Shown: positions 1-64,000 of the stretch, in pieces | Layout of the letters: each line of letters starts with the position of its first letter | Numbering within the stretch: position 1 is the first letter of the stretch | Source: a virus | Strand: one strand, 5' to 3' | IMG/VR virus record: IMGVR_UViG_3300012178_000001 | Span: 1 to 64,000 of that record | Length of the DNA: 64,000 nt | Made by a program: the position numbers and the translations under genes | Notes under the pieces: generated by a model | Database searches by the model: none | Told to the model about the DNA's origin: nothing | The model's input: only the letters and a program-made list of their open reading frames with translations

Positions 1-25
1 AATTTATTTTAATATGATATCTAAT

Positions 26-42
26 TATATATTATTATAGTG
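26..42 (+). promoter_or_regulatory. Early-type phage promoter TATATTAT-N5-TG (second copy at 178-194)
   Basis: Same motif recurs upstream of non-structural genes across the window; resembles the phiKZ early motif TATATTAC. Confidence 0.55.
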
Positions 43-260
43 ATAATAATTATAATAATTTTAATTTTACTTATATTTAATACAATAAGTATTGTTATTA
101 ATATATTGTATATAGTCAAATTTAATCTATCACAGGTACTAAATATGGTTATATTTAAAGTTATTATAGTTTTTAATTATATATTATTTAAATGAAGTTA
201 TAAGGATAATTATAAGTAAATAAATACTTATAAAAGATTAATGAGGAGGATGTTATAATT

Positions 261-875
261 ATGGCACTAAAGAAGAATATTAAAAAGAAGTCATTTTCAC
301 CTAAGGAAGTAAACAAGAAGGTAGTTAAGAAGAAAGTAGTAAAGAAAGCACCTGTAAAGAAGCCAGTTGAAAAGGAAGAAGTAGTTGAAGAAGAAATGAC
401 TTCTGAAGAAGAAATCGTTGAGAAAGAAACAACTGTTAAGAAGAAGGTTGATTTAACTAATGAACCTGAAGTAGATATGTCTCAATTTGAAATTCCAGAA
501 GAAGGCACATGTACAAAGGCACAATTCTTACACAACTTTGCTGAGAGATTAAATGATGCAGGTATTGGAGTTAATAAGAGAGTTGCTGGAGATATCATGG
601 AAGTATACAGTACATTATTAAAAGATGTTATTTCAGGGTGTTCTTACAAAGATACTGTATTAGGTGCAGCTTACAAGAATAAGTATGTTGATTTACGTGC
701 GTATGGTTCTAACTTAGAAAAGGTCGAACATGATACATTAGTATTCCCACATAACCGTGTTGAATTACGTATAGAATATGTTAATGTAGACCCAGAAGAT
801 TTAAAAGTTAAAGGTAAATATGACAAAGAAAAAGGAATTTTCACTACACTTGAAGGTGAAGAATATGAAGTTTAG
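261..875 (+). CDS. HU/IHF-like DNA-binding protein with Lys-rich then acidic N-terminal extension
   Basis: GAGGAGG RBS; segment TKAQFLHNFAERL...NKRVAGDIMEVYSTLLKDVI...LGAAYKNKYVDLRAYGSN...TLVFPHNRVELR follows the HU helix-helix-beta-arm pattern; K-rich first ~37 aa. Confidence 0.55.
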   Translation: MALKKNIKKKSFSPKEVNKKVVKKKVVKKAPVKKPVEKEEVVEEEMTSEEEIVEKETTVKKKVDLTNEPEVDMSQFEIPEEGTCTKAQFLHNFAERLNDAGIGVNKRVAGDIMEVYSTLLKDVISGCSYKDTVLGAAYKNKYVDLRAYGSNLEKVEHDTLVFPHNRVELRIEYVNVDPEDLKVKGKYDKEKGIFTTLEGEEYEV

Positions 876-912
876 AATCAATAGATTCTAAATAAATCAT
901 TATATAAATTTT

Positions 913-949
913 AACACGAGATACTACTATATTAGTGGTATCTCGTGTT
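913..949 (+). terminator. Hairpin downstream of HU-like gene (probable terminator)
   Basis: AACACGAGATACTACTA / TAGTGGTATCTCGTGTT inverted repeat. Confidence 0.6.
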
Positions 950-1160
950 CATAATAAAGTAGTCTATCCACACAATCGTAAATAAACGAAACGATCGAAT
1001 AAAGTGGTAGACGTAACATAGTTGTATATCAACATCCTTTAACCAGCTATTATGTTGGGAATCTTTATCAATGTTAATTAAAACCTTTTAATCTAGTTAA
1101 CAAATTGATACTATCTTAAGTATATAATTTTTCAAATTAGGATAGACTACTTTATTATGA
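949..1160. other. Structured element with perfect 21-bp terminal inverted repeats (ncRNA or MITE)
   Basis: TCATAATAAAGTAGTCTATCC (949-969) is the exact reverse complement of 1140-1160; internal hairpins at 975-995, 1015-1056 and 1066-1110. Confidence 0.6.
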
Positions 1161-1227
1161 TGTTAATTCATCATACGAGTTACGCTTATATACTATAATG
1201 CTACCACGCCTTGTATGTATATAGTTA

Positions 1228-1265
1228 AATACCTACCACCCACATACGGTAGGTATTTTTTTTTT
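1228..1265 (+). terminator. Rho-independent terminator
   Basis: AAATACCTACC-loop-GGTAGGTATTT followed by a long T tract. Confidence 0.75.
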
Positions 1266-1294
1266 GATTATTTTTCATATAATCGTTATACTAT

Positions 1295-1306
1295 AACAAT
1301 AGATTA
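1295..1306 (+). promoter_or_regulatory. Late-type promoter AACA-N6-TA
   Basis: AACAATAGATTA upstream of the tape-measure gene; matches the AR9 late consensus. Confidence 0.65.
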
Positions 1307-1359
1307 ATTAAATTGAGATATCGGATATACATATAAATAAATAGTTAAAGAAAGGGGCA

Positions 1360-4300
1360 ATGTGTCATATGAGTGTAATAAAAAATTTAGGTAAGTCGTT
1401 CCTATACTCTATTCCAAGTGCGTTAGGTACAGTAATGCCTACTGTTGCTGATTATAAAAGAAATATAAGCCTTCCCCAGCAGTCTAGAAAGATGATGATA
1501 GACCATCGCAGATTAGTTGAACGTGGTATGACTAAGTGGGATGATACTGGCGGAAACTTGATGAAGAATTTAAAGAATGACATAAAGAATGGTACTAGTG
1601 ATAATGATACTAGTGATTTTTTTGATGATGGTTTTGATGATGACTTCGATTTTGAAGATGATGTTAGTGAAACTACTACATCAGATGGTGGAACCAATAT
1701 ACAGTCAAATAAAATAATAAAAGACAATCGGAAGACTATGAATCAAGTTAATATAAATGGACCCGACACTGAAGTTGTTGCTAATGAAATGAAGAAGCAA
1801 TCAGGATTAAATATATTATTGAATGATAATATACTAAGATCTATGTCAGTTATGTCAGAGCAGATGAATCAAATAAATCAATTCAATCAAGAAGCTACAC
1901 TTACTCATTATCAAAAGACTGGTAAGTACAGAGCTGCAATGGTTGGAAACATGGCAGATATAAATAATAAGTTAGAAAAGCTAGTAGATTTACAAACTAG
2001 TAGAAATAAATTTATGGGTACTGATGAAGATGAAAGTATTGAAAGAAGAAAATCTCAGTTTGATAGAGTTATAAGTTATAATGGTCAAATGAGCTTTAGT
2101 AATTATATGAGTGAAGTAGTTAAGAATGCTAAAAGCGGTGGTGGAATGTTCGGTATGCTGTTAGAAGAAGTAATAGCTAATCCACTTAAGTTTGTAATGG
2201 AAGAAACTATTAATGCTGTAATACCGCAAAGTTTTAAAGACTCTATGAAAAACTTAGATGATATTATTAAAGGACTTCCTTCCGCATTTATATTAAAAAT
2301 GAATGATTGGGCATTAGAGGACAATCCATTTAAGAAATTCTTAGGTGGAATGTTAGGACTATCTACTGGTTGGTCTAATGAGCCTAAATCAGATATATAT
2401 AAAAAGGGTAGTACTAGTTTTGATGGTGTTACTAGAAAAGCTATAACAGAAGTTATACCTACATTATTATCTAAAATTCACAGTGCAATATCAGGTCAAA
2501 AAGAAATGGTATATGACTATGAAGAAGGTGTATTTCGTGGTAAGCAAAAATTATTAGATGACCGTAAAGATAGTATTCGAAACATAATGAGTGGAAGAGA
2601 CGAAGACAAATTAGAAGTGTATAATGGTATCCTTAAGGATAAAGGGATAACTGCCGATTCTGAATTAGGAAAGTCATTAAGAAATGATATAGATAAGATA
2701 TTAGACGGTTATAATATGAGAGGTAAAAGTCCTGATAAAGCATTGACTAAGAAGCATATAGACGGTTCATTAAATAATTCGACATCAGTAGATATGGTTA
2801 ACAGTTTAATTCAAGATAATCCTGAACTAGCTATGAAGATATCATCATCCATAGTTGGGGCACAGGACTCATATAAAGATTTCTTATTTAAAGAAGGCTC
2901 TAGTGTAGATTTTGCAGATAGTGGTATAATGCAGGCACTTAATGATAGACAACTTAAAAAGGATTTTAATAGTACTAGAGATACTAAAAATTCTACATTC
3001 TATGATAAGAAGAATAAGAAAGATGATAAAGACAAATCCGTAAGTGAATTCATGAATGATATATTTTCATCTGATAACAAATTTACCGATAAAGCTAAGA
3101 AATTATTATCAGTACCATTTAAGGCATTAGAAAGAGGTGCTGATAAGGCATCTAAATCATTAGCTAACGTTTTCTTTGGAAATGATAAGAATAGAGAGAA
3201 GGATGACGGTTTATTTAACTCGATAGGTAAAAAGTTTAATGAGTCTATATTTAAGCCACTAAATAAATTAATGTTTGGTGACAAAGATAGTAATGGGAAT
3301 GTACCATCTGACTCAATATTTGATAAAGGTATATTCACATCTGTTAAGGAATGGTTTAGTGACTATCTAGTAAACCCTACTAAGAATTTCTTATTCAGTG
3401 AGCAAGAGATGGATGCTAAAGGAAATATCATTAAGAGTGGTGGAGTAATAACAAGATTTAAGAATAATGTAAGCAATATCTCTGCAAATATATCTGAATC
3501 ATTATTTGGTGAAAATGGATATGCTGATAGTGTTAAAGAAAAAGGTATGGGAATATTAGAGTCATTTAGAGAAAATATGATTAACTATGGAAATAAAGTA
3601 GAACAGTATTTATTTGGGGAACTAGACTCAGATGGTAATCGTGTAGCTAGTGGTGTTATTAATGAAGAAGTTAAGACTAGTTTAGCACATGCTACTGCAG
3701 GTTCTTTATTAGGCTCAATGTTTATACCAGGGTATGGTAAGGTAATTGGTGCTGTTGCAGGCTATGTGCATGGAATGGATAATGTTCAGGAATACTTATA
3801 TGACAAAGATGATGGTTTATTCTATAAATGGGGAAGAAACTTTAAGCAATTCTTCGTAGGTGAAGAAGAACTTGACTCTGAAGGTAATGTTATTAAGAAA
3901 CGTGGTATACTGAAAAATGCACAAGATACTATAACTGACAATATTATAAATCCTGCTAAGAATTATTTATTTGGGGAAGAATATGAGAAAGATGGTAAGT
4001 TATTTAGATCTGGTGGATTTGTTGATGAAGTTAAGATAAAGACTTCTGAACTATTTGAAAAGGGTAAATTATTCCTTTTAGGTGATGAAGATAATGAAGG
4101 TTTATTCTCATCAGCAATAACATATACACGAGAAAATATCTATGAACCAATTAAGAGAACTATATTTGACACATTTGATGACTTAAGAACTTTTATGACT
4201 GAAGAAGTATTTAATCCAATTAAGAAATCTATGAGACCATTTTGGGAAGAGTTTAAAGTTCAGATGGGTAATTTCAAAGATTGGGGTTCAAGTGTAATAA

Positions 4301-7300
4301 AGCATATGGCAGATAATTTAAATGAAAGTTTTGCTAAATACTATGGTACTACTTTCTCTGAAACATTCCATGAGAAAATAGTAGAGCCAATGAGTGATGC
4401 ATTAGACACAATTAAGAACTCTTTAATTAATATATTTAAGTCAATGTTTAAATTACCAGTGAGTATTATAAAGGATGCTAGTGAAAGCCTAAGAAATAAG
4501 CATAGAGGAATGAACTTAGCATATGCAGGAAGTGCATTAACTGGTGAATCAGATGACTTAGGAATAGAAGTTGATAAGAAGGGTAATGGAATACTAAACT
4601 TCATGAGTAAAGAAGCAAGAGCAAGACGTAAAGCTGAAAGAAAAGAACGTAAGAAGGCAGATAGTATAGAAAAGTCTTCTAAAGAGCGTGAGGCAACTAA
4701 TATAAAGACAACTGCTGAAAAATCTTCTGAGATTGCTACACATACTAAAAAGACTGCAGGACTAATGGAAAAGTTCTTAGGTGCATTTGGTATTGGAAGT
4801 AAAGGTAGTGGAAGTGGGAGTAATGGAATTAGTGCAAGTATACCTGATATATTAATGGGTAATGGTTCTATATCTTCAGCAAATATCAATTCAAAAGCTA
4901 ATAAGAGTAATAAGAGTAAATTAGATGATTTAGAGTCTATACACTCAATAGAAAAACTTTCATCAATCAGTAGAAATACTGCAGGAACCAAGAAGTACAC
5001 TAAGAATATTGCATTATATTTAAGAAGAAAATTTGGTAATGTAGGCTTAGGTGGAAAGATGGAAGAGTTCGAAGAAAGTATTAAAGAAGGAAAAGGTTTC
5101 TTTGGTAAAGCATTTAAAATCATTTCATTCCCTTTTAAGTCAATGTCTAATGTTGCAGGACAGACAGTTAAATCAGTACAAGAAATGGGTAAAGGTTTAT
5201 GGAAGATTGCTAAATTACCTATGAAACTAGTATCACTTATTGGAGAAACTGTTAAAACTATAGGTCCAACTTTAGCTAAGGGAATAGGTAAAGGATTGAA
5301 TGTTGCAGTAGATGTAGTATCAGGAGCAATTAAATCTGCAGGTAATGTAATCAGTTCAATGGCAGATAATTTAACTAAGATTACTACTAGTATACTAGAT
5401 AATGCAACAAAACTAGCACAGTCAATTGGCAAAGTAGTTACTGGAGTTACTAAAATGGCTATGGATATAATCCCATCAGTTCTTAGAGGACTAGGCGGAT
5501 TAGGTAAATCTATGATTGACATGGCTACATCACCTTTTAGATGGATGGCTTCTAGAAAGGGAAAAGACGGTAAAGACGGTAAATCAATAACTAAAAAGAT
5601 TAAAGATAAAATTATGAATGTAAGAATTGTAGATATAGTACCACAACCTCCAACAAAAGCACTACCATTCTATGAGACAGAAATGCCTAAGTTGGGTTCT
5701 GGATTTATAGGTGCACCTGTTGTATCCTTTGTTGATAAAATTAAGGCATTTATGAGCAATTTATTTAAAGGTGGAGAGAGTGGAGAAGAAAAAGAAGGTA
5801 TATTTGCAAAAGTAAAGAACTTCATAAAAGCACCATTCGGAAAGTTTAAAGAAAAGTTTACTGAGAAGACTGGTAAAATAGCTAGAGACTCTGTGATTAA
5901 TGGAGTCCATATTATGAAAGAAGATGGCTCACTAGATGAAGTTATGGGAGACGTCGTAGATAGTTCACTAGGTATAATTAAAGACAAAACTATAGGTAGA
6001 GCTAAGCGTGGTATTAAGAATGTATATGATAAAACTATAGGTGGAGGAGTGGCTAAGATTAAAGGCTCTGCATCTAAATTACGTAATAAAATTAATACTA
6101 AGCTTGAAGAAGCTAGAGAAAGAAAGCGTAAGAAAAAAGAATTAAATTACGCTAAAAATACAGCTACTAATACTGGTGAGATTTCTAAGAGTCAGAATAA
6201 GTTTACTAAATTATTAACAACACTATTTCCAATATTATTAACTGCATTGTCAAGTCTTGCAGGTTTATTTGCAGGTACTAAAATTGCAGAGTTTGGTGGA
6301 CGTATAGTTGAATTTGTTAGTTCTAACTTCTTGGATCCAATTAAGGATGGAATAGTTGGAATGTTTAAGACTATTGGTAAAGGATTCTCATGGTTAGGCG
6401 GTGCTATAAAGAGTAAGCTTATTTCATTAGGTGGTAAAGCAAAAAGCCTTGCAGTAGGAGGTTTAAGTAAAATTGGAATGGGTGGATCTGCAGTAGCAGG
6501 TGCAGGAGTATTAGCAGGTGTGGGTACTGGTTTGGCATTAATGAAAAATGATTTCGACCAATCAACCGCTAGAGATGAAAAAGGTATGAAACGTATAGGT
6601 GCAATGATTGCAGGACATACTGGAGACTCATTTGGCGGTATGATGAAGAATGCTGGTAAACAAGCACTTAAGTATGGTGCAATAGGTGCTGGTTTAGGAC
6701 TAGCGGGTGGACCGTTTGCCCCAATATCAGTTCCATTAGGTGGATTAATAGGTTCAATAGGTGGATTTACTGCAGGTATATTTGGTAATGACCCTAAAGA
6801 ATCCATAGACACTATACGTAATGGTGTTGGTGTTGTTAAAGACTTCGTAGCTAGAAATATGGACAAGATAGAAGGAACAATGAGATTTATAGTTAACCCA
6901 GTAGGAGAGTTATTAGGAAGTTTTTTCAATGATGGAAGTGAGAAGTCATTTATCCAAAAAGGTATTTATAAAGGTTGGGTAGTATTCTCAGATAAGTTAT
7001 TTGGATTCGCTGACAGGCTCACTGGTGGATTATTATCCAAGATTGAACAGAATCCTTTATTCCGTACCCTAGCAGGTGGAGTAATGATGATTGGTGATGT
7101 TCTTTCCAAAGGACTAAAAGTTTTAGGAGACCTTAAGATGGGTGCATTAAAATTATTAGGACTTGGTGTTAAAAGAGCAATAGAACTACCTGGAAAGATT
7201 ATAAAGGGAATATTCGATTTTGGAGGTTGGATAGGTGGAAAGATAGGAGACTTAGCTAGTAAATTCTTCGGTGAAGGTAGTATGATTGGAGGATTAGTTA

Positions 7301-8565
7301 GGTCAATAAAGAGTTTCATCAGTCCAATGGTTGATGCTGTAAATGCAATACTTGATAAATTTAATATAGGTAAACGTATTAAGAAAACTGCTAGTAATAT
7401 TAAAGATGGTGCTGTTAATCTTAAGGATAATGCTATTGATTGGGTAACAGACTCCACACAGGCATTTAGAGATAGATATGGTAAAAGCTCAGATAATCGT
7501 AGTGCAGTATTAAATGCACCAGAGAGTAAAGACCCAAGTGAAGTGGCAGGTATGTACACACAATACAGTCAGGCACGTAAATCTCAAATGACTGCTGAAG
7601 AATATGGTATGGTTAATACTCAAGATAACAACTCATATTCTAGTGGAGGATTAAGTAACATACCAGTAGACCTTAATAATGATATAGGTGCATGGTTAAT
7701 TCCTAATCCTAATATAAATGGTGGAAATATTAATCTTAGTGGTATTCACCCTGCATTATTAGCACGTTCTATAGCTTATGCTAAGTATAAAGGAACACCA
7801 TTAACGGTGAATTCGGGTTATAGAAGTATTGAGGAACAACGCAGATTATACAATGATCCTACTATAAGAGCGGCTAGACCTGGTAGTAGTTGGCATAACT
7901 TTGGTGGTGCAATTGATATAAATGGCTTAAGTGGTGAATCAGATTCAGTATTAAATAAATTTGGTTTAAGTAGACCAGTATCTGGAGAGTCATGGCATGT
8001 GGAACCTTCTGAATTACGTCAGGAGAATGCTAGTAGAAGTGCTTCAGGTGTTGTAAATGCTCTAAAGAATGCTCCAACAACTGCATATAGTGAAACTGAA
8101 GGATATTCTACGGTGGAAGGAAAATCTACAGATTGGTTAAGTATGATAGGTGATTCTTCAGATAGTGATATGGATTATGTAAATAGTATGGCTAATATGA
8201 GCACTACAACTAATAGAACTAATCAAGCAACAACAATGGCGACAACTGGAACGTATACAGGTCAAGATTCTTCAAATAGTGAGATAGTTGAGTTACTACG
8301 CTCTATTAAAGAAAGTAATGAAGTTATTGCTGAGAAAGATATTAAATTTGAAGAAAAAGAGGGAAAGAGTGTTAAGTTAGATAACGAAACAATAGAGAAG
8401 TTAAGTGAAGCTATTGGTGGTAAATCTGAATCAGTTAGTGTAAGTTCTAACAACAATTCTGAAAATATTTTTAATCCTAATGCCAGTGTAGGAACAGATT
8501 TAATGAGTAAGATACGTGGGATGAAGATAACCAAGAATACAGACTTAATAGCTAAAGGTGTATAA
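1360..8565 (+). CDS. Tape-measure-like virion protein with C-terminal M15 (VanY-like) peptidoglycan peptidase
   Basis: 2401 aa, helical and Gly/Ala-rich with hydrophobic segments; C-terminal SGYRS..EQ..LY...ARPGSSWHNFGGAIDI...ESWHVE Zn-peptidase motifs; adjacent to baseplate genes. Confidence 0.75.
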   Translation: MCHMSVIKNLGKSFLYSIPSALGTVMPTVADYKRNISLPQQSRKMMIDHRRLVERGMTKWDDTGGNLMKNLKNDIKNGTSDNDTSDFFDDGFDDDFDFEDDVSETTTSDGGTNIQSNKIIKDNRKTMNQVNINGPDTEVVANEMKKQSGLNILLNDNILRSMSVMSEQMNQINQFNQEATLTHYQKTGKYRAAMVGNMADINNKLEKLVDLQTSRNKFMGTDEDESIERRKSQFDRVISYNGQMSFSNYMSEVVKNAKSGGGMFGMLLEEVIANPLKFVMEETINAVIPQSFKDSMKNLDDIIKGLPSAFILKMNDWALEDNPFKKFLGGMLGLSTGWSNEPKSDIYKKGSTSFDGVTRKAITEVIPTLLSKIHSAISGQKEMVYDYEEGVFRGKQKLLDDRKDSIRNIMSGRDEDKLEVYNGILKDKGITADSELGKSLRNDIDKILDGYNMRGKSPDKALTKKHIDGSLNNSTSVDMVNSLIQDNPELAMKISSSIVGAQDSYKDFLFKEGSSVDFADSGIMQALNDRQLKKDFNSTRDTKNSTFYDKKNKKDDKDKSVSEFMNDIFSSDNKFTDKAKKLLSVPFKALERGADKASKSLANVFFGNDKNREKDDGLFNSIGKKFNESIFKPLNKLMFGDKDSNGNVPSDSIFDKGIFTSVKEWFSDYLVNPTKNFLFSEQEMDAKGNIIKSGGVITRFKNNVSNISANISESLFGENGYADSVKEKGMGILESFRENMINYGNKVEQYLFGELDSDGNRVASGVINEEVKTSLAHATAGSLLGSMFIPGYGKVIGAVAGYVHGMDNVQEYLYDKDDGLFYKWGRNFKQFFVGEEELDSEGNVIKKRGILKNAQDTITDNIINPAKNYLFGEEYEKDGKLFRSGGFVDEVKIKTSELFEKGKLFLLGDEDNEGLFSSAITYTRENIYEPIKRTIFDTFDDLRTFMTEEVFNPIKKSMRPFWEEFKVQMGNFKDWGSSVIKHMADNLNESFAKYYGTTFSETFHEKIVEPMSDALDTIKNSLINIFKSMFKLPVSIIKDASESLRNKHRGMNLAYAGSALTGESDDLGIEVDKKGNGILNFMSKEARARRKAERKERKKADSIEKSSKEREATNIKTTAEKSSEIATHTKKTAGLMEKFLGAFGIGSKGSGSGSNGISASIPDILMGNGSISSANINSKANKSNKSKLDDLESIHSIEKLSSISRNTAGTKKYTKNIALYLRRKFGNVGLGGKMEEFEESIKEGKGFFGKAFKIISFPFKSMSNVAGQTVKSVQEMGKGLWKIAKLPMKLVSLIGETVKTIGPTLAKGIGKGLNVAVDVVSGAIKSAGNVISSMADNLTKITTSILDNATKLAQSIGKVVTGVTKMAMDIIPSVLRGLGGLGKSMIDMATSPFRWMASRKGKDGKDGKSITKKIKDKIMNVRIVDIVPQPPTKALPFYETEMPKLGSGFIGAPVVSFVDKIKAFMSNLFKGGESGEEKEGIFAKVKNFIKAPFGKFKEKFTEKTGKIARDSVINGVHIMKEDGSLDEVMGDVVDSSLGIIKDKTIGRAKRGIKNVYDKTIGGGVAKIKGSASKLRNKINTKLEEARERKRKKKELNYAKNTATNTGEISKSQNKFTKLLTTLFPILLTALSSLAGLFAGTKIAEFGGRIVEFVSSNFLDPIKDGIVGMFKTIGKGFSWLGGAIKSKLISLGGKAKSLAVGGLSKIGMGGSAVAGAGVLAGVGTGLALMKNDFDQSTARDEKGMKRIGAMIAGHTGDSFGGMMKNAGKQALKYGAIGAGLGLAGGPFAPISVPLGGLIGSIGGFTAGIFGNDPKESIDTIRNGVGVVKDFVARNMDKIEGTMRFIVNPVGELLGSFFNDGSEKSFIQKGIYKGWVVFSDKLFGFADRLTGGLLSKIEQNPLFRTLAGGVMMIGDVLSKGLKVLGDLKMGALKLLGLGVKRAIELPGKIIKGIFDFGGWIGGKIGDLASKFFGEGSMIGGLVRSIKSFISPMVDAVNAILDKFNIGKRIKKTASNIKDGAVNLKDNAIDWVTDSTQAFRDRYGKSSDNRSAVLNAPESKDPSEVAGMYTQYSQARKSQMTAEEYGMVNTQDNNSYSSGGLSNIPVDLNNDIGAWLIPNPNINGGNINLSGIHPALLARSIAYAKYKGTPLTVNSGYRSIEEQRRLYNDPTIRAARPGSSWHNFGGAIDINGLSGESDSVLNKFGLSRPVSGESWHVEPSELRQENASRSASGVVNALKNAPTTAYSETEGYSTVEGKSTDWLSMIGDSSDSDMDYVNSMANMSTTTNRTNQATTMATTGTYTGQDSSNSEIVELLRSIKESNEVIAEKDIKFEEKEGKSVKLDNETIEKLSEAIGGKSESVSVSSNNNSENIFNPNASVGTDLMSKIRGMKITKNTDLIAKGV

Positions 8566-8582
8566 TAAGAGGAGGTTGATTT

Positions 8583-9968
8583 ATGGGAATATTCAGGAAA
8601 ATAGGAGATTTAGTAAATGATGTATCAGATGATGTATTAAGTACAGTAGTTTATTCGACTAACTCTAATAGTAAAGGTAGAGAACCATTTGATAGTCAAG
8701 AGTTTCTTGGTTTACCACCAAGTTTTATATCATCTGCAGACCCTAATAAACGTATTTATACTAGAACAATGATAGCAGACATGCCAATGGTTATGTTAAT
8801 TCCAGGGAAACCTATATTCTTTGCATATGATAAGGAATTTAAAAATGTCGCAAAGGATAAAGATCTTACTGAGAGTGAGATGTTGGAAAGTATGACTAAG
8901 TTTGATGATGGTGATGAAAGTGCAGTTATAGATTGGTTAAAGGAAAGTACCTCTAGTCCTTCAAATCAGGACTTGAGGTATTATTCTTTTCAAGCAGATT
9001 ATGCAGACTATTTTAAGTATGTAAATACTATGTTGAGTACATTAGCTGTAAAGATGGGTGTTAGTAATGGTTTATATACATTTAGTGATGATTTTCATAG
9101 TAAGTTATTAACAAATGGTCTTAAGTATTTTGTAGAGAAGAGTAGTTCAGTTACTGAAAGTGCAAATAATGTTTTTTCATCAAGTAAATTAGAAGGAATA
9201 ACTAAAGGTGCTTCTGGACTAATGAGAGAAATGAAATTCTTATTAGGTATTGATGGTGGTGGTGCTGGATTAAAAAATGATAATACAAACAGTAAAATGC
9301 AAGAAAAGGTAAAACAGCAATTAGATTCATTAACTGGTTCAGGATTTATAGATACTATGGCAGGTAATGTAGGTACAGTAATGGGAGGTGCAAATGTATT
9401 ATTCCCTGAAATATGGCAAGATAGTACATTTAGTAGAAATTACAACCTAACATTTAAATTTGCTAGCCCAAGTGGAGATAAGTATTCTATATTTAAATAT
9501 GTATATGTGCCTTTTATATCATTACTGGCAATGAGTTTACCTAGACAAAATAGTTTATCTGGTTATTATAGTCCATTCTTATTGAGAGTTGATTGTCCTG
9601 GTCACTTCTCCACAGATATGGGTGTATGTACTAGTTTAACCTATAAGAAAGGTGGAACTGATAAATTATTTAATAAAGATGGCTTACCTCTAGAAATAGA
9701 AGTAACAATGAGTCTAAAGGATTTATATCCTACACTTATAGCATCTAATTCATATAAAGTATTAAGACACAATCAAGGATTAGCTGGTTTTCTTGATAAT
9801 ATGGCAGGATTATCAGTAGAACGATTAAATGCACTAGATCTTGCTGGTGAGGCTATTAAATTAAAGATTGGGTCAATGAGTGGTGCAATAGATCATACAA
9901 CACAATCATTTAAACAATTAGGATATGATATATGGGGTAATAATGTAGAATCCATATTAACAAGATAG
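8583..9968 (+). CDS. Baseplate / tail-tube cap protein (T4 gp48-like)
   Basis: PEIWQDSTFSRNYNLTFKF, SPFLLRV, GLPLEIEVTMSLKDL pattern typical of the tube-cap fold; follows the tape measure. Confidence 0.5.
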   Translation: MGIFRKIGDLVNDVSDDVLSTVVYSTNSNSKGREPFDSQEFLGLPPSFISSADPNKRIYTRTMIADMPMVMLIPGKPIFFAYDKEFKNVAKDKDLTESEMLESMTKFDDGDESAVIDWLKESTSSPSNQDLRYYSFQADYADYFKYVNTMLSTLAVKMGVSNGLYTFSDDFHSKLLTNGLKYFVEKSSSVTESANNVFSSSKLEGITKGASGLMREMKFLLGIDGGGAGLKNDNTNSKMQEKVKQQLDSLTGSGFIDTMAGNVGTVMGGANVLFPEIWQDSTFSRNYNLTFKFASPSGDKYSIFKYVYVPFISLLAMSLPRQNSLSGYYSPFLLRVDCPGHFSTDMGVCTSLTYKKGGTDKLFNKDGLPLEIEVTMSLKDLYPTLIASNSYKVLRHNQGLAGFLDNMAGLSVERLNALDLAGEAIKLKIGSMSGAIDHTTQSFKQLGYDIWGNNVESILTR

Positions 9969-9975
9969 TATATAT

Positions 9976-10005
9976 AAACCTTACTTAACTGTAAGGTTTT
10001 TTTTT
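9976..10005 (+). terminator. Rho-independent terminator
   Basis: AAACCTTAC-ttaact-GTAAGGTTT plus T tract. Confidence 0.75.
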
Positions 10006-10074
10006 ATTTTAAACAATCTTTAACAATTATTTAATAAGAGTACATACTAGATTGTAAATAAAGGAGAAAATATT

Positions 10075-10629
10075 ATGATAATTGATTATAGTGGCTTATC
10101 ACAAAAATTTATGGACAAGATGATGAGATTAGTAAAGCAAATAGATACTAGAAATCCAATTAAGAAATTTGAATTTACATATAATGAAGAACCAGTATCT
10201 GATGTAAGACCACGTAAAGGTAGACATGGGTTTTATGATCCACGTTCAAAGGAAAAGAAGAAAATGGAAAAATTTTTAAAGAAACTCATAGAAGAAAGAG
10301 ATACTGAGTATATACTTCCATTAGCTGGTAAGAAAGCACCTATTGAGGATTTACATGTAATATTCTACCTCAAACCACCTAAAAGTATATCCAACAGTAA
10401 GACAAAGAACTTTTTAGCAGAACAAGGATTCATCAAACCTGTGACTAGACCAGATAGTGATAATTACCTTAAATTTCTCATGGATGTAGGGAATGATGTT
10501 TTATGGTATGATGACTCTCAATGCTTTAATATTAAAGTAGAAAAAAGATATTCAGATAAACAACCTAGAACTGAGTGTTACATGGCATATAGAGAGGATA
10601 AAATAGACTTTAGAATATTGAATAGTTAG
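10075..10629 (+). CDS. rusA: RusA-family Holliday junction resolvase
   Basis: RPDSDNYLKFLMD...WYDDSQ catalytic motif; AACA-N6-TA at 10022-10033. Confidence 0.85.
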   Translation: MIIDYSGLSQKFMDKMMRLVKQIDTRNPIKKFEFTYNEEPVSDVRPRKGRHGFYDPRSKEKKKMEKFLKKLIEERDTEYILPLAGKKAPIEDLHVIFYLKPPKSISNSKTKNFLAEQGFIKPVTRPDSDNYLKFLMDVGNDVLWYDDSQCFNIKVEKRYSDKQPRTECYMAYREDKIDFRILNS

Positions 10630-10639
10630 GAGTGTATAT

Positions 10640-10861
10640 ATGAGTAATGATAGACGACAATATTACATATGCAATTATGATAAAGAGGATACACCTGTAG
10701 ATATAGGTGAACTATGTATAGGTAATATAGCATATTATGAGGATGTGAATGATGATGGAAGTCTTCTTAAAAGAAGTAAAAAGTTTGAGGTAAAAAGTGG
10801 AGCATATGAATATGAAGAAGGTAATCGAGCTATTGATGCTGAATTTTTAGATAGTAACTAA
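10640..10861 (+). CDS. Hypothetical protein
   Basis: AGGAG RBS; in operon. Confidence 0.65.
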   Translation: MSNDRRQYYICNYDKEDTPVDIGELCIGNIAYYEDVNDDGSLLKRSKKFEVKSGAYEYEEGNRAIDAEFLDSN

Positions 10862-10874
10862 GGAGTGATTTATA

Positions 10875-11372
10875 ATGAAGGATATAGAATTAAAATCTTC
10901 AGATGAGTTATTAAATGAGGAAGACTATGAAATTTTAGATAAAGTAATACAAATTAAAAAGCATATTATGAGTTATTATAGTAAAGAAAAGATTGTAGAT
11001 AAAATTAAAGAGATAATTATAAATTCAGAGGTGGTTAATTTCAGAAATGAAAGATCTTCAAAGTTTATATCAACTAAAAGACCCGTATTTACTCTTAAAG
11101 TAGATAAGAAAAAGTCCTATGATATTTATGATGGAGGAGATTTCTTTAATAATAAAGAAGAGGTAGATTATTTTAACAATATAATATATCACGAAGTAAT
11201 AAATAATGTAAGTACATTTTTAATAGAGTCATATAATGATATTGACGATAATATATTAGATGGTATAAGTCCTGAGAAAATTAAAGTTGCTACAGGTCTA
11301 TTATCGTCTATCTGTGGAACAAGGGTTAATAATGACGATAAGTCGTTAATAACTTTAGAATTCCTTCTTTAG
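10875..11372 (+). CDS. Hypothetical protein
   Basis: AAGGAG RBS; 165 aa. Confidence 0.7.
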   Translation: MKDIELKSSDELLNEEDYEILDKVIQIKKHIMSYYSKEKIVDKIKEIIINSEVVNFRNERSSKFISTKRPVFTLKVDKKKSYDIYDGGDFFNNKEEVDYFNNIIYHEVINNVSTFLIESYNDIDDNILDGISPEKIKVATGLLSSICGTRVNNDDKSLITLEFLL

Positions 11373-11393
11373 CTAACACTCCTACTTAGTATT

Positions 11394-11427
11394 AATTGCG
11401 TATATACCAAACGGTATATACGCAATT
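11394..11427. terminator. Bidirectional terminator between convergent genes
   Basis: AATTGCGTATATACC-aaac-GGTATATACGCAATT. Confidence 0.75.
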
Positions 11428-11433
11428 TTACTC

Positions 11434-12312
11434 TTACTTAGTTCCAATCTTACTTTCATTTCTAATATATTTAGCAAACTCATTAATATTATTAGCATTT
11501 GCATCAACTATACCCATTGTGCTAACACACTCAATAAGTGTATAATAGAATACTGTTTCAGCTAATGTCTGTTTACTATTAACCTTACTATTACCTTCAG
11601 ATTCATTAATTGACTTAGGAATACATGCTTCATAAATACTTCTAAATAATGTATTCTCATATAAATCTACTTTAAGTAAACCTTCTTCTTCTTTAATTTC
11701 TTCTTGAGACTTATTAATCCCAGATAATTCTTTCTCACGTTCAGTAACTTCTTTAACCTTCTTCTGAACATCTTTTGCAATTTTATCAATAGTACTTTCT
11801 ATAAAAGTAGAATTAACAAATTCAGTTACAAGTTCATCTTTATTATCACTTTCAGATAGTTTATTAGCATAAGTAAATACTTCGAATGCTATATCTTCTG
11901 CAATAATACTACCACTTTTAGCCATTCTATTAACAGTGATTAACTCTTGATTAAATGATTCTTTAATAAATTCATGAAGTTGATTCTCAATCTCTTTCAT
12001 ATTTTCTTCTAGATATTCTTTATCAAATAATAAAGAATTTCTAAGAGTCTCTTTAAGAACATAACCAAGTAAATCTTTTGAATAGTTCTCAGCAAGTACT
12101 CTCTTTTGTCTTAGAGCTTCTCTCTTTTGGTAGCCATTAGAATGTTTGATTCCTTCAACTATAATCATTGTTTCTTCTTCACCAATAAAGTCTTTACTTC
12201 TTTCAATTTCTAAATCAACCTCTCGTCCTTCTACTAGATTGATTAGTGTATCCTTCATCTTACTTTTCTTTTCGCCTTCTATAGTTTCATTAAGCGTAAT
12301 GTAATCAGCCAT
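11434..12312 (-). CDS. Putative virion protein
   Basis: GAAAGGGG RBS before ATG at 12312; in late structural operon; many hydrophobic-x-E motifs. Confidence 0.55.
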   Translation of the reverse strand: MADYITLNETIEGEKKSKMKDTLINLVEGREVDLEIERSKDFIGEEETMIIVEGIKHSNGYQKREALRQKRVLAENYSKDLLGYVLKETLRNSLLFDKEYLEENMKEIENQLHEFIKESFNQELITVNRMAKSGSIIAEDIAFEVFTYANKLSESDNKDELVTEFVNSTFIESTIDKIAKDVQKKVKEVTEREKELSGINKSQEEIKEEEGLLKVDLYENTLFRSIYEACIPKSINESEGNSKVNSKQTLAETVFYYTLIECVSTMGIVDANANNINEFAKYIRNESKIGTK

Positions 12313-12335
12313 TTTTAGTTCCCCTTTCAATTTTA

Positions 12336-14969
12336 TTAATAGATATAATTAAGTGTAATCCCAGAGTCTATATTTTCTCTATCAGGATTATAATCATCTG
12401 AATTTAAAGTTACATTTAGGTATTCAGGTACATAATTAATTAGTTGTTCTTTAGATAAATTATCATTAGTTGGATAAGTGTAAAGGACTTTCTGGTCAGA
12501 GCCACCATTAAGTGATTTAAATATGATATATTGGATTTCATCAAATGAATTCTCTAATTCTTGTACTAGATTAGATATTGCAAAGAATTTTGTAGAATCT
12601 CTATTAGTATTGTATACAAAATCTATTATAAATTTTTTTATCTTAGTATCTATACTGTTGGAATAATCTACAAATAATTTTATATCCAATTCCAAACTTA
12701 TATTAACACTATTAGAGTCATACTGAGTTGAAATACCAAAGGTATTTGAAGCTTTTAAATCTATCATAGTATTTTGCTCAAGTCTATCAATATTCATCTT
12801 TAGTATATCAATATAGTGGTCTAACTGTGTGTATATATCCTTGTAATTATCATAGCTATAAAAATAATGGTCACCAATTCCCATAACTCCATTTATCATA
12901 TCAATCGCAGTATTATCACTACTTGCAAGTACTAAATTTTGAACTGAACTTAAGTCACTATAAAATTCAATGTGATCAATAGTATTCTTAACAACAGTAG
13001 TAGTATAGTCTCCTATATCACTCATAGAATTAAATGAATTGAATTTAAATGTATTCACTCCATCATTATATAATATACCTAATTCTATAGTTATATCTTC
13101 ACTAATACTTAATTCAGGTATAGATACATTAGAGAAATCATATACCGAGTTTGTAATAGTTAAGTCTCCATTCTCATCATAAACATTATTAGTAGTTAAT
13201 GTAGCTGTGTAAGTTAATTCAGTAGGACTATCTAATGTAAAGTCAAAATACCCTAACTCATTATCATTGTCCTTTAGAACTGCTCTCATTTTTACTTTTT
13301 TATCATTATATGAGTTAGCTTCAGTTCCTATAACATCATCAATTGGTAAATTTGTGTTAAGACTGAATTTGATTGTATACTCGTCATCCACTAGAGAGTC
13401 TCTCTTAATATTAAAATCATTAATTATAAACTCTGCATTAATTGATGGATTGATGTAGCTATTTTCTAGATTAAATGTCTTATCAATACTATCATTTATA
13501 GATGTCACCATAGGAAATGGGTTTATTCTAATCTCTAATAAGAAAGGTGTGACATATACATACTCATAATTGGCACGAAGATCAGCCTCAGTTTCTATGT
13601 CTAATTTCAGTCTATAACTTCCTTCTACATCATCATATAACATTAAACTACCCGTGGGTATCTGTACTCTATCTTGAGTTAGATCAAGATTATCTATAAA
13701 TAAATCGAATGTGTTTGATGGTATTATATTATTATTACTATCTTTCATGAATATATATGATGAAACAATTCTCTTAATTATATCATCACGCTTTTTAATA
13801 AATTGTATTTCTCCACGATTGATATTAGTTAAATTTGTTAAGGTATTAAAGTAGTTGTTAAGGTCATTTTCAGTAATAATACTATTACGTGTAAGATAAT
13901 TCTTAATCAAATCTTGTTTTATCTCCATTAGTGTCATCTTATCTTTTCCATCTGTTGAGTCGCTAATTGGTATTACTAATACCTGGACTGTTTCTAACTT
14001 TGAGTCTTCAAAGCTGTAATATATATCACCACTAAAACTAAAATTACATTCAGAACCTTTAGTTGTATAATACTCCACATTAAGGCTAGAATTAAATTTA
14101 GGTTTAAATGCAGTAGGTAATGTTGAAAAGAATACTTGTAAATTCTCATCATCAGTAAATGTGTAATAGCAATACTCGTCATCATCAGGTATAAAGGTAC
14201 TATTAAAATACTTATTTATTATATTATCCTCATCATTGTGAATGTAGTGCGGGAAAAAGTCTACTAATTGTGAGTCAATATTTATGTCATAGAATATATT
14301 CTCAGTTACATCATCAGAATATATATCAAATACTTTCTCGTGCTTAGTCATATTAAAGATATTAGCTATTATAAATATCATATCATTTTCAATCCACATC
14401 TTTAGATAAGGGTCTGTCAATTCATTTATAATTTCCTTCTCACCATCAATATCATATCTTGCGGATAATGCATAACTGCCATCATCACCTTTAGTACCTA
14501 TTATCAGTATATCATACTCGAGCATATACTTATACTCATCTACATTAAAGTAATTACTATTATCTATTCTAAATATTATAACATCGTCATTATACTCATT
14601 AGTTATAGAACTACTCAATTTCTCATCTTCAGCTATATGTACTGAATTATTAATAATATCATCCTTACCTATAGAAACACTTACTGTCATTCTAGCGGGA
14701 TTTCCACCCTTTATTTCATAGTTTTGTAATATTGCTTCATTATATATGGTGTGAGGCAGTGATGCTGTATTTAACGAAACCTCATTCATTATCATATTCT
14801 TATGATAGTGACTATTTCTAACAGTCTTACTCATTACTTCATTAATATACCCAAATAGACTTGTCTTTAATGTATTAACATCTTCAACATCCATATATTT
14901 AGGTGCAATATTATTTAACCAATCTTCCATTATATCATATGATTCATTCAATATTAAATCATTCGACAT
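12336..14969 (-). CDS. Baseplate wedge subunit (T4 gp6-like)
   Basis: 877 aa; N-terminal EVSLNTASLPHTIY, VEYYTTKGSECN, DGKD...EIK...TRNSIITENDL pattern of gp6/BpJ proteins. Confidence 0.7.
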   Translation of the reverse strand: MSNDLILNESYDIMEDWLNNIAPKYMDVEDVNTLKTSLFGYINEVMSKTVRNSHYHKNMIMNEVSLNTASLPHTIYNEAILQNYEIKGGNPARMTVSVSIGKDDIINNSVHIAEDEKLSSSITNEYNDDVIIFRIDNSNYFNVDEYKYMLEYDILIIGTKGDDGSYALSARYDIDGEKEIINELTDPYLKMWIENDMIFIIANIFNMTKHEKVFDIYSDDVTENIFYDINIDSQLVDFFPHYIHNDEDNIINKYFNSTFIPDDDEYCYYTFTDDENLQVFFSTLPTAFKPKFNSSLNVEYYTTKGSECNFSFSGDIYYSFEDSKLETVQVLVIPISDSTDGKDKMTLMEIKQDLIKNYLTRNSIITENDLNNYFNTLTNLTNINRGEIQFIKKRDDIIKRIVSSYIFMKDSNNNIIPSNTFDLFIDNLDLTQDRVQIPTGSLMLYDDVEGSYRLKLDIETEADLRANYEYVYVTPFLLEIRINPFPMVTSINDSIDKTFNLENSYINPSINAEFIINDFNIKRDSLVDDEYTIKFSLNTNLPIDDVIGTEANSYNDKKVKMRAVLKDNDNELGYFDFTLDSPTELTYTATLTTNNVYDENGDLTITNSVYDFSNVSIPELSISEDITIELGILYNDGVNTFKFNSFNSMSDIGDYTTTVVKNTIDHIEFYSDLSSVQNLVLASSDNTAIDMINGVMGIGDHYFYSYDNYKDIYTQLDHYIDILKMNIDRLEQNTMIDLKASNTFGISTQYDSNSVNISLELDIKLFVDYSNSIDTKIKKFIIDFVYNTNRDSTKFFAISNLVQELENSFDEIQYIIFKSLNGGSDQKVLYTYPTNDNLSKEQLINYVPEYLNVTLNSDDYNPDRENIDSGITLNYIY

Positions 14970-14991
14970 TATATTACACTCCCTTTCTTAA

Positions 14992-16368
14992 TTATTTGAA
15001 CATTAGCTTAAATACAGGTTTACCATCATCATTTTTATCAGTGGCAATAAATGGTGTTGAAAAAACACCCTTATCAAACCCTATTCCTTTTTCATTAGGA
15101 ATATCACTAAGTTCTCTTATACTTATATCTGAAGGATTTATATTTCCTTTACCTATAAAACTCAAATTCAATATATCTCTAATGGACACCTTAGTCATAT
15201 CTGTACTACCTAGAGATACTTTATTAAAATCTAACAGTGTATCTGGTTCCATATCTTCTTTATAACTATATGCATACTGTATAGATGGTTTAATTGATTC
15301 AACCTCACCTTTTTGACCTCCAAATGCACTATATGGAGCAGATATTGGTGCTACTCCTACATACTTAGACCAATATTGTATAGTCTCACCATCTGGTGTT
15401 AATGAGAAGTAATATATAGATGATAAGTATTCAAGTTCCCTATTAGCTACACTCTCTGCACTAGGTACAACTTCTCCAAATCTTACCTTTTCAATATAAT
15501 CTAACCATGCCTTATGAAGTTTAGTTATAATTCCTCCACTAATTTCATCATATTCTATAGAAAATGTTCCTCCATTAATACTATTTATTACTGAGATAGG
15601 TTGATTTATTTTATAGCCCTTCCATGTCTCATTCATTTCCTTTGTTCTCATAACTTGATCTTGTGTTTCAAATCCTTTATATCTATTAGTTATTAATTTT
15701 ATAAACATTGATGGATTTCTAGATGATTTATCTGAGAGCATATGCAATATCTCAGGATTAGTACTCTCTAATAATTTAAAGAATGCGTTATTATCAATAT
15801 TTAATCTATAACTATCGCCAGACTCTGGAACTAAATTCAATCTAGGTTTAGTTATAAATATATAGTTAACTCCCTTAAGTGCAAAATCTGTATTGGAGTT
15901 ATACTTATTATACTTATTAAACATATCTATCTCATCTATTTCCATTTGTGCATTCTTACCAAATATTCTTCCGTTTATAGAGTTCTCTAATTTAGGTAAT
16001 ATCTTAAGTACTTCCTCATAATCTCCACCTCTAAAGGATTCTAAATTAGTAGCTCTAACACCTCTATTGGTTGTAGTGAATCCTCTATCTGTTCCCATAG
16101 CTAATGAACTTGGTTCAGGACTTGAATCTGGTATAAATTCTGTTTCCTCTATCTGTTTTTGCGGTTTAACGTTAGAATCATTACTGTTATCCTCAATCAC
16201 AGGCTCAGGCTCAGGGTCATTATTGATAGTAATTGACTGCCCTGGATATATTAAGCTTGCATTTTCAATCTGAGGATTTAAAGCTAGTAATTGATTTAAA
16301 TCTAAACCATTAGCACTTGCTATTTTCCATAATGAATCTCCACTCTTAACTGTATATTTAGAAGCCAT
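14992..16368 (-). CDS. LysM-domain tail-tube-fold baseplate protein
   Basis: N-terminal LysM (YTVKSGDSLWKIA...LLALNPQI...LIYPGQSI); C-terminal FSIEYDE...HKAWLDYI...YWSKYVGVAPIS resembles the tube/gp54 fold; late promoter at 16431-16442 (-). Confidence 0.7.
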   Translation of the reverse strand: MASKYTVKSGDSLWKIASANGLDLNQLLALNPQIENASLIYPGQSITINNDPEPEPVIEDNSNDSNVKPQKQIEETEFIPDSSPEPSSLAMGTDRGFTTTNRGVRATNLESFRGGDYEEVLKILPKLENSINGRIFGKNAQMEIDEIDMFNKYNKYNSNTDFALKGVNYIFITKPRLNLVPESGDSYRLNIDNNAFFKLLESTNPEILHMLSDKSSRNPSMFIKLITNRYKGFETQDQVMRTKEMNETWKGYKINQPISVINSINGGTFSIEYDEISGGIITKLHKAWLDYIEKVRFGEVVPSAESVANRELEYLSSIYYFSLTPDGETIQYWSKYVGVAPISAPYSAFGGQKGEVESIKPSIQYAYSYKEDMEPDTLLDFNKVSLGSTDMTKVSIRDILNLSFIGKGNINPSDISIRELSDIPNEKGIGFDKGVFSTPFIATDKNDDGKPVFKLMFK

Positions 16369-16430
16369 AATTAAACTCCTTTCTTTTCTATTAAATTTGT
16401 ATTTACATACAACATCCGTTATTTTCCTTA

Positions 16431-16504
16431 TAATTAAATGTTACATTTATATTTTTTATTGAAATTCTAATTTTTAGTTAAAAATATAACAAAACATTAT
16501 ATTA
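16431..16504. promoter_or_regulatory. Divergent pair of AACA-N6-TA late promoters
   Basis: AACATTTAATTA on - strand (16431-16442) and AACATTATATTA on + strand (16493-16504). Confidence 0.65.
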
Positions 16505-16552
16505 AATAAGTAAACATGCTAATATATAAAGAATATAGAAAGGAGAACATAT

Positions 16553-17878
16553 ATGTTTCATATAGGTAATATGATCGATTTAGTAAGTAGTATGAAAGAT
16601 ATGATTACTAATGGCAGTGGAAAAAATTCCTCTGATAAAATCAATGGTAAATTCCTAGATTTATTTGATAAAGATGTCAAAAGCATTAATAGACGTGCTA
16701 AAAATAATATCTTTCAATTCCCATTGCTTGTAAGTGATAATATTGAGAAAGAAACATTAAACAACTTTAGACGTGCGTCTGAACGTGAATACGCATCATT
16801 AATTCAGTATGTAATTGCTGGAGATGATTTAGTAGACATTGATGATAAAAAATCTAAAGAAGAATGGTTAAAGAGTTTTCACCGTAACCATGATATTAGT
16901 ACATCACCAAGTAAAAGTGATGTAGTAGATTTAAGAGGTTTAGTTAATAGTCACCTTAAAGAGGGAACAAGATTGTTTGATGACTTAGAGTCATTACTAG
17001 AAGGTAACTTAGCAGAATTTAGAGATTCTGAAATTGAATTACTTAATAGAAAACAGTTAGTTCCATTTAAGGAACAGTTAACTAATGGTAATATTAATGA
17101 TATGACTATTAAGAAGATAACAATATTAGGGGAAGATGGTGAGGAAGATAATGAGAATATAGGAGATAAACATAAACGTCTCAAATATCAACTTGACTAT
17201 GACCAAGCTACTAAAGGTGTCTCATCTACTAAAATAGATGATGATGATATTAAAGCTCTTAATAGAAAAGTTCCCACTAAGTTAGAATTATATTTAGACT
17301 ATAAAACTGATGGTGCATTTAAATCAACTAAGTTAATACTGGGTATCAGTTGTGTTAGTCATTTAATTCCTACAGATGAGATGATGTATTTCATTTCTAA
17401 ATCTATTGCTGAAGATAACTTTATATTCCGTACAATACAATGGACTACAGGTGAGATTGAATTCTTTAAAGACTTCATTCTTTCATTAGATAGAATTAAA
17501 TATGAGAATTCTAAACTAAGTAGTGGTTCATCAAAATGGTGGCATCATTTAAGACAATTAGGTAAGAAAAGTACTCTTAATAGTTTCTTTAATAAGAATG
17601 ACTTTATACCAAATGCAACAATGGCATTAACTATGGCAGAAGTAGAGCACATGAAGAATGTCAATGGTGTTAGTGTTATGGATAATGCTGGTAGATTACT
17701 AGATACATTCTTTTTAATGAGATTAGTTATCTTAGACGATATTAGTGAGGTTGCATACTACTTTAATGATGATACAAATGATTGGAGTAGATATTCATAT
17801 AATGAGTTATTCCGTGGCGATAAGTCAGGTAGTGGAAGTGAAATTAAAGCCCTAGTGGATTTAATTAGTAATAGATAA
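16553..17878 (+). CDS. Putative virion structural protein
   Basis: 441 aa; AAGGAG RBS; late promoter; structural neighbourhood. Confidence 0.6.
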   Translation: MFHIGNMIDLVSSMKDMITNGSGKNSSDKINGKFLDLFDKDVKSINRRAKNNIFQFPLLVSDNIEKETLNNFRRASEREYASLIQYVIAGDDLVDIDDKKSKEEWLKSFHRNHDISTSPSKSDVVDLRGLVNSHLKEGTRLFDDLESLLEGNLAEFRDSEIELLNRKQLVPFKEQLTNGNINDMTIKKITILGEDGEEDNENIGDKHKRLKYQLDYDQATKGVSSTKIDDDDIKALNRKVPTKLELYLDYKTDGAFKSTKLILGISCVSHLIPTDEMMYFISKSIAEDNFIFRTIQWTTGEIEFFKDFILSLDRIKYENSKLSSGSSKWWHHLRQLGKKSTLNSFFNKNDFIPNATMALTMAEVEHMKNVNGVSVMDNAGRLLDTFFLMRLVILDDISEVAYYFNDDTNDWSRYSYNELFRGDKSGSGSEIKALVDLISNR

Positions 17879-17888
17879 GAAAGGAGTA

Positions 17889-18857
17889 GTGAAACGGATG
17901 ATATTAGATGAAGCATTAGAAGCTAGCACCTTAGAGCAGTTTCTTGAGGGTGTAGTAACTAAAAAAGGTTATGATGCAGTAAGATATAGTAAGCTTAATG
18001 AGTCTGATAAAGAACAGATGAAAGGTAATCTTATTAATAAAGTATTTGAAAGTGTTAAATCAAAATCACTTAATATTGATTATGGATATATTAAAAAATC
18101 TAATGGAGATATAGAAAGACTTAAACATTATGATGATTTAAAGGATTCAATCGATATGTTAGATTCTTTATATAGAAAAGATGAAAATGCCTTAAATGAT
18201 GTTCCTGAATTGCAAAAAGCTCTTAAGAATATTATTTATTACAAGAAAGATTTCATGAGAGCATTTAAAAATAACAATACTCTTGTAATTATGTTCTATA
18301 ACAATATAGTTGCAGGTTTATTATATACAACATCTGTTATTATAGCAGAATATGTAGAGCACATTAAAGAAGCAAATGGCATGTTAACACCTAAGTTTAA
18401 AGAGATTGATAAACAACCTAAGGGATTATTCCTAAATAACTTAAAGTCTTTTAATAAGATGGTTATTAATGGTAAGTTTGAAAGCTTCCTTAAATCAGAT
18501 GGTGAACAACTTACAGGAGGTACATTAATAGGTGTCTCTGTATTAGCAGTTATGGTAGCGTTATGGTTAATTAGAGAAATAGTATTTATCTTTTTATATA
18601 TGAGAAATACAATTTCAGATTACTTAATGCAATTATCATATTTTGTAGAATTAAATTCACAGAAGTTATCATTAAACGGTAACGACAAAGTTGTTGAGAA
18701 ACAAGAAAAAGTAGCAGAGAAGTTAGTAAAGTTATCTGACAAGATATCAGTGGATTCAAGAGTTTCTACTAATAAAGGTTTAAATGAATTGCAACGAGAT
18801 AACAAAGAATTAAATATTGACGATTTAAATAGCGTTAATAATAGTGATTTATTATAG
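17889..18857 (+). CDS. Putative virion protein with one hydrophobic segment
   Basis: GTG start after AAAGGAG; LIGVSVLAVMVALWLI segment; N-terminal LDE/ALE/FLE motifs. Confidence 0.6.
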   Translation: MKRMILDEALEASTLEQFLEGVVTKKGYDAVRYSKLNESDKEQMKGNLINKVFESVKSKSLNIDYGYIKKSNGDIERLKHYDDLKDSIDMLDSLYRKDENALNDVPELQKALKNIIYYKKDFMRAFKNNNTLVIMFYNNIVAGLLYTTSVIIAEYVEHIKEANGMLTPKFKEIDKQPKGLFLNNLKSFNKMVINGKFESFLKSDGEQLTGGTLIGVSVLAVMVALWLIREIVFIFLYMRNTISDYLMQLSYFVELNSQKLSLNGNDKVVEKQEKVAEKLVKLSDKISVDSRVSTNKGLNELQRDNKELNIDDLNSVNNSDLL

Positions 18858-18943
18858 TTAGATTAATAACATAATATTAATAAATCCAAATGTTGAATTT
18901 TAATAGATTAATCGATTATAGGAAAAGAAAGGGGACATATTAT

Positions 18944-19927
18944 ATGTTTTTACATGAAAATACTAAGATCAATGAGGACTTAAAATTAGAAAACGTATCT
19001 GCTCTTTTAGAGGATACAGATGAAATGAACAAGATTGAGAAGAGATACGAGGGTTTAACTTTCTCTGAAACTCAATTACAAATTGAATTAGAATCAGAAA
19101 GATTCTTTAGTGGCTTAAACATGTCAATGGTGTTAGCTGAACATACAGCTATCGTAAATGAAAATGCTGAGTTATTAAATGAGGCTTCTGCTGACTATTT
19201 CCAAAAAGTTAAGGATTTCTTTGAAACTTTAGTTAGAAAAGTTAAAGAATTCTTCAAGAAGATTGGTGGAGTTCTTAAGAAGTTAGGCGGTAAGGTTAAG
19301 AATGCACTTAATAAGGTAAAAGATGTTGCATCTGGTATCAAATTCAAGTTCAAATCTACTGCTTATGAAAATGTTATTAATGGTTCTTTTAGTGTTCCTG
19401 ATTTCAAAATCCCTTCTAAGTTAACTGCTTTCGATAAAGAAAGAATTGATAGTAAGCGTGCTTTAGAAGAATTAGGATTCAAGAAGTTAGAAAATGCTGG
19501 AGCAATCAAAGATGAAATGTTAGGTAAGCAAAGATCTGATTTAGATATTAATTCTGGAATGATTAAAAATGCTCAAAAAGTATTAGACAAGTTCGATGCA
19601 TTTACTAAGAAGATTGAAACTTATGAAAAAGCAACTAACCAAGTTTTAGATAGAGCACTTAAAATTGCTAACAAAGGTTTATCTGTTAAGAAAGGTGAAG
19701 AAGCTACTAAGTATAAGATTCTTTTAGATAATTCTAAGATGATTTCTTCTACACTTAACACATTAACTTCATCTGCTACAAAGGCAGTTGTTACAGCTAC
19801 TAATAATGCTTATGCAATTATTAATGCTGGTGTAAAAGCTACAAAAGTTGAAAGACCTGGCAGAGGTGGAGATAAGAAAAAGAATGAATCAGGTATATTA
19901 TCAACATTCGGTTTTGAAACTGAGTAA
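18944..19927 (+). CDS. Putative internal head protein with acidic propeptide
   Basis: AAAGGGG RBS before ATG 18944; acidic N-terminus ending LLNE/A, then Lys-rich body; own late promoter 18868-18879. Confidence 0.6.
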   Translation: MFLHENTKINEDLKLENVSALLEDTDEMNKIEKRYEGLTFSETQLQIELESERFFSGLNMSMVLAEHTAIVNENAELLNEASADYFQKVKDFFETLVRKVKEFFKKIGGVLKKLGGKVKNALNKVKDVASGIKFKFKSTAYENVINGSFSVPDFKIPSKLTAFDKERIDSKRALEELGFKKLENAGAIKDEMLGKQRSDLDINSGMIKNAQKVLDKFDAFTKKIETYEKATNQVLDRALKIANKGLSVKKGEEATKYKILLDNSKMISSTLNTLTSSATKAVVTATNNAYAIINAGVKATKVERPGRGGDKKKNESGILSTFGFETE

Positions 19928-19944
19928 TATAACTGTATATAAAA

Positions 19945-19980
19945 ATAATGACATAATACTTAATTGTATTATGTCATTAT
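19945..19980. terminator. Bidirectional terminator
   Basis: ATAATGACATAATAC-ttaatt-GTATTATGTCATTAT between convergent genes. Confidence 0.7.
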
Positions 19981-19984
19981 TATT

Positions 19985-21271
19985 TTATTCTATAATCTTT
20001 TCGAATATACATACTCCCATTAAAGAGAATCTACTCCCATCACCAGTAGCATTCTTAACACCAAAATTATATCTAACTTCAGAGAGTTGATATTCTCCAT
20101 TATATGGTACATAATCTGCATTAGTATACGTTATAATATATTTCTTATTAGGTGTAATAAAATCTAACTCAACTCCAGCAATAGGAACTATTAATTTATA
20201 AGAACTACGCTTAGAGTCTCTTATAAATGAATTCATAACATAAGGATTATCCATAGCAGTATTAATATACACTTGTTCCTTATCTTTAGCCATATTCTTA
20301 TCACTTGCATTAGTCCACTTATGTTTTCCACTCTTTATAGTTGTTGTTTGCGTATTCTCTAAGAATGTTATCTTCTCTCCATTTATTTCTCTATTACTTA
20401 TACCATCCATTACAATACTACCTAATGATGGAACTTTTATCCTATATGTACTATTTTCATCATCTATAAAACTACCCATAGATGTGTCCACAGAGGTGTC
20501 ATTAGAATCAACCATAGTTATATGAACATTAGGATACTCACTAGGTGCAACAATTGGATTACTAACATCATTAGATATACAGTAATATCTATTGAATCCA
20601 AAAAATAGTTTCAATCCATTATTATATATACCGTAATATGACTGTAAATAACTCATAGTATTCACTATATTCATAGATGGTAGTAATATATCATTATATA
20701 TTTTCCAATTATCAGGTTTTTGAAGTAGTATTCCCTTATTTATACTTTTATTAAAGCTATACATCATAGCATTAAATATATTTGTGGACTTCAATACTTT
20801 AGATAGTACAACCTTATTCGACATTAAATGGTCACTGAGCATAAAATCTATATCCACTGTAAAGTTAGGATTATGTGTATCTTCTACATTATTTTGTGCA
20901 TTCACCAAGTCAAATTCAAAGTCTATTGGATATAATGTTACATTCTTAAGGTATGATGATGTTAGTCTATATGATTCATTATCATCTCTACTTCCAACCT
21001 TTATCTTTTCAGATGAGAATAAAAACTTACCTTCTTCTAACCCAGTTTGTAGTTCTATTAATAATGGTCTACTTAATACCATGCTTACACTTATTATTGG
21101 GAATACATATTCGTTAAATGAGAATAAATTCATTATGTTATTTATATATCCCTCTAGCTGTAATTTCTCACCATCTTTAGATATGAATAATAGTTTTATA
21201 TTATAGTCATGAATATTATACTTACTAAGACTCGTATTATCTAAATAATCATTATTTAGTATATTCTTCAT
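19985..21271 (-). CDS. Putative baseplate hub protein
   Basis: 428 aa beta-rich; C-terminal ITPNKKY...YNGEYQLSEVRY resembles hub proteins. Confidence 0.45.
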   Translation of the reverse strand: MKNILNNDYLDNTSLSKYNIHDYNIKLLFISKDGEKLQLEGYINNIMNLFSFNEYVFPIISVSMVLSRPLLIELQTGLEEGKFLFSSEKIKVGSRDDNESYRLTSSYLKNVTLYPIDFEFDLVNAQNNVEDTHNPNFTVDIDFMLSDHLMSNKVVLSKVLKSTNIFNAMMYSFNKSINKGILLQKPDNWKIYNDILLPSMNIVNTMSYLQSYYGIYNNGLKLFFGFNRYYCISNDVSNPIVAPSEYPNVHITMVDSNDTSVDTSMGSFIDDENSTYRIKVPSLGSIVMDGISNREINGEKITFLENTQTTTIKSGKHKWTNASDKNMAKDKEQVYINTAMDNPYVMNSFIRDSKRSSYKLIVPIAGVELDFITPNKKYIITYTNADYVPYNGEYQLSEVRYNFGVKNATGDGSRFSLMGVCIFEKIIE

Positions 21272-21307
21272 TAATTCTTACCACCTTTCAAAAAAAAAAA
21301 GAGAGGT

Positions 21308-22483
21308 CTAACCCTCTCCTTCCATAATTTCATCTAACTGTAAAGGAAAGTGCGTAAAGTATTTGTCATTTATTTCACGTAATCCCTTATAATCACCTTT
21401 ATCAACGAATGCACTATTAAATAATTCTTCGTCAGCCTCATCAAAATACTGTATATAATTATCTACATCAATTAATAAATAGTTATTACGTACAACTTCT
21501 AGGTCTTCATCACTCAATTTATCCAGTTTACGTATACCCTCTATAAAATTATCAATATCGTACGGTATATTTGAAAGAAAATCTTTCTTAATAGCTTTCT
21601 CTATAAGACGTGAACTTTTTATAATACCATAACCTCTGATACCAGATAGTGAGTATTTTTTGTAACCTGATATAGCTAAAATGAAAGGTAAAAAATCTGG
21701 AAGTAAATTAATACTATCGATAGACTTAGCCTTTGAGAATCTCTTAATAGCGTTAGTCGAATCATACAGTTTACTTTTATCAGACCTAGCAGTCATCACC
21801 ATACAATCATTTGGATTGTGTATTACATTTAATAAAGATAGTTTATCATTACTATAAATTAATGAGTATTCGTCCTTGCTCTGGAATTGCATCATATAGT
21901 GAGGTACAACATTATAATCGATATGTTTAGTATTAATTAGGTATGCATGTGGAATATTATCAATTATAGGTTTCATAAGTGTAATATTAGTTTGAAGTAA
22001 CTTATTTATAGTTTTAAATTTCACAGTATCATCAACACGTTTACTATAAAATTTCTTTTTATATTCATCATTAATATTCATATGAAATTCACTTCTCTCA
22101 TCAGAGTAATAGAATATAAAGTTAGTATATAGACCTTTTCTGGATATAAAATAATGCCTATAATGTGCAACAAGATTTACAAGTTCACTAGTTATCATAA
22201 ATTTTTCATGTTCATTTAGTGTAGGCAATGATTCTTCTATAACTTGTGGTGAATATAGAGTATTTATAACACTATAAATATCAATAAACATATTAACTGT
22301 ATCTATGTTTTTAGGTAATTCATACTCTAATAATTCATCTAATACTTTATACTTTATCTTCTTAGAATTTAGTATTTTCTCTACTGCTGAACCACCGTTG
22401 TTTATATGCTCTCGTGCTTTCTCAAATTTTCTTTTTCTCTTACTTTTAACAAGTCCTTTAGATGTAACTTCTCTAATTGACAC
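21308..22483 (-). CDS. 5'-3' exonuclease / T4 RNase H (FEN)-like protein, active site degenerate
   Basis: MFIDIYS, EYKKK, YSNDK and helix-3-turn-helix GIRGYG motifs; several canonical Asp residues absent. Confidence 0.6.
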   Translation of the reverse strand: MSIREVTSKGLVKSKRKRKFEKAREHINNGGSAVEKILNSKKIKYKVLDELLEYELPKNIDTVNMFIDIYSVINTLYSPQVIEESLPTLNEHEKFMITSELVNLVAHYRHYFISRKGLYTNFIFYYSDERSEFHMNINDEYKKKFYSKRVDDTVKFKTINKLLQTNITLMKPIIDNIPHAYLINTKHIDYNVVPHYMMQFQSKDEYSLIYSNDKLSLLNVIHNPNDCMVMTARSDKSKLYDSTNAIKRFSKAKSIDSINLLPDFLPFILAISGYKKYSLSGIRGYGIIKSSRLIEKAIKKDFLSNIPYDIDNFIEGIRKLDKLSDEDLEVVRNNYLLIDVDNYIQYFDEADEELFNSAFVDKGDYKGLREINDKYFTHFPLQLDEIMEGEG

Positions 22484-23018
22484 TATTTAACACCTCGCTA
22501 ATCCTCTCAACATCTTCATCTAACAGCCCATCCTTAACTCTGTAAAATTCATGTTCATTAAATCTTTCTTTGAAATCACGTTCTTCATCATCAATAATAA
22601 TAAATTTATGGATATTATTATCTTCTATATATTTTTCTATTGATTCTCCTAATTTTAATTTTATATTATACTCTAGGTTTCCTATTACATTAAGAGGATA
22701 TTTAAACCCAGCTAATGCTAGCAATATCATATTATTAGTCAATCCAATTTTCATCCCCCATGATGATGATATGACTATCTTACAATTCGTCCTCTTAACA
22801 ATTTCATTTAATTTGGATATACATAAATTATCAAATGCAGTCATACAGCTCAATTTGTCATTAAAATCAAAGAAATAATCATGTATAAATTCATTTCGTT
22901 CATATTCAGTATCTAGGTGTTCTAGGTAATCTTTTTCATTCCTATTACTAAGTCCATTAACTACACCATCATAATCTAAAAATAATATCTTATCATCAGG
23001 TTTTATTTTATAGCTCAT
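22473..23018 (-). CDS. HAD-superfamily phosphatase (HAD_SAK_2-like)
   Basis: LFLDYDGVVN, KIVISSSW and IIIDD motifs; likely start MSYK at 23018. Confidence 0.8.
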   Translation of the reverse strand: MSYKIKPDDKILFLDYDGVVNGLSNRNEKDYLEHLDTEYERNEFIHDYFFDFNDKLSCMTAFDNLCISKLNEIVKRTNCKIVISSSWGMKIGLTNNMILLALAGFKYPLNVIGNLEYNIKLKLGESIEKYIEDNNIHKFIIIDDEERDFKERFNEHEFYRVKDGLLDEDVERISEVLNSVN

Positions 23019-23198
23019 CTTCATCATCCTCTTTATCAGGATTTCCAATAGTTATTTTATTCTTTTCTCCACTTGATGCTAACATAACAAAGAATAAACC
23101 TATTAATGCGTTGATATCCTTTGTGATATATAAAGCGAACATAATACATACTATCCCACTCACCCATATAATTGTATTTTAATTTCTTTATTATCCAT
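23008..23198 (-). pseudogene. Small two-TM membrane protein gene with a frameshift
   Basis: GGAGGGG RBS and ATG give MDNKEIK; the -1 frame continues NTIIWVSGIVCIMFALYIT...LIGLFFVMLASS...EDEL-stop; break lies in an A4 run. Confidence 0.45.
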
Positions 23199-23220
23199 TT
23201 TGATCCCCTCCCTTGTATTC

Positions 23221-23460
23221 TTACTCGTATATTACTAATAATATAATAAATTTTAATTATATATAAAAAATAATAATATTAATATATAAAAATTATATAA
23301 AATAATAATTTACAATAACTTAATTTTTTGTTGATTTTTTATGATAAAAATATATATTTATAATTTATTATTATTTAATTATTATAATGATTTTTTAACA
23401 TTAATTTATAATTCTATATATAACATATTAATAATATATACTTAGATTACACAATATAAG
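23221..23460. promoter_or_regulatory. Extremely AT-rich divergent intergenic region with overlapping early (-) and late (+) promoters
   Basis: Almost no G/C; AACATATTAATA 23422-23433 (+) overlaps TATATTAT-N5-TG on the - strand (23424-23438). Confidence 0.5.
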
Positions 23461-23473
23461 GAGATGAGACAAG

Positions 23474-24133
23474 ATGGACAAAACTATCAATGAGATTCAA
23501 TTGGAGTTAAAAGAATTCGAAGATTTATTATTTAATCTTCATTATGATGCAGATGAGTACTATAAATTTATTGAAGAAAATACTGACTTTGAGTCTGGGT
23601 ATGATATTGTAAAAATAAAGCCAGGAGATAATTTAATAGGTATAATATCAATAGAGCGTGATTTATTTACTAAATTAATGTTAAATCATATTGATGAGAA
23701 TGTAGATATAATAATAGAAACACTTAATCATAAAGATTCAAGCAGGGGAATAAGTATTGATACATTAAATAATATGACTAACCTATATAATTATATCTGG
23801 TATAAGAGTGATATTGATTCATGTAGTGAAGATATGAGGGATGAGATTGAAAAAATGTTAATTAACAGTCTCATGTATATAAACAGCCATAAAAAAATCA
23901 TAAGCTTATCTAAGATAGCTAATTTCAGTAGTAAATATAAGGAGCAATTCAATAAATGTGATAATGATAAGACTATGCAAAAGCTCAAACATATCTCTGA
24001 TGAATTATTAAATCAGTACCATTTTGACTCTGAATTAGTAATACTAGTTCTGTTAATTACAAAGAATGTTTTACTTGATGCTGGTGATATTGATATATTA
24101 ACTGAGATAGATTTAATAGATGAAATAATATAG
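23474..24133 (+). CDS. Hypothetical protein
   Basis: AAGGAG RBS; 219 aa; terminator at 24133-24169. Confidence 0.7.
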   Translation: MDKTINEIQLELKEFEDLLFNLHYDADEYYKFIEENTDFESGYDIVKIKPGDNLIGIISIERDLFTKLMLNHIDENVDIIIETLNHKDSSRGISIDTLNNMTNLYNYIWYKSDIDSCSEDMRDEIEKMLINSLMYINSHKKIISLSKIANFSSKYKEQFNKCDNDKTMQKLKHISDELLNQYHFDSELVILVLLITKNVLLDAGDIDILTEIDLIDEII

Positions 24134-24167
24134 GTTATATCATATAAATGATATAACCCCTTTTTTT

Positions 24168-24698
24168 TTATATATTTTTTATTTTACTGTTTTTTACATA
24201 TACTAAATTCTTATTTTTAATGAAGTCGTATACTGTAATATCCATATATTCTTTATTGAACAATGGTCTTCCTAATACCTCAAATAACCATGCAAAGAAT
24301 TTAGGAGTCATGTACATATCATTAACCATGTAGTCATATTCACCCTTAAATACATCATCTGTATCCAGAATGCTTAAGTTGTCTTTAAGTCTTTTAATAG
24401 CATTCATGAACTTATCATAAAATTCCTTATCTACATTCATCTTATAGAATGATGCAGAAACTTCATCAGATAACTGTGAGAAATCATCATACTTTTGAAC
24501 TGTTATTAAGTCCATAGATGGAGTATTGTCATATATAATAATTTCCTTAGTATTATTTATATCTTCCATTACTCCCATTCTATTAAATAAATCATCATCT
24601 AAATCAGAATATGTGAAAAAGAAATATATTTCATCTGAATTCTCTGTATCATCATTAGTATAGTCTTTACCAGTTGCTTCTAGTAATAATCCATTCAT
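24168..24698 (-). CDS. Hypothetical protein, possibly virion
   Basis: AAAGGAG RBS; late promoter 24730-24741 (-); N-terminal LLE/A. Confidence 0.65.
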   Translation of the reverse strand: MNGLLLEATGKDYTNDDTENSDEIYFFFTYSDLDDDLFNRMGVMEDINNTKEIIIYDNTPSMDLITVQKYDDFSQLSDEVSASFYKMNVDKEFYDKFMNAIKRLKDNLSILDTDDVFKGEYDYMVNDMYMTPKFFAWLFEVLGRPLFNKEYMDITVYDFIKNKNLVYVKNSKIKNI

Positions 24699-24820
24699 AA
24701 TCTATTGCTCTCCTTTCTAAATATTTTATTAATAACATGTTAATATATTATTAAATTGAATGAGGATGTAAGAGTGAATAACAGACAAAGGATATTATTA
24801 GTATTTAATCATTGAAATAT

Positions 24821-24855
24821 AATAACAGTAAACCCTAGTATGGTTTACTGTTATT
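24821..24855. terminator. Hairpin terminator
   Basis: AATAACAGTAAACC-ctagtat-GGTTTACTGTTATT. Confidence 0.7.
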
Positions 24856-24968
24856 AAAATTATTTACTTTTACTATTTATAAGATAATCTAAAAATACTT
24901 GATAGTCCTTACCTAGTAATATAATAGCTTTTAAGATGACTCATAAAAGAGGAAAATATAATCAAATA

Positions 24969-26852
24969 TTAAGTCACTATTTTTTTATATCTTATCTTAC
25001 CTGAGTCCCATACTCTATTATACTTTAGTAGTTTCATCATATTACGTTCACTAAGGTTTTTATCATAAATATTAGGAAACTTCTTTTTTATATTATTCTT
25101 TTTAAATAGAGATTTATGAAAAAGTTCATTATTTTTAGTATAATAATAACTGGGTTTAACATATCCATCTTTAATCCAGCCATTTTTCACATATACATCT
25201 CCATATGAGTACCTTAAATCAGCATATGTAATTAATGTATTATTAAAGTCAGATAAGTCATAATTACGTGTTAAATGTTTTAATACCTTTGAGAAACCTC
25301 CTATTACTGAAGTTCCTAATTTAGTGGCATATCTAGATAATTCTAACATATCATTTTTACCTCGTCTAACCACACCTGTGGAAAATGTCATTATGCCAAC
25401 AATATCATTATCATACTTGATAGCTAGATTAAGTATACTTCTATCGTTCCCTTGAATATGATTCTCATTCAAAAAGTCTCTTTTAATATTCGGTTCTACT
25501 TCAATTATTTCACATTTTCTCCCATATATTCTCTTAACATTGTAATTTTTATTAATTAAATATAATAATTTATCTTTAATAATATCTGAATTTTCTACCC
25601 ACTCATTTTCAAATATATGAATTAATTGTATATTTTTATCTCTGCATTTCATAGTTTTATTTTTGTGATAGTGTCTATCACACTTACCTCTAGAACCCTC
25701 TTCACTATGCCAATATAGACCATTATACTCTATAGCTAAGTTTTCATCTGGTAGATAGATATCTAATTCTTTACCTTCTAAAACTATATTATCTGAAAGT
25801 AGTATTCTACCACTATAGTTATCCTCTAAAAATTTTATAACTTCTTTTTCTTGTCTACTAGTTCTATTCATTGCACAATCTGGACATCTATTACCATTTT
25901 CTTTCACAAAGTCAGTAGGTCTAATTTTCCACTCATTACCACATTCATTATGTCTAAAAGTAATAGCTGTACTCATATTTTGGTATTCCCCTACGATTGT
26001 ATACTCATCTCCTGAAATTTCTTGTACCATTTCAGTTAATTTATCAATATCATAAATATAAGGATTACAATTTGGACAATTAAATTTATCCGTCCTATGT
26101 ACATATCTAGCTAGAAGTGTAAACTCTGTATTGCACTTTTTATGAGTAATACGAACTCTATCATTTAAATCTTCTATATTATCTAATAGTATGAAATCTT
26201 TTCCATATAGCTCATTAAAATCTTCTTTAAACTTTTTACTATCAATTTTCTTCTTACATTGTGATTCACAGTTCCCAGTGTATTCATTATACAGTAATGA
26301 CGAGGGTAATACTTTATAAATATGACCACATTTATGTTTTACTTTTATTTTATTATCCATACTTACATATTCACTTAATACATCATAATCACCATTAGTA
26401 TGTTCATCAAGTTCTTTTTTAAATTCATTATGTGTTTTTTTCATTTTGTCAGAGAGATTTTTTAGCAAGCATTCAGGACAACTACTCTTACCTCCTAAAA
26501 TATCATATGGTCTAGGTGACCATACATTTCCACATTTATTATGTTTTATGAGAATATTAGTACTTGAATTAATATATTCGCCAATTACTTTATATACATT
26601 AGTTCCATACATATTATCTAATTCACTCTGTAATTGTTTACTACTTTTTTTTAAAGTTCCTGCACACTTAGGGCAACCTGTGGGATTCTTTTTCCTTATA
26701 AAATTACTAGGGCGAACATCCCATACATAGTCACATCTGTTATGTTTTACTTTTATTTTTGTTTTAGTATCAACATAGTTGCCAATTATAGAATAATCAT
26801 TTCCATGAATTCGCTTTACATTATCATAAAATCGTTTTTCCCATTTATTCAT
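24969..26852 (-). CDS. Hef-like homing endonuclease: five Zn-ribbon repeats, a Vsr/PD-(D/E)XK-like nuclease and a GNAT-like C-terminal domain
   Basis: Repeats Y..IGEY....I.IKH..CG..W...P.......CP.C; ELDIYLPDENLAIEYNGLYWH; FLNENHIQG...ELSRY...GGFSK...TYADLRYS...WDSG. Confidence 0.75.
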   Translation of the reverse strand: MNKWEKRFYDNVKRIHGNDYSIIGNYVDTKTKIKVKHNRCDYVWDVRPSNFIRKKNPTGCPKCAGTLKKSSKQLQSELDNMYGTNVYKVIGEYINSSTNILIKHNKCGNVWSPRPYDILGGKSSCPECLLKNLSDKMKKTHNEFKKELDEHTNGDYDVLSEYVSMDNKIKVKHKCGHIYKVLPSSLLYNEYTGNCESQCKKKIDSKKFKEDFNELYGKDFILLDNIEDLNDRVRITHKKCNTEFTLLARYVHRTDKFNCPNCNPYIYDIDKLTEMVQEISGDEYTIVGEYQNMSTAITFRHNECGNEWKIRPTDFVKENGNRCPDCAMNRTSRQEKEVIKFLEDNYSGRILLSDNIVLEGKELDIYLPDENLAIEYNGLYWHSEEGSRGKCDRHYHKNKTMKCRDKNIQLIHIFENEWVENSDIIKDKLLYLINKNYNVKRIYGRKCEIIEVEPNIKRDFLNENHIQGNDRSILNLAIKYDNDIVGIMTFSTGVVRRGKNDMLELSRYATKLGTSVIGGFSKVLKHLTRNYDLSDFNNTLITYADLRYSYGDVYVKNGWIKDGYVKPSYYYTKNNELFHKSLFKKNNIKKKFPNIYDKNLSERNMMKLLKYNRVWDSGKIRYKKIVT

Positions 26853-26927
26853 CTTTTATCACCTCTAAATTTTATATACCTGATAACTACTTAATTTATT
26901 GTTATCAGGTATTTTATTATTTAAATA

Positions 26928-27680
26928 TTAGATTTTACTATCAGTGAGGTAATCTAAGAATACTTTGTAATTCTTATCAACTATCTTAATATAATTAAAC
27001 TTAGATTTTTTTAGTATTCTATCCTTAATCTTTTCCTTTTTCAACTCTTCCTTACGCCAGCTATGAGTATTATCCTTAGCTGAACCTTTAATTTCGATAA
27101 TTAAATTCAATGATTGAATATACACATCTGGTATATAAAATTTAGTTTCCCTATCATACTTATAATCAAATACTTGAGGTGCGGGCATCATAACATCTTT
27201 AGGGTTTCTCATATTCATAAAATGGTCTAAGAATTCTAAAAATTCTCTTTCATAACTTCCAGTATATTTAGTCTTATGACCATTTGACCATTTATATTCA
27301 CCTGAAATCTTTCTATTGGCTAACATCTTCTTTTGTTGCTCAGGGTCATTCAGTAGATGTGTCTTACCATATTTCTTCTTCATTCTCTTTTTAAACTGTT
27401 CCCTATATTCTTGTTTGCATTTCTCAGAACATAGTCTCTCATACTTTTCTGTATCCTCATTCCAATCGGTAGGCTTTCTACACACTATACACTTACCATG
27501 ATTCTTGTTATACTTAGAGTTGAAATAAGCTTGTGCTGGAGACATATCACCCAGTAAATGTGAGTGTTCTTCTTCTATATGTGAATAAAGAGATTCTTTT
27601 GCATCTCTTTTATTATCCTTATTCCTTGTGAAATAACGTTTATCACAATAAGGACAATCAAAGTAGTATTTTCTTGCCAT
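26928..27680 (-). CDS. Zn-finger TnsA/T4 gp4-like PD-(D/E)XK endonuclease
   Basis: CPYC...HIEEEH, CIVC...LCSEKC, YTGSYEREF, FYIPDVY...IIEIKG. Confidence 0.7.
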   Translation of the reverse strand: MARKYYFDCPYCDKRYFTRNKDNKRDAKESLYSHIEEEHSHLLGDMSPAQAYFNSKYNKNHGKCIVCRKPTDWNEDTEKYERLCSEKCKQEYREQFKKRMKKKYGKTHLLNDPEQQKKMLANRKISGEYKWSNGHKTKYTGSYEREFLEFLDHFMNMRNPKDVMMPAPQVFDYKYDRETKFYIPDVYIQSLNLIIEIKGSAKDNTHSWRKEELKKEKIKDRILKKSKFNYIKIVDKNYKVFLDYLTDSKI

Positions 27681-27697
27681 AATATAACTTCCCTTCT

Positions 27698-28450
27698 TTA
27701 TCTTCCACTATTTGCATACTTTAATCCTGCTATAATAGCTAATGCATTAAATACCATATGCACTATAGTTGATATTACTAAACCAGTTTTACCATTTTTA
27801 GTGTCATCATTAACATAGTGGTCAGTAATCATAGATGTAACATAATGCATTATTACTGCAGGTATACGAGATACTATTGCAGTAGGTAAATTTATACCTA
27901 GTGATGTTAGTTGTACAATATATAATGTAAATTCAGTAGCATTAAATACAAATGCATTTTCAGCACCTAAATCATCATTAATAGCTAAGAATTTCTCAAA
28001 TTCCTCAGTTATAGGACCAATTATAGCACCTAATATAATCATAGCAACCACTTCTGAAAAGAAAACTGCCAGTAGTTCATATATAAATACTTGCACTACA
28101 ATAGTTATTACTGTTAAGTATATAACATTGTTTGCTCCTTCTACATCAAACTTATCAAATGCTGTATATTTCTTAATTAAATCCTTTACAACATCACTTG
28201 TTTTTTTACCATTTTTAACATCATTTTTTATACTTCTAATGTTATTTTTAACATCATTTTTAATATCCTTAGGATCAATACCATATTTTCTTAGAATTTT
28301 CTTATTTTCTTCGAATTCACGTTCTGCTTCTTTAACATCCTTTTGCATACTCTTATCTTTTTTAAATCTATCCATTATTCCTTCAGTTAATACAATAATA
28401 TCATAATTATCTTCAAGGAATAAACATTCTTCATAAAATGCTTTATTCAT
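27698..28450 (-). CDS. PrsW-family intramembrane glutamic/metalloprotease
   Basis: Four to five TM segments with EExxK (GPITEEFEK), FxxxE (FNATE), H (PAVIMH) and HxxxN (HMVFN); late promoter 28482-28493 (-). Confidence 0.75.
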   Translation of the reverse strand: MNKAFYEECLFLEDNYDIIVLTEGIMDRFKKDKSMQKDVKEAEREFEENKKILRKYGIDPKDIKNDVKNNIRSIKNDVKNGKKTSDVVKDLIKKYTAFDKFDVEGANNVIYLTVITIVVQVFIYELLAVFFSEVVAMIILGAIIGPITEEFEKFLAINDDLGAENAFVFNATEFTLYIVQLTSLGINLPTAIVSRIPAVIMHYVTSMITDHYVNDDTKNGKTGLVISTIVHMVFNALAIIAGLKYANSGR

Positions 28451-28527
28451 AAATACCCCTTTCAATTCTATATAAATTCATTAATTATTTGTTTAATTTA
28501 ACAATTATATTAATATAATAAAGAAAG

Positions 28528-28959
28528 GTGGTTAAAATGACAGAAACAGCTATGAAGAAAGAGTTCACTCTAAGTGTCAATGACTTTAGAGAAGTTACTA
28601 ACAAGGATGGAATTTATGGTCTGGCTAAGAATATAGAGACTATAATATTGATGGATAAAGGCTCTTATCCTAACATAAGAGATATGGGAGTTGGAATAGA
28701 AGATTATCAATTTGAATTCCTAACAATAAACACTTTAGATACTATAAAGCACTCTATTAAAAGGCAAATTAATAAATATATACCTACTAATAAAGTGAAG
28801 GATGTAGTAGTAGAACAGTTGGAGAATGAGAGTAATAATAAGAAGTCAGTGGCTGTACTAGTAACACTTAATAAGAATGTAGATAATGTCGGAGAAATAG
28901 TTGTATTGATGAATAAAGATATTTCTAGTAATTCATTAGAAAGTACTATATTCATTTAA
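28528..28959 (+). CDS. Baseplate wedge subunit (GPW/gp25-like)
   Basis: IETIILMDKGSYPNIRDMGVGIEDYQFE...IKRQINKYIP. Confidence 0.75.
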   Translation: MVKMTETAMKKEFTLSVNDFREVTNKDGIYGLAKNIETIILMDKGSYPNIRDMGVGIEDYQFEFLTINTLDTIKHSIKRQINKYIPTNKVKDVVVEQLENESNNKKSVAVLVTLNKNVDNVGEIVVLMNKDISSNSLESTIFI

Positions 28960-29034
28960 ATAAAAAAATTAAACTAATTATTATAGTTAGAAAGTTATGT
29001 TAAAACTTATAATAATATATTTAGGAGGGTAATT

Positions 29035-30582
29035 ATGAAAGAAGATAAAATTATGGAAAAAATACCTTTAGAGAAACGTACAGAAATGGGTATTAAAGAG
29101 CCAGGCACTATTACTTACTATGAGGAAGGATCACAACCTCAACCAGAACAACCAGAACAACCAGTCCAGAACAGTCAACCTGCTGAAAATTCAGGTCAAA
29201 GACGTGTTGTTAATGATAATGATGTTGAAGAAGTTCAATATGAGGAAAAGTCACAACCTATTGAGCGACCACAAAATGTTAATAAAGTTCAACAAAAAGT
29301 TCAGTCTAATATTCAGACGGAAGGTGAAATCAGAGGTAAAACTACAAATTCACAGTATGTAGATGAAGAAGCATTCTCAGGAAATCAACAAGAACAACAA
29401 GTTCAAAGTGAACAAAAGAGAGTAGTTGTAGCACAAGCTGAGGAGGAAGTTTCTTCTGATGTAGATACATCTACACTTGATAAAATTTCTTCTGGTGAAT
29501 TGTCATTACCAAGTGAAGCTAGAAATTCAGTAGCAGTAGGTAAGGATCAGACTATTGATGGTAATGGAAACATAAAGAAAAGAGTAGCTCAGGATGGCGG
29601 ACCAAGTCAAGTCACTGGGAACAGTTTCTTAGACTCAATTAATATTGATGTAAATGAAATCGAGATAGTTGAGAAATCTACACTTGAGAGAAGAAATGAT
29701 ATGAATGAAATCTTTAGTACAAAATCGACATTCTCAGTAACATGTTGTCAATCAGCATTTAGAGCAGATATGTCAGCATTGTCAATGTCAGATATCAACA
29801 GATTGAATGGTTCTAATAATGATTCTTATAACTATTCAAATAATCTATTTAATACGGTATATAAGCATATTGAGAAAATGTCTATTGTTAAACCATCATA
29901 TTCAGAGTGGTTAAAGATTACATCAATCAATGACTTTGATACGTTATTATTTGGATTATATTCACAAACATTCCCAGATACAAATAATTTTGAAATTACT
30001 TGTGGGCATTGTGGCAATAATACTGATGTTGAGATTGATAATAATTCATTAATTAAAGTTATGGATGACGAAGTATACGATAAAATTGATGAGGTAGTTA
30101 ATTCTGTTAAAGATAAGGTGGATTTAGTTAATAAATCACTTGTTAATACTACTAAGAGAATCATATTACCAGAAAGCAAGATTATGGTAGATATCAGGAT
30201 TCCTTCATTACACAATCAATTAACAATTCTTAAGTCAGTTACTGATAAATTACTTCAGAACTATTCTGAGAGTATAATGATTATGGTATTCATAAAGGAT
30301 ATTTATATGCTTGATATTGAAGGAACTAGACGTTCTGGTTCTGCAAAGTATTACAAATTAGGTAATCAACCTAAAGATGTACTAGACTTATTAATTAAGT
30401 TATCTGTTAATGATGGTAAATATCTTGAAAAGGTTATTTCAAAACGTTCAGAAAAGCATTCAATTGCATATGAGATTAATGGTGCGGTTTGTGATAAATG
30501 TGAAGAGGAGTTGGACTCATTAGAAGTCGACCTTAGAAGAGTTCTTTTTACGAGAATCGAGAAGGCGGGACAAACGGACTAA
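29035..30582 (+). CDS. Baseplate/tail assembly chaperone (T4 gp26-like) with long disordered N-terminus
   Basis: Q/E/P-rich first ~200 aa; DFDTLLFGLY, CGHC and CDKC Zn pair, C-terminal VLF. Confidence 0.55.
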   Translation: MKEDKIMEKIPLEKRTEMGIKEPGTITYYEEGSQPQPEQPEQPVQNSQPAENSGQRRVVNDNDVEEVQYEEKSQPIERPQNVNKVQQKVQSNIQTEGEIRGKTTNSQYVDEEAFSGNQQEQQVQSEQKRVVVAQAEEEVSSDVDTSTLDKISSGELSLPSEARNSVAVGKDQTIDGNGNIKKRVAQDGGPSQVTGNSFLDSINIDVNEIEIVEKSTLERRNDMNEIFSTKSTFSVTCCQSAFRADMSALSMSDINRLNGSNNDSYNYSNNLFNTVYKHIEKMSIVKPSYSEWLKITSINDFDTLLFGLYSQTFPDTNNFEITCGHCGNNTDVEIDNNSLIKVMDDEVYDKIDEVVNSVKDKVDLVNKSLVNTTKRIILPESKIMVDIRIPSLHNQLTILKSVTDKLLQNYSESIMIMVFIKDIYMLDIEGTRRSGSAKYYKLGNQPKDVLDLLIKLSVNDGKYLEKVISKRSEKHSIAYEINGAVCDKCEEELDSLEVDLRRVLFTRIEKAGQTD

Positions 30583-30584
30583 GA

Positions 30585-30776
30585 ATGAAACGTAAGTCCA
30601 ATGCAGAATTTATAGTATCTGTCCTTGAACTATTTGATGGACAGATTTCTATAGATGATATACTTGAAAAAGAGATACCTCTCGTATATGATCTTCTCGA
30701 TGCAAAAGACGAATTAATTAAGGAAAAGGAAAGATTAAGGATTGAAGCTGAAAATAAAGCAATGAACAGCAAATAA
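30585..30776 (+). CDS. Small chaperone partner (T4 gp51 / lambda T-like); possibly a -1 frameshift extension of the upstream ORF
   Basis: 63 aa ISIDDILE...LLDAKDELIKEKE; frame is open back to 30537. Confidence 0.55.
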   Translation: MKRKSNAEFIVSVLELFDGQISIDDILEKEIPLVYDLLDAKDELIKEKERLRIEAENKAMNSK

Positions 30777-30848
30777 GTATTACTTCCAGATTTGTAGATT
30801 ATTAAATTAATGGGTGGTGATCTATAGATTAAAGGAAGGTTTGATATT

Positions 30849-31259
30849 ATGATGAGTTTATATTTAGATTTGATAAAGATAAAGAATAAAAGTGAAGACA
30901 CTATTATAAATTTTTTAGATAGCTTGGAATACTGTGAAAATGGTTTTAATATAATAGAAATAATTAAAACTATGGAAAGTGACTTAGATGCTGAGGTAAT
31001 TGTTATTGAGGGCTTTAAGAGTAAGAATGTTTTTGATGGTAAGTATGATGAATTATACAATCAATTTAGAAGAATTAAGATAACTTTTGATGAATTTGAT
31101 ATTGATAGTATACCTAACATAGTTGAGAATAACAAGTATTACAATATGTATTGTGATGATATAACTATTGATAAAGATTATAGTTTAACTGTTTCATTCA
31201 AAGATGCTAGGAACATAGATAATTCGTCACAAGGAATAGTAATAGTTAATAATTTGTAA
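30849..31259 (+). CDS. Hypothetical protein
   Basis: AAAGGAAGG RBS; terminator 31258-31300. Confidence 0.65.
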   Translation: MMSLYLDLIKIKNKSEDTIINFLDSLEYCENGFNIIEIIKTMESDLDAEVIVIEGFKSKNVFDGKYDELYNQFRRIKITFDEFDIDSIPNIVENNKYYNMYCDDITIDKDYSLTVSFKDARNIDNSSQGIVIVNNL

Positions 31260-31377
31260 AGTTTATCCTATCATAAATGAGTGATAGGATAAACTTTTTT
31301 ATTTTAAATTAAACATTTAATTAGACGATTTTAGTATAGCATATTAATATAAAATATAAAAGAGAGGGTGGAAATTA

Positions 31378-33108
31378 ATGACAGAAATTAATGAAACTAA
31401 AGATTATCTTGCTTCAAATGTAGTATCGGAGGAAAGAACTAAAAAGGAAATAAGAGATACAATTCACACTATAAGTGAAATTTTATCTAAGACACTTGGA
31501 CCTTATGGCTCTACTACAATCTTGCAAGATAAAACATTAAGACATACGCAAAGTAAAGATGGATTTACAGTATTTAAGAAGATATACTTCAGGGATGAAA
31601 TACCTAGAACTACATTAGATATAATAAAACAAATAAGTGAGAAATTAGTTAGAAGTGTTGGGGATGGTTCTACATCATCAGTAATTATTGCAGATAAATT
31701 GTTCTCTAACTTAGATAACCTTATGAATGAATTTAATGTTGCTCCCAAAGATATAACACATGGGTTAAATAAGTTAGCTGTAAAATTAGAAGAAATGATT
31801 AAAGATGTAGCAATTAAAGATGAAGATAATCTAGAAGCAATGTTAACAAAGGTTGCAACTATTTCAACTAATAATGATGATGAATTAGGGGAAATGATTT
31901 CTAAGGCATTCTTGGAAATAGGTAAGTTTGGTTTTGCTAATATAGAACATTCGCCTACAAATGAGAGTTATTACGAAGTAGACACTGGCATGGAAGTTAA
32001 AAGAGGATATATACTACCTGAGTTCATAAATAAGGGAAATGAAACATGTGAATATGAAGACTCATTGGTATTTATAAGTAATGATGTTCTTGATGATGAT
32101 GACATGGAAATGGTAGGAGAAATACTAGGTTGGGCAATAAGTGAAGGTAAAGCAATAACCATCATAGCACCTGACTATTCTTCTTCAATGAAAGCATTTT
32201 TTCAACAAAATAAAAGGAATAATGAGGAATACTTGAAGTTGTTAGTTATAGATATGGCAAATAAAAGCAGACGTGCTAAGAATAAATTCCAAGACTTTGC
32301 ACTCCTAACTGGCTCAGACATATATGATAAAATGAATGAACAATCATTGAAAGAGTTCATTGGTTTTAATGGTAAAACTATATCTACAGAGAACTTTGGT
32401 TCGGTAGATAAAGTAGTATCAAGTGAGAACTCAACTAAATTTATTACTGAAGTTGATACTGAAGATGAATATATCAAGGAGAGAATAGAGTATCTTAAAG
32501 AGGATTTAGTTAAACTTGAAACTGATTATGGTCACATAGATAGAGATGTTCAAATATATGAGTGTAAACAGAGAATTGCAAACCTTGAAGGCAAAATGGC
32601 TAAGATATTCATAGGTGGTAATTCAGAGAGTGAAAAGATTATCATAAAGGACTTGGTTGAAGATGCAGTGTATGCATGTAAATCAGCTATTGAATATGGA
32701 TACATTACAGGTGGTAATATTACAGTGCCTAGAATAATTAAATCACGTATGGAGGAGTTATCTGAATATCTTATTGGTGAGTTTAGCTATATGAATAATA
32801 GAAAGAATATTGATGTTGAGTCATTTGTAGTTATGTTAATACTTCATATTGATGATGCATTTAAGTATAGTTTTGATAAAGTATTAGATAATGCTAATTT
32901 CACTCAAGAAGAAAAAGATGAAGTCATTAAAAAATGCGTTGATACTGACTTATTTTATAACCTTAAGACTAATGAGTATGAGAGCATTCATGAGACAAAT
33001 GTTATTAATTCAGCACAGACTGATATTGAAATAGTTAAGTCTACATTCTCAATAATAGGGCACTTAGTTACAAGTAGTCAGATAATAACCTTGAATGTAA
33101 ATAACTAA
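31378..33108 (+). CDS. groEL: Phage GroEL-like chaperonin
   Basis: KTLGPYG, SKDGFTV, VGDGSTS, KIFIGGNSESE, VEDAVYACKSA, TGGN motifs; late promoter 31312-31323. Confidence 0.9.
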   Translation: MTEINETKDYLASNVVSEERTKKEIRDTIHTISEILSKTLGPYGSTTILQDKTLRHTQSKDGFTVFKKIYFRDEIPRTTLDIIKQISEKLVRSVGDGSTSSVIIADKLFSNLDNLMNEFNVAPKDITHGLNKLAVKLEEMIKDVAIKDEDNLEAMLTKVATISTNNDDELGEMISKAFLEIGKFGFANIEHSPTNESYYEVDTGMEVKRGYILPEFINKGNETCEYEDSLVFISNDVLDDDDMEMVGEILGWAISEGKAITIIAPDYSSSMKAFFQQNKRNNEEYLKLLVIDMANKSRRAKNKFQDFALLTGSDIYDKMNEQSLKEFIGFNGKTISTENFGSVDKVVSSENSTKFITEVDTEDEYIKERIEYLKEDLVKLETDYGHIDRDVQIYECKQRIANLEGKMAKIFIGGNSESEKIIIKDLVEDAVYACKSAIEYGYITGGNITVPRIIKSRMEELSEYLIGEFSYMNNRKNIDVESFVVMLILHIDDAFKYSFDKVLDNANFTQEEKDEVIKKCVDTDLFYNLKTNEYESIHETNVINSAQTDIEIVKSTFSIIGHLVTSSQIITLNVNN

Positions 33109-33113
33109 AGAAT

Positions 33114-33130
33114 TATATATTATAAATATG
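33114..33130 (+). promoter_or_regulatory. Early-type promoter TATATTAT-N5-TG
   Basis: TATATATTATAAATATG upstream of the sigma-like/primase operon. Confidence 0.55.
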
Positions 33131-33171
33131 ATAGAATGTTTTAAGTTATTATATTGAAGGAGTGATATTAT

Positions 33172-33477
33172 ATACTAATAGTTAGTGATATAATTGTTGT
33201 TGATGATGTGATTATAAAAGATGATGTAAAAGAATTTCTAGGCTTTAATTCTGATTCTATGAGTAAGGAATATAATAGACTAGAAAATAATAGGTTAGGA
33301 TATGAGACTAATTTTGATAGAATATTTTCAGAAAGTGATTCAGTTAAAGAGATAGTTGATAAATTAGTCAAAATTAGTATCAATTTCTAGAAAAGACTAC
33401 ATCTCATGCTCACTAAAGAATGTGGTCTTGGATGACACTACTATTATGTATACACTTGCGATTGAAATTGATGAATA
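33172..33477 (+). pseudogene. Small ORF with ATA start and internal TAG (33388-33390)
   Basis: AAGGAGTGA RBS precedes an in-frame ATA; the frame stays open for 28 codons after the TAG, ending just before the next RBS. Confidence 0.4.
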
Positions 33478-33503
33478 ATAATTGAAAGGATAGATGATTA
33501 ATT

Positions 33504-34193
33504 ATGCCAATTAAAAAAGTTAATTTACCATTCTTTGGTAAAGATGCTATGCTAACAATGAATCAACTATTACAAAATCCAACAGGTAAAAAGACTTCAC
33601 ATACAACTGCTAGATACAGAGTAATAGAGGATTTAGAAAACAGAATGACAAAAATGATAAAAGATAATGGTAAATTCAAATTCAATGTATTTGATGATGG
33701 AGACAAGTACGTATTTCTATTTAAGGTACCATCTGAAAGTTATAAAGGTTTATTCTATGATGTTGTACTAGAATTTAGACCTACTAATGATGACCAGAAG
33801 GATAGTAAAAATATAAAAAACTATGCTATGCGTATATTCTCAAATTCACCACATTTTACATTTACATTCACTTATGTTGTAAATGATAATGGACTGTTAG
33901 TTCCTTGGGTTAAACCGAAGTGTAATTCAAGAGCACTTAAGGATAAACCAAAGGTTACTAATCCTATATTGGAATACGGTTTCGAAAAGAGTGTATATTA
34001 TGCAACCTTATACATCAAGAAAAATAGACTTTTTAATAAAAGTACACTGGATAAAAACAGAATAAAGTTTAATAATAATGAAGTATTAGGAAAGATAAAG
34101 ACACAAAGTTCTAAGTTAAAAGAGTACAATAGTGCTAAGAAGAATAACAAGAAGAAAAAGAAACCAAAGCAGTCTGCTAAGAAAAGAAAATAA
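33504..34193 (+). CDS. Hypothetical basic protein
   Basis: 229 aa with Lys-rich C-terminus; FKVPSES...FYDVVLEF...FSNSPHF. Confidence 0.7.
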   Translation: MPIKKVNLPFFGKDAMLTMNQLLQNPTGKKTSHTTARYRVIEDLENRMTKMIKDNGKFKFNVFDDGDKYVFLFKVPSESYKGLFYDVVLEFRPTNDDQKDSKNIKNYAMRIFSNSPHFTFTFTYVVNDNGLLVPWVKPKCNSRALKDKPKVTNPILEYGFEKSVYYATLYIKKNRLFNKSTLDKNRIKFNNNEVLGKIKTQSSKLKEYNSAKKNNKKKKKPKQSAKKRK

Positions 34194-34220
34194 GAGGAAA
34201 ACTAATAGGATGGTGATAAA

Positions 34221-35702
34221 GTGCCTAATCAAAAAATATTTGAAGCTGATAAGACTAATAAACTAATTAGAATCAACTTCGATTTACTTGATAATGAGAT
34301 TGAAATACCAGAAGATTTTATAACATTTTCAATAAGAAAGAGACGTACTTATGTTGGTATTATAGACCAAATAGTTGATGCACTAAATGAAACATATGAT
34401 AGTGTTCAACATAAAATAATTATACCTATGATAAGTATAGCATCAAAGATACATGAAGAAGAAGATTATACAGAAACTGATTTTCTTCACGATTTAAATA
34501 CTTTGCTTATTAATGATGACTTAATTGAAGCTATTAGTAATCATGTAGAAGAAACATATGAAGTGGACTTAAATGATAATATAAAGAAGTCTAACAATCT
34601 TAACGAACAATTACTCTATAAAGACTCACATGCTAAGGTTATATTAAAGGCTTCTAGATTAATAAAGATTACTGCACCTGTATTTTGTGAGTTCATAGAA
34701 GTATACGATATTAAAAATGATAATGACTTCATATTTAATTTAGTTAAGACATACTTCGAACACTTTTCATCGGACATGAATATACCTAATAAATTATATA
34801 AATTAGCGTATTCAAGGGTTGCTAAGACACAATATAGTGATAAAATGTATTGGAGTTATATAGCAAGTAGGGCAATAGATATCAATACTACTAGTAAACG
34901 TTTTTACAAAAGATTAATGAGAAACATACTTATTAAATTAGAACAAAATAGAAGTATTGTATCATTTATACATGTGGTATTGAAGAACTATATGAAGTAT
35001 GAGTTGCTTACAAACTATGATATACACTATGACAGTAAGAATTTAAAGCAAACTGATAAAGATGGTCTTAGTGAATTTGATAAGCTGGAAGTGAAGTTGT
35101 TAAGACGTGATGAGGGTAAAGTAATAATAAACAGATTAACTGTTAACTCATCAATAATTGCTCTATGTAGACAATATGACTATGATATATCTGAACCTGA
35201 ATTTAGGTATTACCTTGATAATGTACGTGTTAACAAAGTCCAGAATAATCTAATGCAGATGTTTTATGCTGACAAGTTTGGTTGTTATAACACGTTATTC
35301 TCATCTAGTGGTAAAGAATATATAATGTTACTAATAATATTTAAGAAATGGTTAAAGGATAATAACTTTCCAATTCTTTCTAAGTTAGTTGTAGGACAAC
35401 CAGATATGAACTTTAAGCCAGATAGAATCAGTAAACGTAAGTTCATGGAGAAATTAATTGAAAGTGAAAAGTTTAAAGAACTTCATGAGAACCAATACAG
35501 ATTTATAACACAAAATCTACTAGATAGTAATGTAATTGTAAGTCTACTATCAACACTTACAAGTAATACATTTATAGAACTTCCTGATTATGAGAAACTA
35601 TCTCATTTGGAAAATTTAGATGATTTAGATTTTAATAATACTATAAATGAGAAGATAGGGAGTGTGGCACAAGAGTTGATTAATTTTATAGAAATAATTT
35701 AA
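34221..35702 (+). CDS. Candidate sigma-like promoter-specificity subunit of the non-virion RNAP (AR9 gp226 / phiKZ gp68-like)
   Basis: 493 aa, predominantly helical; near groEL as gp226 is near gp228 in AR9; early promoter. Inferred from size and synteny only. Confidence 0.45.
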   Translation: MPNQKIFEADKTNKLIRINFDLLDNEIEIPEDFITFSIRKRRTYVGIIDQIVDALNETYDSVQHKIIIPMISIASKIHEEEDYTETDFLHDLNTLLINDDLIEAISNHVEETYEVDLNDNIKKSNNLNEQLLYKDSHAKVILKASRLIKITAPVFCEFIEVYDIKNDNDFIFNLVKTYFEHFSSDMNIPNKLYKLAYSRVAKTQYSDKMYWSYIASRAIDINTTSKRFYKRLMRNILIKLEQNRSIVSFIHVVLKNYMKYELLTNYDIHYDSKNLKQTDKDGLSEFDKLEVKLLRRDEGKVIINRLTVNSSIIALCRQYDYDISEPEFRYYLDNVRVNKVQNNLMQMFYADKFGCYNTLFSSSGKEYIMLLIIFKKWLKDNNFPILSKLVVGQPDMNFKPDRISKRKFMEKLIESEKFKELHENQYRFITQNLLDSNVIVSLLSTLTSNTFIELPDYEKLSHLENLDDLDFNNTINEKIGSVAQELINFIEII

Positions 35703-35750
35703 GCTGATTCTAGCTTAAATTATTTTTACATTTTATATGGAGGTGAGACA

Positions 35751-36806
35751 ATTTCAGTAGATGCAATAAAACTAATGTTAAACGAAATAGAGACTAATAT
35801 TTATCCATACTATTATAACGTATCAAATACTGAAATAAGTATTAGATGTCCATATTGTGGAGATAGTATTAAGAGTGATAAGTCAGCACACTTATATATT
35901 GAAATAAACAATCCAAATGTATGTAGATTTTATTGTCAAAGATGTAGCATTTCAGGTATCGTTACTAATGATTTATTTAAAGACATAGGTATATTCAATA
36001 ATAAATTAAATGCACAGTTCCATAAAATGAATAAAGATAACAGATATAATGGAGCATCTATTAAAAAAGGTAACAGTAGTATTATATCAAAGAAGAAAGA
36101 TTTAATTATCCCAAAAGCACATGGTACTGATTATGAGGTTAATAAATTAAAGTACTTAATAGAGAGATTGGGAGTCAGTATAACTGAAAAGGAAGCAAGA
36201 GAAAAATTTAATGTCATATTGAATTTTGAAGAATTTGTACTTGAGAATGATATAAAAAGCTTTAATATTCCAGAAGAATATAAAGAAAAAACTGTTTATG
36301 ATTTTTATAGATATAGTATAGGTTTCTTATCGAACGACCAGACTAATATAATATTTAGGTCTATAAACACAGATAAAACATATTGGAGGTATTATAATTA
36401 TAATATATTTAATAATTATGATAATAGCATGAGAATGTACTCCATATCTAATAAAATTGACCTCCTAGCTGATGTTCTAAATGTTTATATAACAGAAGGA
36501 ATATTTGATATACTAGGTGTATACAACAATGTGTATAATAAAGAGAAAACAAATGACAATGATTTATTTATTGCAGTAAATGGTAAAGGGTATAACCTCA
36601 TTTTTTTACACTTAATGCGTTTAGGTTTTCTTAATCTAAATATTCATATATTTTCAGATTCAGATGTTAATAGAAGATTTTATGAGAATATGAAGAAGTA
36701 TAATGAAGTACTAAGTGATACCAAAATAAACTTGTACTACAATAAACTAAGTAAAGACTTTGGTGTTCCAAAAGAGTATATTGAATTAAAGAGGAGTTTT
36801 ATATGA
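35751..36806 (+). CDS. DNA primase (Zn ribbon + TOPRIM)
   Basis: CPYCGD...H...CQRC; YITEGIFD; FSDSD; KDFG. GGAGGTGA RBS points to an in-frame ATT at 35751 (first ATG 35775). Confidence 0.85.
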   Translation: MSVDAIKLMLNEIETNIYPYYYNVSNTEISIRCPYCGDSIKSDKSAHLYIEINNPNVCRFYCQRCSISGIVTNDLFKDIGIFNNKLNAQFHKMNKDNRYNGASIKKGNSSIISKKKDLIIPKAHGTDYEVNKLKYLIERLGVSITEKEAREKFNVILNFEEFVLENDIKSFNIPEEYKEKTVYDFYRYSIGFLSNDQTNIIFRSINTDKTYWRYYNYNIFNNYDNSMRMYSISNKIDLLADVLNVYITEGIFDILGVYNNVYNKEKTNDNDLFIAVNGKGYNLIFLHLMRLGFLNLNIHIFSDSDVNRRFYENMKKYNEVLSDTKINLYYNKLSKDFGVPKEYIELKRSFI

Positions 36807-37234
36807 ATAATGAATTTTTTATTAGAGTACTTGTAATAGCAACAGTAGTAATTATAGATGTTTTCTTAATTAAAATGGTGTTTGTTAAACCAAAAGTTAA
36901 GAAAGTTAAATCACCACAGGTAGACTTTGATTCCGATATGGAATTTTTACTCTATCTTATAGCATTTAAGTGTTCGAATGCGGCTGATATAATAGTTAAG
37001 ACAAAGACAGAATTTGATGGAAGACTATTAGGTGATGATTATGTTGACCATATGACAACTGATTTATCAAATGAAATAATTGATTTTTTATCAGATGATT
37101 ACAAAGAGAGACTGGAGAAATATTTTAGACCTGATAATGGCTCATTGAAAACATATATAGTTGAAATGGTGTTTTTAGAAATTAGTAAAACAGCAATTAA
37201 ACAGAATAAGAAAATTATGAACTCAGGTGATTAA
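36803..37234 (+). CDS. Membrane-anchored hypothetical protein
   Basis: N-terminal TM segment; overlaps the primase stop. Confidence 0.7.
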   Translation: MNNEFFIRVLVIATVVIIDVFLIKMVFVKPKVKKVKSPQVDFDSDMEFLLYLIAFKCSNAADIIVKTKTEFDGRLLGDDYVDHMTTDLSNEIIDFLSDDYKERLEKYFRPDNGSLKTYIVEMVFLEISKTAIKQNKKIMNSGD

Positions 37235-37295
37235 TTGTATGTATTTCATAATCCTTATATAAACATAATATTAATATATAAAGTATTATTAAGTT

Positions 37296-38009
37296 ATGTT
37301 TAGAAAGGATGATTTTATGAAAATGCCTATTATGAATGATAGAAAAGGTCCAGAGTCTAAATCTAATGATATAAATACTATTGCAATCCATGAATTAACA
37401 CCAATTGAAATGGGTTTTACTGATTTTTCAGACACTAAAGCATATATCAGATTTATCAAAGATGTGGAAAGACTTATTAGAAAAAGTTCTGAATACAGAT
37501 CATATATAAAATTTTTAAAGACTGAATGTAATCTAAATCGTGGTACATTCTTATCACAAGCTAATGATAATGAAAAAAGTAAAGTTAGTATAGAATTTCA
37601 TCATTATCCATTTAGTTTATATGATTTGGTAGACATCGTTACATCAAGTTATTATGCAGTAGGTGTCAATAGAATAAGTCCTTATATGTTAGCAAATGAA
37701 GTAATGGAGCTACATTATAAGAATATGATTGGTCTTGTACCACTTACAAAAACAGTTCATGAATTAGCACATAGTGGTGAAATATTTATTAGTTTAGATA
37801 ACGTATATGGGAATGTAAATAAATTCTTAAGTGAATTCAAAGTTGGAATAGATTCAGATTATTTAGATAAGCTATCCGACTTAATAGATTTAACTGATAC
37901 ACTTAAAGATTACAAACCTGATATCTTAGATAAGCAGATGACATATATTGATATGGAAACTGTAAATAATTTGTTAGAAGTAGATTTAAAAGAAGAAAAT
38001 TTAGCTTAA
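37296..38009 (+). CDS. HNH-like fold protein (paralogue of 44764-45462)
   Basis: IEFHHYPFSLYD...GLVPLTKTVHELAH; late promoter 37262-37273. Confidence 0.55.
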   Translation: MFRKDDFMKMPIMNDRKGPESKSNDINTIAIHELTPIEMGFTDFSDTKAYIRFIKDVERLIRKSSEYRSYIKFLKTECNLNRGTFLSQANDNEKSKVSIEFHHYPFSLYDLVDIVTSSYYAVGVNRISPYMLANEVMELHYKNMIGLVPLTKTVHELAHSGEIFISLDNVYGNVNKFLSEFKVGIDSDYLDKLSDLIDLTDTLKDYKPDILDKQMTYIDMETVNNLLEVDLKEENLA

Positions 38010-38053
38010 AAATAGTTAATATCCTTTATGGGTATTAACTATCTAAATTTCAT

Positions 38054-38503
38054 TTGAGGGGGAGCAGATTAATGAATTATTGTAACGAATTAGAAGAATT
38101 ACTAGGTGTAAAGATGAATGAGAAATTCTACTTAAGATTTGACAACCATGAGATAGGACGAAGTTTAAGTATAAAGGATTATAACTACAGTATTGCAGTA
38201 AGAAATCCATACACACTTAAAGAAGATGGTCTATACAATTCAGAAGATTGTATAGATCATATTGCATTGTCATTATTACTATTTGGAAGACTGAAGTTAG
38301 ATCAATGCGACTTATCAGAGGTGATAAAAGATGGTGACATATACTTTTTTATTAACTATGCTAATACTGTAGAAAAACGAGTTTATCTTGAAAGAGAATC
38401 AGATAAAGTGTCTAATGCACATAGAGAAATGGGGAATATGTTTAGAACACGTGATACTGCATTTAACTATAAATTAGGGTTAATAGGAAAGGATGATAAA
38501 TAA
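38054..38503 (+). CDS. Hypothetical protein
   Basis: GAGGGGG RBS (likely ATG 38072); C-terminal GNMFRT motif. Confidence 0.65.
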   Translation: MRGSRLMNYCNELEELLGVKMNEKFYLRFDNHEIGRSLSIKDYNYSIAVRNPYTLKEDGLYNSEDCIDHIALSLLLFGRLKLDQCDLSEVIKDGDIYFFINYANTVEKRVYLERESDKVSNAHREMGNMFRTRDTAFNYKLGLIGKDDK

Positions 38504-39375
38504 TGATTATACAAAGTGTCTCAATAGTAGTTCCAGCAACAAACTGTATAAATAAATGTAAATTTTGTGTAGCACGAACAAACCACGATAATTCAGTTGA
38601 TAACTTTATAACATATAATAATATGTATTTTAGTCTATATTATAAACAGTATAAAGATAGACTAGAATATAGCAGGGATAACGGATGTAATTCAATTATA
38701 TTAACTGGTGATTGTGAGCCACAACAGAATAAACAATTCTTAATGCTATTTGGTATAATGAATGATAGTTTATCTAAACCATATAGACATATTGAAATGC
38801 AAACTACAGGTACATTAATTGATGATGACTACTTATTCTTCCTAAGACACACTGTAGGTGTTACTACTATGAGCTTAAGCATATCTAGTTTAGATAGAGA
38901 TAAAAATAATGAAATAATTGCACCTGCTAAGACAATCAATGCTGAGTACTTATCTAGCAGAATTAAGAAATATCAATTTGTACTAAGGGTATCTATAAAC
39001 TTATCGAAACATACATTCGATACTGATAATTATGAAGAAATATTCAACAATATTAAAGAGAAATATAATGCTGACCAGGTAACTTTTAGAGTGCTTTATG
39101 ATGGAGGTAGTGACATGCCACAGGATGTATGGGTACGTGAGAATAGGATATCTGATGAGTTCGTAGAGGGTTTAAATAAGTATATAAAGGACAATGGTGA
39201 GTTTTTAGGTAAGTTAGAATTTGGTGCAGATAAATATTCAATTCATGGAATGACAACTGTAGTGGATGATGACTGTATGTCTACTACTGGGAAAGAAGCT
39301 ATTAAGTTTGCTATAATCTATCCTAACTGTAGAATGTATTCCAGGTGGGGAGACTTTGGTAGTCTAATACTTTAA
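38503..39375 (+). CDS. Radical SAM protein
   Basis: CINKCKFC (CxxxCxxC), ILTGDCEP, MQTTG. Confidence 0.85.
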   Translation: MIIQSVSIVVPATNCINKCKFCVARTNHDNSVDNFITYNNMYFSLYYKQYKDRLEYSRDNGCNSIILTGDCEPQQNKQFLMLFGIMNDSLSKPYRHIEMQTTGTLIDDDYLFFLRHTVGVTTMSLSISSLDRDKNNEIIAPAKTINAEYLSSRIKKYQFVLRVSINLSKHTFDTDNYEEIFNNIKEKYNADQVTFRVLYDGGSDMPQDVWVRENRISDEFVEGLNKYIKDNGEFLGKLEFGADKYSIHGMTTVVDDDCMSTTGKEAIKFAIIYPNCRMYSRWGDFGSLIL

Positions 39376-39431
39376 ATAAATAAAAATAACAAGGTATTAA
39401 TGTAACTCCAATGAAAAAGTGAGGTGACTAT

Positions 39432-39773
39432 ATTAAGACTAAGCGTGAGATTAAAGAAAATTTAGAATTATCTCTATCATTTTATATAGGAGATAACTTT
39501 ATAATTCGTGATGATGATGGTATGTTAACAATCAAATTTATATATGGTTTCTTATTTAAACTAAGTCAATTAAAAGAAGCTATAGAAATCATAAATTTAG
39601 ATAATATCCACTTATCATATAATGGTGAGTATCTAATAGATATTATTAATGATGACCCAGAACGTGTAGATGAAATAGTAGTGTATGACCATAATCACAG
39701 ATTTGTGGTACACTATAAACCTAATGTGTATGATATATTTAAGGAGTGTGTAATTAATGGGTACAATGATTGA
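39432..39773 (+). CDS. Hypothetical protein, probable ATT start
   Basis: Late promoter 39388-39399, GAGGTGA RBS, then in-frame ATT 30 codons upstream of ATG 39522. Confidence 0.6.
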   Translation: MKTKREIKENLELSLSFYIGDNFIIRDDDGMLTIKFIYGFLFKLSQLKEAIEIINLDNIHLSYNGEYLIDIINDDPERVDEIVVYDHNHRFVVHYKPNVYDIFKECVINGYND

Positions 39774-40533
39774 GGTAGATATAACATTTAATTTGGAGTA
39801 TATTAATTTCTTAGAAGAATTGGGAATTCCATTTAGAGAAAAAAAGATAAACTATAAAATAAGAGACGGGAATAAGCACCGACTCACTTATAATGGTTGT
39901 TTACTAGAAAAAGACATGGTAGATAATCTAATAGACTCTAGTGAAAATGGGATACACAAAATTGAGAAAGTTAGAGATATTGATTCACCAGTATATAAAG
40001 TCTATTCAGATGGGGGCTCATTTAATAATGGTAAGAAAGATAGTAGCTTACCAACATTTGGAAGCTTTGCATACTATTGCGTTGATAATCATGATGAAGA
40101 ATTATTAAATGACTATCATGGATATGAAGGTGACACTAATAATATGGGTGAGTTAAAAGGTTGTCTATTTGGAGTAGAGAAACTGACTGAATATATCTAT
40201 GACAATAAGATGGGTGATAATGAACCTATTAATATTGTTTTAATTTCTGACAGTCAGTATGTAATTCAAGGTATTAATACGTACATTGAAGGTTGGATAA
40301 AACGAGGTTGGAAGAATAATGCAGGAAAACCAACTCCGAATAAAGGACTATGGAAGAATCTTTATGATAACTTCTTAACTAACGAAGAATATAATATTTA
40401 CACTAAATGGGTACGTGGTCACACTGAGAATGATGGAAATGATTACAAGTATAATGACTTATGTGATTATAATTGTAATTTAGTTATTAATGAATGGTTG
40501 GAAACAAAAGGTTTACCATTAAGAGATATTTAA
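39757..40533 (+). CDS. rnhA: Ribonuclease HI with N-terminal extension
   Basis: VYSDGGS, TNNMGEL, ISDSQYV, W..RGWK...N..LW, WVRGH, YNDLCD. Confidence 0.9.
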   Translation: MGTMIEVDITFNLEYINFLEELGIPFREKKINYKIRDGNKHRLTYNGCLLEKDMVDNLIDSSENGIHKIEKVRDIDSPVYKVYSDGGSFNNGKKDSSLPTFGSFAYYCVDNHDEELLNDYHGYEGDTNNMGELKGCLFGVEKLTEYIYDNKMGDNEPINIVLISDSQYVIQGINTYIEGWIKRGWKNNAGKPTPNKGLWKNLYDNFLTNEEYNIYTKWVRGHTENDGNDYKYNDLCDYNCNLVINEWLETKGLPLRDI

Positions 40534-40556
40534 TAAATTAGAGGAGATGATTTATA

Positions 40557-41303
40557 ATGGAATGGGTTAAAAGAAAAGAAGGAAAATTTGGTGCAGATAC
40601 TAATATAATCGACAAGAAGATAAAAGATACTGTATTTCACATTGGTACATTACGTGTTGAAGAAGCTAAAGCAGTATCTAAAGAAAGAGCGAACAGAAAG
40701 AATAAGGCTATTTCTAAACAACTTACTGTTCTTTCTAATTTGGAAAAGGAAAAAGAGAGTTCTAAGAATACAATACTTGTAATCTCTGGACCAAGCGGTT
40801 GCGGTAAGAGTTACTTAGTACAAAGTTTAGTAAATAATAGACCTGACTTATTCCATAATCTCCCTCAGGCTACATCTAGAGAAAGAAGACACCCAGATGA
40901 AAATGGGTATCTTTTTTTGCAACCACAAACATTTAGTAGGATAAGGGAGACACTTATTGGAAGAACTTCTCATAATGATAACCACTATGGAACATTCCCT
41001 GACTTCAAGGATAATTTCATCAATACTATTATCTTATCAAAAGGTGGTTTAGAAGATTTATATAATTGCCTTGATGATGAAAAAATATATGCTAATGTAA
41101 TTGTACTAGGGATTGATGCTAATATGGATATAATTCCTGATAGTGCTAAGAGAGAAGGAAGAGATAAAGACTTTTTAGAAAGAGAAAGACGTGTGTTAGA
41201 CATGGCACATTATGTATATGAAAGAAAGGATGAAACAGATTATCCAACAGTTGAAAGTGTAGTAGAATTATTATCTAACTTATCATCTGATTATATATTA
41301 TAA
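40557..41303 (+). CDS. Guanylate-kinase-like nucleotide kinase
   Basis: ISGPSGCGKS P-loop, TSRERR..DE.GY.F, HYGT. Confidence 0.8.
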   Translation: MEWVKRKEGKFGADTNIIDKKIKDTVFHIGTLRVEEAKAVSKERANRKNKAISKQLTVLSNLEKEKESSKNTILVISGPSGCGKSYLVQSLVNNRPDLFHNLPQATSRERRHPDENGYLFLQPQTFSRIRETLIGRTSHNDNHYGTFPDFKDNFINTIILSKGGLEDLYNCLDDEKIYANVIVLGIDANMDIIPDSAKREGRDKDFLERERRVLDMAHYVYERKDETDYPTVESVVELLSNLSSDYIL

Positions 41304-41310
41304 CAGTGAG

Positions 41311-42135
41311 GTGTTTATTATGATAAAATATATTAAAGAAAGATGGATAGTATACCTTTTGGTATTACTATCCATTTTCCAAATCGCATTCTTAATGAGG
41401 TCTGGACAAGTGGAGTATTCAGTCAAGGAACATAAAATTGAAACTGAGAATAGTTTTAGTGGTGTATCAGAGGGTATGAAAAAATTAGATAATTCAATAA
41501 AAGAATTAGAAGGGGAGGTTAAAGAACTTCAGGAAGTCAACGATGAGTTAGGTTATAAAATTGGTGAGACTAGAAAAATGGTATTAGGTGTATACAAAAC
41601 TACTGGTAAATTATTACTAGATACGATACCGATAGAAGAAAAGTTATACATGAATTCAGAGTTAACACCTGAAACAATCAAATCAACTAATGTGTACTTA
41701 GGAGAACCATCCTATTATACTGCTAAAGAATTAAATCTATTCTTATTAGGTACAAGTATGAGTGGAATGGGTAGTACATTTGTTGAAGCTGAAATTAGAT
41801 ATGGTGTGAATTCAGCAGTATTAATGTCAATAGCTATACATGAATCTGGTTGGGGTAATTCTCAAATAGCACTACTTAAGAATAATCTATTTGGTTTTAA
41901 GGCATATGATGATAGTCCATTTGCCAGTGCTGAAGATTTTGAGACATCACGAAAAGGTATAATGTTAGTAGCACGAAATCTTAAAAAGGAATATATATTA
42001 GAAAGTGGTAGTTATTATAGAAACAATGCATCATTATATGATATGAATTATTATTATGCTTCTGATAAATTATGGAGTTTCAAAATAACTAATACACTTA
42101 AAAAATTTATGGAGAGTGTGGAAGAGAGGAATTAA
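41311..42135 (+). CDS. Membrane-anchored GH73 glucosaminidase
   Basis: N-terminal TM and coiled coil; SIAIHESGWG, KNNLFGF, YASDKLW. Confidence 0.85.
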   Translation: MFIMIKYIKERWIVYLLVLLSIFQIAFLMRSGQVEYSVKEHKIETENSFSGVSEGMKKLDNSIKELEGEVKELQEVNDELGYKIGETRKMVLGVYKTTGKLLLDTIPIEEKLYMNSELTPETIKSTNVYLGEPSYYTAKELNLFLLGTSMSGMGSTFVEAEIRYGVNSAVLMSIAIHESGWGNSQIALLKNNLFGFKAYDDSPFASAEDFETSRKGIMLVARNLKKEYILESGSYYRNNASLYDMNYYYASDKLWSFKITNTLKKFMESVEERN

Positions 42136-42137
42136 TT

Positions 42138-42392
42138 ATGAAAAGAGTGTTTATCAAACATTTTTATTTCATTATGGTATTTTTATGTGTTGGAATTGGG
42201 GCATTTATTTACATGTTAGTTTTACTGCCTGATGAACTCATTACTAAAAATTTACAGTATGCATCAATGGCTCTTACTATTGCAATGACTACAATAGCAT
42301 CAAATAGCTTTGAAGATAAATACAGAACCATGCATATTGAAGATATGGAGAAAGAAGACCATTATATGGATATTGAGGATAGACTTTTATGA
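42138..42392 (+). CDS. Small two-TM membrane protein
   Basis: Two hydrophobic segments; GAGGA RBS. Confidence 0.65.
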   Translation: MKRVFIKHFYFIMVFLCVGIGAFIYMLVLLPDELITKNLQYASMALTIAMTTIASNSFEDKYRTMHIEDMEKEDHYMDIEDRLL

Positions 42393-43168
42393 GCAATATA
42401 ATACAAAAACATAATTATACAAATAAATATATTCAACACTTAAAGAATACAACTATAAGGGAATATGATATTGAAGATGGTGGATTTAGTATTCTTAAAT
42501 ATAAAGAGTTACTACCTAAAGAATTCGAAAATTATCTAAGTTCCATACCTAAACAACAACGTCATAGAGAAGTAGGTAAGTATGTATCTAAACATAGAGA
42601 TATTTCTATAGAACTTATAGAAGGGTTTAAAGATGTTAGAGAACGCTTTTATGAGTTAAATGAACTTGATGATAGTGATATCTTATCAATTAAAAAGGAT
42701 GCTATATTCTTGATTGATAAGAAGGTTGAGATAGAAGAATTTAATACGTTTAATTTTAGAATGAAAAATAAATACTCATCATATATAAATCTAAGTGGTA
42801 TTGAATTTTATTATTCTACTTGGAATGATACTCTAGATATAAAGGGAATATCGGGTGAAGTATTAGAATTTCATAAAGATTATATGATTGATGCTATTAA
42901 AGATGTTATAAAATTATCTGAAAGCATGGACAAAAGGAATATACTTAAGATCTTAAGAAGATTTAGAGGTGAATATATAAATTTAAACTTACCAGTAGAG
43001 TTTTATAAGGAACTATCATCAAATAGCTTCTATAGATATAAGAATGATTTACAGTTAGGTGATAGGAAGTTTGGAACAGATGTAGCATCTGATGATATGA
43101 GAGAACTATTGAATATTAACTACAACTATATCAACTTTATTCTACCATTGATAAATATAATAATATAG
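42389..43168 (+). CDS. Divergent family-B DNA-polymerase palm-like protein
   Basis: IREYDI...GFSI (motif A-like), ILSIKKDAIF (motif C-like), LDIKGI. Confidence 0.45.
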   Translation: MSNIIQKHNYTNKYIQHLKNTTIREYDIEDGGFSILKYKELLPKEFENYLSSIPKQQRHREVGKYVSKHRDISIELIEGFKDVRERFYELNELDDSDILSIKKDAIFLIDKKVEIEEFNTFNFRMKNKYSSYINLSGIEFYYSTWNDTLDIKGISGEVLEFHKDYMIDAIKDVIKLSESMDKRNILKILRRFRGEYINLNLPVEFYKELSSNSFYRYKNDLQLGDRKFGTDVASDDMRELLNINYNYINFILPLINIII

Positions 43169-43233
43169 ATATTTAAATAAATAAAGTTAACTAATTATTA
43201 TAGAGATAATAGAAATTTAAGAAAGGTGATAAA

Positions 43234-43605
43234 ATGAAAAGTAATGAAAAAGAATTATTAGAAGGAAATGTAGATAAGTTAAAGAACTTAGACACAAGTA
43301 ATTTAAGCTTAGAAGATGACTTTGGCAACTTACGTATATTCCATAATCCAGATGAAGCACTAGTAATAGCAGGTAGACTTCAAAAACAGAATGAAGATAT
43401 CTTATATTGTGAACTCAACTCAGGTTATTCATTAGAGCATGGAGAATTTATTACAATTAATCCAGTCTATAGAAAAAATAAAAAACAAAGGTTAAAAGAA
43501 TTTCCTGAACTTACTCTAAAGGCTGTATGGGTACAAATGCTAGAGGAAGCAAAATTGTTAGAAGAAAAATTAGAAGAATTGAATGGGGATGATAAAAATG
43601 ATTAA
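43234..43605 (+). CDS. Hypothetical protein
   Basis: AAAGGTGA RBS; AACT-N6-TA variant promoter 43189-43200. Confidence 0.7.
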   Translation: MKSNEKELLEGNVDKLKNLDTSNLSLEDDFGNLRIFHNPDEALVIAGRLQKQNEDILYCELNSGYSLEHGEFITINPVYRKNKKQRLKEFPELTLKAVWVQMLEEAKLLEEKLEELNGDDKND

Positions 43606-43912
43606 CGTTACAGAAGAAGTGCTAGATGGAATGATTACAGAAGTTGAGGCAAGAATAGAGAATGCAAGAGAGAAATATCAAAATAATGCTGATATGATTG
43701 AAGCTATTAGAAATGATGCTGAAAAGAGAATTAGTGAGCTATCACAAGCTAATACTAATCTTAATAATAGTTTCATTCACTTAAATGGTCAGTTAGAATT
43801 ATTAATTTCAATGAAAGATAATGATGACAAGGTTAGTGAAGAACCAACACCTTCAATTGATGAAGATATTAATGATACTGGAGAGCCTACAAAAGAAGCT
43901 GAGAGTAAATAA
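43598..43912 (+). CDS. Coiled-coil hypothetical protein
   Basis: Heptad pattern and acidic tail; terminator 43923-43960. Confidence 0.65.
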   Translation: MINVTEEVLDGMITEVEARIENAREKYQNNADMIEAIRNDAEKRISELSQANTNLNNSFIHLNGQLELLISMKDNDDKVSEEPTPSIDEDINDTGEPTKEAESK

Positions 43913-44042
43913 TAATTAAATTGAACTAATATCCTTTCGGGTATTAGTTCTTTTTTTTTTCGTAAATAATGGCATTCTACTTATATATTATAATAATGAT
44001 AAAATAAATATAAGTCATTATAAACTATAAAGGAGTGTTATT

Positions 44043-44747
44043 ATGAAATTTACAAAAAGAGATTGGTTAGTAGTTGGATTAGTAATTGTTGTATTATCAG
44101 TATCAATAAATATAATAAGTAATATACAAGAAAAGAAGATACTAGAAAATGGTAGAGTATTAAGTAATAGTAGAACTAGTGAACAACCTATATTTGCCAT
44201 TGGTAATAATAGTAATGTTGAAGAAGATGAAGTGGAAGAAATTATCGTTGAAATAAGTTCTAGAAGTTATTATGAAAGTTATATTAAGTCTCATAGTAAT
44301 ATATCAGATAGTGAATTAAAAGAATTATTAGATTCTATAGACTCAGTATATAATATGTATAATAAAAATATTCCTAAGTCTTTAATTTTATCTATAATTC
44401 AAACAGAAACAGACTTTAGAAATATATATTCAACTTTTGAGAGTGAAGACAGTGCTGGATTTGTACAAATGCAATCATCAACAATAAACTATTTATATAA
44501 TACCGTTCACGGACTACCAAGGATAAATTCACAAGATGAGTTTATAAATAATATTGATGCACAAATAAAGTACATCTTTGCATATATCAATGTGTCAAAT
44601 GAAAAGTATGGTAGTCTACCCGACTGTGTTATATCATCATATAATACTGGACTATATGCAAATTTTATTAATGAGACATATGTTAATGAGACATTACAAC
44701 ATAAATCTAAATTAGAAAAGCATATGAGTGTAGCATTAAATAGATAA
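44043..44747 (+). CDS. Membrane-anchored lytic transglycosylase (SLT-like)
   Basis: N-terminal TM; IIQTETDF, SAGFVQM and SSYNTG motifs; early promoter 43982-43998. Confidence 0.8.
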   Translation: MKFTKRDWLVVGLVIVVLSVSINIISNIQEKKILENGRVLSNSRTSEQPIFAIGNNSNVEEDEVEEIIVEISSRSYYESYIKSHSNISDSELKELLDSIDSVYNMYNKNIPKSLILSIIQTETDFRNIYSTFESEDSAGFVQMQSSTINYLYNTVHGLPRINSQDEFINNIDAQIKYIFAYINVSNEKYGSLPDCVISSYNTGLYANFINETYVNETLQHKSKLEKHMSVALNR

Positions 44748-44763
44748 AGAAATTAATCTTTAT

Positions 44764-45462
44764 CTATTTTTTTTTTGACTTGCTATAATCAATAAGACTA
44801 ATGGGTTCTAGCTTACTATTAGTTTGAATATCAATATCAAGAAATCCATTATCTGTACTATCATCAGTTGTAGACATTTCTACTAACTTATTAAATTTTT
44901 TTATATCTGATAAACTTATATCCTTTAAATATGACTTTACAAATTTACTGATGTTTCCAAATATCTGCTTTAAGTTTATGAATAGATCTCCTTGGTGAGC
45001 TAACTCATGAGATGTAATTGATAATGGAACTACACCCACCATATGTTGAAAATGTAAATCCATAACTTCTTGTGCCACTAATAACGTACTGACCTTTTCT
45101 TTATTATTTAAACGTTTTTTAAGTACTATGGTTACTATATCATATAGGCTAAATGGATAATGATGGAACTCTATTGATGCCATATCATCATCTACTTTCC
45201 CCATTACAGCACAGAAATCTAATTGATAATCTTCTTTTAGAATAGAAAGATATTCTCTATAAGGCTGTGATTGTCTTACTATTGACTCTACTTTCTTTAC
45301 GAATCTCTTAAATTCTTTTGCATCATATATAGAAGTTGTATAATATGAACTAGCAAATATATCATCTTTTGATTTACCTATAGATAGATTTTCATCCTTA
45401 TCTACAGTAGTTATATCAACTATATTGTTGTTACTTGGTATTTTACTCTTATCTATTGCCAT
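44764..45462 (-). CDS. HNH-like fold protein (paralogue of 37296-38009)
   Basis: IEFHHYPFSLYD...GVVPLSITSHELAH; late promoter 45498-45509 (-). Confidence 0.55.
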   Translation of the reverse strand: MAIDKSKIPSNNNIVDITTVDKDENLSIGKSKDDIFASSYYTTSIYDAKEFKRFVKKVESIVRQSQPYREYLSILKEDYQLDFCAVMGKVDDDMASIEFHHYPFSLYDIVTIVLKKRLNNKEKVSTLLVAQEVMDLHFQHMVGVVPLSITSHELAHQGDLFINLKQIFGNISKFVKSYLKDISLSDIKKFNKLVEMSTTDDSTDNGFLDIDIQTNSKLEPISLIDYSKSKKK

Positions 45463-45587
45463 AACTGACCTCCTAAGTGTAATTCTTATTCACATGTTAA
45501 TTAAATGTTAATGTTGAGTTTTGTTATTTTTATTTTAATGTGAACATTTTAATAATAGTGTTAATTGAAAGGAAGGAGTTGTATACT

Positions 45588-48086
45588 TTGTCTGAATATT
45601 TAATAGACGATAATAAGAGTGAAATAAAAGAATTAATAAATTTCTGTTCAAACATAGTTATAAAAAGAGAAGATAAGGCTGAAGAAAAAGAAACATTTGA
45701 AAGTTCTAAGAAAGCATATACATTGATTGATGCAATTCTTAAAACAGATTCAATAGATTCATATAACATATCAGAAGAAGACTTGTTAGAACCTGAATTA
45801 AATACTAAGTCAATGATGATGGGTGTTAGACTAGATTTTAGGAAATATAAATTTGATACATTGTCTAGGAAGCAGTTAGATGTATTATTAGAGTTCAAGA
45901 GATTTCAGGTATACTCAGTATTTATGGAATATGGTGATGCAAATGAGTATTATAATAATATTTATAATGAATATATTAAAGGTCCAGATACTCTAATATA
46001 TGATACATTTAAGGAATTTGTAGAGGGTACAAGATACTGTTTTTTTGTAGATGCAAGGTTAGCTAAGAACTATTCTATATTGTATAATGATGGGAGTCTA
46101 AATAACTATCAAATATCTCAATTTATGAAATCATATAACTTTGCAAGAACATACTTTAGTAGAGTACTTTATAATAATGCATTTGATGAGAATAACCCAA
46201 TGTATACTAATTTTGCATCATTGGTTATAGTATTTATAGCCATTCAATACTACATGGATGATAGGTTAAAATATTCATCTGATGTTAATCTTATGACATT
46301 ATATGATATTAAAAACTTATTTATATCATATGGTCTTGACTACTTTTCAGATATGTCAATGAGATACCAAAAAAGTATACTTAAAAATATAAATTCATTA
46401 CTACAAGATAAAGGTACTTCAAAGGCTATAACGAGCATTCTAAATATCTTTGGATTTGATAATGTTGAGATATTTAAGTACGTATTAACTAAAGATTATG
46501 ACCGTGATGTTGATGGTAATATAATAATAAATAATCCTAAGCTAGAGTTTGTAAAGATACCTTACGATAGTACTAATATTCAGAAAGATATACTAAAGAA
46601 TTCTGAAAGATTTGACTATGATACATTTGTTACTGATGATAAGTACTGGCAGATAACAGAAGAAGAAAAACAGACACTATTAACCTCAGAGTTTAACTAT
46701 ATTGAAACTAAATATTTAAGTATTGATAGCACGCTTAATATTATCAAGAATACATTGGATTTATCATACTTCTATGGACTGCTTAAAGATATGAAACAGA
46801 ATGGAAACTTAGAAGATGTTACTTTTTTTGATAATCAAATATCAGATAACCGTGTAAATATATTTGATTCTATAACTGGTTTAAAGGTATTATTACTTCA
46901 AAAGTTAGGATATGTAGATAATATAATAACTAACAATAATTCTATTTCATATATTTATGAATACAATTATGATAAGATACTAGGATCTATAACTTTACGT
47001 GACTATTCAACTATAAATCCGACATTAAGTGGTACTCTAGATGAAGAAACTATAAATAAATATCGTGACAGTTTTTTATCGGAGTTAATAGAAGATAAGG
47101 TATTCACTAAAAGTGAATTAATTGACTTATTTGTAAATAACAAGGATATGATGAGTCAATTAGGGGATATGATAATCAATACTGGAGATTATGACACGTA
47201 TAGGGAACTTAGAACATTATATGACTTATCTGCTAAATCTGAGGTAAATAATGATAATTTTATAAAAGAAGTTGTAGGTGGAGAACCTGTATATTATTCT
47301 ACATTTAGTGAATATTTCTTAACTGTTGATTCTTCATTCCATGAGTTTTTATATCCAGGTCAAGACACTACTGAGGAGGTATATAATCAAAAGATACTAT
47401 TGCTTAGTAATACTATTAATAGATATCTAAACACTGATGCTATTGAACTGATAGAGAATAACAATACAATATCTCTAAATTATGTTAAAAACTACATGCT
47501 TAGACTTATTGACCTATTCAGATCATATACAGTAACTGTAAAGGAGTTAACTACTAATTATGTATTTGATAGTAAGCTACTAAATGCTATCAGAATATTT
47601 GATGAAGGTACACCTTTAATAACCTTGGGTCATCCTGAGTTTAATGATATGTATGATAATACTATGCATGAAAATAATATTTCTAGTGTAGATATAAATC
47701 TTAAGGAACTAAGTGATATGATGTTAGCAGTAACTACAATGTTTCCTAAGATTAATTTGAATATAATTGAAGATTGGAATAATGAAACATATGTTGAATT
47801 TAAGAATAGTGAAGAATATATTAAATTTGTTGAAGATAAATTATACGATATAGGATTATTTGATGAAGATGGTATGACGTTGCTTGAAAAATTTGATTCA
47901 TTAACTAACTCAATAACTTATGAACAAATATTAGAACTTAAAGAATTATTCCCTAGTGTAATTAAAGTCCTTAATTCATCTTTACTGGGAGAATTAAATG
48001 ATAAATTGGGAAGTGAACAAAAAATTAATATACTTGCAAATATGATGAAGATGAGCGAAAGCTTTAAATTGACTACTACTGAATAG
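45588..48086 (+). CDS. Baseplate wedge protein (gp7 / P2 I-like)
   Basis: TTG start after GGAAGGAG; ILKNINSLLQDKGTSKAI..ILNIFG motif; late promoter 45543-45554. Confidence 0.6.
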   Translation: MSEYLIDDNKSEIKELINFCSNIVIKREDKAEEKETFESSKKAYTLIDAILKTDSIDSYNISEEDLLEPELNTKSMMMGVRLDFRKYKFDTLSRKQLDVLLEFKRFQVYSVFMEYGDANEYYNNIYNEYIKGPDTLIYDTFKEFVEGTRYCFFVDARLAKNYSILYNDGSLNNYQISQFMKSYNFARTYFSRVLYNNAFDENNPMYTNFASLVIVFIAIQYYMDDRLKYSSDVNLMTLYDIKNLFISYGLDYFSDMSMRYQKSILKNINSLLQDKGTSKAITSILNIFGFDNVEIFKYVLTKDYDRDVDGNIIINNPKLEFVKIPYDSTNIQKDILKNSERFDYDTFVTDDKYWQITEEEKQTLLTSEFNYIETKYLSIDSTLNIIKNTLDLSYFYGLLKDMKQNGNLEDVTFFDNQISDNRVNIFDSITGLKVLLLQKLGYVDNIITNNNSISYIYEYNYDKILGSITLRDYSTINPTLSGTLDEETINKYRDSFLSELIEDKVFTKSELIDLFVNNKDMMSQLGDMIINTGDYDTYRELRTLYDLSAKSEVNNDNFIKEVVGGEPVYYSTFSEYFLTVDSSFHEFLYPGQDTTEEVYNQKILLLSNTINRYLNTDAIELIENNNTISLNYVKNYMLRLIDLFRSYTVTVKELTTNYVFDSKLLNAIRIFDEGTPLITLGHPEFNDMYDNTMHENNISSVDINLKELSDMMLAVTTMFPKINLNIIEDWNNETYVEFKNSEEYIKFVEDKLYDIGLFDEDGMTLLEKFDSLTNSITYEQILELKELFPSVIKVLNSSLLGELNDKLGSEQKINILANMMKMSESFKLTTTE

Positions 48087-48106
48087 AATGAAAGGGGACA
48101 CATAAA

Positions 48107-48847
48107 ATGAAGAAAGTTTTTAAAGATGATTATAATAGTATAAACGAGGAAATGAGTATGGATAGTGTTAGCAAGCCATCAATTAGGGGTAAAGTAAGGT
48201 TTCTAGATGATGAAGGTAATGTTATTCTAGAAAAAGATAACTTAATAGTATTACGTGGACGTGTATTTGCACTAGAAAAATTATTTAATGATATGAATAC
48301 TGAAGGTTCTTATGTAACAAATAATAATCGTGAGTTAATATTATTTAAAATAGGTACTGGTGGTGCACCTGAGAATGATCCATTCCAGCCATATACACCA
48401 AGCTTTGATGACACTGATTTAGCTAGTCCAATTCCATTCAAAGTTGTTGATGCGAATGATACTAATACAACCTTAACAACTGAGGAACAAGATATTTATT
48501 ATGACTCTAAATTGAATGAAATTGATACTACTTTAACTGAGTTTTATTGTAAAAGATTTGATGTTATTGATCCTGTATGGAATATTGATACTGTTAATAA
48601 TGAGGTTTATAAGAAAATGATTTTAAAGATAAATACTACAGACTTTAGAACAGTACCAACGGGAAATCCAGAACAACCTTATACAAGAGATGCAAATATA
48701 AATGAATTAGGTTTATACTTTGCTTCTTATAATGATACTACTAATGAAATGGAAGACATTGAAATGTTTAGTAGATTAACATTCTCAACTGAGCCATTAA
48801 CAAACTTAAGTAAGACAGTTACAATTGAATATTATATCTTTGGTTAA
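48107..48847 (+). CDS. Baseplate / tail-fibre attachment protein
   Basis: KDNLIVLRGR, FKIGTGG, INELGLY, MFSRLTF, TIEYYI. Confidence 0.6.
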   Translation: MKKVFKDDYNSINEEMSMDSVSKPSIRGKVRFLDDEGNVILEKDNLIVLRGRVFALEKLFNDMNTEGSYVTNNNRELILFKIGTGGAPENDPFQPYTPSFDDTDLASPIPFKVVDANDTNTTLTTEEQDIYYDSKLNEIDTTLTEFYCKRFDVIDPVWNIDTVNNEVYKKMILKINTTDFRTVPTGNPEQPYTRDANINELGLYFASYNDTTNEMEDIEMFSRLTFSTEPLTNLSKTVTIEYYIFG

Positions 48848-48914
48848 TTAGTTATAACTTCCCATTCTCTTTCACAGGGGATGGGAATTTATTATATTTT
48901 AAGAGGTGATTTAA

Positions 48915-49484
48915 ATGAGTAAGGGAAGGGTATGGTTTTCAGCAGATTTACATTTAGGTTCAGAGAGGACTTTAACATTATCTAAGAGACCTTTTGAATC
49001 AGTAGATGAAATGAATGAAACGATTATAAGCAATTGGAATTCAGTAGTTAGGGAAGATGATGTTTGTTATATAGTGGGTGATATTGGAGATCTTGAAATA
49101 GCTAGAAAATTAAATGGGAAGTTAGTCTTGATAACAGGTAATTACGAGGAAGATGATATACAAGCTAATTACTATGGTAATAAATACCACTATATAGATA
49201 CGCTTAAGGAAAATGGATTCCATAAAGTATTTCATGAATGGTATAGATTCTTTGATAAGAATTATGAGAATAGAATGTATCTTACACATAAGCCTAGTGA
49301 TTGTAAAAGCCATGAATTTAATTTATTTGGTCATGTTCATAAGCTTTCAATGATAAAGTCTTTTGGTTTAAATGTAGGAACCGACTGTCATAACTTCTTT
49401 CCAATCGATATGGACACTGTTTTATTCTATAAAAAGGCTATTGAAGAATTTTATGATGATGAAGTATTTATGAGTAAACTATAG
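48915..49484 (+). CDS. Calcineurin-like metallophosphoesterase
   Basis: SADLHLG, VGDIG, TGNYE, LTH, FGHVH, NVGTD. Confidence 0.85.
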   Translation: MSKGRVWFSADLHLGSERTLTLSKRPFESVDEMNETIISNWNSVVREDDVCYIVGDIGDLEIARKLNGKLVLITGNYEEDDIQANYYGNKYHYIDTLKENGFHKVFHEWYRFFDKNYENRMYLTHKPSDCKSHEFNLFGHVHKLSMIKSFGLNVGTDCHNFFPIDMDTVLFYKKAIEEFYDDEVFMSKL

Positions 49485-49498
49485 AGAAAGGACTTAAT

Positions 49499-50272
49499 AT
49501 GAATGAACAAGAGAGAGTATTACTCCAAAATGAGAGAAAAATAAATAATATATTTATAGAGTGTAGAGAGTTAATGAATGATATGATTATACATGAACAC
49601 ACTATAATCATGAATGAAGGAACTTCTAGCGATATTGACTTTATCCAATTCAATGAATCTATTGATGGTATCAAGGAAGTATTTAAAGATATTTTTAGGT
49701 CAATATATGCTTCACTAGTTCTAATAAGCACACTAAATGATAAAATGGGTAATAAAGCAATTGATAAGTTGTATAAATTAGAAGATGAAACACCATTACA
49801 CGGGTCTGAGTTAAACTATGTAAGAAACGCTTATGAAGATATATCTAAATCATTTGAATTTCATATAAAAGATATAGAGGGTACTATTAAGACTAAAAAA
49901 CTTAGAGGTGAGAAGAATAATAAAAACTATGAATTCTATATTAAGACTCTAAGTAAAATTCACGTCCAATTTGACAGTTATTTCAGTAATATAACCACAG
50001 ATTCACCTATGACTAAGAATACAGCATTACACTCAATCAACGAATTGTCTTCAGATATTAGAAATATTGTAGCTGAAATTGAAGGGTGGGTTAATGAATT
50101 ACAGAATGAGATTGCACTTATTGACCGTAAGAAAGAGAAAAATAATAAACCTATGTATATAAAAACTATAAATGAGAAGAGTCTAAGAGAAGAACTTATT
50201 CTTGTTAGTAGTATTCAATTTTATATTAAGAATTTAATTAAAACTCTATATAGTTTAGTAAATGAATTATAA
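49499..50272 (+). CDS. Putative virion protein with propeptide
   Basis: N-terminus rich in x-x-E motifs (MNE, IHE, FNE); cotranscribed with the RNAP subunit. Confidence 0.55.
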   Translation: MNEQERVLLQNERKINNIFIECRELMNDMIIHEHTIIMNEGTSSDIDFIQFNESIDGIKEVFKDIFRSIYASLVLISTLNDKMGNKAIDKLYKLEDETPLHGSELNYVRNAYEDISKSFEFHIKDIEGTIKTKKLRGEKNNKNYEFYIKTLSKIHVQFDSYFSNITTDSPMTKNTALHSINELSSDIRNIVAEIEGWVNELQNEIALIDRKKEKNNKPMYIKTINEKSLREELILVSSIQFYIKNLIKTLYSLVNEL

Positions 50273-50284
50273 GGAAGTGATAAT

Positions 50285-51523
50285 ATGAAGAATTATATAT
50301 CTACAGGTGATAAACAATACTTATTATCATTAGAACCTAGTGATGTCACTAAGGATTTATTTATTGATTTATTTGCAAATGACATAGAAAAGCAAGGATC
50401 AAGATTTGAGACTAATGATAAGATGAGCTTAACAATAGATGAGATACAAAGAAAATTTAATACTGAAAATATACTTGGTGATGGAAAAGGCAATAAAACA
50501 TCTATATCAACTACCGTAGGTAGGTACATATTTAATCTATATTTAGATATGGCGAATATATTTGGATACATTAACCAAGAACTAAGTGGTGGAAAAATAA
50601 AGGGTCTAAACTCAATATTATCGTCCAAGTTATTAGAACGAGATATTGAAATAGAAAAAGCATTTGAGTTTGTAGATAAAATGGACTGGTTAGGATATTC
50701 TATTAATAGAATGATTGCATCATCACTGACATATGATTTATTAGAACCATTACCTGAAGTTGAAAAACTCAAGAATGAGTTATTTGAAAAATATGCTAAT
50801 GAAATAGAAAACAAAGATATGGCAATCGTGAGTAAGATTGAAGATGAACTTTTAGATTTATCTAGGAAGTTACTAAAAGAAAAAGGTATAAGTGACTTTG
50901 ATATTTATGAATCGGGTGCTAGAGGTAGCTTCAGTAATAACTATAAGAATACAACTATAATGAGAGGTATTATAAAAGATCCATCAGATACCGACAATTT
51001 CTTTATATCTAAGAGTAGTCTTATGGATGGAATACCTAAGGGCGAATTCCATAATTATGCAAACTTAATCGTAGCCGCTTCATATTCAAGGGCTGTAGGA
51101 ACACGTTCGGGCGGTTATGAGGCTAAGAAGCTTAATGCCGCTTTTCAGACAGTTGTTCTAGATGATAAAGATACTGACTGTGGTACTAATAAGACTATAA
51201 AAGTCCATTTAACTGAAAGAAATAAAAGTCAGTATAGTTATAGATATATTATTTATAGAAATAAGATGATACAGTTAGATGAAGAATCACTTGAGAAATT
51301 CACTGGTAAAGTAGTTAATATGCGTACACCATTATATTGTACTAATGAAAAGATTTGTAGTAGATGTGCAGGAGACTTATTCTATAGAATAGGTATTCAA
51401 AATGTAGGTCTACTTGCTAATCGTGTAGGTACTAAACTGCTTAACTTAGCATTAAAAGATTTCCATGATGTTAGTATTACTATGCATGATATAAATATAA
51501 ACGATTATATAACAAGGCAATAA
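50285..51523 (+). CDS. Multisubunit RNA polymerase beta-prime C-terminal subunit (probably virion RNAP)
   Basis: TTVGRYIFN, ESGARGS, bridge helix TRSGGYEAKKL, DCGT, MRTPLYC...ICSRCAG; located in a late structural operon. Confidence 0.85.
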   Translation: MKNYISTGDKQYLLSLEPSDVTKDLFIDLFANDIEKQGSRFETNDKMSLTIDEIQRKFNTENILGDGKGNKTSISTTVGRYIFNLYLDMANIFGYINQELSGGKIKGLNSILSSKLLERDIEIEKAFEFVDKMDWLGYSINRMIASSLTYDLLEPLPEVEKLKNELFEKYANEIENKDMAIVSKIEDELLDLSRKLLKEKGISDFDIYESGARGSFSNNYKNTTIMRGIIKDPSDTDNFFISKSSLMDGIPKGEFHNYANLIVAASYSRAVGTRSGGYEAKKLNAAFQTVVLDDKDTDCGTNKTIKVHLTERNKSQYSYRYIIYRNKMIQLDEESLEKFTGKVVNMRTPLYCTNEKICSRCAGDLFYRIGIQNVGLLANRVGTKLLNLALKDFHDVSITMHDININDYITRQ

Positions 51524-51527
51524 TAAA

Positions 51528-51558
51528 AAGAGTATATACCACTATGGTATATACTCTA
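51528..51558. terminator. Hairpin terminator
   Basis: AGAGTATATACC-actat-GGTATATACTCT. Confidence 0.7.
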
Positions 51559-51585
51559 TAAATTCGCATCTATATTATAACTAAA

Positions 51586-51602
51586 TATATATTATAATAA
51601 TG
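51586..51602 (+). promoter_or_regulatory. Early-type promoter TATATTAT-N5-TG
   Basis: TATATATTATAATAATG heading the small-gene cluster. Confidence 0.55.
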
Positions 51603-51638
51603 ATTAAATAGGTTTATTATAAGAATAAAGGAGGATGT

Positions 51639-52241
51639 ATGAAAAAAGTAAAGGATATTACAATTGGAATGATAGTTAATAAGTTAGTATATAATATGGA
51701 AGAGGTTTTAGGTATAACTAATGATAATCTAGTTACACTATCTATTGGTGAAAAAGATTTATACAAGGTAGTTGCTAAAATTAATAATGAAGCTAGTAAA
51801 AGTAATAAGGGTATAAAGAAATTTATAATAGAAAATTTTCCTTCAACACATGATAATATTGGTTCATATTATGCATCAACTGTAGAAAGACTAATAGAGT
51901 TCATAGAAACCAACATAGAACCTAAAGGTGAAGAATTATTTGAAGGAATGCATGGAATTAGGTATGATGAAATAGATACTATTTATGAAGACATAGTGGA
52001 ACCATTAAATGAAAAGACACATTATGAAATCAAACTGATTAGAATAAGAGAGAGATTATTATCTATAATATTTGGACTAGAAAAAAGATATGAGGCTTTG
52101 CTATTAAAGGATGAAAATGCTATGACAGAAAGAGGAGCAATAGCAATGAATAAAGCCTATAGATCATATATTGAAACCTTTAATAGACTTAGTCATGAAT
52201 ATGAGCATGATATTAATATTGATTTTACAGATTTTAAATAA
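51639..52241 (+). CDS. Hypothetical protein (early cluster)
   Basis: AAGGAGG RBS. Confidence 0.7.
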   Translation: MKKVKDITIGMIVNKLVYNMEEVLGITNDNLVTLSIGEKDLYKVVAKINNEASKSNKGIKKFIIENFPSTHDNIGSYYASTVERLIEFIETNIEPKGEELFEGMHGIRYDEIDTIYEDIVEPLNEKTHYEIKLIRIRERLLSIIFGLEKRYEALLLKDENAMTERGAIAMNKAYRSYIETFNRLSHEYEHDINIDFTDFK

Positions 52242-52246
52242 GGAGA

Positions 52247-52624
52247 GTGCCAATTATGAAAAATAAAGAAAGATTTGAAAAACATTCAAGCGATGAAAAT
52301 ATGATAAGTTTACCACAGTATCTCGAATCTTTAGAAGAAAAGAAAAAGATTTGTAATTATATTAGAACTGATATATTACGTGCTAGTATCACACCTGTTA
52401 ATATAGAGATTACATTAGATATGGTAAACAACAGTAATGAGATTAGAAAAAGTCCTTCTAGGATAGAGGGTTGTAGGCAATTTGTAAAGCATAACGATAT
52501 GCCACATTCAGTTAGAGTACTATTGGGATATTTAACTGAAAAAGATGTATTAATAAATTCAGGCATGATTGGAAGTGATGAGACATTAGATGAATTATTG
52601 TGTAGATTAACTAATAAAAAATAG
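52247..52624 (+). CDS. Hypothetical protein (early cluster)
   Basis: AAGGAG RBS; tight packing. Confidence 0.65.
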   Translation: MPIMKNKERFEKHSSDENMISLPQYLESLEEKKKICNYIRTDILRASITPVNIEITLDMVNNSNEIRKSPSRIEGCRQFVKHNDMPHSVRVLLGYLTEKDVLINSGMIGSDETLDELLCRLTNKK

Positions 52625-52634
52625 GGGGTTGTAA

Positions 52635-53195
52635 ATGGATTATGATGATATTGATGTAAGATTAAAAGATGAGAAAGTAAGTGACCATGCCATAGCTTTA
52701 TTAGGAAAAAAGGAGGCATTAAAAAGAGAATTACTAAAAAATAGAGATCTTTATCAGCATAAATTTATTCTTCTTAAATATAACGGTAATGTAATAAGTG
52801 AATATAGAGCTGAAGTAAATAATCATAACTATTTTAATATTATTTCAGAATTAGCAATATACCATGGATTTGATAACTATGATCTTGAATTCGAATATGA
52901 TTTTTATAGATTAACTAAAGACTATAATAAAACTAAAAGACAACGTGGTTTAGAAATAGAAATCTCTAATTATATACCTAATAATTTTGAGAAGATAGTT
53001 GATGACAAAATCATAAATTCGCTTAGTAAGCAAGGGAACATACAAAAAGTGGTAAAAGGTGGACTGTTTAAGAAGATTAGAAAACATGTTATGGAAAAAT
53101 TCAATGTTGACATAGAATCTAATAACTTGATACTGAATAGTGTAAGTATTAAATTGACTATAGAGTATTTAAGAAATTCTATTACTTGTAATTAG
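52635..53195 (+). CDS. Hypothetical protein (early cluster)
   Basis: AGGGGG RBS. Confidence 0.7.
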   Translation: MDYDDIDVRLKDEKVSDHAIALLGKKEALKRELLKNRDLYQHKFILLKYNGNVISEYRAEVNNHNYFNIISELAIYHGFDNYDLEFEYDFYRLTKDYNKTKRQRGLEIEISNYIPNNFEKIVDDKIINSLSKQGNIQKVVKGGLFKKIRKHVMEKFNVDIESNNLILNSVSIKLTIEYLRNSITCN

Positions 53196-53216
53196 TATAT
53201 AAGGAGATGATTATCA

Positions 53217-53513
53217 ATGTTATATAATATGTTAGAGAGACCGTTTGTATGTAGGTCTGATAGAAAAGATATAGTATTTATAGAAAGAAATCCAGAACAT
53301 TGTAGAGTTAGAAATACAAATGGTATAAGAAGAAGAGATATTTATGAGATATGGGAATTAACATCTGAAGATGAATGTAATCATGAAGAACATGATAATT
53401 GGACTGAATGGTTCTCAATTCGTGATGTTATTGACGAAGTACTTAATAGAAAAGTTTGCTCTAACTGTGGTAAACCACAATCTGATTGGTCAGAGTGGGG
53501 AGAAATTGAATAA
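53217..53513 (+). CDS. Small protein with C-terminal Zn-binding domain
   Basis: CNHEEH..WTEW...KVCSNCGKPQSDW. Confidence 0.7.
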   Translation: MLYNMLERPFVCRSDRKDIVFIERNPEHCRVRNTNGIRRRDIYEIWELTSEDECNHEEHDNWTEWFSIRDVIDEVLNRKVCSNCGKPQSDWSEWGEIE

Positions 53514-53887
53514 TGTTAACCACTAAATTTGGCAGACAATATAGAAGTAATACTATTAGATTCAATAAAAAAGTACTGATGAGACGTGATGAATTATTTT
53601 GTCATATAAAGGATAATGAAGGCAATACTATCACAAATGCTTATTCCAACTGGGATGAATTTAAGAAAGAAAATAAAGACAATGGTAAATTTAGTCTACT
53701 AGGTACATTACTTAGTAAACTTACATTGTCAAATGAAGTACCTGATAATCCATGTAATCATAGTGAGCACACTGTATGGAAAGAATGGTATTGTACTGGG
53801 GGAGGTTGGACTTCAGATAATTATGTGAGAGAGGTTTGCTCTAATTGCGGTGAACCACTTAGTAAATGGAAGGAGCGTTATATATGA
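53513..53887 (+). CDS. Small protein with the same C-terminal Zn-binding domain
   Basis: CNHSEH..WKEW...EVCSNCGEPLSKW. Confidence 0.7.
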   Translation: MLTTKFGRQYRSNTIRFNKKVLMRRDELFCHIKDNEGNTITNAYSNWDEFKKENKDNGKFSLLGTLLSKLTLSNEVPDNPCNHSEHTVWKEWYCTGGGWTSDNYVREVCSNCGEPLSKWKERYI

Positions 53888-54090
53888 TAAATGCATTAAA
53901 AGCAGTATTGTTAATAGTGTATATGGGTTTAATGATTAGATTTGTAACTGAACCTATGGCAAATGAACTAGCCAGGATATTAAAATTGTATATAAATGAT
54001 AAGACTGCTAAGTTAATAGTTAGTGTTGTTGAAATTATAGCAATAGCAACACCCATATTTATATTGGATAAATTCATAGGTTTACTTTAA
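53884..54090 (+). CDS. Small two-TM membrane protein
   Basis: GGAAGGAG RBS; ATGA overlap with upstream stop; two hydrophobic segments. Confidence 0.6.
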   Translation: MINALKAVLLIVYMGLMIRFVTEPMANELARILKLYINDKTAKLIVSVVEIIAIATPIFILDKFIGLL

Positions 54091-54102
54091 AGATTGTGAG
54101 GA

Positions 54103-54579
54103 GTGATAAGAATGTTATTTGACATTAATTGTATGTCTGACTTTATGACTATAAAGGTAGACAATATGAAAGTTGCTACATTTATATGCCTTAAATTAGG
54201 TTATGGAAAATATGAATTCATATTAGAGGATGATGAAGGTAATGAGGATGCATACATCATACCAATGTTTATATTTTCAGATATAGATGATATAGATAAA
54301 TGGGTGAGTGAAAAATTTGATATTGATACTGTGGAGGAGTTGATAAAGGATGTTATTATTAACCATAAGGATGAATTGATAAAAAGCTTAAGACGAATAG
54401 TGTATGGTAAATTAGCAGATCGAAAGTCGTTCAACAAGGGATTAGAGTTAATAGAAGGTAAAGAAAAAGAGTTAGAATGGATTAATCATTGGAATGATAC
54501 TAGAAGAACTAGTTTAAATGATATTAATAGTTTTGCATTAGATTATGCAAACATGTTAGAAAAAGAAGGAGATGAGTAA
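54103..54579 (+). CDS. Hypothetical protein
   Basis: GAGGAG RBS; 158 aa. Confidence 0.7.
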   Translation: MIRMLFDINCMSDFMTIKVDNMKVATFICLKLGYGKYEFILEDDEGNEDAYIIPMFIFSDIDDIDKWVSEKFDIDTVEELIKDVIINHKDELIKSLRRIVYGKLADRKSFNKGLELIEGKEKELEWINHWNDTRRTSLNDINSFALDYANMLEKEGDE

Positions 54580-55588
54580 TATGTTAAATAAGAATAGTAG
54601 AAGATTTTTGGTTTCGTTGGTACTTGTATCTGTTGCATTATTGGTATTTAATTTAGGGATAGCGTTTGCTAATGAGGATGTGCATGATTATATTAAAGTT
54701 TTACAACCAGGGGAATATTATACAAATACTGATGAAATGATTGAGGTGTTAGGACAACCAGATAATATAAAAACAACTGAGGAGACTGACAGTTACATTT
54801 TAAAACGGTATTATTATGATGAAATGATTATAATTGATACTGTTAATGATATGCCTTATACAATGGAAATATGGAATGATACTGAAATTGAGGGTTTTAG
54901 TAAGAATGTGGGAACATTTTATGATATTATGAATCAAAAAGGAATGCCTAATAACAGTAACAATGATGGGGAGATGTCAAATATAATTTATGACTCTGAG
55001 AATTATAACTATTTAAGGTATAAATTGATATCTACTGGTGTGTCACTTAATTCTGAGGTGTCTATATTTACTATTGAGGTTTCTCCGTTATTTAATCTTG
55101 TAGAGGAATTAAAACAAGAGAAAATAAAAGAGAGAGAATTAAACACTAGTGATGAAACAACTACAGACACAGCTAATAATACATCTAACACTAATGATAT
55201 TACCACCAATGATATTGAGACTATGTCTGGTGATGTCTACACTTTAGATAATTCTACTTCAATGTACAGGGAATATGAGATGATTTTTCCTAATACAACA
55301 GGCTCATTATATGAAGATGAACCTATCTACTTAAATAAAATCATCATGACTAATTATGGTGATAGACAGAATGATACATTAACTATAAATAATAGAAGTG
55401 ATACAGTTACGTATAATAACTTCACTATGACTTATTTATTTTATGACACTTATGGATATCCATTAGATTATGTGTCATATAATATAGGTGAGTTGAAACC
55501 TAACAGTTCAGTAGACATTATGTTTGAATTATATGGTAATATTTCACGTGGAGAATTATATGAATATGACTATGACAGTAAGGAGTAA
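54572..55588 (+). CDS. Secreted protein with signal peptide and C-terminal FxLYD-like domain
   Basis: Signal peptide ending AFA; repeated LGQPD/KGMPN units; T/N linker; TINNRS...YLFYDTYG...IGELKPN. Confidence 0.65.
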   Translation: MSNMLNKNSRRFLVSLVLVSVALLVFNLGIAFANEDVHDYIKVLQPGEYYTNTDEMIEVLGQPDNIKTTEETDSYILKRYYYDEMIIIDTVNDMPYTMEIWNDTEIEGFSKNVGTFYDIMNQKGMPNNSNNDGEMSNIIYDSENYNYLRYKLISTGVSLNSEVSIFTIEVSPLFNLVEELKQEKIKERELNTSDETTTDTANNTSNTNDITTNDIETMSGDVYTLDNSTSMYREYEMIFPNTTGSLYEDEPIYLNKIIMTNYGDRQNDTLTINNRSDTVTYNNFTMTYLFYDTYGYPLDYVSYNIGELKPNSSVDIMFELYGNISRGELYEYDYDSKE

Positions 55589-55593
55589 ATAAC

Positions 55594-55992
55594 GTGAATG
55601 TATTTGAAAGTTACCATACTATAGTTAACTGCGAGTGTGATGAGTACTTGAGACAACACAATTTTGAATTAAGTAAGAATGACTCACTGACGGATGTTAT
55701 TAGAGATGTATCGGATGCTATGGATTGTGGACTACCAATCTTAAGATATGAAGCATATGTTGCCACTAAGATAATAAATAGTGATGTTGATGACTATGAA
55801 GTTGTATTAGAAATAGTTCATCATGACTTATTTATATTAGTGCATATTAAAAAAGGTGAGTATGAATACTCAAGTGTTAAAGACCTTTCCAATATCCGAG
55901 ATGCTGATGGTAAGATTCATTTAGAAGAATTTAGAGAGTTATTAAATAATGAATTTGGGAAGTTTATAACCAACTCCACACTATTTGAATAA
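55594..55992 (+). CDS. Hypothetical protein
   Basis: GTG start after AAGGAG; terminator 55999-56032. Confidence 0.65.
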   Translation: MNVFESYHTIVNCECDEYLRQHNFELSKNDSLTDVIRDVSDAMDCGLPILRYEAYVATKIINSDVDDYEVVLEIVHHDLFILVHIKKGEYEYSSVKDLSNIRDADGKIHLEEFRELLNNEFGKFITNSTLFE

Positions 55993-56099
55993 TGGATGAA
56001 ATGAGGTGTGTTTATGTACACCTCATTTTTTTTAGTCATGTTTAAAACATATATTATAATCTTGGTAATATTATGAAGTAGACAGAAAGGAGGCAATTA

Positions 56100-56186
56100 A
56101 TGGAGACTGATACTAGCTTCATAGTAAGTAAAAATTTTCTATCTTCCAAAGCTAATCATGTTAATTTGGTAATTTTAAAACAATAA
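56100..56186 (+). CDS. 28-aa micropeptide METDTSFIVSKNFLSSKANHVNLVILKQ
   Basis: AGAAAGGAGG RBS six nt before the ATG; early motif at 56050-56064. Confidence 0.45.
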   Translation: METDTSFIVSKNFLSSKANHVNLVILKQ

Positions 56187-56224
56187 AATTAACATTTTAA
56201 TTAATGATTTAGTAGAAACGGAGG

Positions 56225-57607
56225 ATGGTGTATTTAATGAAGATAATTTTCAAAGATGTCAATAATTGGTTTGACCCTAAAATGGTAGTGACTAATCCTG
56301 AAGGAATAGACCAAAAGACAAAAAAATTTAAACCTGATGGCGTATTTTCAGAGAAGATATTTGGAAAGCTTGATGGTGACAACATGTCTTATACGTGTGA
56401 GTGTGGTGGACACAAAGGAGAATTCTATAAAGGTAAAGAATGTCCTATATGTAAGACAGAAGTACGTTTCACTGAACCAATGTTACAAAGAACGGGATGG
56501 ATTGACTTAGGTGATAAGTATATCATATCTCCACTGTTTTTTAAATTCATAGAGAAGTTATCTAGAAAAAAGACTTTAATAAATATGATTGATTTTGAAG
56601 CTGTTCTAGATGTAAATGGTAATATAGTTGCTAATGATGAGGATAAAGAAAAGAATCCTTATAGAAATATAGGTATGGATGAGTTTAGGCATAATTTTGA
56701 CGAGATCATTCAATATATCTATGAAAATGCAACTACCAAAGAGAAAGATAATCTTATGAGTTTGATAAATAATAATAGAGATAAGATATTTATAAATAAG
56801 ATACCCATCTATTCCATAACACTTAGACCTGCACTAATGATTAAAGATACACTAAAATTAGATGAGGTTAATAATTATTACAACTTAATAATAAGAAATA
56901 GCAACTTAATTAAAGCTGAAATTGATAATGATGTCATTAATATGCCATTATTATATACAATCCAGAATGAAGCTAATAAAGTATTTGACAAAGTACTTGA
57001 AAACATTAAGGGTAAAGACGGATTCATACGTAACAATATGATAGGAAGTAGAATTAACTTCTCATCACGTAATGTAATCACACCATTACCTAAAGGATAT
57101 AAATTAGATGAAGTAGTTTTACCTTATCTAACATTTTTAGAGTTATATAAATTCCATATAATAAACATTATAAGTAGAGTTAAGAAGATAACTATTGTGC
57201 AAGCCACAAATATTTGGTATCAAGCAACTACAAATTTTAGTAACGAAATTTATGATATCATGATGGACATCATAAATAAGACTAATAAAGGTTGTAAGAT
57301 TCTACTTAACAGAAACCCAACTATTGCTATCGGAAGTATATTATGCTTAAATATAGCAGGAGTTAAGAAAGATTACACAGATCTGACATTGGGTGTAAAT
57401 AATGTAATTCTAAGTCCCTTAAATGGTGATTATGATGGTGATACATTGAATATAGTTCCTATATTTGATGATGAAATGAAGAAGGTATTTTCTAATGCTT
57501 TCTCACCTAAATCTTTAATGATTAGTAATAATAATGGTAAGTTCAATTATAAGCTTAATATTGAAAGAGATCAAGCACTAGGTATATATACATTTAATAA
57601 TGCTTAA
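56225..57607 (+). CDS. Multisubunit RNA polymerase beta-prime N-terminal catalytic subunit (probably non-virion RNAP)
   Basis: DGVFSEKIFG, CECG...CPIC Zn ribbon, KGKDGFIR, GSRINFSSRNVITP, LLNRNPT, LNGDYDGD catalytic motif. Confidence 0.92.
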   Translation: MVYLMKIIFKDVNNWFDPKMVVTNPEGIDQKTKKFKPDGVFSEKIFGKLDGDNMSYTCECGGHKGEFYKGKECPICKTEVRFTEPMLQRTGWIDLGDKYIISPLFFKFIEKLSRKKTLINMIDFEAVLDVNGNIVANDEDKEKNPYRNIGMDEFRHNFDEIIQYIYENATTKEKDNLMSLINNNRDKIFINKIPIYSITLRPALMIKDTLKLDEVNNYYNLIIRNSNLIKAEIDNDVINMPLLYTIQNEANKVFDKVLENIKGKDGFIRNNMIGSRINFSSRNVITPLPKGYKLDEVVLPYLTFLELYKFHIINIISRVKKITIVQATNIWYQATTNFSNEIYDIMMDIINKTNKGCKILLNRNPTIAIGSILCLNIAGVKKDYTDLTLGVNNVILSPLNGDYDGDTLNIVPIFDDEMKKVFSNAFSPKSLMISNNNGKFNYKLNIERDQALGIYTFNNA

Positions 57608-57668
57608 GTTTTAAGTATATATTATACTATTGGTTGTTATATTATTTAAAATAAGAGAGGACGGTAAG

Positions 57669-57992
57669 ATGAAAGAAAGTGAAATCAGGGAAAAAATACA
57701 AAAAGTTTTGTTAAAGCTAAAAGATGTGGTAGACATAGACTATACAGGTGACGTAGATGACTATGTTCTAGAGAGTTACGAACTATCTAAAGATGAATTT
57801 ATCCATTCAATACCTCCTAAGTTTAAAGATAACTTCGAGGATAAATCTCATATGGTGTACACTGGATATGGAGATTTAGGTGGCGAAGAAGTTATAATCA
57901 ATACAGTCATGGATAAAGATGAATATAAATGTATAGTCATTCAAGACAGTGAATCTGGTAAACCATTGCAGTATATTGACGGCATAAATTAG
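57669..57992 (+). CDS. Hypothetical protein
   Basis: GAGAGG RBS; early promoter 57616-57632. Confidence 0.65.
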   Translation: MKESEIREKIQKVLLKLKDVVDIDYTGDVDDYVLESYELSKDEFIHSIPPKFKDNFEDKSHMVYTGYGDLGGEEVIINTVMDKDEYKCIVIQDSESGKPLQYIDGIN

Positions 57993-58018
57993 AGTATATA
58001 TGAAGAAGAGGTCATAAT

Positions 58019-58168
58019 ATGGGTGAGAATAAAAACAAAAATTTAGATAGTGAGAAGATAGGCAACGCTTTAGGAAAAGCGAGTAAAATACTAGGGAATC
58101 TAGGTAAATTTTTATCTACAACCTCAGACATACTAAAAGAAAAAGATAAGATTGATAAAATTAGCTAA
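58019..58168 (+). CDS. 49-aa amphipathic peptide
   Basis: GAGGT RBS; MGENKNKNLDSEKIGNALGKASKILGNLGKFLSTTSDILKEKDKIDKIS; terminator 58182-58214. Confidence 0.55.
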   Translation: MGENKNKNLDSEKIGNALGKASKILGNLGKFLSTTSDILKEKDKIDKIS

Positions 58169-58266
58169 TTTTATAAATTAATAAGAAAACCTTAGCGGGT
58201 TTTCTTTTTTTTTTATTATGAAACATGTTATTAATATTACAGTATATAGAAAGGTGGTTTATATAA

Positions 58267-59511
58267 ATGAAACGTGACAATTATATTGCAAGGGCACAAG
58301 CGACTACATCAGTATCATCTATAATGGGTAATGTAAGCTATGTAGCAAAGAAATACATACTAAGTAAATTCCCTAAGAATTACTTTAATGAGATTACTAT
58401 TGCTAATGGACTTATATCATCTGATTTAAGAGAGACTGATGAAGATGTAAAGAAGAAACCTAATCCTAAATTATCTATAAATCCTATATTTATTCCTGAT
58501 GAGAATGATACATTCGGAGGTTCCTTACCAGAATGGTACAATAGTGGGGAAAGTTTTATAATGAGAGATACACTTAATAACTATCATCCAGTACTTTATA
58601 ATGATACTGATGAGATTTATATATGGACTGTACCTAATAAGTTAAAGTTAAATTTTGATATAAAGATTAAACTAAATACATCAATGCAAAAGATTGATTT
58701 ACTTCACTACTTAAGACGTATATTCTTAAATAATAAGCATATGTATATTAACGATGTCACACTTAAAGCTGAAGTTCCTAAAGAGTTTATAGCAAATGTT
58801 GCAGACCTAAAAGGACTAGACTTAACAGTTGAGGATGATATAATTGAGTTGTATAATTATTTACAAAAATTTTCTAATGGATATATCACAAGACAGATGA
58901 ATTTATCATCAGGTTTACCAACATATCAGTATAGGTTTATATCCAATATACTAATGAAGGTTGAAGAGCCTCCTAGTGGAGAGACTGAACGTGTGAGTAT
59001 GACTGAAGGCGAAAGTGAGGTTCAGACTACATTTTCGTTTGAGTTATGGATTCCAACTAATTATATTATAGAAAGCAAGGACCCACTCTCAGAGAGTGAT
59101 GGTTTTGATGATATCCTGAACAATGATAGTTACATCAGTTACTCATTCAAAACAAAGCCTGTTAGAACAATTGACGATAAAGTTGAACTATTTTGGCAAG
59201 CTTTTGTTACTGATATTGATACTGCAGAAGATATAATTGGCTTATCCCCTATAATCTCTACTAATAATAAGGAGATTATTGCACATATGATAAGTAACGA
59301 AGTATTAATTACGGACTATTATGATATAGATGTATATAGAGATGGGGAGCAACTAGAGGAAGATGTTGACTACTCATTCGACTGGAATTTACTAGAACTA
59401 TCTACATTTAATCCATTCCAGAACTATACACATCATGTAGGTTTATATGGGGATCTTAAAAAGATAAAAGATTATTATGATGAAAATATTAAAGAAGAAA
59501 AATTACTATAA
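58267..59511 (+). CDS. Putative neck / tail-terminator structural protein
   Basis: 414 aa; PKLSINP, VPNKLKLNFDIKIK resemble the gp15-type fold; late promoter 58222-58233. Confidence 0.45.
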   Translation: MKRDNYIARAQATTSVSSIMGNVSYVAKKYILSKFPKNYFNEITIANGLISSDLRETDEDVKKKPNPKLSINPIFIPDENDTFGGSLPEWYNSGESFIMRDTLNNYHPVLYNDTDEIYIWTVPNKLKLNFDIKIKLNTSMQKIDLLHYLRRIFLNNKHMYINDVTLKAEVPKEFIANVADLKGLDLTVEDDIIELYNYLQKFSNGYITRQMNLSSGLPTYQYRFISNILMKVEEPPSGETERVSMTEGESEVQTTFSFELWIPTNYIIESKDPLSESDGFDDILNNDSYISYSFKTKPVRTIDDKVELFWQAFVTDIDTAEDIIGLSPIISTNNKEIIAHMISNEVLITDYYDIDVYRDGEQLEEDVDYSFDWNLLELSTFNPFQNYTHHVGLYGDLKKIKDYYDENIKEEKLL

Positions 59512-59517
59512 TAAAAA

Positions 59518-59545
59518 GAGATAACTATCCTATGATAGTTATCTC
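59518..59545. terminator. Bidirectional terminator
   Basis: GAGATAACTATC-ctat-GATAGTTATCTC between convergent genes. Confidence 0.7.
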
Positions 59546-59553
59546 ATTATTAT

Positions 59554-61332
59554 TTACTTCTTATAGTTTTCTAACTTTACCATTATGTCGCTTAATTCAT
59601 CATCAGTTAGTTCTAAATTAAACTCATTCTTAAACCAAGTTATTAATTCATTAGGTTCATCATATTTTGAAGACTTAAGAAGTCTATTAAATTCTTTTCT
59701 ATCAATACCAGAACCTGGGCAAGTTTTATATGAGTGGTCTCTATGGAATATATAACCTATTCTAAATGAATCCATCATATAATTCATGAAATCAAATAAA
59801 GACTCTCTTTGACCATTAGTAAATTCATCATTACCTTTATCGAAGTTACCAATCATTTCTATGGCAAATCCTAAGTAGTTTCTACCACTAACGGATACTG
59901 GAGATTTATTAAAGCTTCTACCCATAACCCATTTTCCATCAGGTGCTAGAGTTAAATGTTGACCTATATCTGCCCAACCATTAGTATTTACATGGTAGTT
60001 TTTCATACCCTTTTGTAATGATTGATGATTATGACCATTAAAGTCATCAAAATTAGGTATAAATGTATGATGGATTTGTAATTCTTTAGGTTTCCTAGTC
60101 CAGTTAAATTCAATACAGTAATCAATTAATTCTTCAGTAGTCATTACTCTGAATTCTTCTTCAATATCATCAACTAATTTAATATAGTAAGCATATACCC
60201 AGCGTTTACTACCTATCTTATACCATTTGCCAGTATTATCAGTCTCTATAATATTCACGATGTCACCACTATCTATTCTATCTGCAACATCATAATTAGT
60301 GCTTGGACCATATCTAACTCTTAATACAGTCGCTCTATGAACTCTACCTTGTTTAGTTTCATACTTAGTTTCATCTTTAATTAATTTACCGAATATATCT
60401 TTACCTGAGAAATAGTGTTCCTTCCCCTTAACTTTATACCATCCATCTATCTGACCGTCAACTTCAATTATATCACCTTTGTGGTATAAATCAACTTTAG
60501 GATAGTCAAGTCCTGCAAATCTACGTACATTAAGGTATTTAGCAGTTATTTCTACCTTAGCATCAATCTTCTCTAAATTACTCTTATCTTTCTCCACTAC
60601 AATTTCATAATCCTTACCATAGATTAATAATGCATTAGCAATACGTCTTTCATCCCCACCAGCTATAAAGTTAACAACCTCATCACCTAATTGCATAGTA
60701 GAACTTCCACCACCATCAGCATTGATTGCTCTATCTGCACCTAGTTCTAACATTACTTCAGCACTTTGTTCAGCAGTTAATCCATTGTCATCAGAGTTTC
60801 TACCTTCCGCCACAACCATTAATAGTTCTCCTGAAGGCTTTTGACCTAGTAAAGTTCTAGGATGTTTTTGATTACTGTGGTCAAAGTATTCATCTCCACG
60901 GATATCTAGTTTACCGTCTAATACTAATGTGTATGATAATGAAACTCCCCACATTGCTTTACCTTTATATTTCTTATCAAACTCATCTTGAGAAACTAAT
61001 TCCTCAATAATTAATTTACCATCCATATAGATTGCTTCATAAAATCCTTTACCTACACTATCTACACGACTCTGAGTAAATCCATGATCTACATACTCTA
61101 AACCTACTGCATCAACTTCTTCTGAATATGAGAAGAACTGAAGGTTAGTACCCCCTATTTTATCAAATCCTTGCTTTTCAAACCAATTATGATTGATATC
61201 TGTTAGTTTTTCTCTGTGACCTCTATCATCAGCACATACAGTTGCAACTAAATTTTCATTAGTTTTAAATTCTAAAACGTGAATATCAGTTCCAAACCTT
61301 CTAATAGTTTTATATAGAACTTTGTTTTCCAT
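59554..61332 (-). CDS. Modular endolysin: phosphodiester glycosidase (NAGPA) + 2x SH3b + N-acetylmuramoyl-L-alanine amidase (Amidase_2)
   Basis: HPRTLLG and AINADGGGSS; LNVRR...GWYK and LRVRYGP...KWYK; QIHHT, GWADIGQH, IEMIGNFD, HRD..KTCPG. Confidence 0.85.
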   Translation of the reverse strand: MENKVLYKTIRRFGTDIHVLEFKTNENLVATVCADDRGHREKLTDINHNWFEKQGFDKIGGTNLQFFSYSEEVDAVGLEYVDHGFTQSRVDSVGKGFYEAIYMDGKLIIEELVSQDEFDKKYKGKAMWGVSLSYTLVLDGKLDIRGDEYFDHSNQKHPRTLLGQKPSGELLMVVAEGRNSDDNGLTAEQSAEVMLELGADRAINADGGGSSTMQLGDEVVNFIAGGDERRIANALLIYGKDYEIVVEKDKSNLEKIDAKVEITAKYLNVRRFAGLDYPKVDLYHKGDIIEVDGQIDGWYKVKGKEHYFSGKDIFGKLIKDETKYETKQGRVHRATVLRVRYGPSTNYDVADRIDSGDIVNIIETDNTGKWYKIGSKRWVYAYYIKLVDDIEEEFRVMTTEELIDYCIEFNWTRKPKELQIHHTFIPNFDDFNGHNHQSLQKGMKNYHVNTNGWADIGQHLTLAPDGKWVMGRSFNKSPVSVSGRNYLGFAIEMIGNFDKGNDEFTNGQRESLFDFMNYMMDSFRIGYIFHRDHSYKTCPGSGIDRKEFNRLLKSSKYDEPNELITWFKNEFNLELTDDELSDIMVKLENYKK

Positions 61333-61344
61333 TTATATCCTCCC

Positions 61345-61629
61345 TTATCCTACTATGTCATTATTATTATCATCATTATAGTTATCTCTTTCTCCATCAT
61401 TTGAATTTTTCTTGATATCAATGAACTTACTAACTCCATTAATGCCAAAGTGTCCAGCTAATATGACCATGACAGGTTGCTTAAGCAATTCTATCAATGA
61501 TAATCTATCTGGACTAATGTGAGATGTGAACGATACTATTATTAAACCTAAATATACAACCGCAAATATAAAACTTAAGAACTCACTAATAGTGAACCCT
61601 TTCTCATCATTAAAAAATGTTTTGAACAT
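61345..61629 (-). CDS. Putative holin (two TM)
   Basis: 94 aa, two hydrophobic segments, charged C-terminus, directly upstream of the endolysin; late promoter 61663-61674 (-). Confidence 0.6.
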   Translation of the reverse strand: MFKTFFNDEKGFTISEFLSFIFAVVYLGLIIVSFTSHISPDRLSLIELLKQPVMVILAGHFGINGVSKFIDIKKNSNDGERDNYNDDNNNDIVG

Positions 61630-61768
61630 TTTGAATCATCCTCCTTATATTATCCTAATTATTAATAAATTGTTATAGACTAGTTAGCATAACCCATAAA
61701 CATTTTATTAAGTATATAGTGAGTATATATTTAAATTAATTAAATTATAGAAGGAGATATATGATAAT

Positions 61769-62806
61769 ATGATTGGTAGATTGAAAGATACATTAAAGTC
61801 ACAAAAACATATTCTTTATATTCTCTTATTTGCAGGTTTAGCTTTATTAATTCTGCTTACATCATTTGTATATGTATATAATACAATATATGAAAATGAG
61901 ACAGCAAGAAAAAATGAGGACATACAAAATATAGAGGAAGTATATAAGTGGAACTTTATTCGTTCCCTAATAACTAGTACAAGAGATACCGCTAAATTAA
62001 ACTCAGAGAAAATCAGAGGTGAGATTGAGCATGAATTGAGATTACAATATGATGGAGAAATGGACCAATTGAAATACGATATTGATAATCTAACTTCTAG
62101 TTCAAGGTTCTCTAAAATACTTAATAATTCGATAGATGGAGAATATATAGTAGTTCAGAATGATAATAATGACCCATCGATAGGAGTTATAAAGTATGGA
62201 ATCTATAGTGATAAGAGTGAAAATTACTCTATTGAAGAAGGGGAAAAACGCTCTTGGGCTAATGAAATAGATTCTCATGCAAATAAGAAACTAGCAGAAC
62301 AAGCAATTGAAACATTTAAAAATATAGAAAATAGTAGTACTAAACTAATTTTCTGGGAATATCTAGAGTCAAGGGATGAAGATCATATAATGATAGAAAA
62401 TATGTCTGAGAGAGAACTTAAGAGGGTATTCCTAGAGGAAGGTCTATATGGTCTGCAAACATACGAGTTCTTAAGTTTTTCATTTATTGATGATAATGGA
62501 ACAGATGTATTCGGTAAATTTGATGTAGGTAATTTAGGAGTCCGAAATGACAACTATAAAATTATTGTAATTCAAGGCTTTAATATTGTTGACTTGATAA
62601 GAACTAAGTATAAAGATCAACTCAAAGAATTTGATTATATGAAACAATTAAGAATTAAAGAGTATAATAATAAGGTAGCTACAAGTAGAATATTATTAAC
62701 GCTTATGACACTAATAGCATCTATATTCTTTATATCCATTGTTAATATATATAATGGAATAATAACTGGAATGGATATTACAGATGAGAAGAATAATATC
62801 AACTGA
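61769..62806 (+). CDS. Two-TM membrane protein with large extracytoplasmic (Cache-like?) domain
   Basis: TM at about aa 15-37 and aa 308-328 around a ~270-aa alpha/beta domain; late promoter 61699-61710. Confidence 0.6.
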   Translation: MIGRLKDTLKSQKHILYILLFAGLALLILLTSFVYVYNTIYENETARKNEDIQNIEEVYKWNFIRSLITSTRDTAKLNSEKIRGEIEHELRLQYDGEMDQLKYDIDNLTSSSRFSKILNNSIDGEYIVVQNDNNDPSIGVIKYGIYSDKSENYSIEEGEKRSWANEIDSHANKKLAEQAIETFKNIENSSTKLIFWEYLESRDEDHIMIENMSERELKRVFLEEGLYGLQTYEFLSFSFIDDNGTDVFGKFDVGNLGVRNDNYKIIVIQGFNIVDLIRTKYKDQLKEFDYMKQLRIKEYNNKVATSRILLTLMTLIASIFFISIVNIYNGIITGMDITDEKNNIN

Positions 62807-62847
62807 AAGTTTATAGACCCTCAGCTAAAAGAGAAGGGAGCATAATA

Positions 62848-63213
62848 ATGAGTAATGAGACCTATATGATAATTACTCAAGATATTATTATTGCTTATCT
62901 TGTAAATTTTTTAAATGTTGTAATTCCTGTAATGTTAGGAGCATATGCTAAGGAATTATATCACATAACTAAAAAGGAATATAAGAGAATTAATATACAA
63001 CGTATTATAATATCTGGGGTAGTTCCAGCATTTGGTCTCTCTGCATTTTTTGATAAGATACTATCTAAAGTCAGCTATGGCACACTAATATTTCTGTGCG
63101 TAGTAGGTGGGATGGTAGGGATGCAATTATTTGAAGAAATGTCAACTTTAGAAGGTATCCGACAATTAATGAGAGATATAAATGATTTTAAAGATTTTCG
63201 AGGTAAAAAATAA
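62848..63213 (+). CDS. Holin-like three-TM membrane protein
   Basis: Three hydrophobic segments with GA/GGMVG motifs and a basic C-terminus. Confidence 0.55.
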   Translation: MSNETYMIITQDIIIAYLVNFLNVVIPVMLGAYAKELYHITKKEYKRINIQRIIISGVVPAFGLSAFFDKILSKVSYGTLIFLCVVGGMVGMQLFEEMSTLEGIRQLMRDINDFKDFRGKK

Positions 63214-63227
63214 TTAAGTAATATAAA

Positions 63228-63253
63228 AACAGATAACCTAAGGGTTATCTGTT
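63228..63253. terminator. Bidirectional terminator
   Basis: AACAGATAACC-taag-GGTTATCTGTT. Confidence 0.7.
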
Positions 63254-63733
63254 AATTATTTTATCTGAGTGTAATAAATCTTTAGGTGTTATATTACCAG
63301 TTCTATATTCAGGAACTATATCAATGCCTAAATCAATATAGATATTATCTAACATTTCAGAACATATGAATTCATTCTTATTATTCAAGACTATATCTAT
63401 ATTAAATAGTATTCTAAGCCAAAAACCTAGTGTTAGTTGTATATAATCATAATCTATACCTACAGTCTTTATTATAGCTTTTCTTAAATTGCCTAAGTCA
63501 TAGTTTCCTTCTTCAAATTTCTTTACATAGTATACTTCATAGTCATCTTCATCATACTTGTCTAATCGTCTTATAACAATATCATCATATGTAGTCTCAG
63601 CAATTAATCTATCTTCAGCATCATATACAATTGCAACATGACTAAATTCAGTTCCTAGAATCTTAGTTATAATCCATGAATACCACTTAGTAGGTCTAAC
63701 GAATATAAGGTCACCATCTTTGATTTTTTTCAT
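63245..63733 (-). CDS. Permuted papain-like NlpC/P60 amidase (YiiX/YebB family)
   Basis: GDLIF, FSHVAI, GIDYD, FICSE, ITPKDL; His precedes Cys; late promoter 63761-63772 (-). Confidence 0.85.
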   Translation of the reverse strand: MKKIKDGDLIFVRPTKWYSWIITKILGTEFSHVAIVYDAEDRLIAETTYDDIVIRRLDKYDEDDYEVYYVKKFEEGNYDLGNLRKAIIKTVGIDYDYIQLTLGFWLRILFNIDIVLNNKNEFICSEMLDNIYIDLGIDIVPEYRTGNITPKDLLHSDKIINR

Positions 63734-63811
63734 AAGTTATCACCCTTCATATATTTTAATTAATTATATGTTGAAATTTAGCATAACCATTACAGTTATG
63801 CTAAACATATC

Positions 63812-64000
63812 TTATAAATTATACTTATCTTTTAACTTAAAATACTCAATTCTCTCAGTCATTATAGATTGCTTTAATCCATAGATATAGTCAAGTACAT
63901 TAACTCCACGCCCATCAGGGAACTCAGCATTTTCTAAATCAAATGTATGAAGTTGCGACTGTAAAGCCTTTAATTTATTATAATTAGCTAATTCATTCTC
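63812..64000 (-). CDS. 3' end of a gene continuing beyond the window
   Basis: Open frame ...ENELANYNKLKALQSQ...KDKYNL-stop, followed by hairpin 63777-63805. Confidence 0.6.
   Translation of the reverse strand, partial: ENELANYNKLKALQSQLHTFDLENAEFPDGRGVNVLDYIYGLKQSIMTERIEYFKLKDKYNL

Follow-up and report, generated by a model that had tools for sequence, protein, structure and literature searches.

The 64,000-nt stretch of viral DNA analyzed here (the window) raises the question of whether the AACA-N6-TA element that recurs between its genes is a promoter, which polymerase would read it and whether the DNA that carries it has thymidine replaced by deoxyuridine. A 92.5-kb fragment begins with these 64 kb; it represents ≈36% of a genome as estimated by CheckV, with ≈165 kb lying beyond it, and the fragment sequence is found in 10 sequencing runs, all of them DNA metagenomes, with lake and salt-lake sources. 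By tblastn, 32 of the 81 contig proteins match AR9 at 26 to 56% identity, with nearly all of the AR9 partners located in its 167 to 228 kb region, and a megablast of window positions 16000 to 36000 against the phage collection returned zero matches. The source of the fragment is an uncultivated giant (jumbo) phage that is AR9/PBS1-like.

All 19 AACA-N6-TA sites previously reported for the window (12 on the plus strand and seven on the minus strand), as well as two AACT variants, are present at the positions first assigned to them. The accompanying claim that these sites are correctly oriented 5′ of open reading frames holds for 18 of the 19; the exception is 24734(+), which faces a minus-strand gene from its 3′ side. 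The sites are as follows.

1295 to 1306, plus strand: late motif AACAATAGATTA, 65 nt before the gene for a 2401-aa tape measure, the AR9 g204 orthologue (AR9 g204 itself has a late motif 72 nt upstream)
10022 to 10033, plus strand: late motif, 53 nt before a RusA gene, the AR9 g208 orthologue
16431 to 16442, minus strand: late motif, 74 nt before the virion-protein gene 14992 to 16368 (AR9 g213); divergent partner of 16493
16493 to 16504, plus strand: late motif before the virion-protein gene 16553 to 17878 (AR9 g214), with overlapping or alternative matches at 16488 and 16513
18868 to 18879, plus strand: late motif before gene 18944 to 19927
23422 to 23433, plus strand: late motif, 52 nt before gene 23474 to 24133, with a second match at 23397
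24730 to 24745, both strands: palindromic motif pair TAATAACATGTTA(T/A)TA, comprising a minus copy (24730) 43 nt before gene 24168 to 24698 and a plus copy (24734) that is antisense and directed into 24969 to 26852
26892 to 26903, minus strand: late motif, 51 nt before the Hef-like homing endonuclease gene 24969 to 26852
28482 to 28493, minus strand: late motif, 43 nt before gene 27698 to 28450
28972 to 28983, plus strand: AACT variant AACTAATTATTA, 63 nt before gene 29035 to 30582, the AR9 g231 orthologue
31312 to 31323, plus strand: late motif, 66 nt before a GroEL-like chaperonin gene (AR9 g228)
37262 to 37273, plus strand: late motif, 55 nt before gene 37317 to 38009 (AR9 g242)
39388 to 39399, plus strand: late motif, 134 nt before the small open reading frame 39522 to 39773 and an RNase H gene
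43189 to 43200, plus strand: AACT variant AACTAATTATTA, 45 nt before gene 43234 to 43605
45498 to 45509, minus strand: late motif, 47 nt before gene 44764 to 45462 (AR9 g261), with a second match at 45487; divergent partner of 45543
45543 to 45554, plus strand: late motif, 36 nt upstream of the virion-protein gene that ends at 48086 (AR9 g260; AR9 g260 itself has a late motif 35 nt upstream)
58222 to 58233, plus strand: late motif, 45 nt before gene 58267 to 59511 (AR9 g251)
61663 to 61674, minus strand: late motif, 45 nt before gene 61345 to 61629; divergent partner of 61699
61699 to 61710, plus strand: late motif, 70 nt before gene 61769 to 62806
63761 to 63772, minus strand: late motif, 39 nt before gene 63245 to 63733

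Genes 3′ of the motif are mostly those for virion and other late-type products, including the tape measure, virion proteins and GroEL. Over the whole window, AACA-N6-TA occurs 84 times versus 97.0 ± 9.8 in shuffles; there is thus no overall enrichment of the motif, and this count below expectation is what would favor viewing the matches as a by-product of AT-rich intergenic composition. The intergenic DNA argues otherwise. The earlier note had proposed a comparison of intergenic DNA with a shuffled background, and we carried this out on 62 intergenic segments of the 92.5-kb contig (5,805 nt, 6.3% of the DNA) with 1000 dinucleotide-preserving shuffles of these segments. The motif is found 34 times versus 8.4 ± 2.9 expected, a four-fold excess that is reached in none of the 1000 shuffles (largest, 20), and 28 of the 34 sites fall inside the 64-kb window. 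A longer form, AACA-N4-ATTA, is found 19 times versus 1.2 ± 1.1 in the shuffles. Over the contig, the density of AACA-N6-TA is 5.8 per kb in intergenic DNA versus 0.96 per kb in coding DNA.

The next gene is co-oriented for 30 of the 34 intergenic sites (null fraction 0.57, p=1e-4), and 26 of the 34 are both co-oriented and 30 to 140 nt from a start codon (null 0.28, p=9e-9). Spacing is equally constrained, with 34 matches for N6 and 8 to 22 for each of N2 to N5 and N7 to N10; the motif is therefore specific in both strand and spacing, and enriched in intergenic DNA only. A Gibbs sampler of our own, used in place of MEME and given the sense strand of 37 upstream regions only, with ribosome-binding sites masked and the motif not supplied, recovers TAACAnnTnATTA (output given as nnnTAACAnnTnATTA), with AACA in 22 and AACT in four of the 37 regions in the best run. 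In a 4-mer enrichment screen of the upstream regions, the ribosome-binding site dominates and AACA is not ranked. The shuffles, the Gibbs recovery and the orientation bias, together with the N6 peak and the conservation of flanking positions described below, refute composition as the origin of the matches, a reading to which we give practically no weight. The AACA-N6-TA repeats are confirmed, at the level of sequence, as a genuine promoter signal.

Among the 26 well-placed sites, positions outside those used for selection are also conserved, with A at −3 in 22, T at −2 in 21 and A at +2 in 19; the fuller late consensus is T-AACA-TTNN-ATTA-A. The 3′ half of this element (ATTAAT/TATTA) resembles an AT-rich −10 hexamer, and one might thus consider that it is the host RNA polymerase (RNAP) that recognizes the motif, as a −10-like element or a host or phage sigma site, and not a non-virion RNAP (nvRNAP) of the phage. 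The well-placed sites, however, lack a −35 element and any conservation upstream of AACA, and the invariant AACA at a fixed N6 is the exact AR9 nvRNAP consensus, given in the account of PMC5312081 as AACA-(6N)-TA/G, transcription starting at its final base. The phage also has RNAP genes and a specificity subunit of its own, and the motif recurs before genes in relatives that span 24% to 62% GC, whose hosts must differ. We consider recognition by host RNAP very improbable.

The features of the window that bear on an AR9-type transcription system are the following.

34221 to 35702, plus strand: gene for a gp226-like, sigma-like promoter-specificity subunit of the nvRNAP, 493 aa (PDB 7s01_A, E=1.3e-47)
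50285 to 51523, plus strand: virion RNAP subunit gene, AR9 g264 orthologue by homology, 43% identity
51583 to 51602, plus strand: AR9 early (virion-RNAP) promoter consensus AAATATATATTAT-N6-G, matched exactly (consensus as given in PMC5312081)
56225 to 57607, plus strand: nvRNAP β′N subunit gene, AR9 g270 orthologue with a GDYDGD catalytic loop (PDB 7s01_d, E=1.7e-94; tblastn to AR9)
28, 180, 33116, 43984, 56050 and 57618: similar intergenic early sites, TATATTAT-N6-G

Residues 10 to 453 of the 493-residue gp226-like protein align to residues 11 to 440 of 464 in AR9 gp226 (PDB 7s01_A), the two proteins being 29% identical, and its gene adjoins a DNA primase gene, paralleling AR9, in which g226 adjoins g225. 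At the sequence level, the match to AR9 subunits of solved structure is unambiguous. The early motif TATATTAT-N6-G has 15 matches versus 5.0 ± 2.2 expected, nine of them intergenic, and a motif identical to that of the AR9 early promoter precedes both the gp227/gp226-like operon and the β′N gene. A point against the AR9-type reading is that βN, the subunit that supplies one half of the uracil pocket, was not found on the fragment, which covers ≈36% of the genome; βC and β′C are not found there either. Among 26 orthologue pairs with AR9, both members are preceded by the late motif in eight, only the AR9 member in eight and only the fragment phage member in two, and these one-sided pairs likewise count against the reading.

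The window thus encodes a gp226 homologue, β′N, a virion-RNAP subunit and AR9-like early promoters, and the AR9-type late-promoter reading is therefore well supported. The proposal of an AR9-type late promoter and nvRNAP accordingly finds strong support in the consensus match, the gp226 homologue, β′N and the motif shared with AR9 orthologues, and the background on which it drew, deoxyuridine readout by the AR9 nvRNAP at −11 and −10 of the template strand, agrees with the accounts in PMC9209446 and PMC7598289. From these sequence features, the motif very probably serves an AR9/PBS1-like jumbo phage as its late promoter, read by the phage's own five-subunit nvRNAP. By homology with AR9, the virion RNAP would transcribe early genes, those of the nvRNAP among them; the nvRNAP holoenzyme would then bind the template strand 3′-(U/T)(U/T)G(U/T)-5′ at −11 to −8, with the contact falling between the gp226 2.1bis helix and the βN subunit, and transcription would start at the A of TA.

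The likeness to AR9/PBS1 extends from the invariant AACA, the N6 spacing and the T and A at the presumed −1 and +1 positions to the placement of the motif before virion-protein genes, eight orthologous genes included, and to the cognate RNAP subunits (gp226-like and β′N) and early-promoter consensus that are also encoded here. The motif differs from that of AR9 in being longer and tighter, with A at −3, T at −2 and A at +2, and with A and not A/G at +1, and is therefore detectable without transcript data. A 2020 review states that such promoters escape bioinformatic prediction (PMC7598289), and in the Staphylococcus phage MarsHill a de novo search is described as having missed the late signal (bioRxiv 10.1101/2020.12.14.422802). 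The sources also differ, with AR9 infecting Bacillus and the fragment phage coming from lake and salt-lake metagenomes. The nvRNAP of phiKZ with its gp68 is likewise a split β/β′ multisubunit phage RNAP with a fifth, sigma-like subunit, and the β′N subunit here also matches phiKZ chain 7ogp_A (E=2.5e-23). The phiKZ enzyme, however, reads T-containing double-stranded DNA with a late consensus of TATG at the transcription start site, according to PMC5312081 and PMC7598289, whereas the consensus here, AACA-N6-TA, goes with a specificity subunit of the gp226 and not the gp68 type.

The gp226 family comprises 364 clusters at 50% identity with E≤0.001 in an exhaustive search of representatives. A narrower homologous-protein search with the gp226-like protein gave two relatives, and single-protein scans of viral contigs with the gp226-like protein and with β′N gave zero. 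By tblastn of the phage collection, gp226 homologues are found in 21 records, which are only those of AR9/PBS1/BpSp, Staphylococcus jumbo phages, Listeria LPJP1 and Yersinia phiR1-37. A search of IMG/VR with a five-sequence alignment identified 11 loci encoding a gp226 homologue; the intergenic AACA-N6-TA count is reached by five or fewer of 300 shuffles in six of the 11, and enrichment is not significant in the other five, which counts against the promoter reading. The six include phages of 62% and 57% GC, with 5 intergenic motifs versus 0.4 expected and 4 versus 0.2, respectively. At ≈30% protein identity, an uncultivated lake phage has kept the specificity subunit and the two promoter classes of AR9. 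Its late promoter is predictable from sequence alone and its signal is present in distant, even GC-rich, relatives; the pair of AACA-N6-TA and gp226 could therefore mark an AR9-type transcription system, possibly with uracil-DNA, in metagenomes. U-DNA is reported to disturb standard library preparation (bioRxiv 10.1101/2020.12.14.422802), and uracil-DNA phages may for this reason be under-sampled there.

The base that the polymerase reads is a separate question, and in sequencing reads U appears as T. To our knowledge, AR9 is the sole system with a multisubunit RNAP known to read a template-strand promoter through deoxyuridines, and every characterized phage with a gp226 homologue has deoxyuridine in place of thymidine. 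By analogy with these phages, we lean slightly toward deoxyuridine replacing thymidine in the DNA of the fragment phage. A distinctly less probable alternative, which corresponds to the suggestion in the earlier note of a consensus kept with altered base readout, is that the same promoter and polymerase operate on ordinary thymine or another 5-substituted pyrimidine, with a pocket remodeled by Met209 and Tyr210 to take the 5-methyl group at −10. In the gp226-like subunit, the 2.1bis helix spans residues 207 to 217 and the region retains T-x-Y-S-D, W208 and Y210; unlike AR9, codon 209 (34845 to 34847) is ATG (Met) at the position of AR9 Val206, and the adjacent AR9 Ile207 is replaced by Tyr210. 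These substitutions favor the thymine alternative, as does AR9 V206G, which accepts T according to PMC9209446 and from which it follows that residue 206 tunes base readout. Among 124 well-anchored sequences of the wider family, Val is found in 75, and is therefore not universal, with Thr or Ile in 21 and a residue that is not β-branched in the other 28 (Gly or Ala in nine), which also favors that alternative; across gp226 lineages, the position is occupied by Val, Thr, Ile, Gly, Ala, Pro, Lys or Met.

Several observations oppose it. The Met is found in the fragment assembly and in run X3, whereas near-identical strains in two other samples (runs X2 and X4) have Val, and a differing DNA chemistry between such strains is unlikely; the Met and Val strains differ by four amino-acid changes inside a 10-residue helix. 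Met still has the Cβ with which the methyl group collides in AR9, Gly having been the clash-relieving substitution, and discrimination at −11 is attributed in PMC9209446 to DNA backbone packing and not to Val206. Val is present in all eight of the other homologues first aligned and in every nearest neighbor on the gp226 tree. The uracil-selecting valine is probably retained in the lineage despite the Met of the fragment assembly. Variation at residue 206 between lineages and co-circulating strains may tune the accepted pyrimidine, and the natural Met/Val polymorphism at the U-versus-T residue of AR9 is a ready-made allele pair for biochemistry.

A uracil-DNA phage of the PBS1/AR9, S6 and phiR1-37 group would be expected to carry support genes for Ugi, a dCMP deaminase and a dTMP-directed nucleotidase, and to lack ThyA, ThyX and dUTPase. 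On the 92.5-kb fragment, ≈36% of the genome, we detected no Ugi, dCMP deaminase, HAD nucleotidase, dUTPase, ThyA or ThyX, and Pfam and NCBIfam scans of its small and unknown proteins gave no dUTPase, thymidylate synthase, deaminase or Ugi-like protein; the lack of dU-pathway genes on the fragment is a further point for thymine. Against it, ThyA, ThyX and dUTPase are found in none of the three complete relatives, two of which encode a dCMP deaminase. The gp226 tree, rooted at its midpoint, weighs against dU, as all dU phages known so far fall on one side of it and therefore do not bracket the clade of the fragment phage. Deoxyuridine in this phage remains the reading that we slightly favor. More tentatively, the 364 gp226 clusters, the motif across 24% to 62% GC and the absence of thymidylate synthases and dUTPase from the complete relatives make it conceivable, if doubtful, that there is a large and widespread, as yet unrecognized environmental radiation of uracil-DNA phages sharing one uracil-dependent template-strand promoter code.

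The HAD-domain protein at 22473 to 23024 of the window was weighed as a dTMP phosphatase candidate, but similarity to the AR9 g151 nucleotidase could not be detected and we make no claim for it. The radical-SAM protein at 38503 to 39375 gives a weak MoaA-like match only, far under the cut-off. The guanylate-kinase-like protein at 40557 to 41303 was weighed as a dUMP kinase candidate, for which we make no claim, and is the orthologue of AR9 g238.

All 19 AACA-N6-TA sites and both AACT variants (28972 and 43189) described in the earlier note are present in the sequence, and the observation is confirmed as real and well beyond chance. The proposed enrichment over a shuffled background is borne out by 34 matches in the 5.8 kb of intergenic DNA of the contig versus 8.4 ± 2.9 expected from dinucleotide-preserving shuffles of the same segments, a count reached in 0 of 1000 shuffles. 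Over the whole window, the motif is not enriched (84 matches versus 97.0 ± 9.8 expected); only intergenic DNA carries the signal. A tighter form, AACA-N4-ATTA, occurs 19 times in intergenic DNA (1.2 ± 1.1 expected), and the spacing is specific, since N6 gives 34 matches and N2–N5 and N7–N10 give 8 to 22. The next gene is co-oriented with 30 of the 34 intergenic sites (null 0.57, p = 1e-4), and 26 of the 34 are both co-oriented and 30 to 140 nt from the start codon (null 0.28, p = 9e-9). The note's statement that its sites lie correctly oriented 5′ of ORFs holds for 18 of its 19 sites and fails for 24734(+), which is the mirror half of a palindrome at 24730(−) and one of four exceptions to co-orientation among the 34 sites:

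1153, minus strand, orientation exception
24734, plus strand, orientation exception
44028, minus strand, orientation exception
75184, plus strand, orientation exception

With the AACA at −11 to −8 and TA at −1/+1 relative to the presumed start, the 26 well-placed sites also conserve positions not used in their selection (−3 A in 22/26, −2 T in 21/26, and +2 A in 19/26). A Gibbs sampler run on 37 upstream regions alone, after masking of the ribosome-binding site, returned the consensus nnnTAACAnnTnATTA; of these regions, 22 contained AACA and 4 contained AACT.

The record, of which the window forms the first 64 kb, is a single viral, 30% GC sequence of 92,494 bp, classed as linear and estimated by CheckV to be 36% complete, with about two thirds of the genome absent. 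A megablast search against the phage collection retrieved no similar sequence; searches of PHROG and PDB, together with local tblastn against Bacillus phage AR9, place the source phage, as judged from protein similarity, among the AR9/PBS1-like jumbo phages. AR9 matches were obtained for 32 of 81 predicted proteins (26–56% identity), nearly all within the 167- to 228-kb region of AR9. The shared set starts at the tape-measure gene, continues with the genes for virion proteins, RusA and GroEL, with g227 and g226, and with those for primase, RNase H, and guanylate kinase, and extends to g259/g260, g264 (virion-RNAP subunit), and g270 (nvRNAP β′N subunit). Ten publicly available sequencing runs contain parts of the sequence; every one is a DNA metagenome from lake or salt-lake water, and there is no RNA run among them.

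In AR9, dRNA-seq established the late promoter as AACA-(6N)-TA/G, whose final base is the start site (PMC5312081), and the AR9 nvRNAP holoenzyme, whose fifth subunit is the sigma-like gp226, reads the template strand as 3′-UUGU-N6-AU (PMC9209446, PMC7598289). The earlier proposal that the motif is an AR9 late promoter implying an nvRNAP is supported by the genes of the window:

34221–35702, plus strand, gp226 homologue of 493 aa (AR9 chain 7s01_A, E = 1.3e-47 over almost the whole length)
56225–57607, nvRNAP β′N subunit (match to the AR9 nvRNAP β′N chain, E = 1.7e-94)
50285–51523, virion-RNAP subunit (orthologue of AR9 g264)

The primase gene adjoins ORF 34221–35702, the same arrangement as in AR9. 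Among 50,697 phage records, gp226-like relatives occur in only 21, all at ≤30% identity: AR9/PBS1/BpSp-like Bacillus phages, Staphylococcus jumbo phages, Listeria LPJP1, and Yersinia phiR1-37. Of 26 AR9 orthologue pairs, 8 (g204, g208, g213, g214, g242, g259, g260, and g251) have the motif ahead of both partners at similar distances, 8 have it only in AR9, 2 only here, and 8 on neither side. The AACA-N6-TA sites are therefore very probably AR9-type nvRNAP late promoters.

Intergenic DNA also has a second conserved motif, TATATTAT-N6-G, identical to the core of the consensus for AR9 early (virion-RNAP) promoters, AAATATATATTAT-(6N)-G (PMC5312081). It has 15 matches in the window versus 5.0 ± 2.2 expected, 9 of them intergenic, including:

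28–42, early-type motif
180–194, early-type motif
33116–33130, early-type motif, preceding the g227/g226-like operon
43984–43998, early-type motif
51588–51602, early-type motif, where the 20 bases ending at 51602 match the AR9 consensus exactly
56050–56064, early-type motif, preceding the β′N gene
57618–57632, early-type motif

By analogy, this layout of early and late motifs appears to reproduce the logic of AR9, in which the virion RNAP would handle the early transcription of the nvRNAP genes, leaving the late genes to the nvRNAP.

Eleven IMG/VR loci encode gp226 homologues (26–41% identity), with Val (6), Thr (4), or Ser (1) at the position of AR9 Val206. In 6 of the 11, the intergenic AACA-N6-TA count is reached by ≤5 of 300 shuffles; in the other five, 38 to 144 of 300 shuffles do so, which is short of significance. 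Among the six enriched loci are a complete 62% GC phage, with the motif 5 times in intergenic DNA (0.4 expected), and a 57% GC contig, with the motif 4 times (0.2 expected), and the sites of these GC-rich relatives lie 33 to 60 nt before a ribosome-binding site and start codon. Sequence comparison thus suggests a promoter code spanning hosts of widely differing base composition.

Whether the template carries uracil was approached through the recognition residue and gene content. In the AR9 −10 uracil pocket, the Cβ of gp226 Val206 leaves no space for a 5-methyl group, V206G accepts thymine, and all of twelve GenBank homologues are reported to keep this valine (PMC9209446). The window protein has Met209 at this position, followed by Tyr, in an ungapped alignment well anchored on T-x-Y-S-D-x-V-I-W; the eight other homologues first aligned all have Val. 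An exhaustive search (E ≤ 0.001) retrieved 364 gp226 clusters at 50% identity, and 124 well-anchored members, from the best 150 plus six phage references, have Val (75), Thr (11), Ile (10), Pro (5), Gly (5), Ala (4), Lys (4), Arg (3), Met (2), Ser (2), Asn (2), or Gln (1). A FastTree phylogeny of 145 sequences nests the window protein among neighbors with Val.

We aligned contigs of four lake metagenome runs, at low depths of 3 to 9, to the gp226-like gene. Codon 209 is ATG in X1, the possible source run, and in the independent run X3; X2 and X4 carry GTG (M209V) at 34845 with four further changes within the same 27 nt (a synonymous change at K208, S212G, S216I, and R217M), the five base differences lying at 34844–34870 (codons 208–217). 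Depth at these differences is low, 3 to 6. Near-identical phages with either Met or Val in the recognition helix therefore co-circulate. Since five of the six differences between the 309-nt piece from X2 and the window fall in those 27 nt, strain variation is locally concentrated in the promoter-recognition helix. Phages this similar can hardly differ in DNA chemistry, and the Val form is ancestral; Met is therefore not the mark of a base change, nor is Met209 usable as proof of uracil selection.

In the gene check proposed earlier, the 36%-complete fragment yielded no dUTPase, ThyA, ThyX, dCMP deaminase, or Ugi, and neither an AR9-type HAD nucleotidase nor the remaining nvRNAP subunits. Among five relatives' records, the three complete ones (239–320 kb) all lack ThyA, ThyX, and dUTPase, and two encode dCMP deaminases, a profile matching that described for Staphylococcus dU phages (bioRxiv 10.1101/2020.12.14.422802). 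A uracil-DNA genome is plausible, and we lean slightly toward it. Separately, a HAD-domain protein (22473–23024, minus strand; PF18143, E = 2e-17) is encoded immediately after the g220 orthologue, where AR9 carries its dCMP deaminase g221, and the ribonucleotide reductase genes that follow primase in AR9 are missing from the syntenic place.

The AR9 system is found here in a new, distant, uncultivated member. Compared with AR9, the late consensus is tighter and predictable from sequence alone, the phage comes from lake and salt-lake water, and the recognition helix is polymorphic. In phage MarsHill, the late signal could not be found de novo (bioRxiv 10.1101/2020.12.14.422802), and according to a 2020 review, bioinformatics does not predict such promoters (PMC7598289). 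In the main-text passages covered by the literature search, this promoter code is not described for metagenomic relatives.

The final 28 kb of the contig, beyond the window, holds large tail-fibre-like genes without AR9 counterpart; these genes lie on the minus strand in series, are very large (up to 1232 aa), match tail-fibre and virion-protein PHROGs, and probably form the host-recognition module. Late-type motifs occur there as well:

69474, late-type motif
75075, late-type motif
91019, late-type motif

Within the window, a free-standing 627-aa Hef-like/HNH homing endonuclease (24969–26852, minus strand), 34% identical to AR9 g188, has its own late-type promoter at 26892. A radical-SAM protein without AR9 counterpart (38503–39375, plus strand; PF04055, E = 6e-9), whose sole NCBIfam match is MoaA-like and far below cut-off, is encoded between the g242-like and RNase H genes. 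Finally, two PHROG 12252 paralogues (37317–38009, plus strand, and 44764–45462, minus strand), orthologues of AR9 g242 and g261, are each preceded by a late-type promoter.

Follow-up and report, generated by a model that had tools for sequence, protein, structure and literature searches.

Here, we report that a 64,000-nt stretch of phage DNA (positions 1 to 64,000 of IMG/VR record IMGVR_UViG_3300012178_000001; hereafter the window) carries two adjacent late-type genes, one for a protein with a Cache-type extracytoplasmic domain between two transmembrane (TM) helices and one for a small three-TM protein, and that these genes remain paired across divergent phage loci, several of them beside unrelated holins and endolysins. 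Tentatively, and with slightly less than even confidence, we read the pair as a conserved late two-gene membrane unit of jumbo phages of Gram-positive hosts, in which a holin-like protein and a Cache regulator set the timing of lysis.

The pair belongs to a divergent locus (59554-63733), in which a leftward unit of a 94-aa membrane protein and an endolysin is opposed to a rightward two-gene operon that is followed by a convergent C92-like gene. Every gene in the first-pass annotation of this DNA is present where it had been placed. The elements of the locus and its borders are as follows.

59518..59545, both strands: bidirectional terminator hairpin with a 12-bp stem, trailed by a T run in either direction.
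59554..61332, minus strand: endolysin, 592 aa, with a NAGPA phosphodiester glycosidase domain, two SH3_3 domains and Amidase_2 by Pfam and PHROG matches.
61345..61629, minus strand: 94-aa small membrane protein, encoded 12 nt 5' of the endolysin and a candidate holin on account of this position.
61663..61674, minus strand: late-promoter-like motif AACAATTTATTA of the leftward unit, fitting the AR9 late consensus.
61699..61710, plus strand: late-promoter-like motif AACATTTTATTA of the rightward two-gene operon, fitting the AR9 late consensus.
61769..62806, plus strand: 345-aa bitopic membrane protein whose TM1 and TM2 flank an extracytoplasmic single-Cache-like domain (~aa 39-305); the cytoplasmic tail that follows is short.
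62848..63213, plus strand: 121-aa three-TM protein, predicted N-out/C-in with a charged C-terminal tail, the partner of the Cache protein.
63228..63253, both strands: bidirectional terminator hairpin that separates the rightward operon from the convergent C92 gene, with an 11-bp stem and a run of Ts after it on either strand.
63245..63733, minus strand: 162-aa probable homologue of permuted papain-like (C92/YiiX-type) cysteine peptidases or amidases, by profile matches.
63761..63772, minus strand: late-promoter-like motif AACATATAATTA, 27 nt ahead of the C92 gene, from a relaxed motif scan.

The leftward and the rightward unit both begin at AACA-N6-TA motifs, matching the late-promoter consensus of phage AR9 (AACA-N6-TA; PMC5312081), and both stop at bidirectional terminators, of which the left hairpin ends the 94-aa protein/endolysin unit together with a convergent upstream gene. 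The motif AACA[AT][TG]T[TA]ATTA occurs in seven copies in the window, and each of the seven is correctly oriented towards an ORF that starts 31-62 nt further on (binomial P ~2e-10). The two 12-mers that the first-pass annotation had taken for back-to-back promoters are thus real elements and unlikely to be chance occurrences. No second copy of the motif lies between the two rightward genes. Because the promoter motif is the AR9 late consensus and AR9 g082, the gene that we compare below with that of the three-TM protein, is a late gene (PMC5312081), late expression of the Cache/three-TM pair is plausible.

The endolysin of the leftward unit is recognized by its NAGPA (3.5e-25), twofold SH3_3 (3.2e-17) and Amidase_2 (1.2e-7) domains and has an orthologue with 49% identity in the same position at a second locus, L002. 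The 94-aa protein encoded upstream of it has one clear and one weak TM helix and an acidic tail, with orthologues in L002 and L007. It matches phrog_27250 (9e-10), a family with no assigned function, and a holin/antiholin PHROG faintly (E 0.09). Its earlier designation as a holin is therefore upheld by position and size but not by family membership, and we retain the protein as a holin candidate on the former grounds. At the other end of the locus, the 162-aa C92-like protein matches phrog_1128 (9e-21), PF05708 under the Pfam cut-off (E 2e-4, 21.9 bits versus a cut-off of 27), and the cysteine peptidase of PDB entry 3kw0 (E 0.0037), with the His and Cys motifs FSH and ICSE aligned. C92-related genes also occur near the pair in L004, L005, L039, and L042. 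DUF5662 was compared as possible kin of these C92-like neighbours and proved unrelated.

The TM helices of the 345-aa protein lie at about residues 18-36 and 308-326, and TM helices are found at equivalent positions in all 27 homologues. They enclose an ectodomain of ~270 aa, preceded by a basic N-terminal tail, and TM2 is followed by a C-terminal tail of fewer than 20 aa, i.e., by no output domain. The topology is as the first-pass annotation had described it; of its description of the protein as an 'orphan' sensor, the missing output domain stands, but homologues exist in number. The AF2 model of the ectodomain (pLDDT 91.3, pTM 0.87) consists of a long N-terminal helix, a PAS-like antiparallel sheet with inserted helices, and a C-terminal helix that leads back to the membrane. 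When this model was compared with 48,161 PDB representatives, the best 25 matches were all bacterial Cache or extracytoplasmic PAS sensor domains (VIA Z 7.5-11.2, rmsd 2.4-3.5 A), and single-Cache targets were covered nearly end to end (TlpB 157/164, Z 10.8; Adeh_3718 138/144, Z 10.6; WalK 144/147, Z 9.5). A structural search with the full-length model returned the same Cache/PAS families, and a search with language-model features in the ESM Atlas agreed, with Cache-clan clusters at 0.91-0.94. Foldseek gave only weak E-values (0.1-1) against the PDB, so that an exhaustive aligner was required to see the Cache fold; the first Foldseek row was a WalK-YycH model. Matches of the full-length model to other proteins with long helices (T7 tail proteins, phasin, ESCRT, and others) were trivial and left the top ranks once the TM helices were removed.

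By sequence, the 345-aa protein matched no Pfam family at E <= 0.1 and sits outside all Pfam Cache families, and a profile of 21 ectodomains matched none of the solved structures, Cache chains included. On its modelled fold alone, the ectodomain is a single Cache sensor domain, which bears out the sensor-type domain suspected from the topology. The conserved polar residues of the family (NDxND, D148, S150, N172, Y232/E233) lie in the insert that separates strand 2 from strand 3 and on the sheet itself, which is the ligand-binding region of Cache domains.

Homologues of the 345-aa protein, which group into 503 clusters at 50% identity, were seen exclusively in viral and metagenome contigs; the family is absent from Pfam and PHROGs. 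Members share only 22-40% identity. The best 150 of the 503 are all 163-378 aa long, the shortest being partial matches, and a search for fused or longer forms found none, which is weak evidence. No cellular relative was present in one genome per species from 185,579 species, and neither megablast of the region nor tblastn of the 345-aa protein and a distant homologue gave a match among 50,697 phage records. Gene contexts of homologues were taken from IMG/VR loci; the locus search ran with sub-alignments, as the 61-sequence alignment was too diverse for it.

The linkage of the two genes is strict. In 26 of 27 places, the gene for the Cache protein is followed directly, and in the same orientation, by one of the three-TM family, the spacing being -32 to +131 nt, and in 18 new loci outside profile building the three-TM partner scores E 1e-8 to 1e-28. 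What surrounds the pair varies. In the window and in L002, it lies beside the phrog_27250 protein and the NAGPA-SH3-amidase endolysin, while in L027-L034 it lies beside a Hol44-type holin (PF16079, 7.7e-9, above the Pfam cut-off), to which L032 and L034 add a GH25-CW_7-LysM endolysin directly downstream. The pair hence adjoins non-homologous holins and endolysins in separate phage lineages. A common origin of the divergent small membrane proteins (phrog_27250, Hol44, and one-TM c23 types) was rejected, as hhalign found them mutually unrelated; it gave no relation of these types to the three-TM family either. Lysis genes neighbour the pair in 9 of 21 non-redundant loci. At the other 12, which are without a recognizable lysis neighbour, the pair adjoins genes for polyphosphate kinase, terminase, or proteins of unknown function. 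Further conserved neighbours, in several loci as well as in AR9, are a virion RNA polymerase (RNAP) subunit and the g414 family (homologue of AR9 g251, 1e-69). The first-pass proposal of a lysis-timing system is thus supported in part, by the Cache fold and the conserved pairing, and weakened by the 12 loci without a lysis neighbour.

In the 121-aa protein, hydropathy and charge point to three TM helices, with acidic residues at the N-terminus, basic ones in the first loop, and a high charge in the C-terminal tail. This pattern holds for the family (mean charges in 19 members: N-terminus 0.5 positive and 2.2 negative, first loop 4.9 and 1.9, tail 11 and 13), and only the short N-terminus and a loop of ~6-10 aa are expected outside the membrane. 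Class I holins, such as those of lambda S105 type and the Phage_holin_3 families, are likewise proteins of ~120 aa with three TM helices, an N-out/C-in topology, and a charged cytoplasmic tail, expressed late and encoded beside lysis genes. However, the 121-aa protein has no significant profile match to these or any other curated holin family, nor to a Pfam holin. Its nearest neighbours in the ESM Atlas are holin clusters, with Phage_holin_3_3 as structural neighbour (TM 0.50-0.57), and its family has a remote hhalign match (probability 82%, E 1e-5) to the 'putative holin' g082 of AR9/BpSp, which is itself only putative. The holin family phrog_2359 is the sole PHROG matched by more than one three-TM member (5/19, weakly, best E 0.0011); these matches are given little weight because the model is promiscuous, matching in 10 of 14 control genomes, and has no match in this genome. 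We regard the 121-aa protein as class I holin-like by size, topology, and charge, with putative hole formation. It may not be the pore former, because a second holin candidate already adjoins the endolysin.

Bacillus phages AR9 and PBS1 encode, in the same gene order and with similar sizes, g081 ('putative membrane protein', 316 aa) and g082 ('putative holin', 136 aa). In its size range, g081 is the only AR9 protein with the TM-ectodomain-TM topology of the 345-aa protein, and the PBS1 protein identical to it is the second-ranked viral structural match of the 345-aa protein (Foldseek E 1.3e-3). g082 aligns with the three-TM family, with AKEL and GGxxGM motifs common to both; its holin label is an annotator's guess, and it is not annotated as a virion protein. 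Both the AR9 pair and the window pair adjoin a gene for a virion RNAP subunit. The Cache-family profile had no match in the whole AR9 and PBS1 genomes, and hhalign comparisons of the family with g081 gave no significant match, whether g081 was entered alone or together with its BpSp homologue. AR9 g081/g082 looks like the same pair, with g081 linked only by topology, gene order, and the one Foldseek match. Unlike the window, AR9 has no divergent holin-endolysin unit, and its pair lies apart from the amidase gene g272.

It is attractive to propose that the three-TM protein acts as a holin or holin-like pore former whose trigger time is set by the Cache protein, either as antiholin or as activator. 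The Cache protein would bind its partner inside the membrane via its two TM helices; as the holin-like partner is without a sizeable ectodomain, contact would have to be within the membrane. An extracytoplasmic ligand in the Cache pocket, for which wall-derived fragments or a superinfection product are candidates, would shift the balance. In the phage of the window, the module would form one divergent late lysis locus with the second small membrane protein and the endolysin that lie back to back with it. Host lysis may thus be timed by an outside signal in these phages. The more specific proposal that an output-less Cache receptor is wired to a holin through membrane helices in jumbo phages of Gram-positive hosts including AR9/PBS1, so that lysis would be delayed or fired by wall fragments from neighbouring lysis, a superinfecting phage, or a small molecule, we consider somewhat unlikely.

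Known systems offer partial parallels. Bacterial single-Cache ectodomains (TlpB, Adeh_3718, WalK, CitA) have the same fold in the same place between two TM helices. Cache domains of cells have a kinase, chemoreceptor, or cyclase output attached, whereas the 345-aa protein has no fused cytoplasmic output. YycH and YycI are accessory membrane proteins that control WalK via TM contacts, and they are a precedent for intramembrane helix-helix signalling without an output domain of their own. In T4, with holin T and antiholins RI and RIII, a membrane-anchored regulator with a signal-receiving extracytoplasmic domain sets lysis timing, as proposed here, and in both cases regulator and holin or holin-like protein are phage-encoded and late. 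The analogy to T4 RI/T drawn in the first-pass annotation is nevertheless a loose one. The one-TM holin of T4 has a large periplasmic domain that is bound by that of RI, whereas the window partner has three TM helices and almost no ectodomain; the window sensor, unlike its T4 counterpart, has a Cache fold with two TM helices and belongs to a phage of a Gram-positive host. Pfam and PHROG scans of all locus proteins found no homologues of T, RI, or RIII. A dedicated holin regulator is also known from another jumbo phage, phiKZ, whose lysis cassette comprises the class III holin gp142 and the cytoplasmic regulator gp143, and for which lysis-inhibition behaviour at high MOI was suggested (PMC12894885). 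The phiKZ regulator, however, is soluble and binds the cytoplasmic domain of its holin, the cassette includes spanins and serves a Gram-negative host, and it has neither a Cache domain nor a sequence relation to the window pair.

Strict pairing and lysis context would fit equally well if the pair were a two-component holin, or a structural aid to lysis, that senses no signal and in which the Cache fold is a scaffold that serves oligomerisation, wall contact, or the placing of pore or endolysin, and not a ligand-gated switch. PAS and Cache folds are often dimerisation modules, the 345-aa sequence lies outside all Cache Pfam families, and the ligand is only hypothetical. We consider this explanation unlikely, as retention of polar residues in the pocket region at such low family identity argues for a specific binding site.

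A slightly lower probability is given to a late membrane system unconnected with lysis timing, for example one for superinfection exclusion or protection from lysis from without, a decoy of WalK-type kinases that alters autolysin expression, or a transporter-like accessory. The 12 loci without an adjacent lysis gene and the distance of the AR9 pair from g272 are in accordance with such a role, but a role of this kind hardly accounts for the repeated occurrence of the pair next to unrelated holins and endolysins in separate lineages, and exclusion genes are usually early, whereas the pair carries late-type promoters. As a decoy, the pair would use its TM helices to bind WalK or other sensor kinases of the host, and the WalK ectodomain is indeed among the best single-Cache matches and in the first Foldseek row. 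Identity to WalK is only 7-10%, however, so that there is no specific signal of WalK mimicry, and a host target is also made less likely by the strictly paired partner, which the phage itself encodes. Finally, the 94-aa protein could be the only true holin and the rightward pair unrelated core genes that lie nearby through synteny with the virion RNA polymerase and g414, both of which are conserved neighbours. We deem this improbable, since it leaves unexplained why different holin and endolysin families lie beside the pair in different lineages and why the three-TM protein is holin-like. Among these explanations, a holin-like protein timed by a Cache regulator remains the one that we tentatively prefer.

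To our knowledge, lysis timing in large phages of Gram-positive hosts is largely unknown, and we know of molecular detail on signal-dependent lysis control only for T4. Cache is the commonest extracellular sensor fold of bacteria, and the module described here, widespread and uniform in architecture yet unannotated in Pfam and PHROGs, pairs this fold with a holin-like partner in lysis loci. The recurrent 'hypothetical' gene pair of jumbo-phage metagenomes would gain a better annotation if the proposed function holds, and its probable AR9/PBS1 counterpart g081/g082 makes the proposed function testable in Bacillus subtilis. Should the Cache domain gate the holin, phages would read their surroundings via a bacterial-type receptor without a kinase, and a receptor-gated holin, if true, would be a so far undescribed form of lysis control, the equivalent of lysis inhibition in Gram-positive hosts.

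The 345-aa protein, whose ectodomain lies between two transmembrane (TM) segments, and the three-TM protein encoded next to it represent a real conserved family and module, for which a sensing function is a proposal only. The 92.5-kb IMG/VR contig that carries them was judged about 36% complete, and its first 64 kb, the window, are AT-rich (26-36% GC). Split genes for a multisubunit RNA polymerase mark the genome as that of a phiKZ/AR9-type jumbo phage. The endolysin domains in the window and its relatives (SH3_3, Amidase_2, LysM, CW_7, GH25) indicate a Gram-positive host. An ORF check recovered every ORF named in the first-pass annotation, and the locus and the motif scan of the window comprise the following features:

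59518-59545 and 63228-63253: strong bidirectional hairpin terminators bounding the two divergent units
59554-61332 (-): endolysin, 592 aa, NAGPA, two SH3_3 and Amidase_2 domains
61345-61629 (-): 94-aa membrane protein, 12 nt upstream of the endolysin, phrog_27250
61663-61674 (-): late-promoter-like 12-mer AACAATTTATTA of the leftward unit
61699-61710 (+): late-promoter-like 12-mer AACATTTTATTA of the rightward unit
61769-62806 (+): 345-aa protein, one TM near each end
62848-63213 (+): 121-aa three-TM protein, 41 nt after the 345-aa gene, with its own ribosome-binding site
63245-63733 (-): 162-aa gene related to permuted papain-like C92/YiiX peptidases, converging on the rightward pair
16431-16442, 24730-24741, 31312-31323, 45498-45509 and 58222-58233: further motif sites, probable late promoters

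Seven strict copies of AACA[AT][TG]T[TA]ATTA occur in the window. All are intergenic, and each is followed on its own strand by an ORF 31-62 nt away (chance about 2e-10); a looser copy (63761-63772) precedes the C92-like gene. The 12-nt motif fits the late-promoter consensus AACA-N6-TA/G found experimentally in Bacillus phage AR9 (PMC5312081), a match which suggests that the non-virion RNA polymerase of this phage reads promoters as that of AR9 does. Motifs and flanking terminators thus bear out the divergent arrangement proposed at first pass, with two back-to-back units that are probably late. In the leftward unit, the 94-aa protein belongs to a PHROG without assigned function and is a candidate holin by position and size only. 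The His and Cys motifs of the C92-like protein align to PDB 3kw0. Cultured-phage relatives of the NAGPA part of the endolysin (residues 129-307) were found only in SPO1-like Bacillus phages at about 28% identity, for example SPO1 gp2.43, a putative phosphodiester glycosidase in some records.

The 345-aa protein had no match in Pfam or PHROGs, and its ectodomain showed no sequence link to solved Cache domains. Its full-length AlphaFold model (pLDDT 84) places an alpha/beta domain between two very long TM-bearing helices; the ectodomain alone, folded with 21 orthologues, reached pLDDT 91.3 and pTM 0.87. Exhaustive structural comparison with 48,161 PDB representatives returned extracytoplasmic Cache/PAS sensor domains at all of ranks 1-25 (Z 7.5-11.2), covering single-Cache targets over 157/164 (TlpB), 138/144 (Adeh_3718), 144/147 (WalK) and 127/130 residues (CitA). 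Foldseek gave weak E-values (0.1-1), yet the same Cache/PAS families, and a language-model feature search, independent of the structure search, retrieved Cache-clan clusters at 0.91-0.94. Fewer than 20 residues follow TM2, and a search for longer fused relatives found none. The earlier guess of a Cache-type fold without output domain is hereby confirmed in the predicted models, as a fold and not as membership in a sequence family.

The protein is no orphan in the sense of lacking homologues. Searching 1.84 billion cluster representatives with a profile yielded 503 relatives at E <= 0.001 (266 at E <= 1e-30); among the best 150 of the 503, nearly all measure 300-380 aa, with partial matches accounting for the few that are shorter. 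By sequence, no relative was found in cultured phage records or in bacterial and archaeal genomes (one for each of 185,579 species). Homologues were located at 26 IMG/VR loci on contigs of 20-306 kb, most of them >100 kb. A 358-aa gene call in a public collection spans the 345-aa protein at 100% identity; there is a stop in the upstream frame of the window, and the extra 13 residues must therefore reflect either another gene call or a contig variant.

Across the window and these 26 loci (27 places, about 21 non-redundant), the three-TM family is the next same-strand gene in 26, at gaps of -32 to +131 nt, which upholds the conserved linkage of the two genes. The family scored E 1e-8 to 1e-28 at 18 loci outside profile construction; at the sole exception, L050, this place is taken by a 111-aa one-TM protein. 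In the 19 members analyzed, the N-terminus is acidic, the first loop basic and the tail long and highly charged, which together with the three TMs is, as predicted from sequence, a class I holin layout. No curated holin family matched the three-TM protein. Just one PHROG was matched by more than one member (5/19, weakly), a holin family with a promiscuous model, and the Atlas neighbours of the protein are holin clusters.

The Bacillus jumbo phages AR9 and PBS1 appear to carry the same gene pair. AR9 encodes exactly one TM-ectodomain-TM protein in this size range, g081 (316 aa), followed after 13 nt by g082 (136 aa, annotated 'putative holin'). The PBS1 counterpart is identical to AR9 g081 and ranks second among the viral structural matches of the model from the window (Foldseek E 1.3e-3, probability 1.0); sequence profiles gave no connection between g081 and the window family. 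The three-TM family aligns with g082 of AR9 and phage BpSp (probability 82%, shared AKEL and GGxxGM motifs). AR9 g082 is a late gene (PMC5312081), and g081 and g082 carry no virion-protein label, unlike genes next to them.

The pair could lie near lysis genes through mere synteny, or could be a late membrane system with no part in the timing of lysis, acting in exclusion or interfering with host sensor kinases. Clustering of all neighbours and family scans across loci showed that 12 of the 21 non-redundant loci have no recognisable lysis neighbour, with polyphosphate kinase, terminase or unknown-function genes instead. In the window and L002, phrog_27250 and the NAGPA-SH3-amidase endolysin diverge from the pair, and L007 keeps a phrog_27250 gene three genes away. 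A Hol44-type holin (PF16079, 7.7e-9, above the Pfam cut-off) occupies the same divergent slot as in the window in L027, L028, L029, L030, L032 and L034, and in L032 and L034 a GH25-CW_7-LysM endolysin also converges directly on the pair. A third, unrelated one-TM protein fills the slot in L004, L005 and L041, adjoined by a C92-like gene in the first two. Since the three small-protein families show no mutual relationship, different holins and endolysins came beside the same pair in different lineages. Such a pattern would be difficult to account for if the pair had no role in lysis. We consider a role in lysis probable.

Further genes recur at these loci. DUF5662 proteins (PF18907, about 1e-25; e.g., L032:4643-5212(-)) adjoin the Hol44-type holin in L029, L030, L032 and L034, in the slot of the C92-like genes of L004 and L005; the two are unrelated by hhalign, and DUF5662 may be another lysis-associated function. 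The 414-aa protein at 58267-59511(+) (phrog_21946) has strong homology to AR9 g251, a 'putative membrane protein' (E 1e-69). Its family recurs beside the pair in L002, L003, L007, L040 and L042, and L038 ends in a short match. Directly downstream of the pair, four related contigs of jumbo phages (L003, at 9804-11963(-), L038, L040 and L042) encode a complete PPK1 polyphosphate kinase with all four Pfam domains, a possible auxiliary metabolic gene. In one subclade, beta-propeller proteins (NHL-repeat/Vgb_lyase-like, about 530-560 aa), which may be tail-fibre or receptor-binding proteins, are encoded directly downstream on the plus strand (L004:9413-11014, L005:9486-11090, L039:7186-8859, L041:7258-8898), each followed by shorter paralogues.

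In the reading that the evidence favours most, the three-TM protein would be a holin or holin-like pore former and the Cache protein its membrane-embedded regulator, with the Cache domain tying lysis timing to something outside the cytoplasmic membrane. Any contact between the two would have to run through TM helices, since hardly any of the small protein is exposed outside the membrane, and a Tyr/Asn conserved at the cytoplasmic end of TM2 would fit a specific helix contact. A precedent is the control of WalK by YycH and YycI, membrane proteins without output domains. Alternatively, the pair could be a two-component holin whose Cache-fold part is a scaffold without sensing. Conserved positions of the large protein are mostly polar and grouped on the sheet as well as between strands 2 and 3 (including NDxND, D148, S150, N172 and Y232/E233); in Cache domains, this region forms the ligand pocket, with whose predicted location the conserved polar residues seem to coincide. 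The specific sensor-to-holin mechanism is a tentative prediction, which we rate as somewhat doubtful.

The analogy to T4 RI/T lysis inhibition drawn at first pass stands at the functional level only, and the window locus lacks two features that define the T4 system. The regulator recently described for the phiKZ holin is an unrelated, cytoplasmic protein (PMC12894885). No description of such a system in phages came up in full-text literature searches that combined holin or antiholin with Cache/PAS domains. Regulated holin systems are a known kind, among which the module of Cache protein and three-TM protein would be a new variant.
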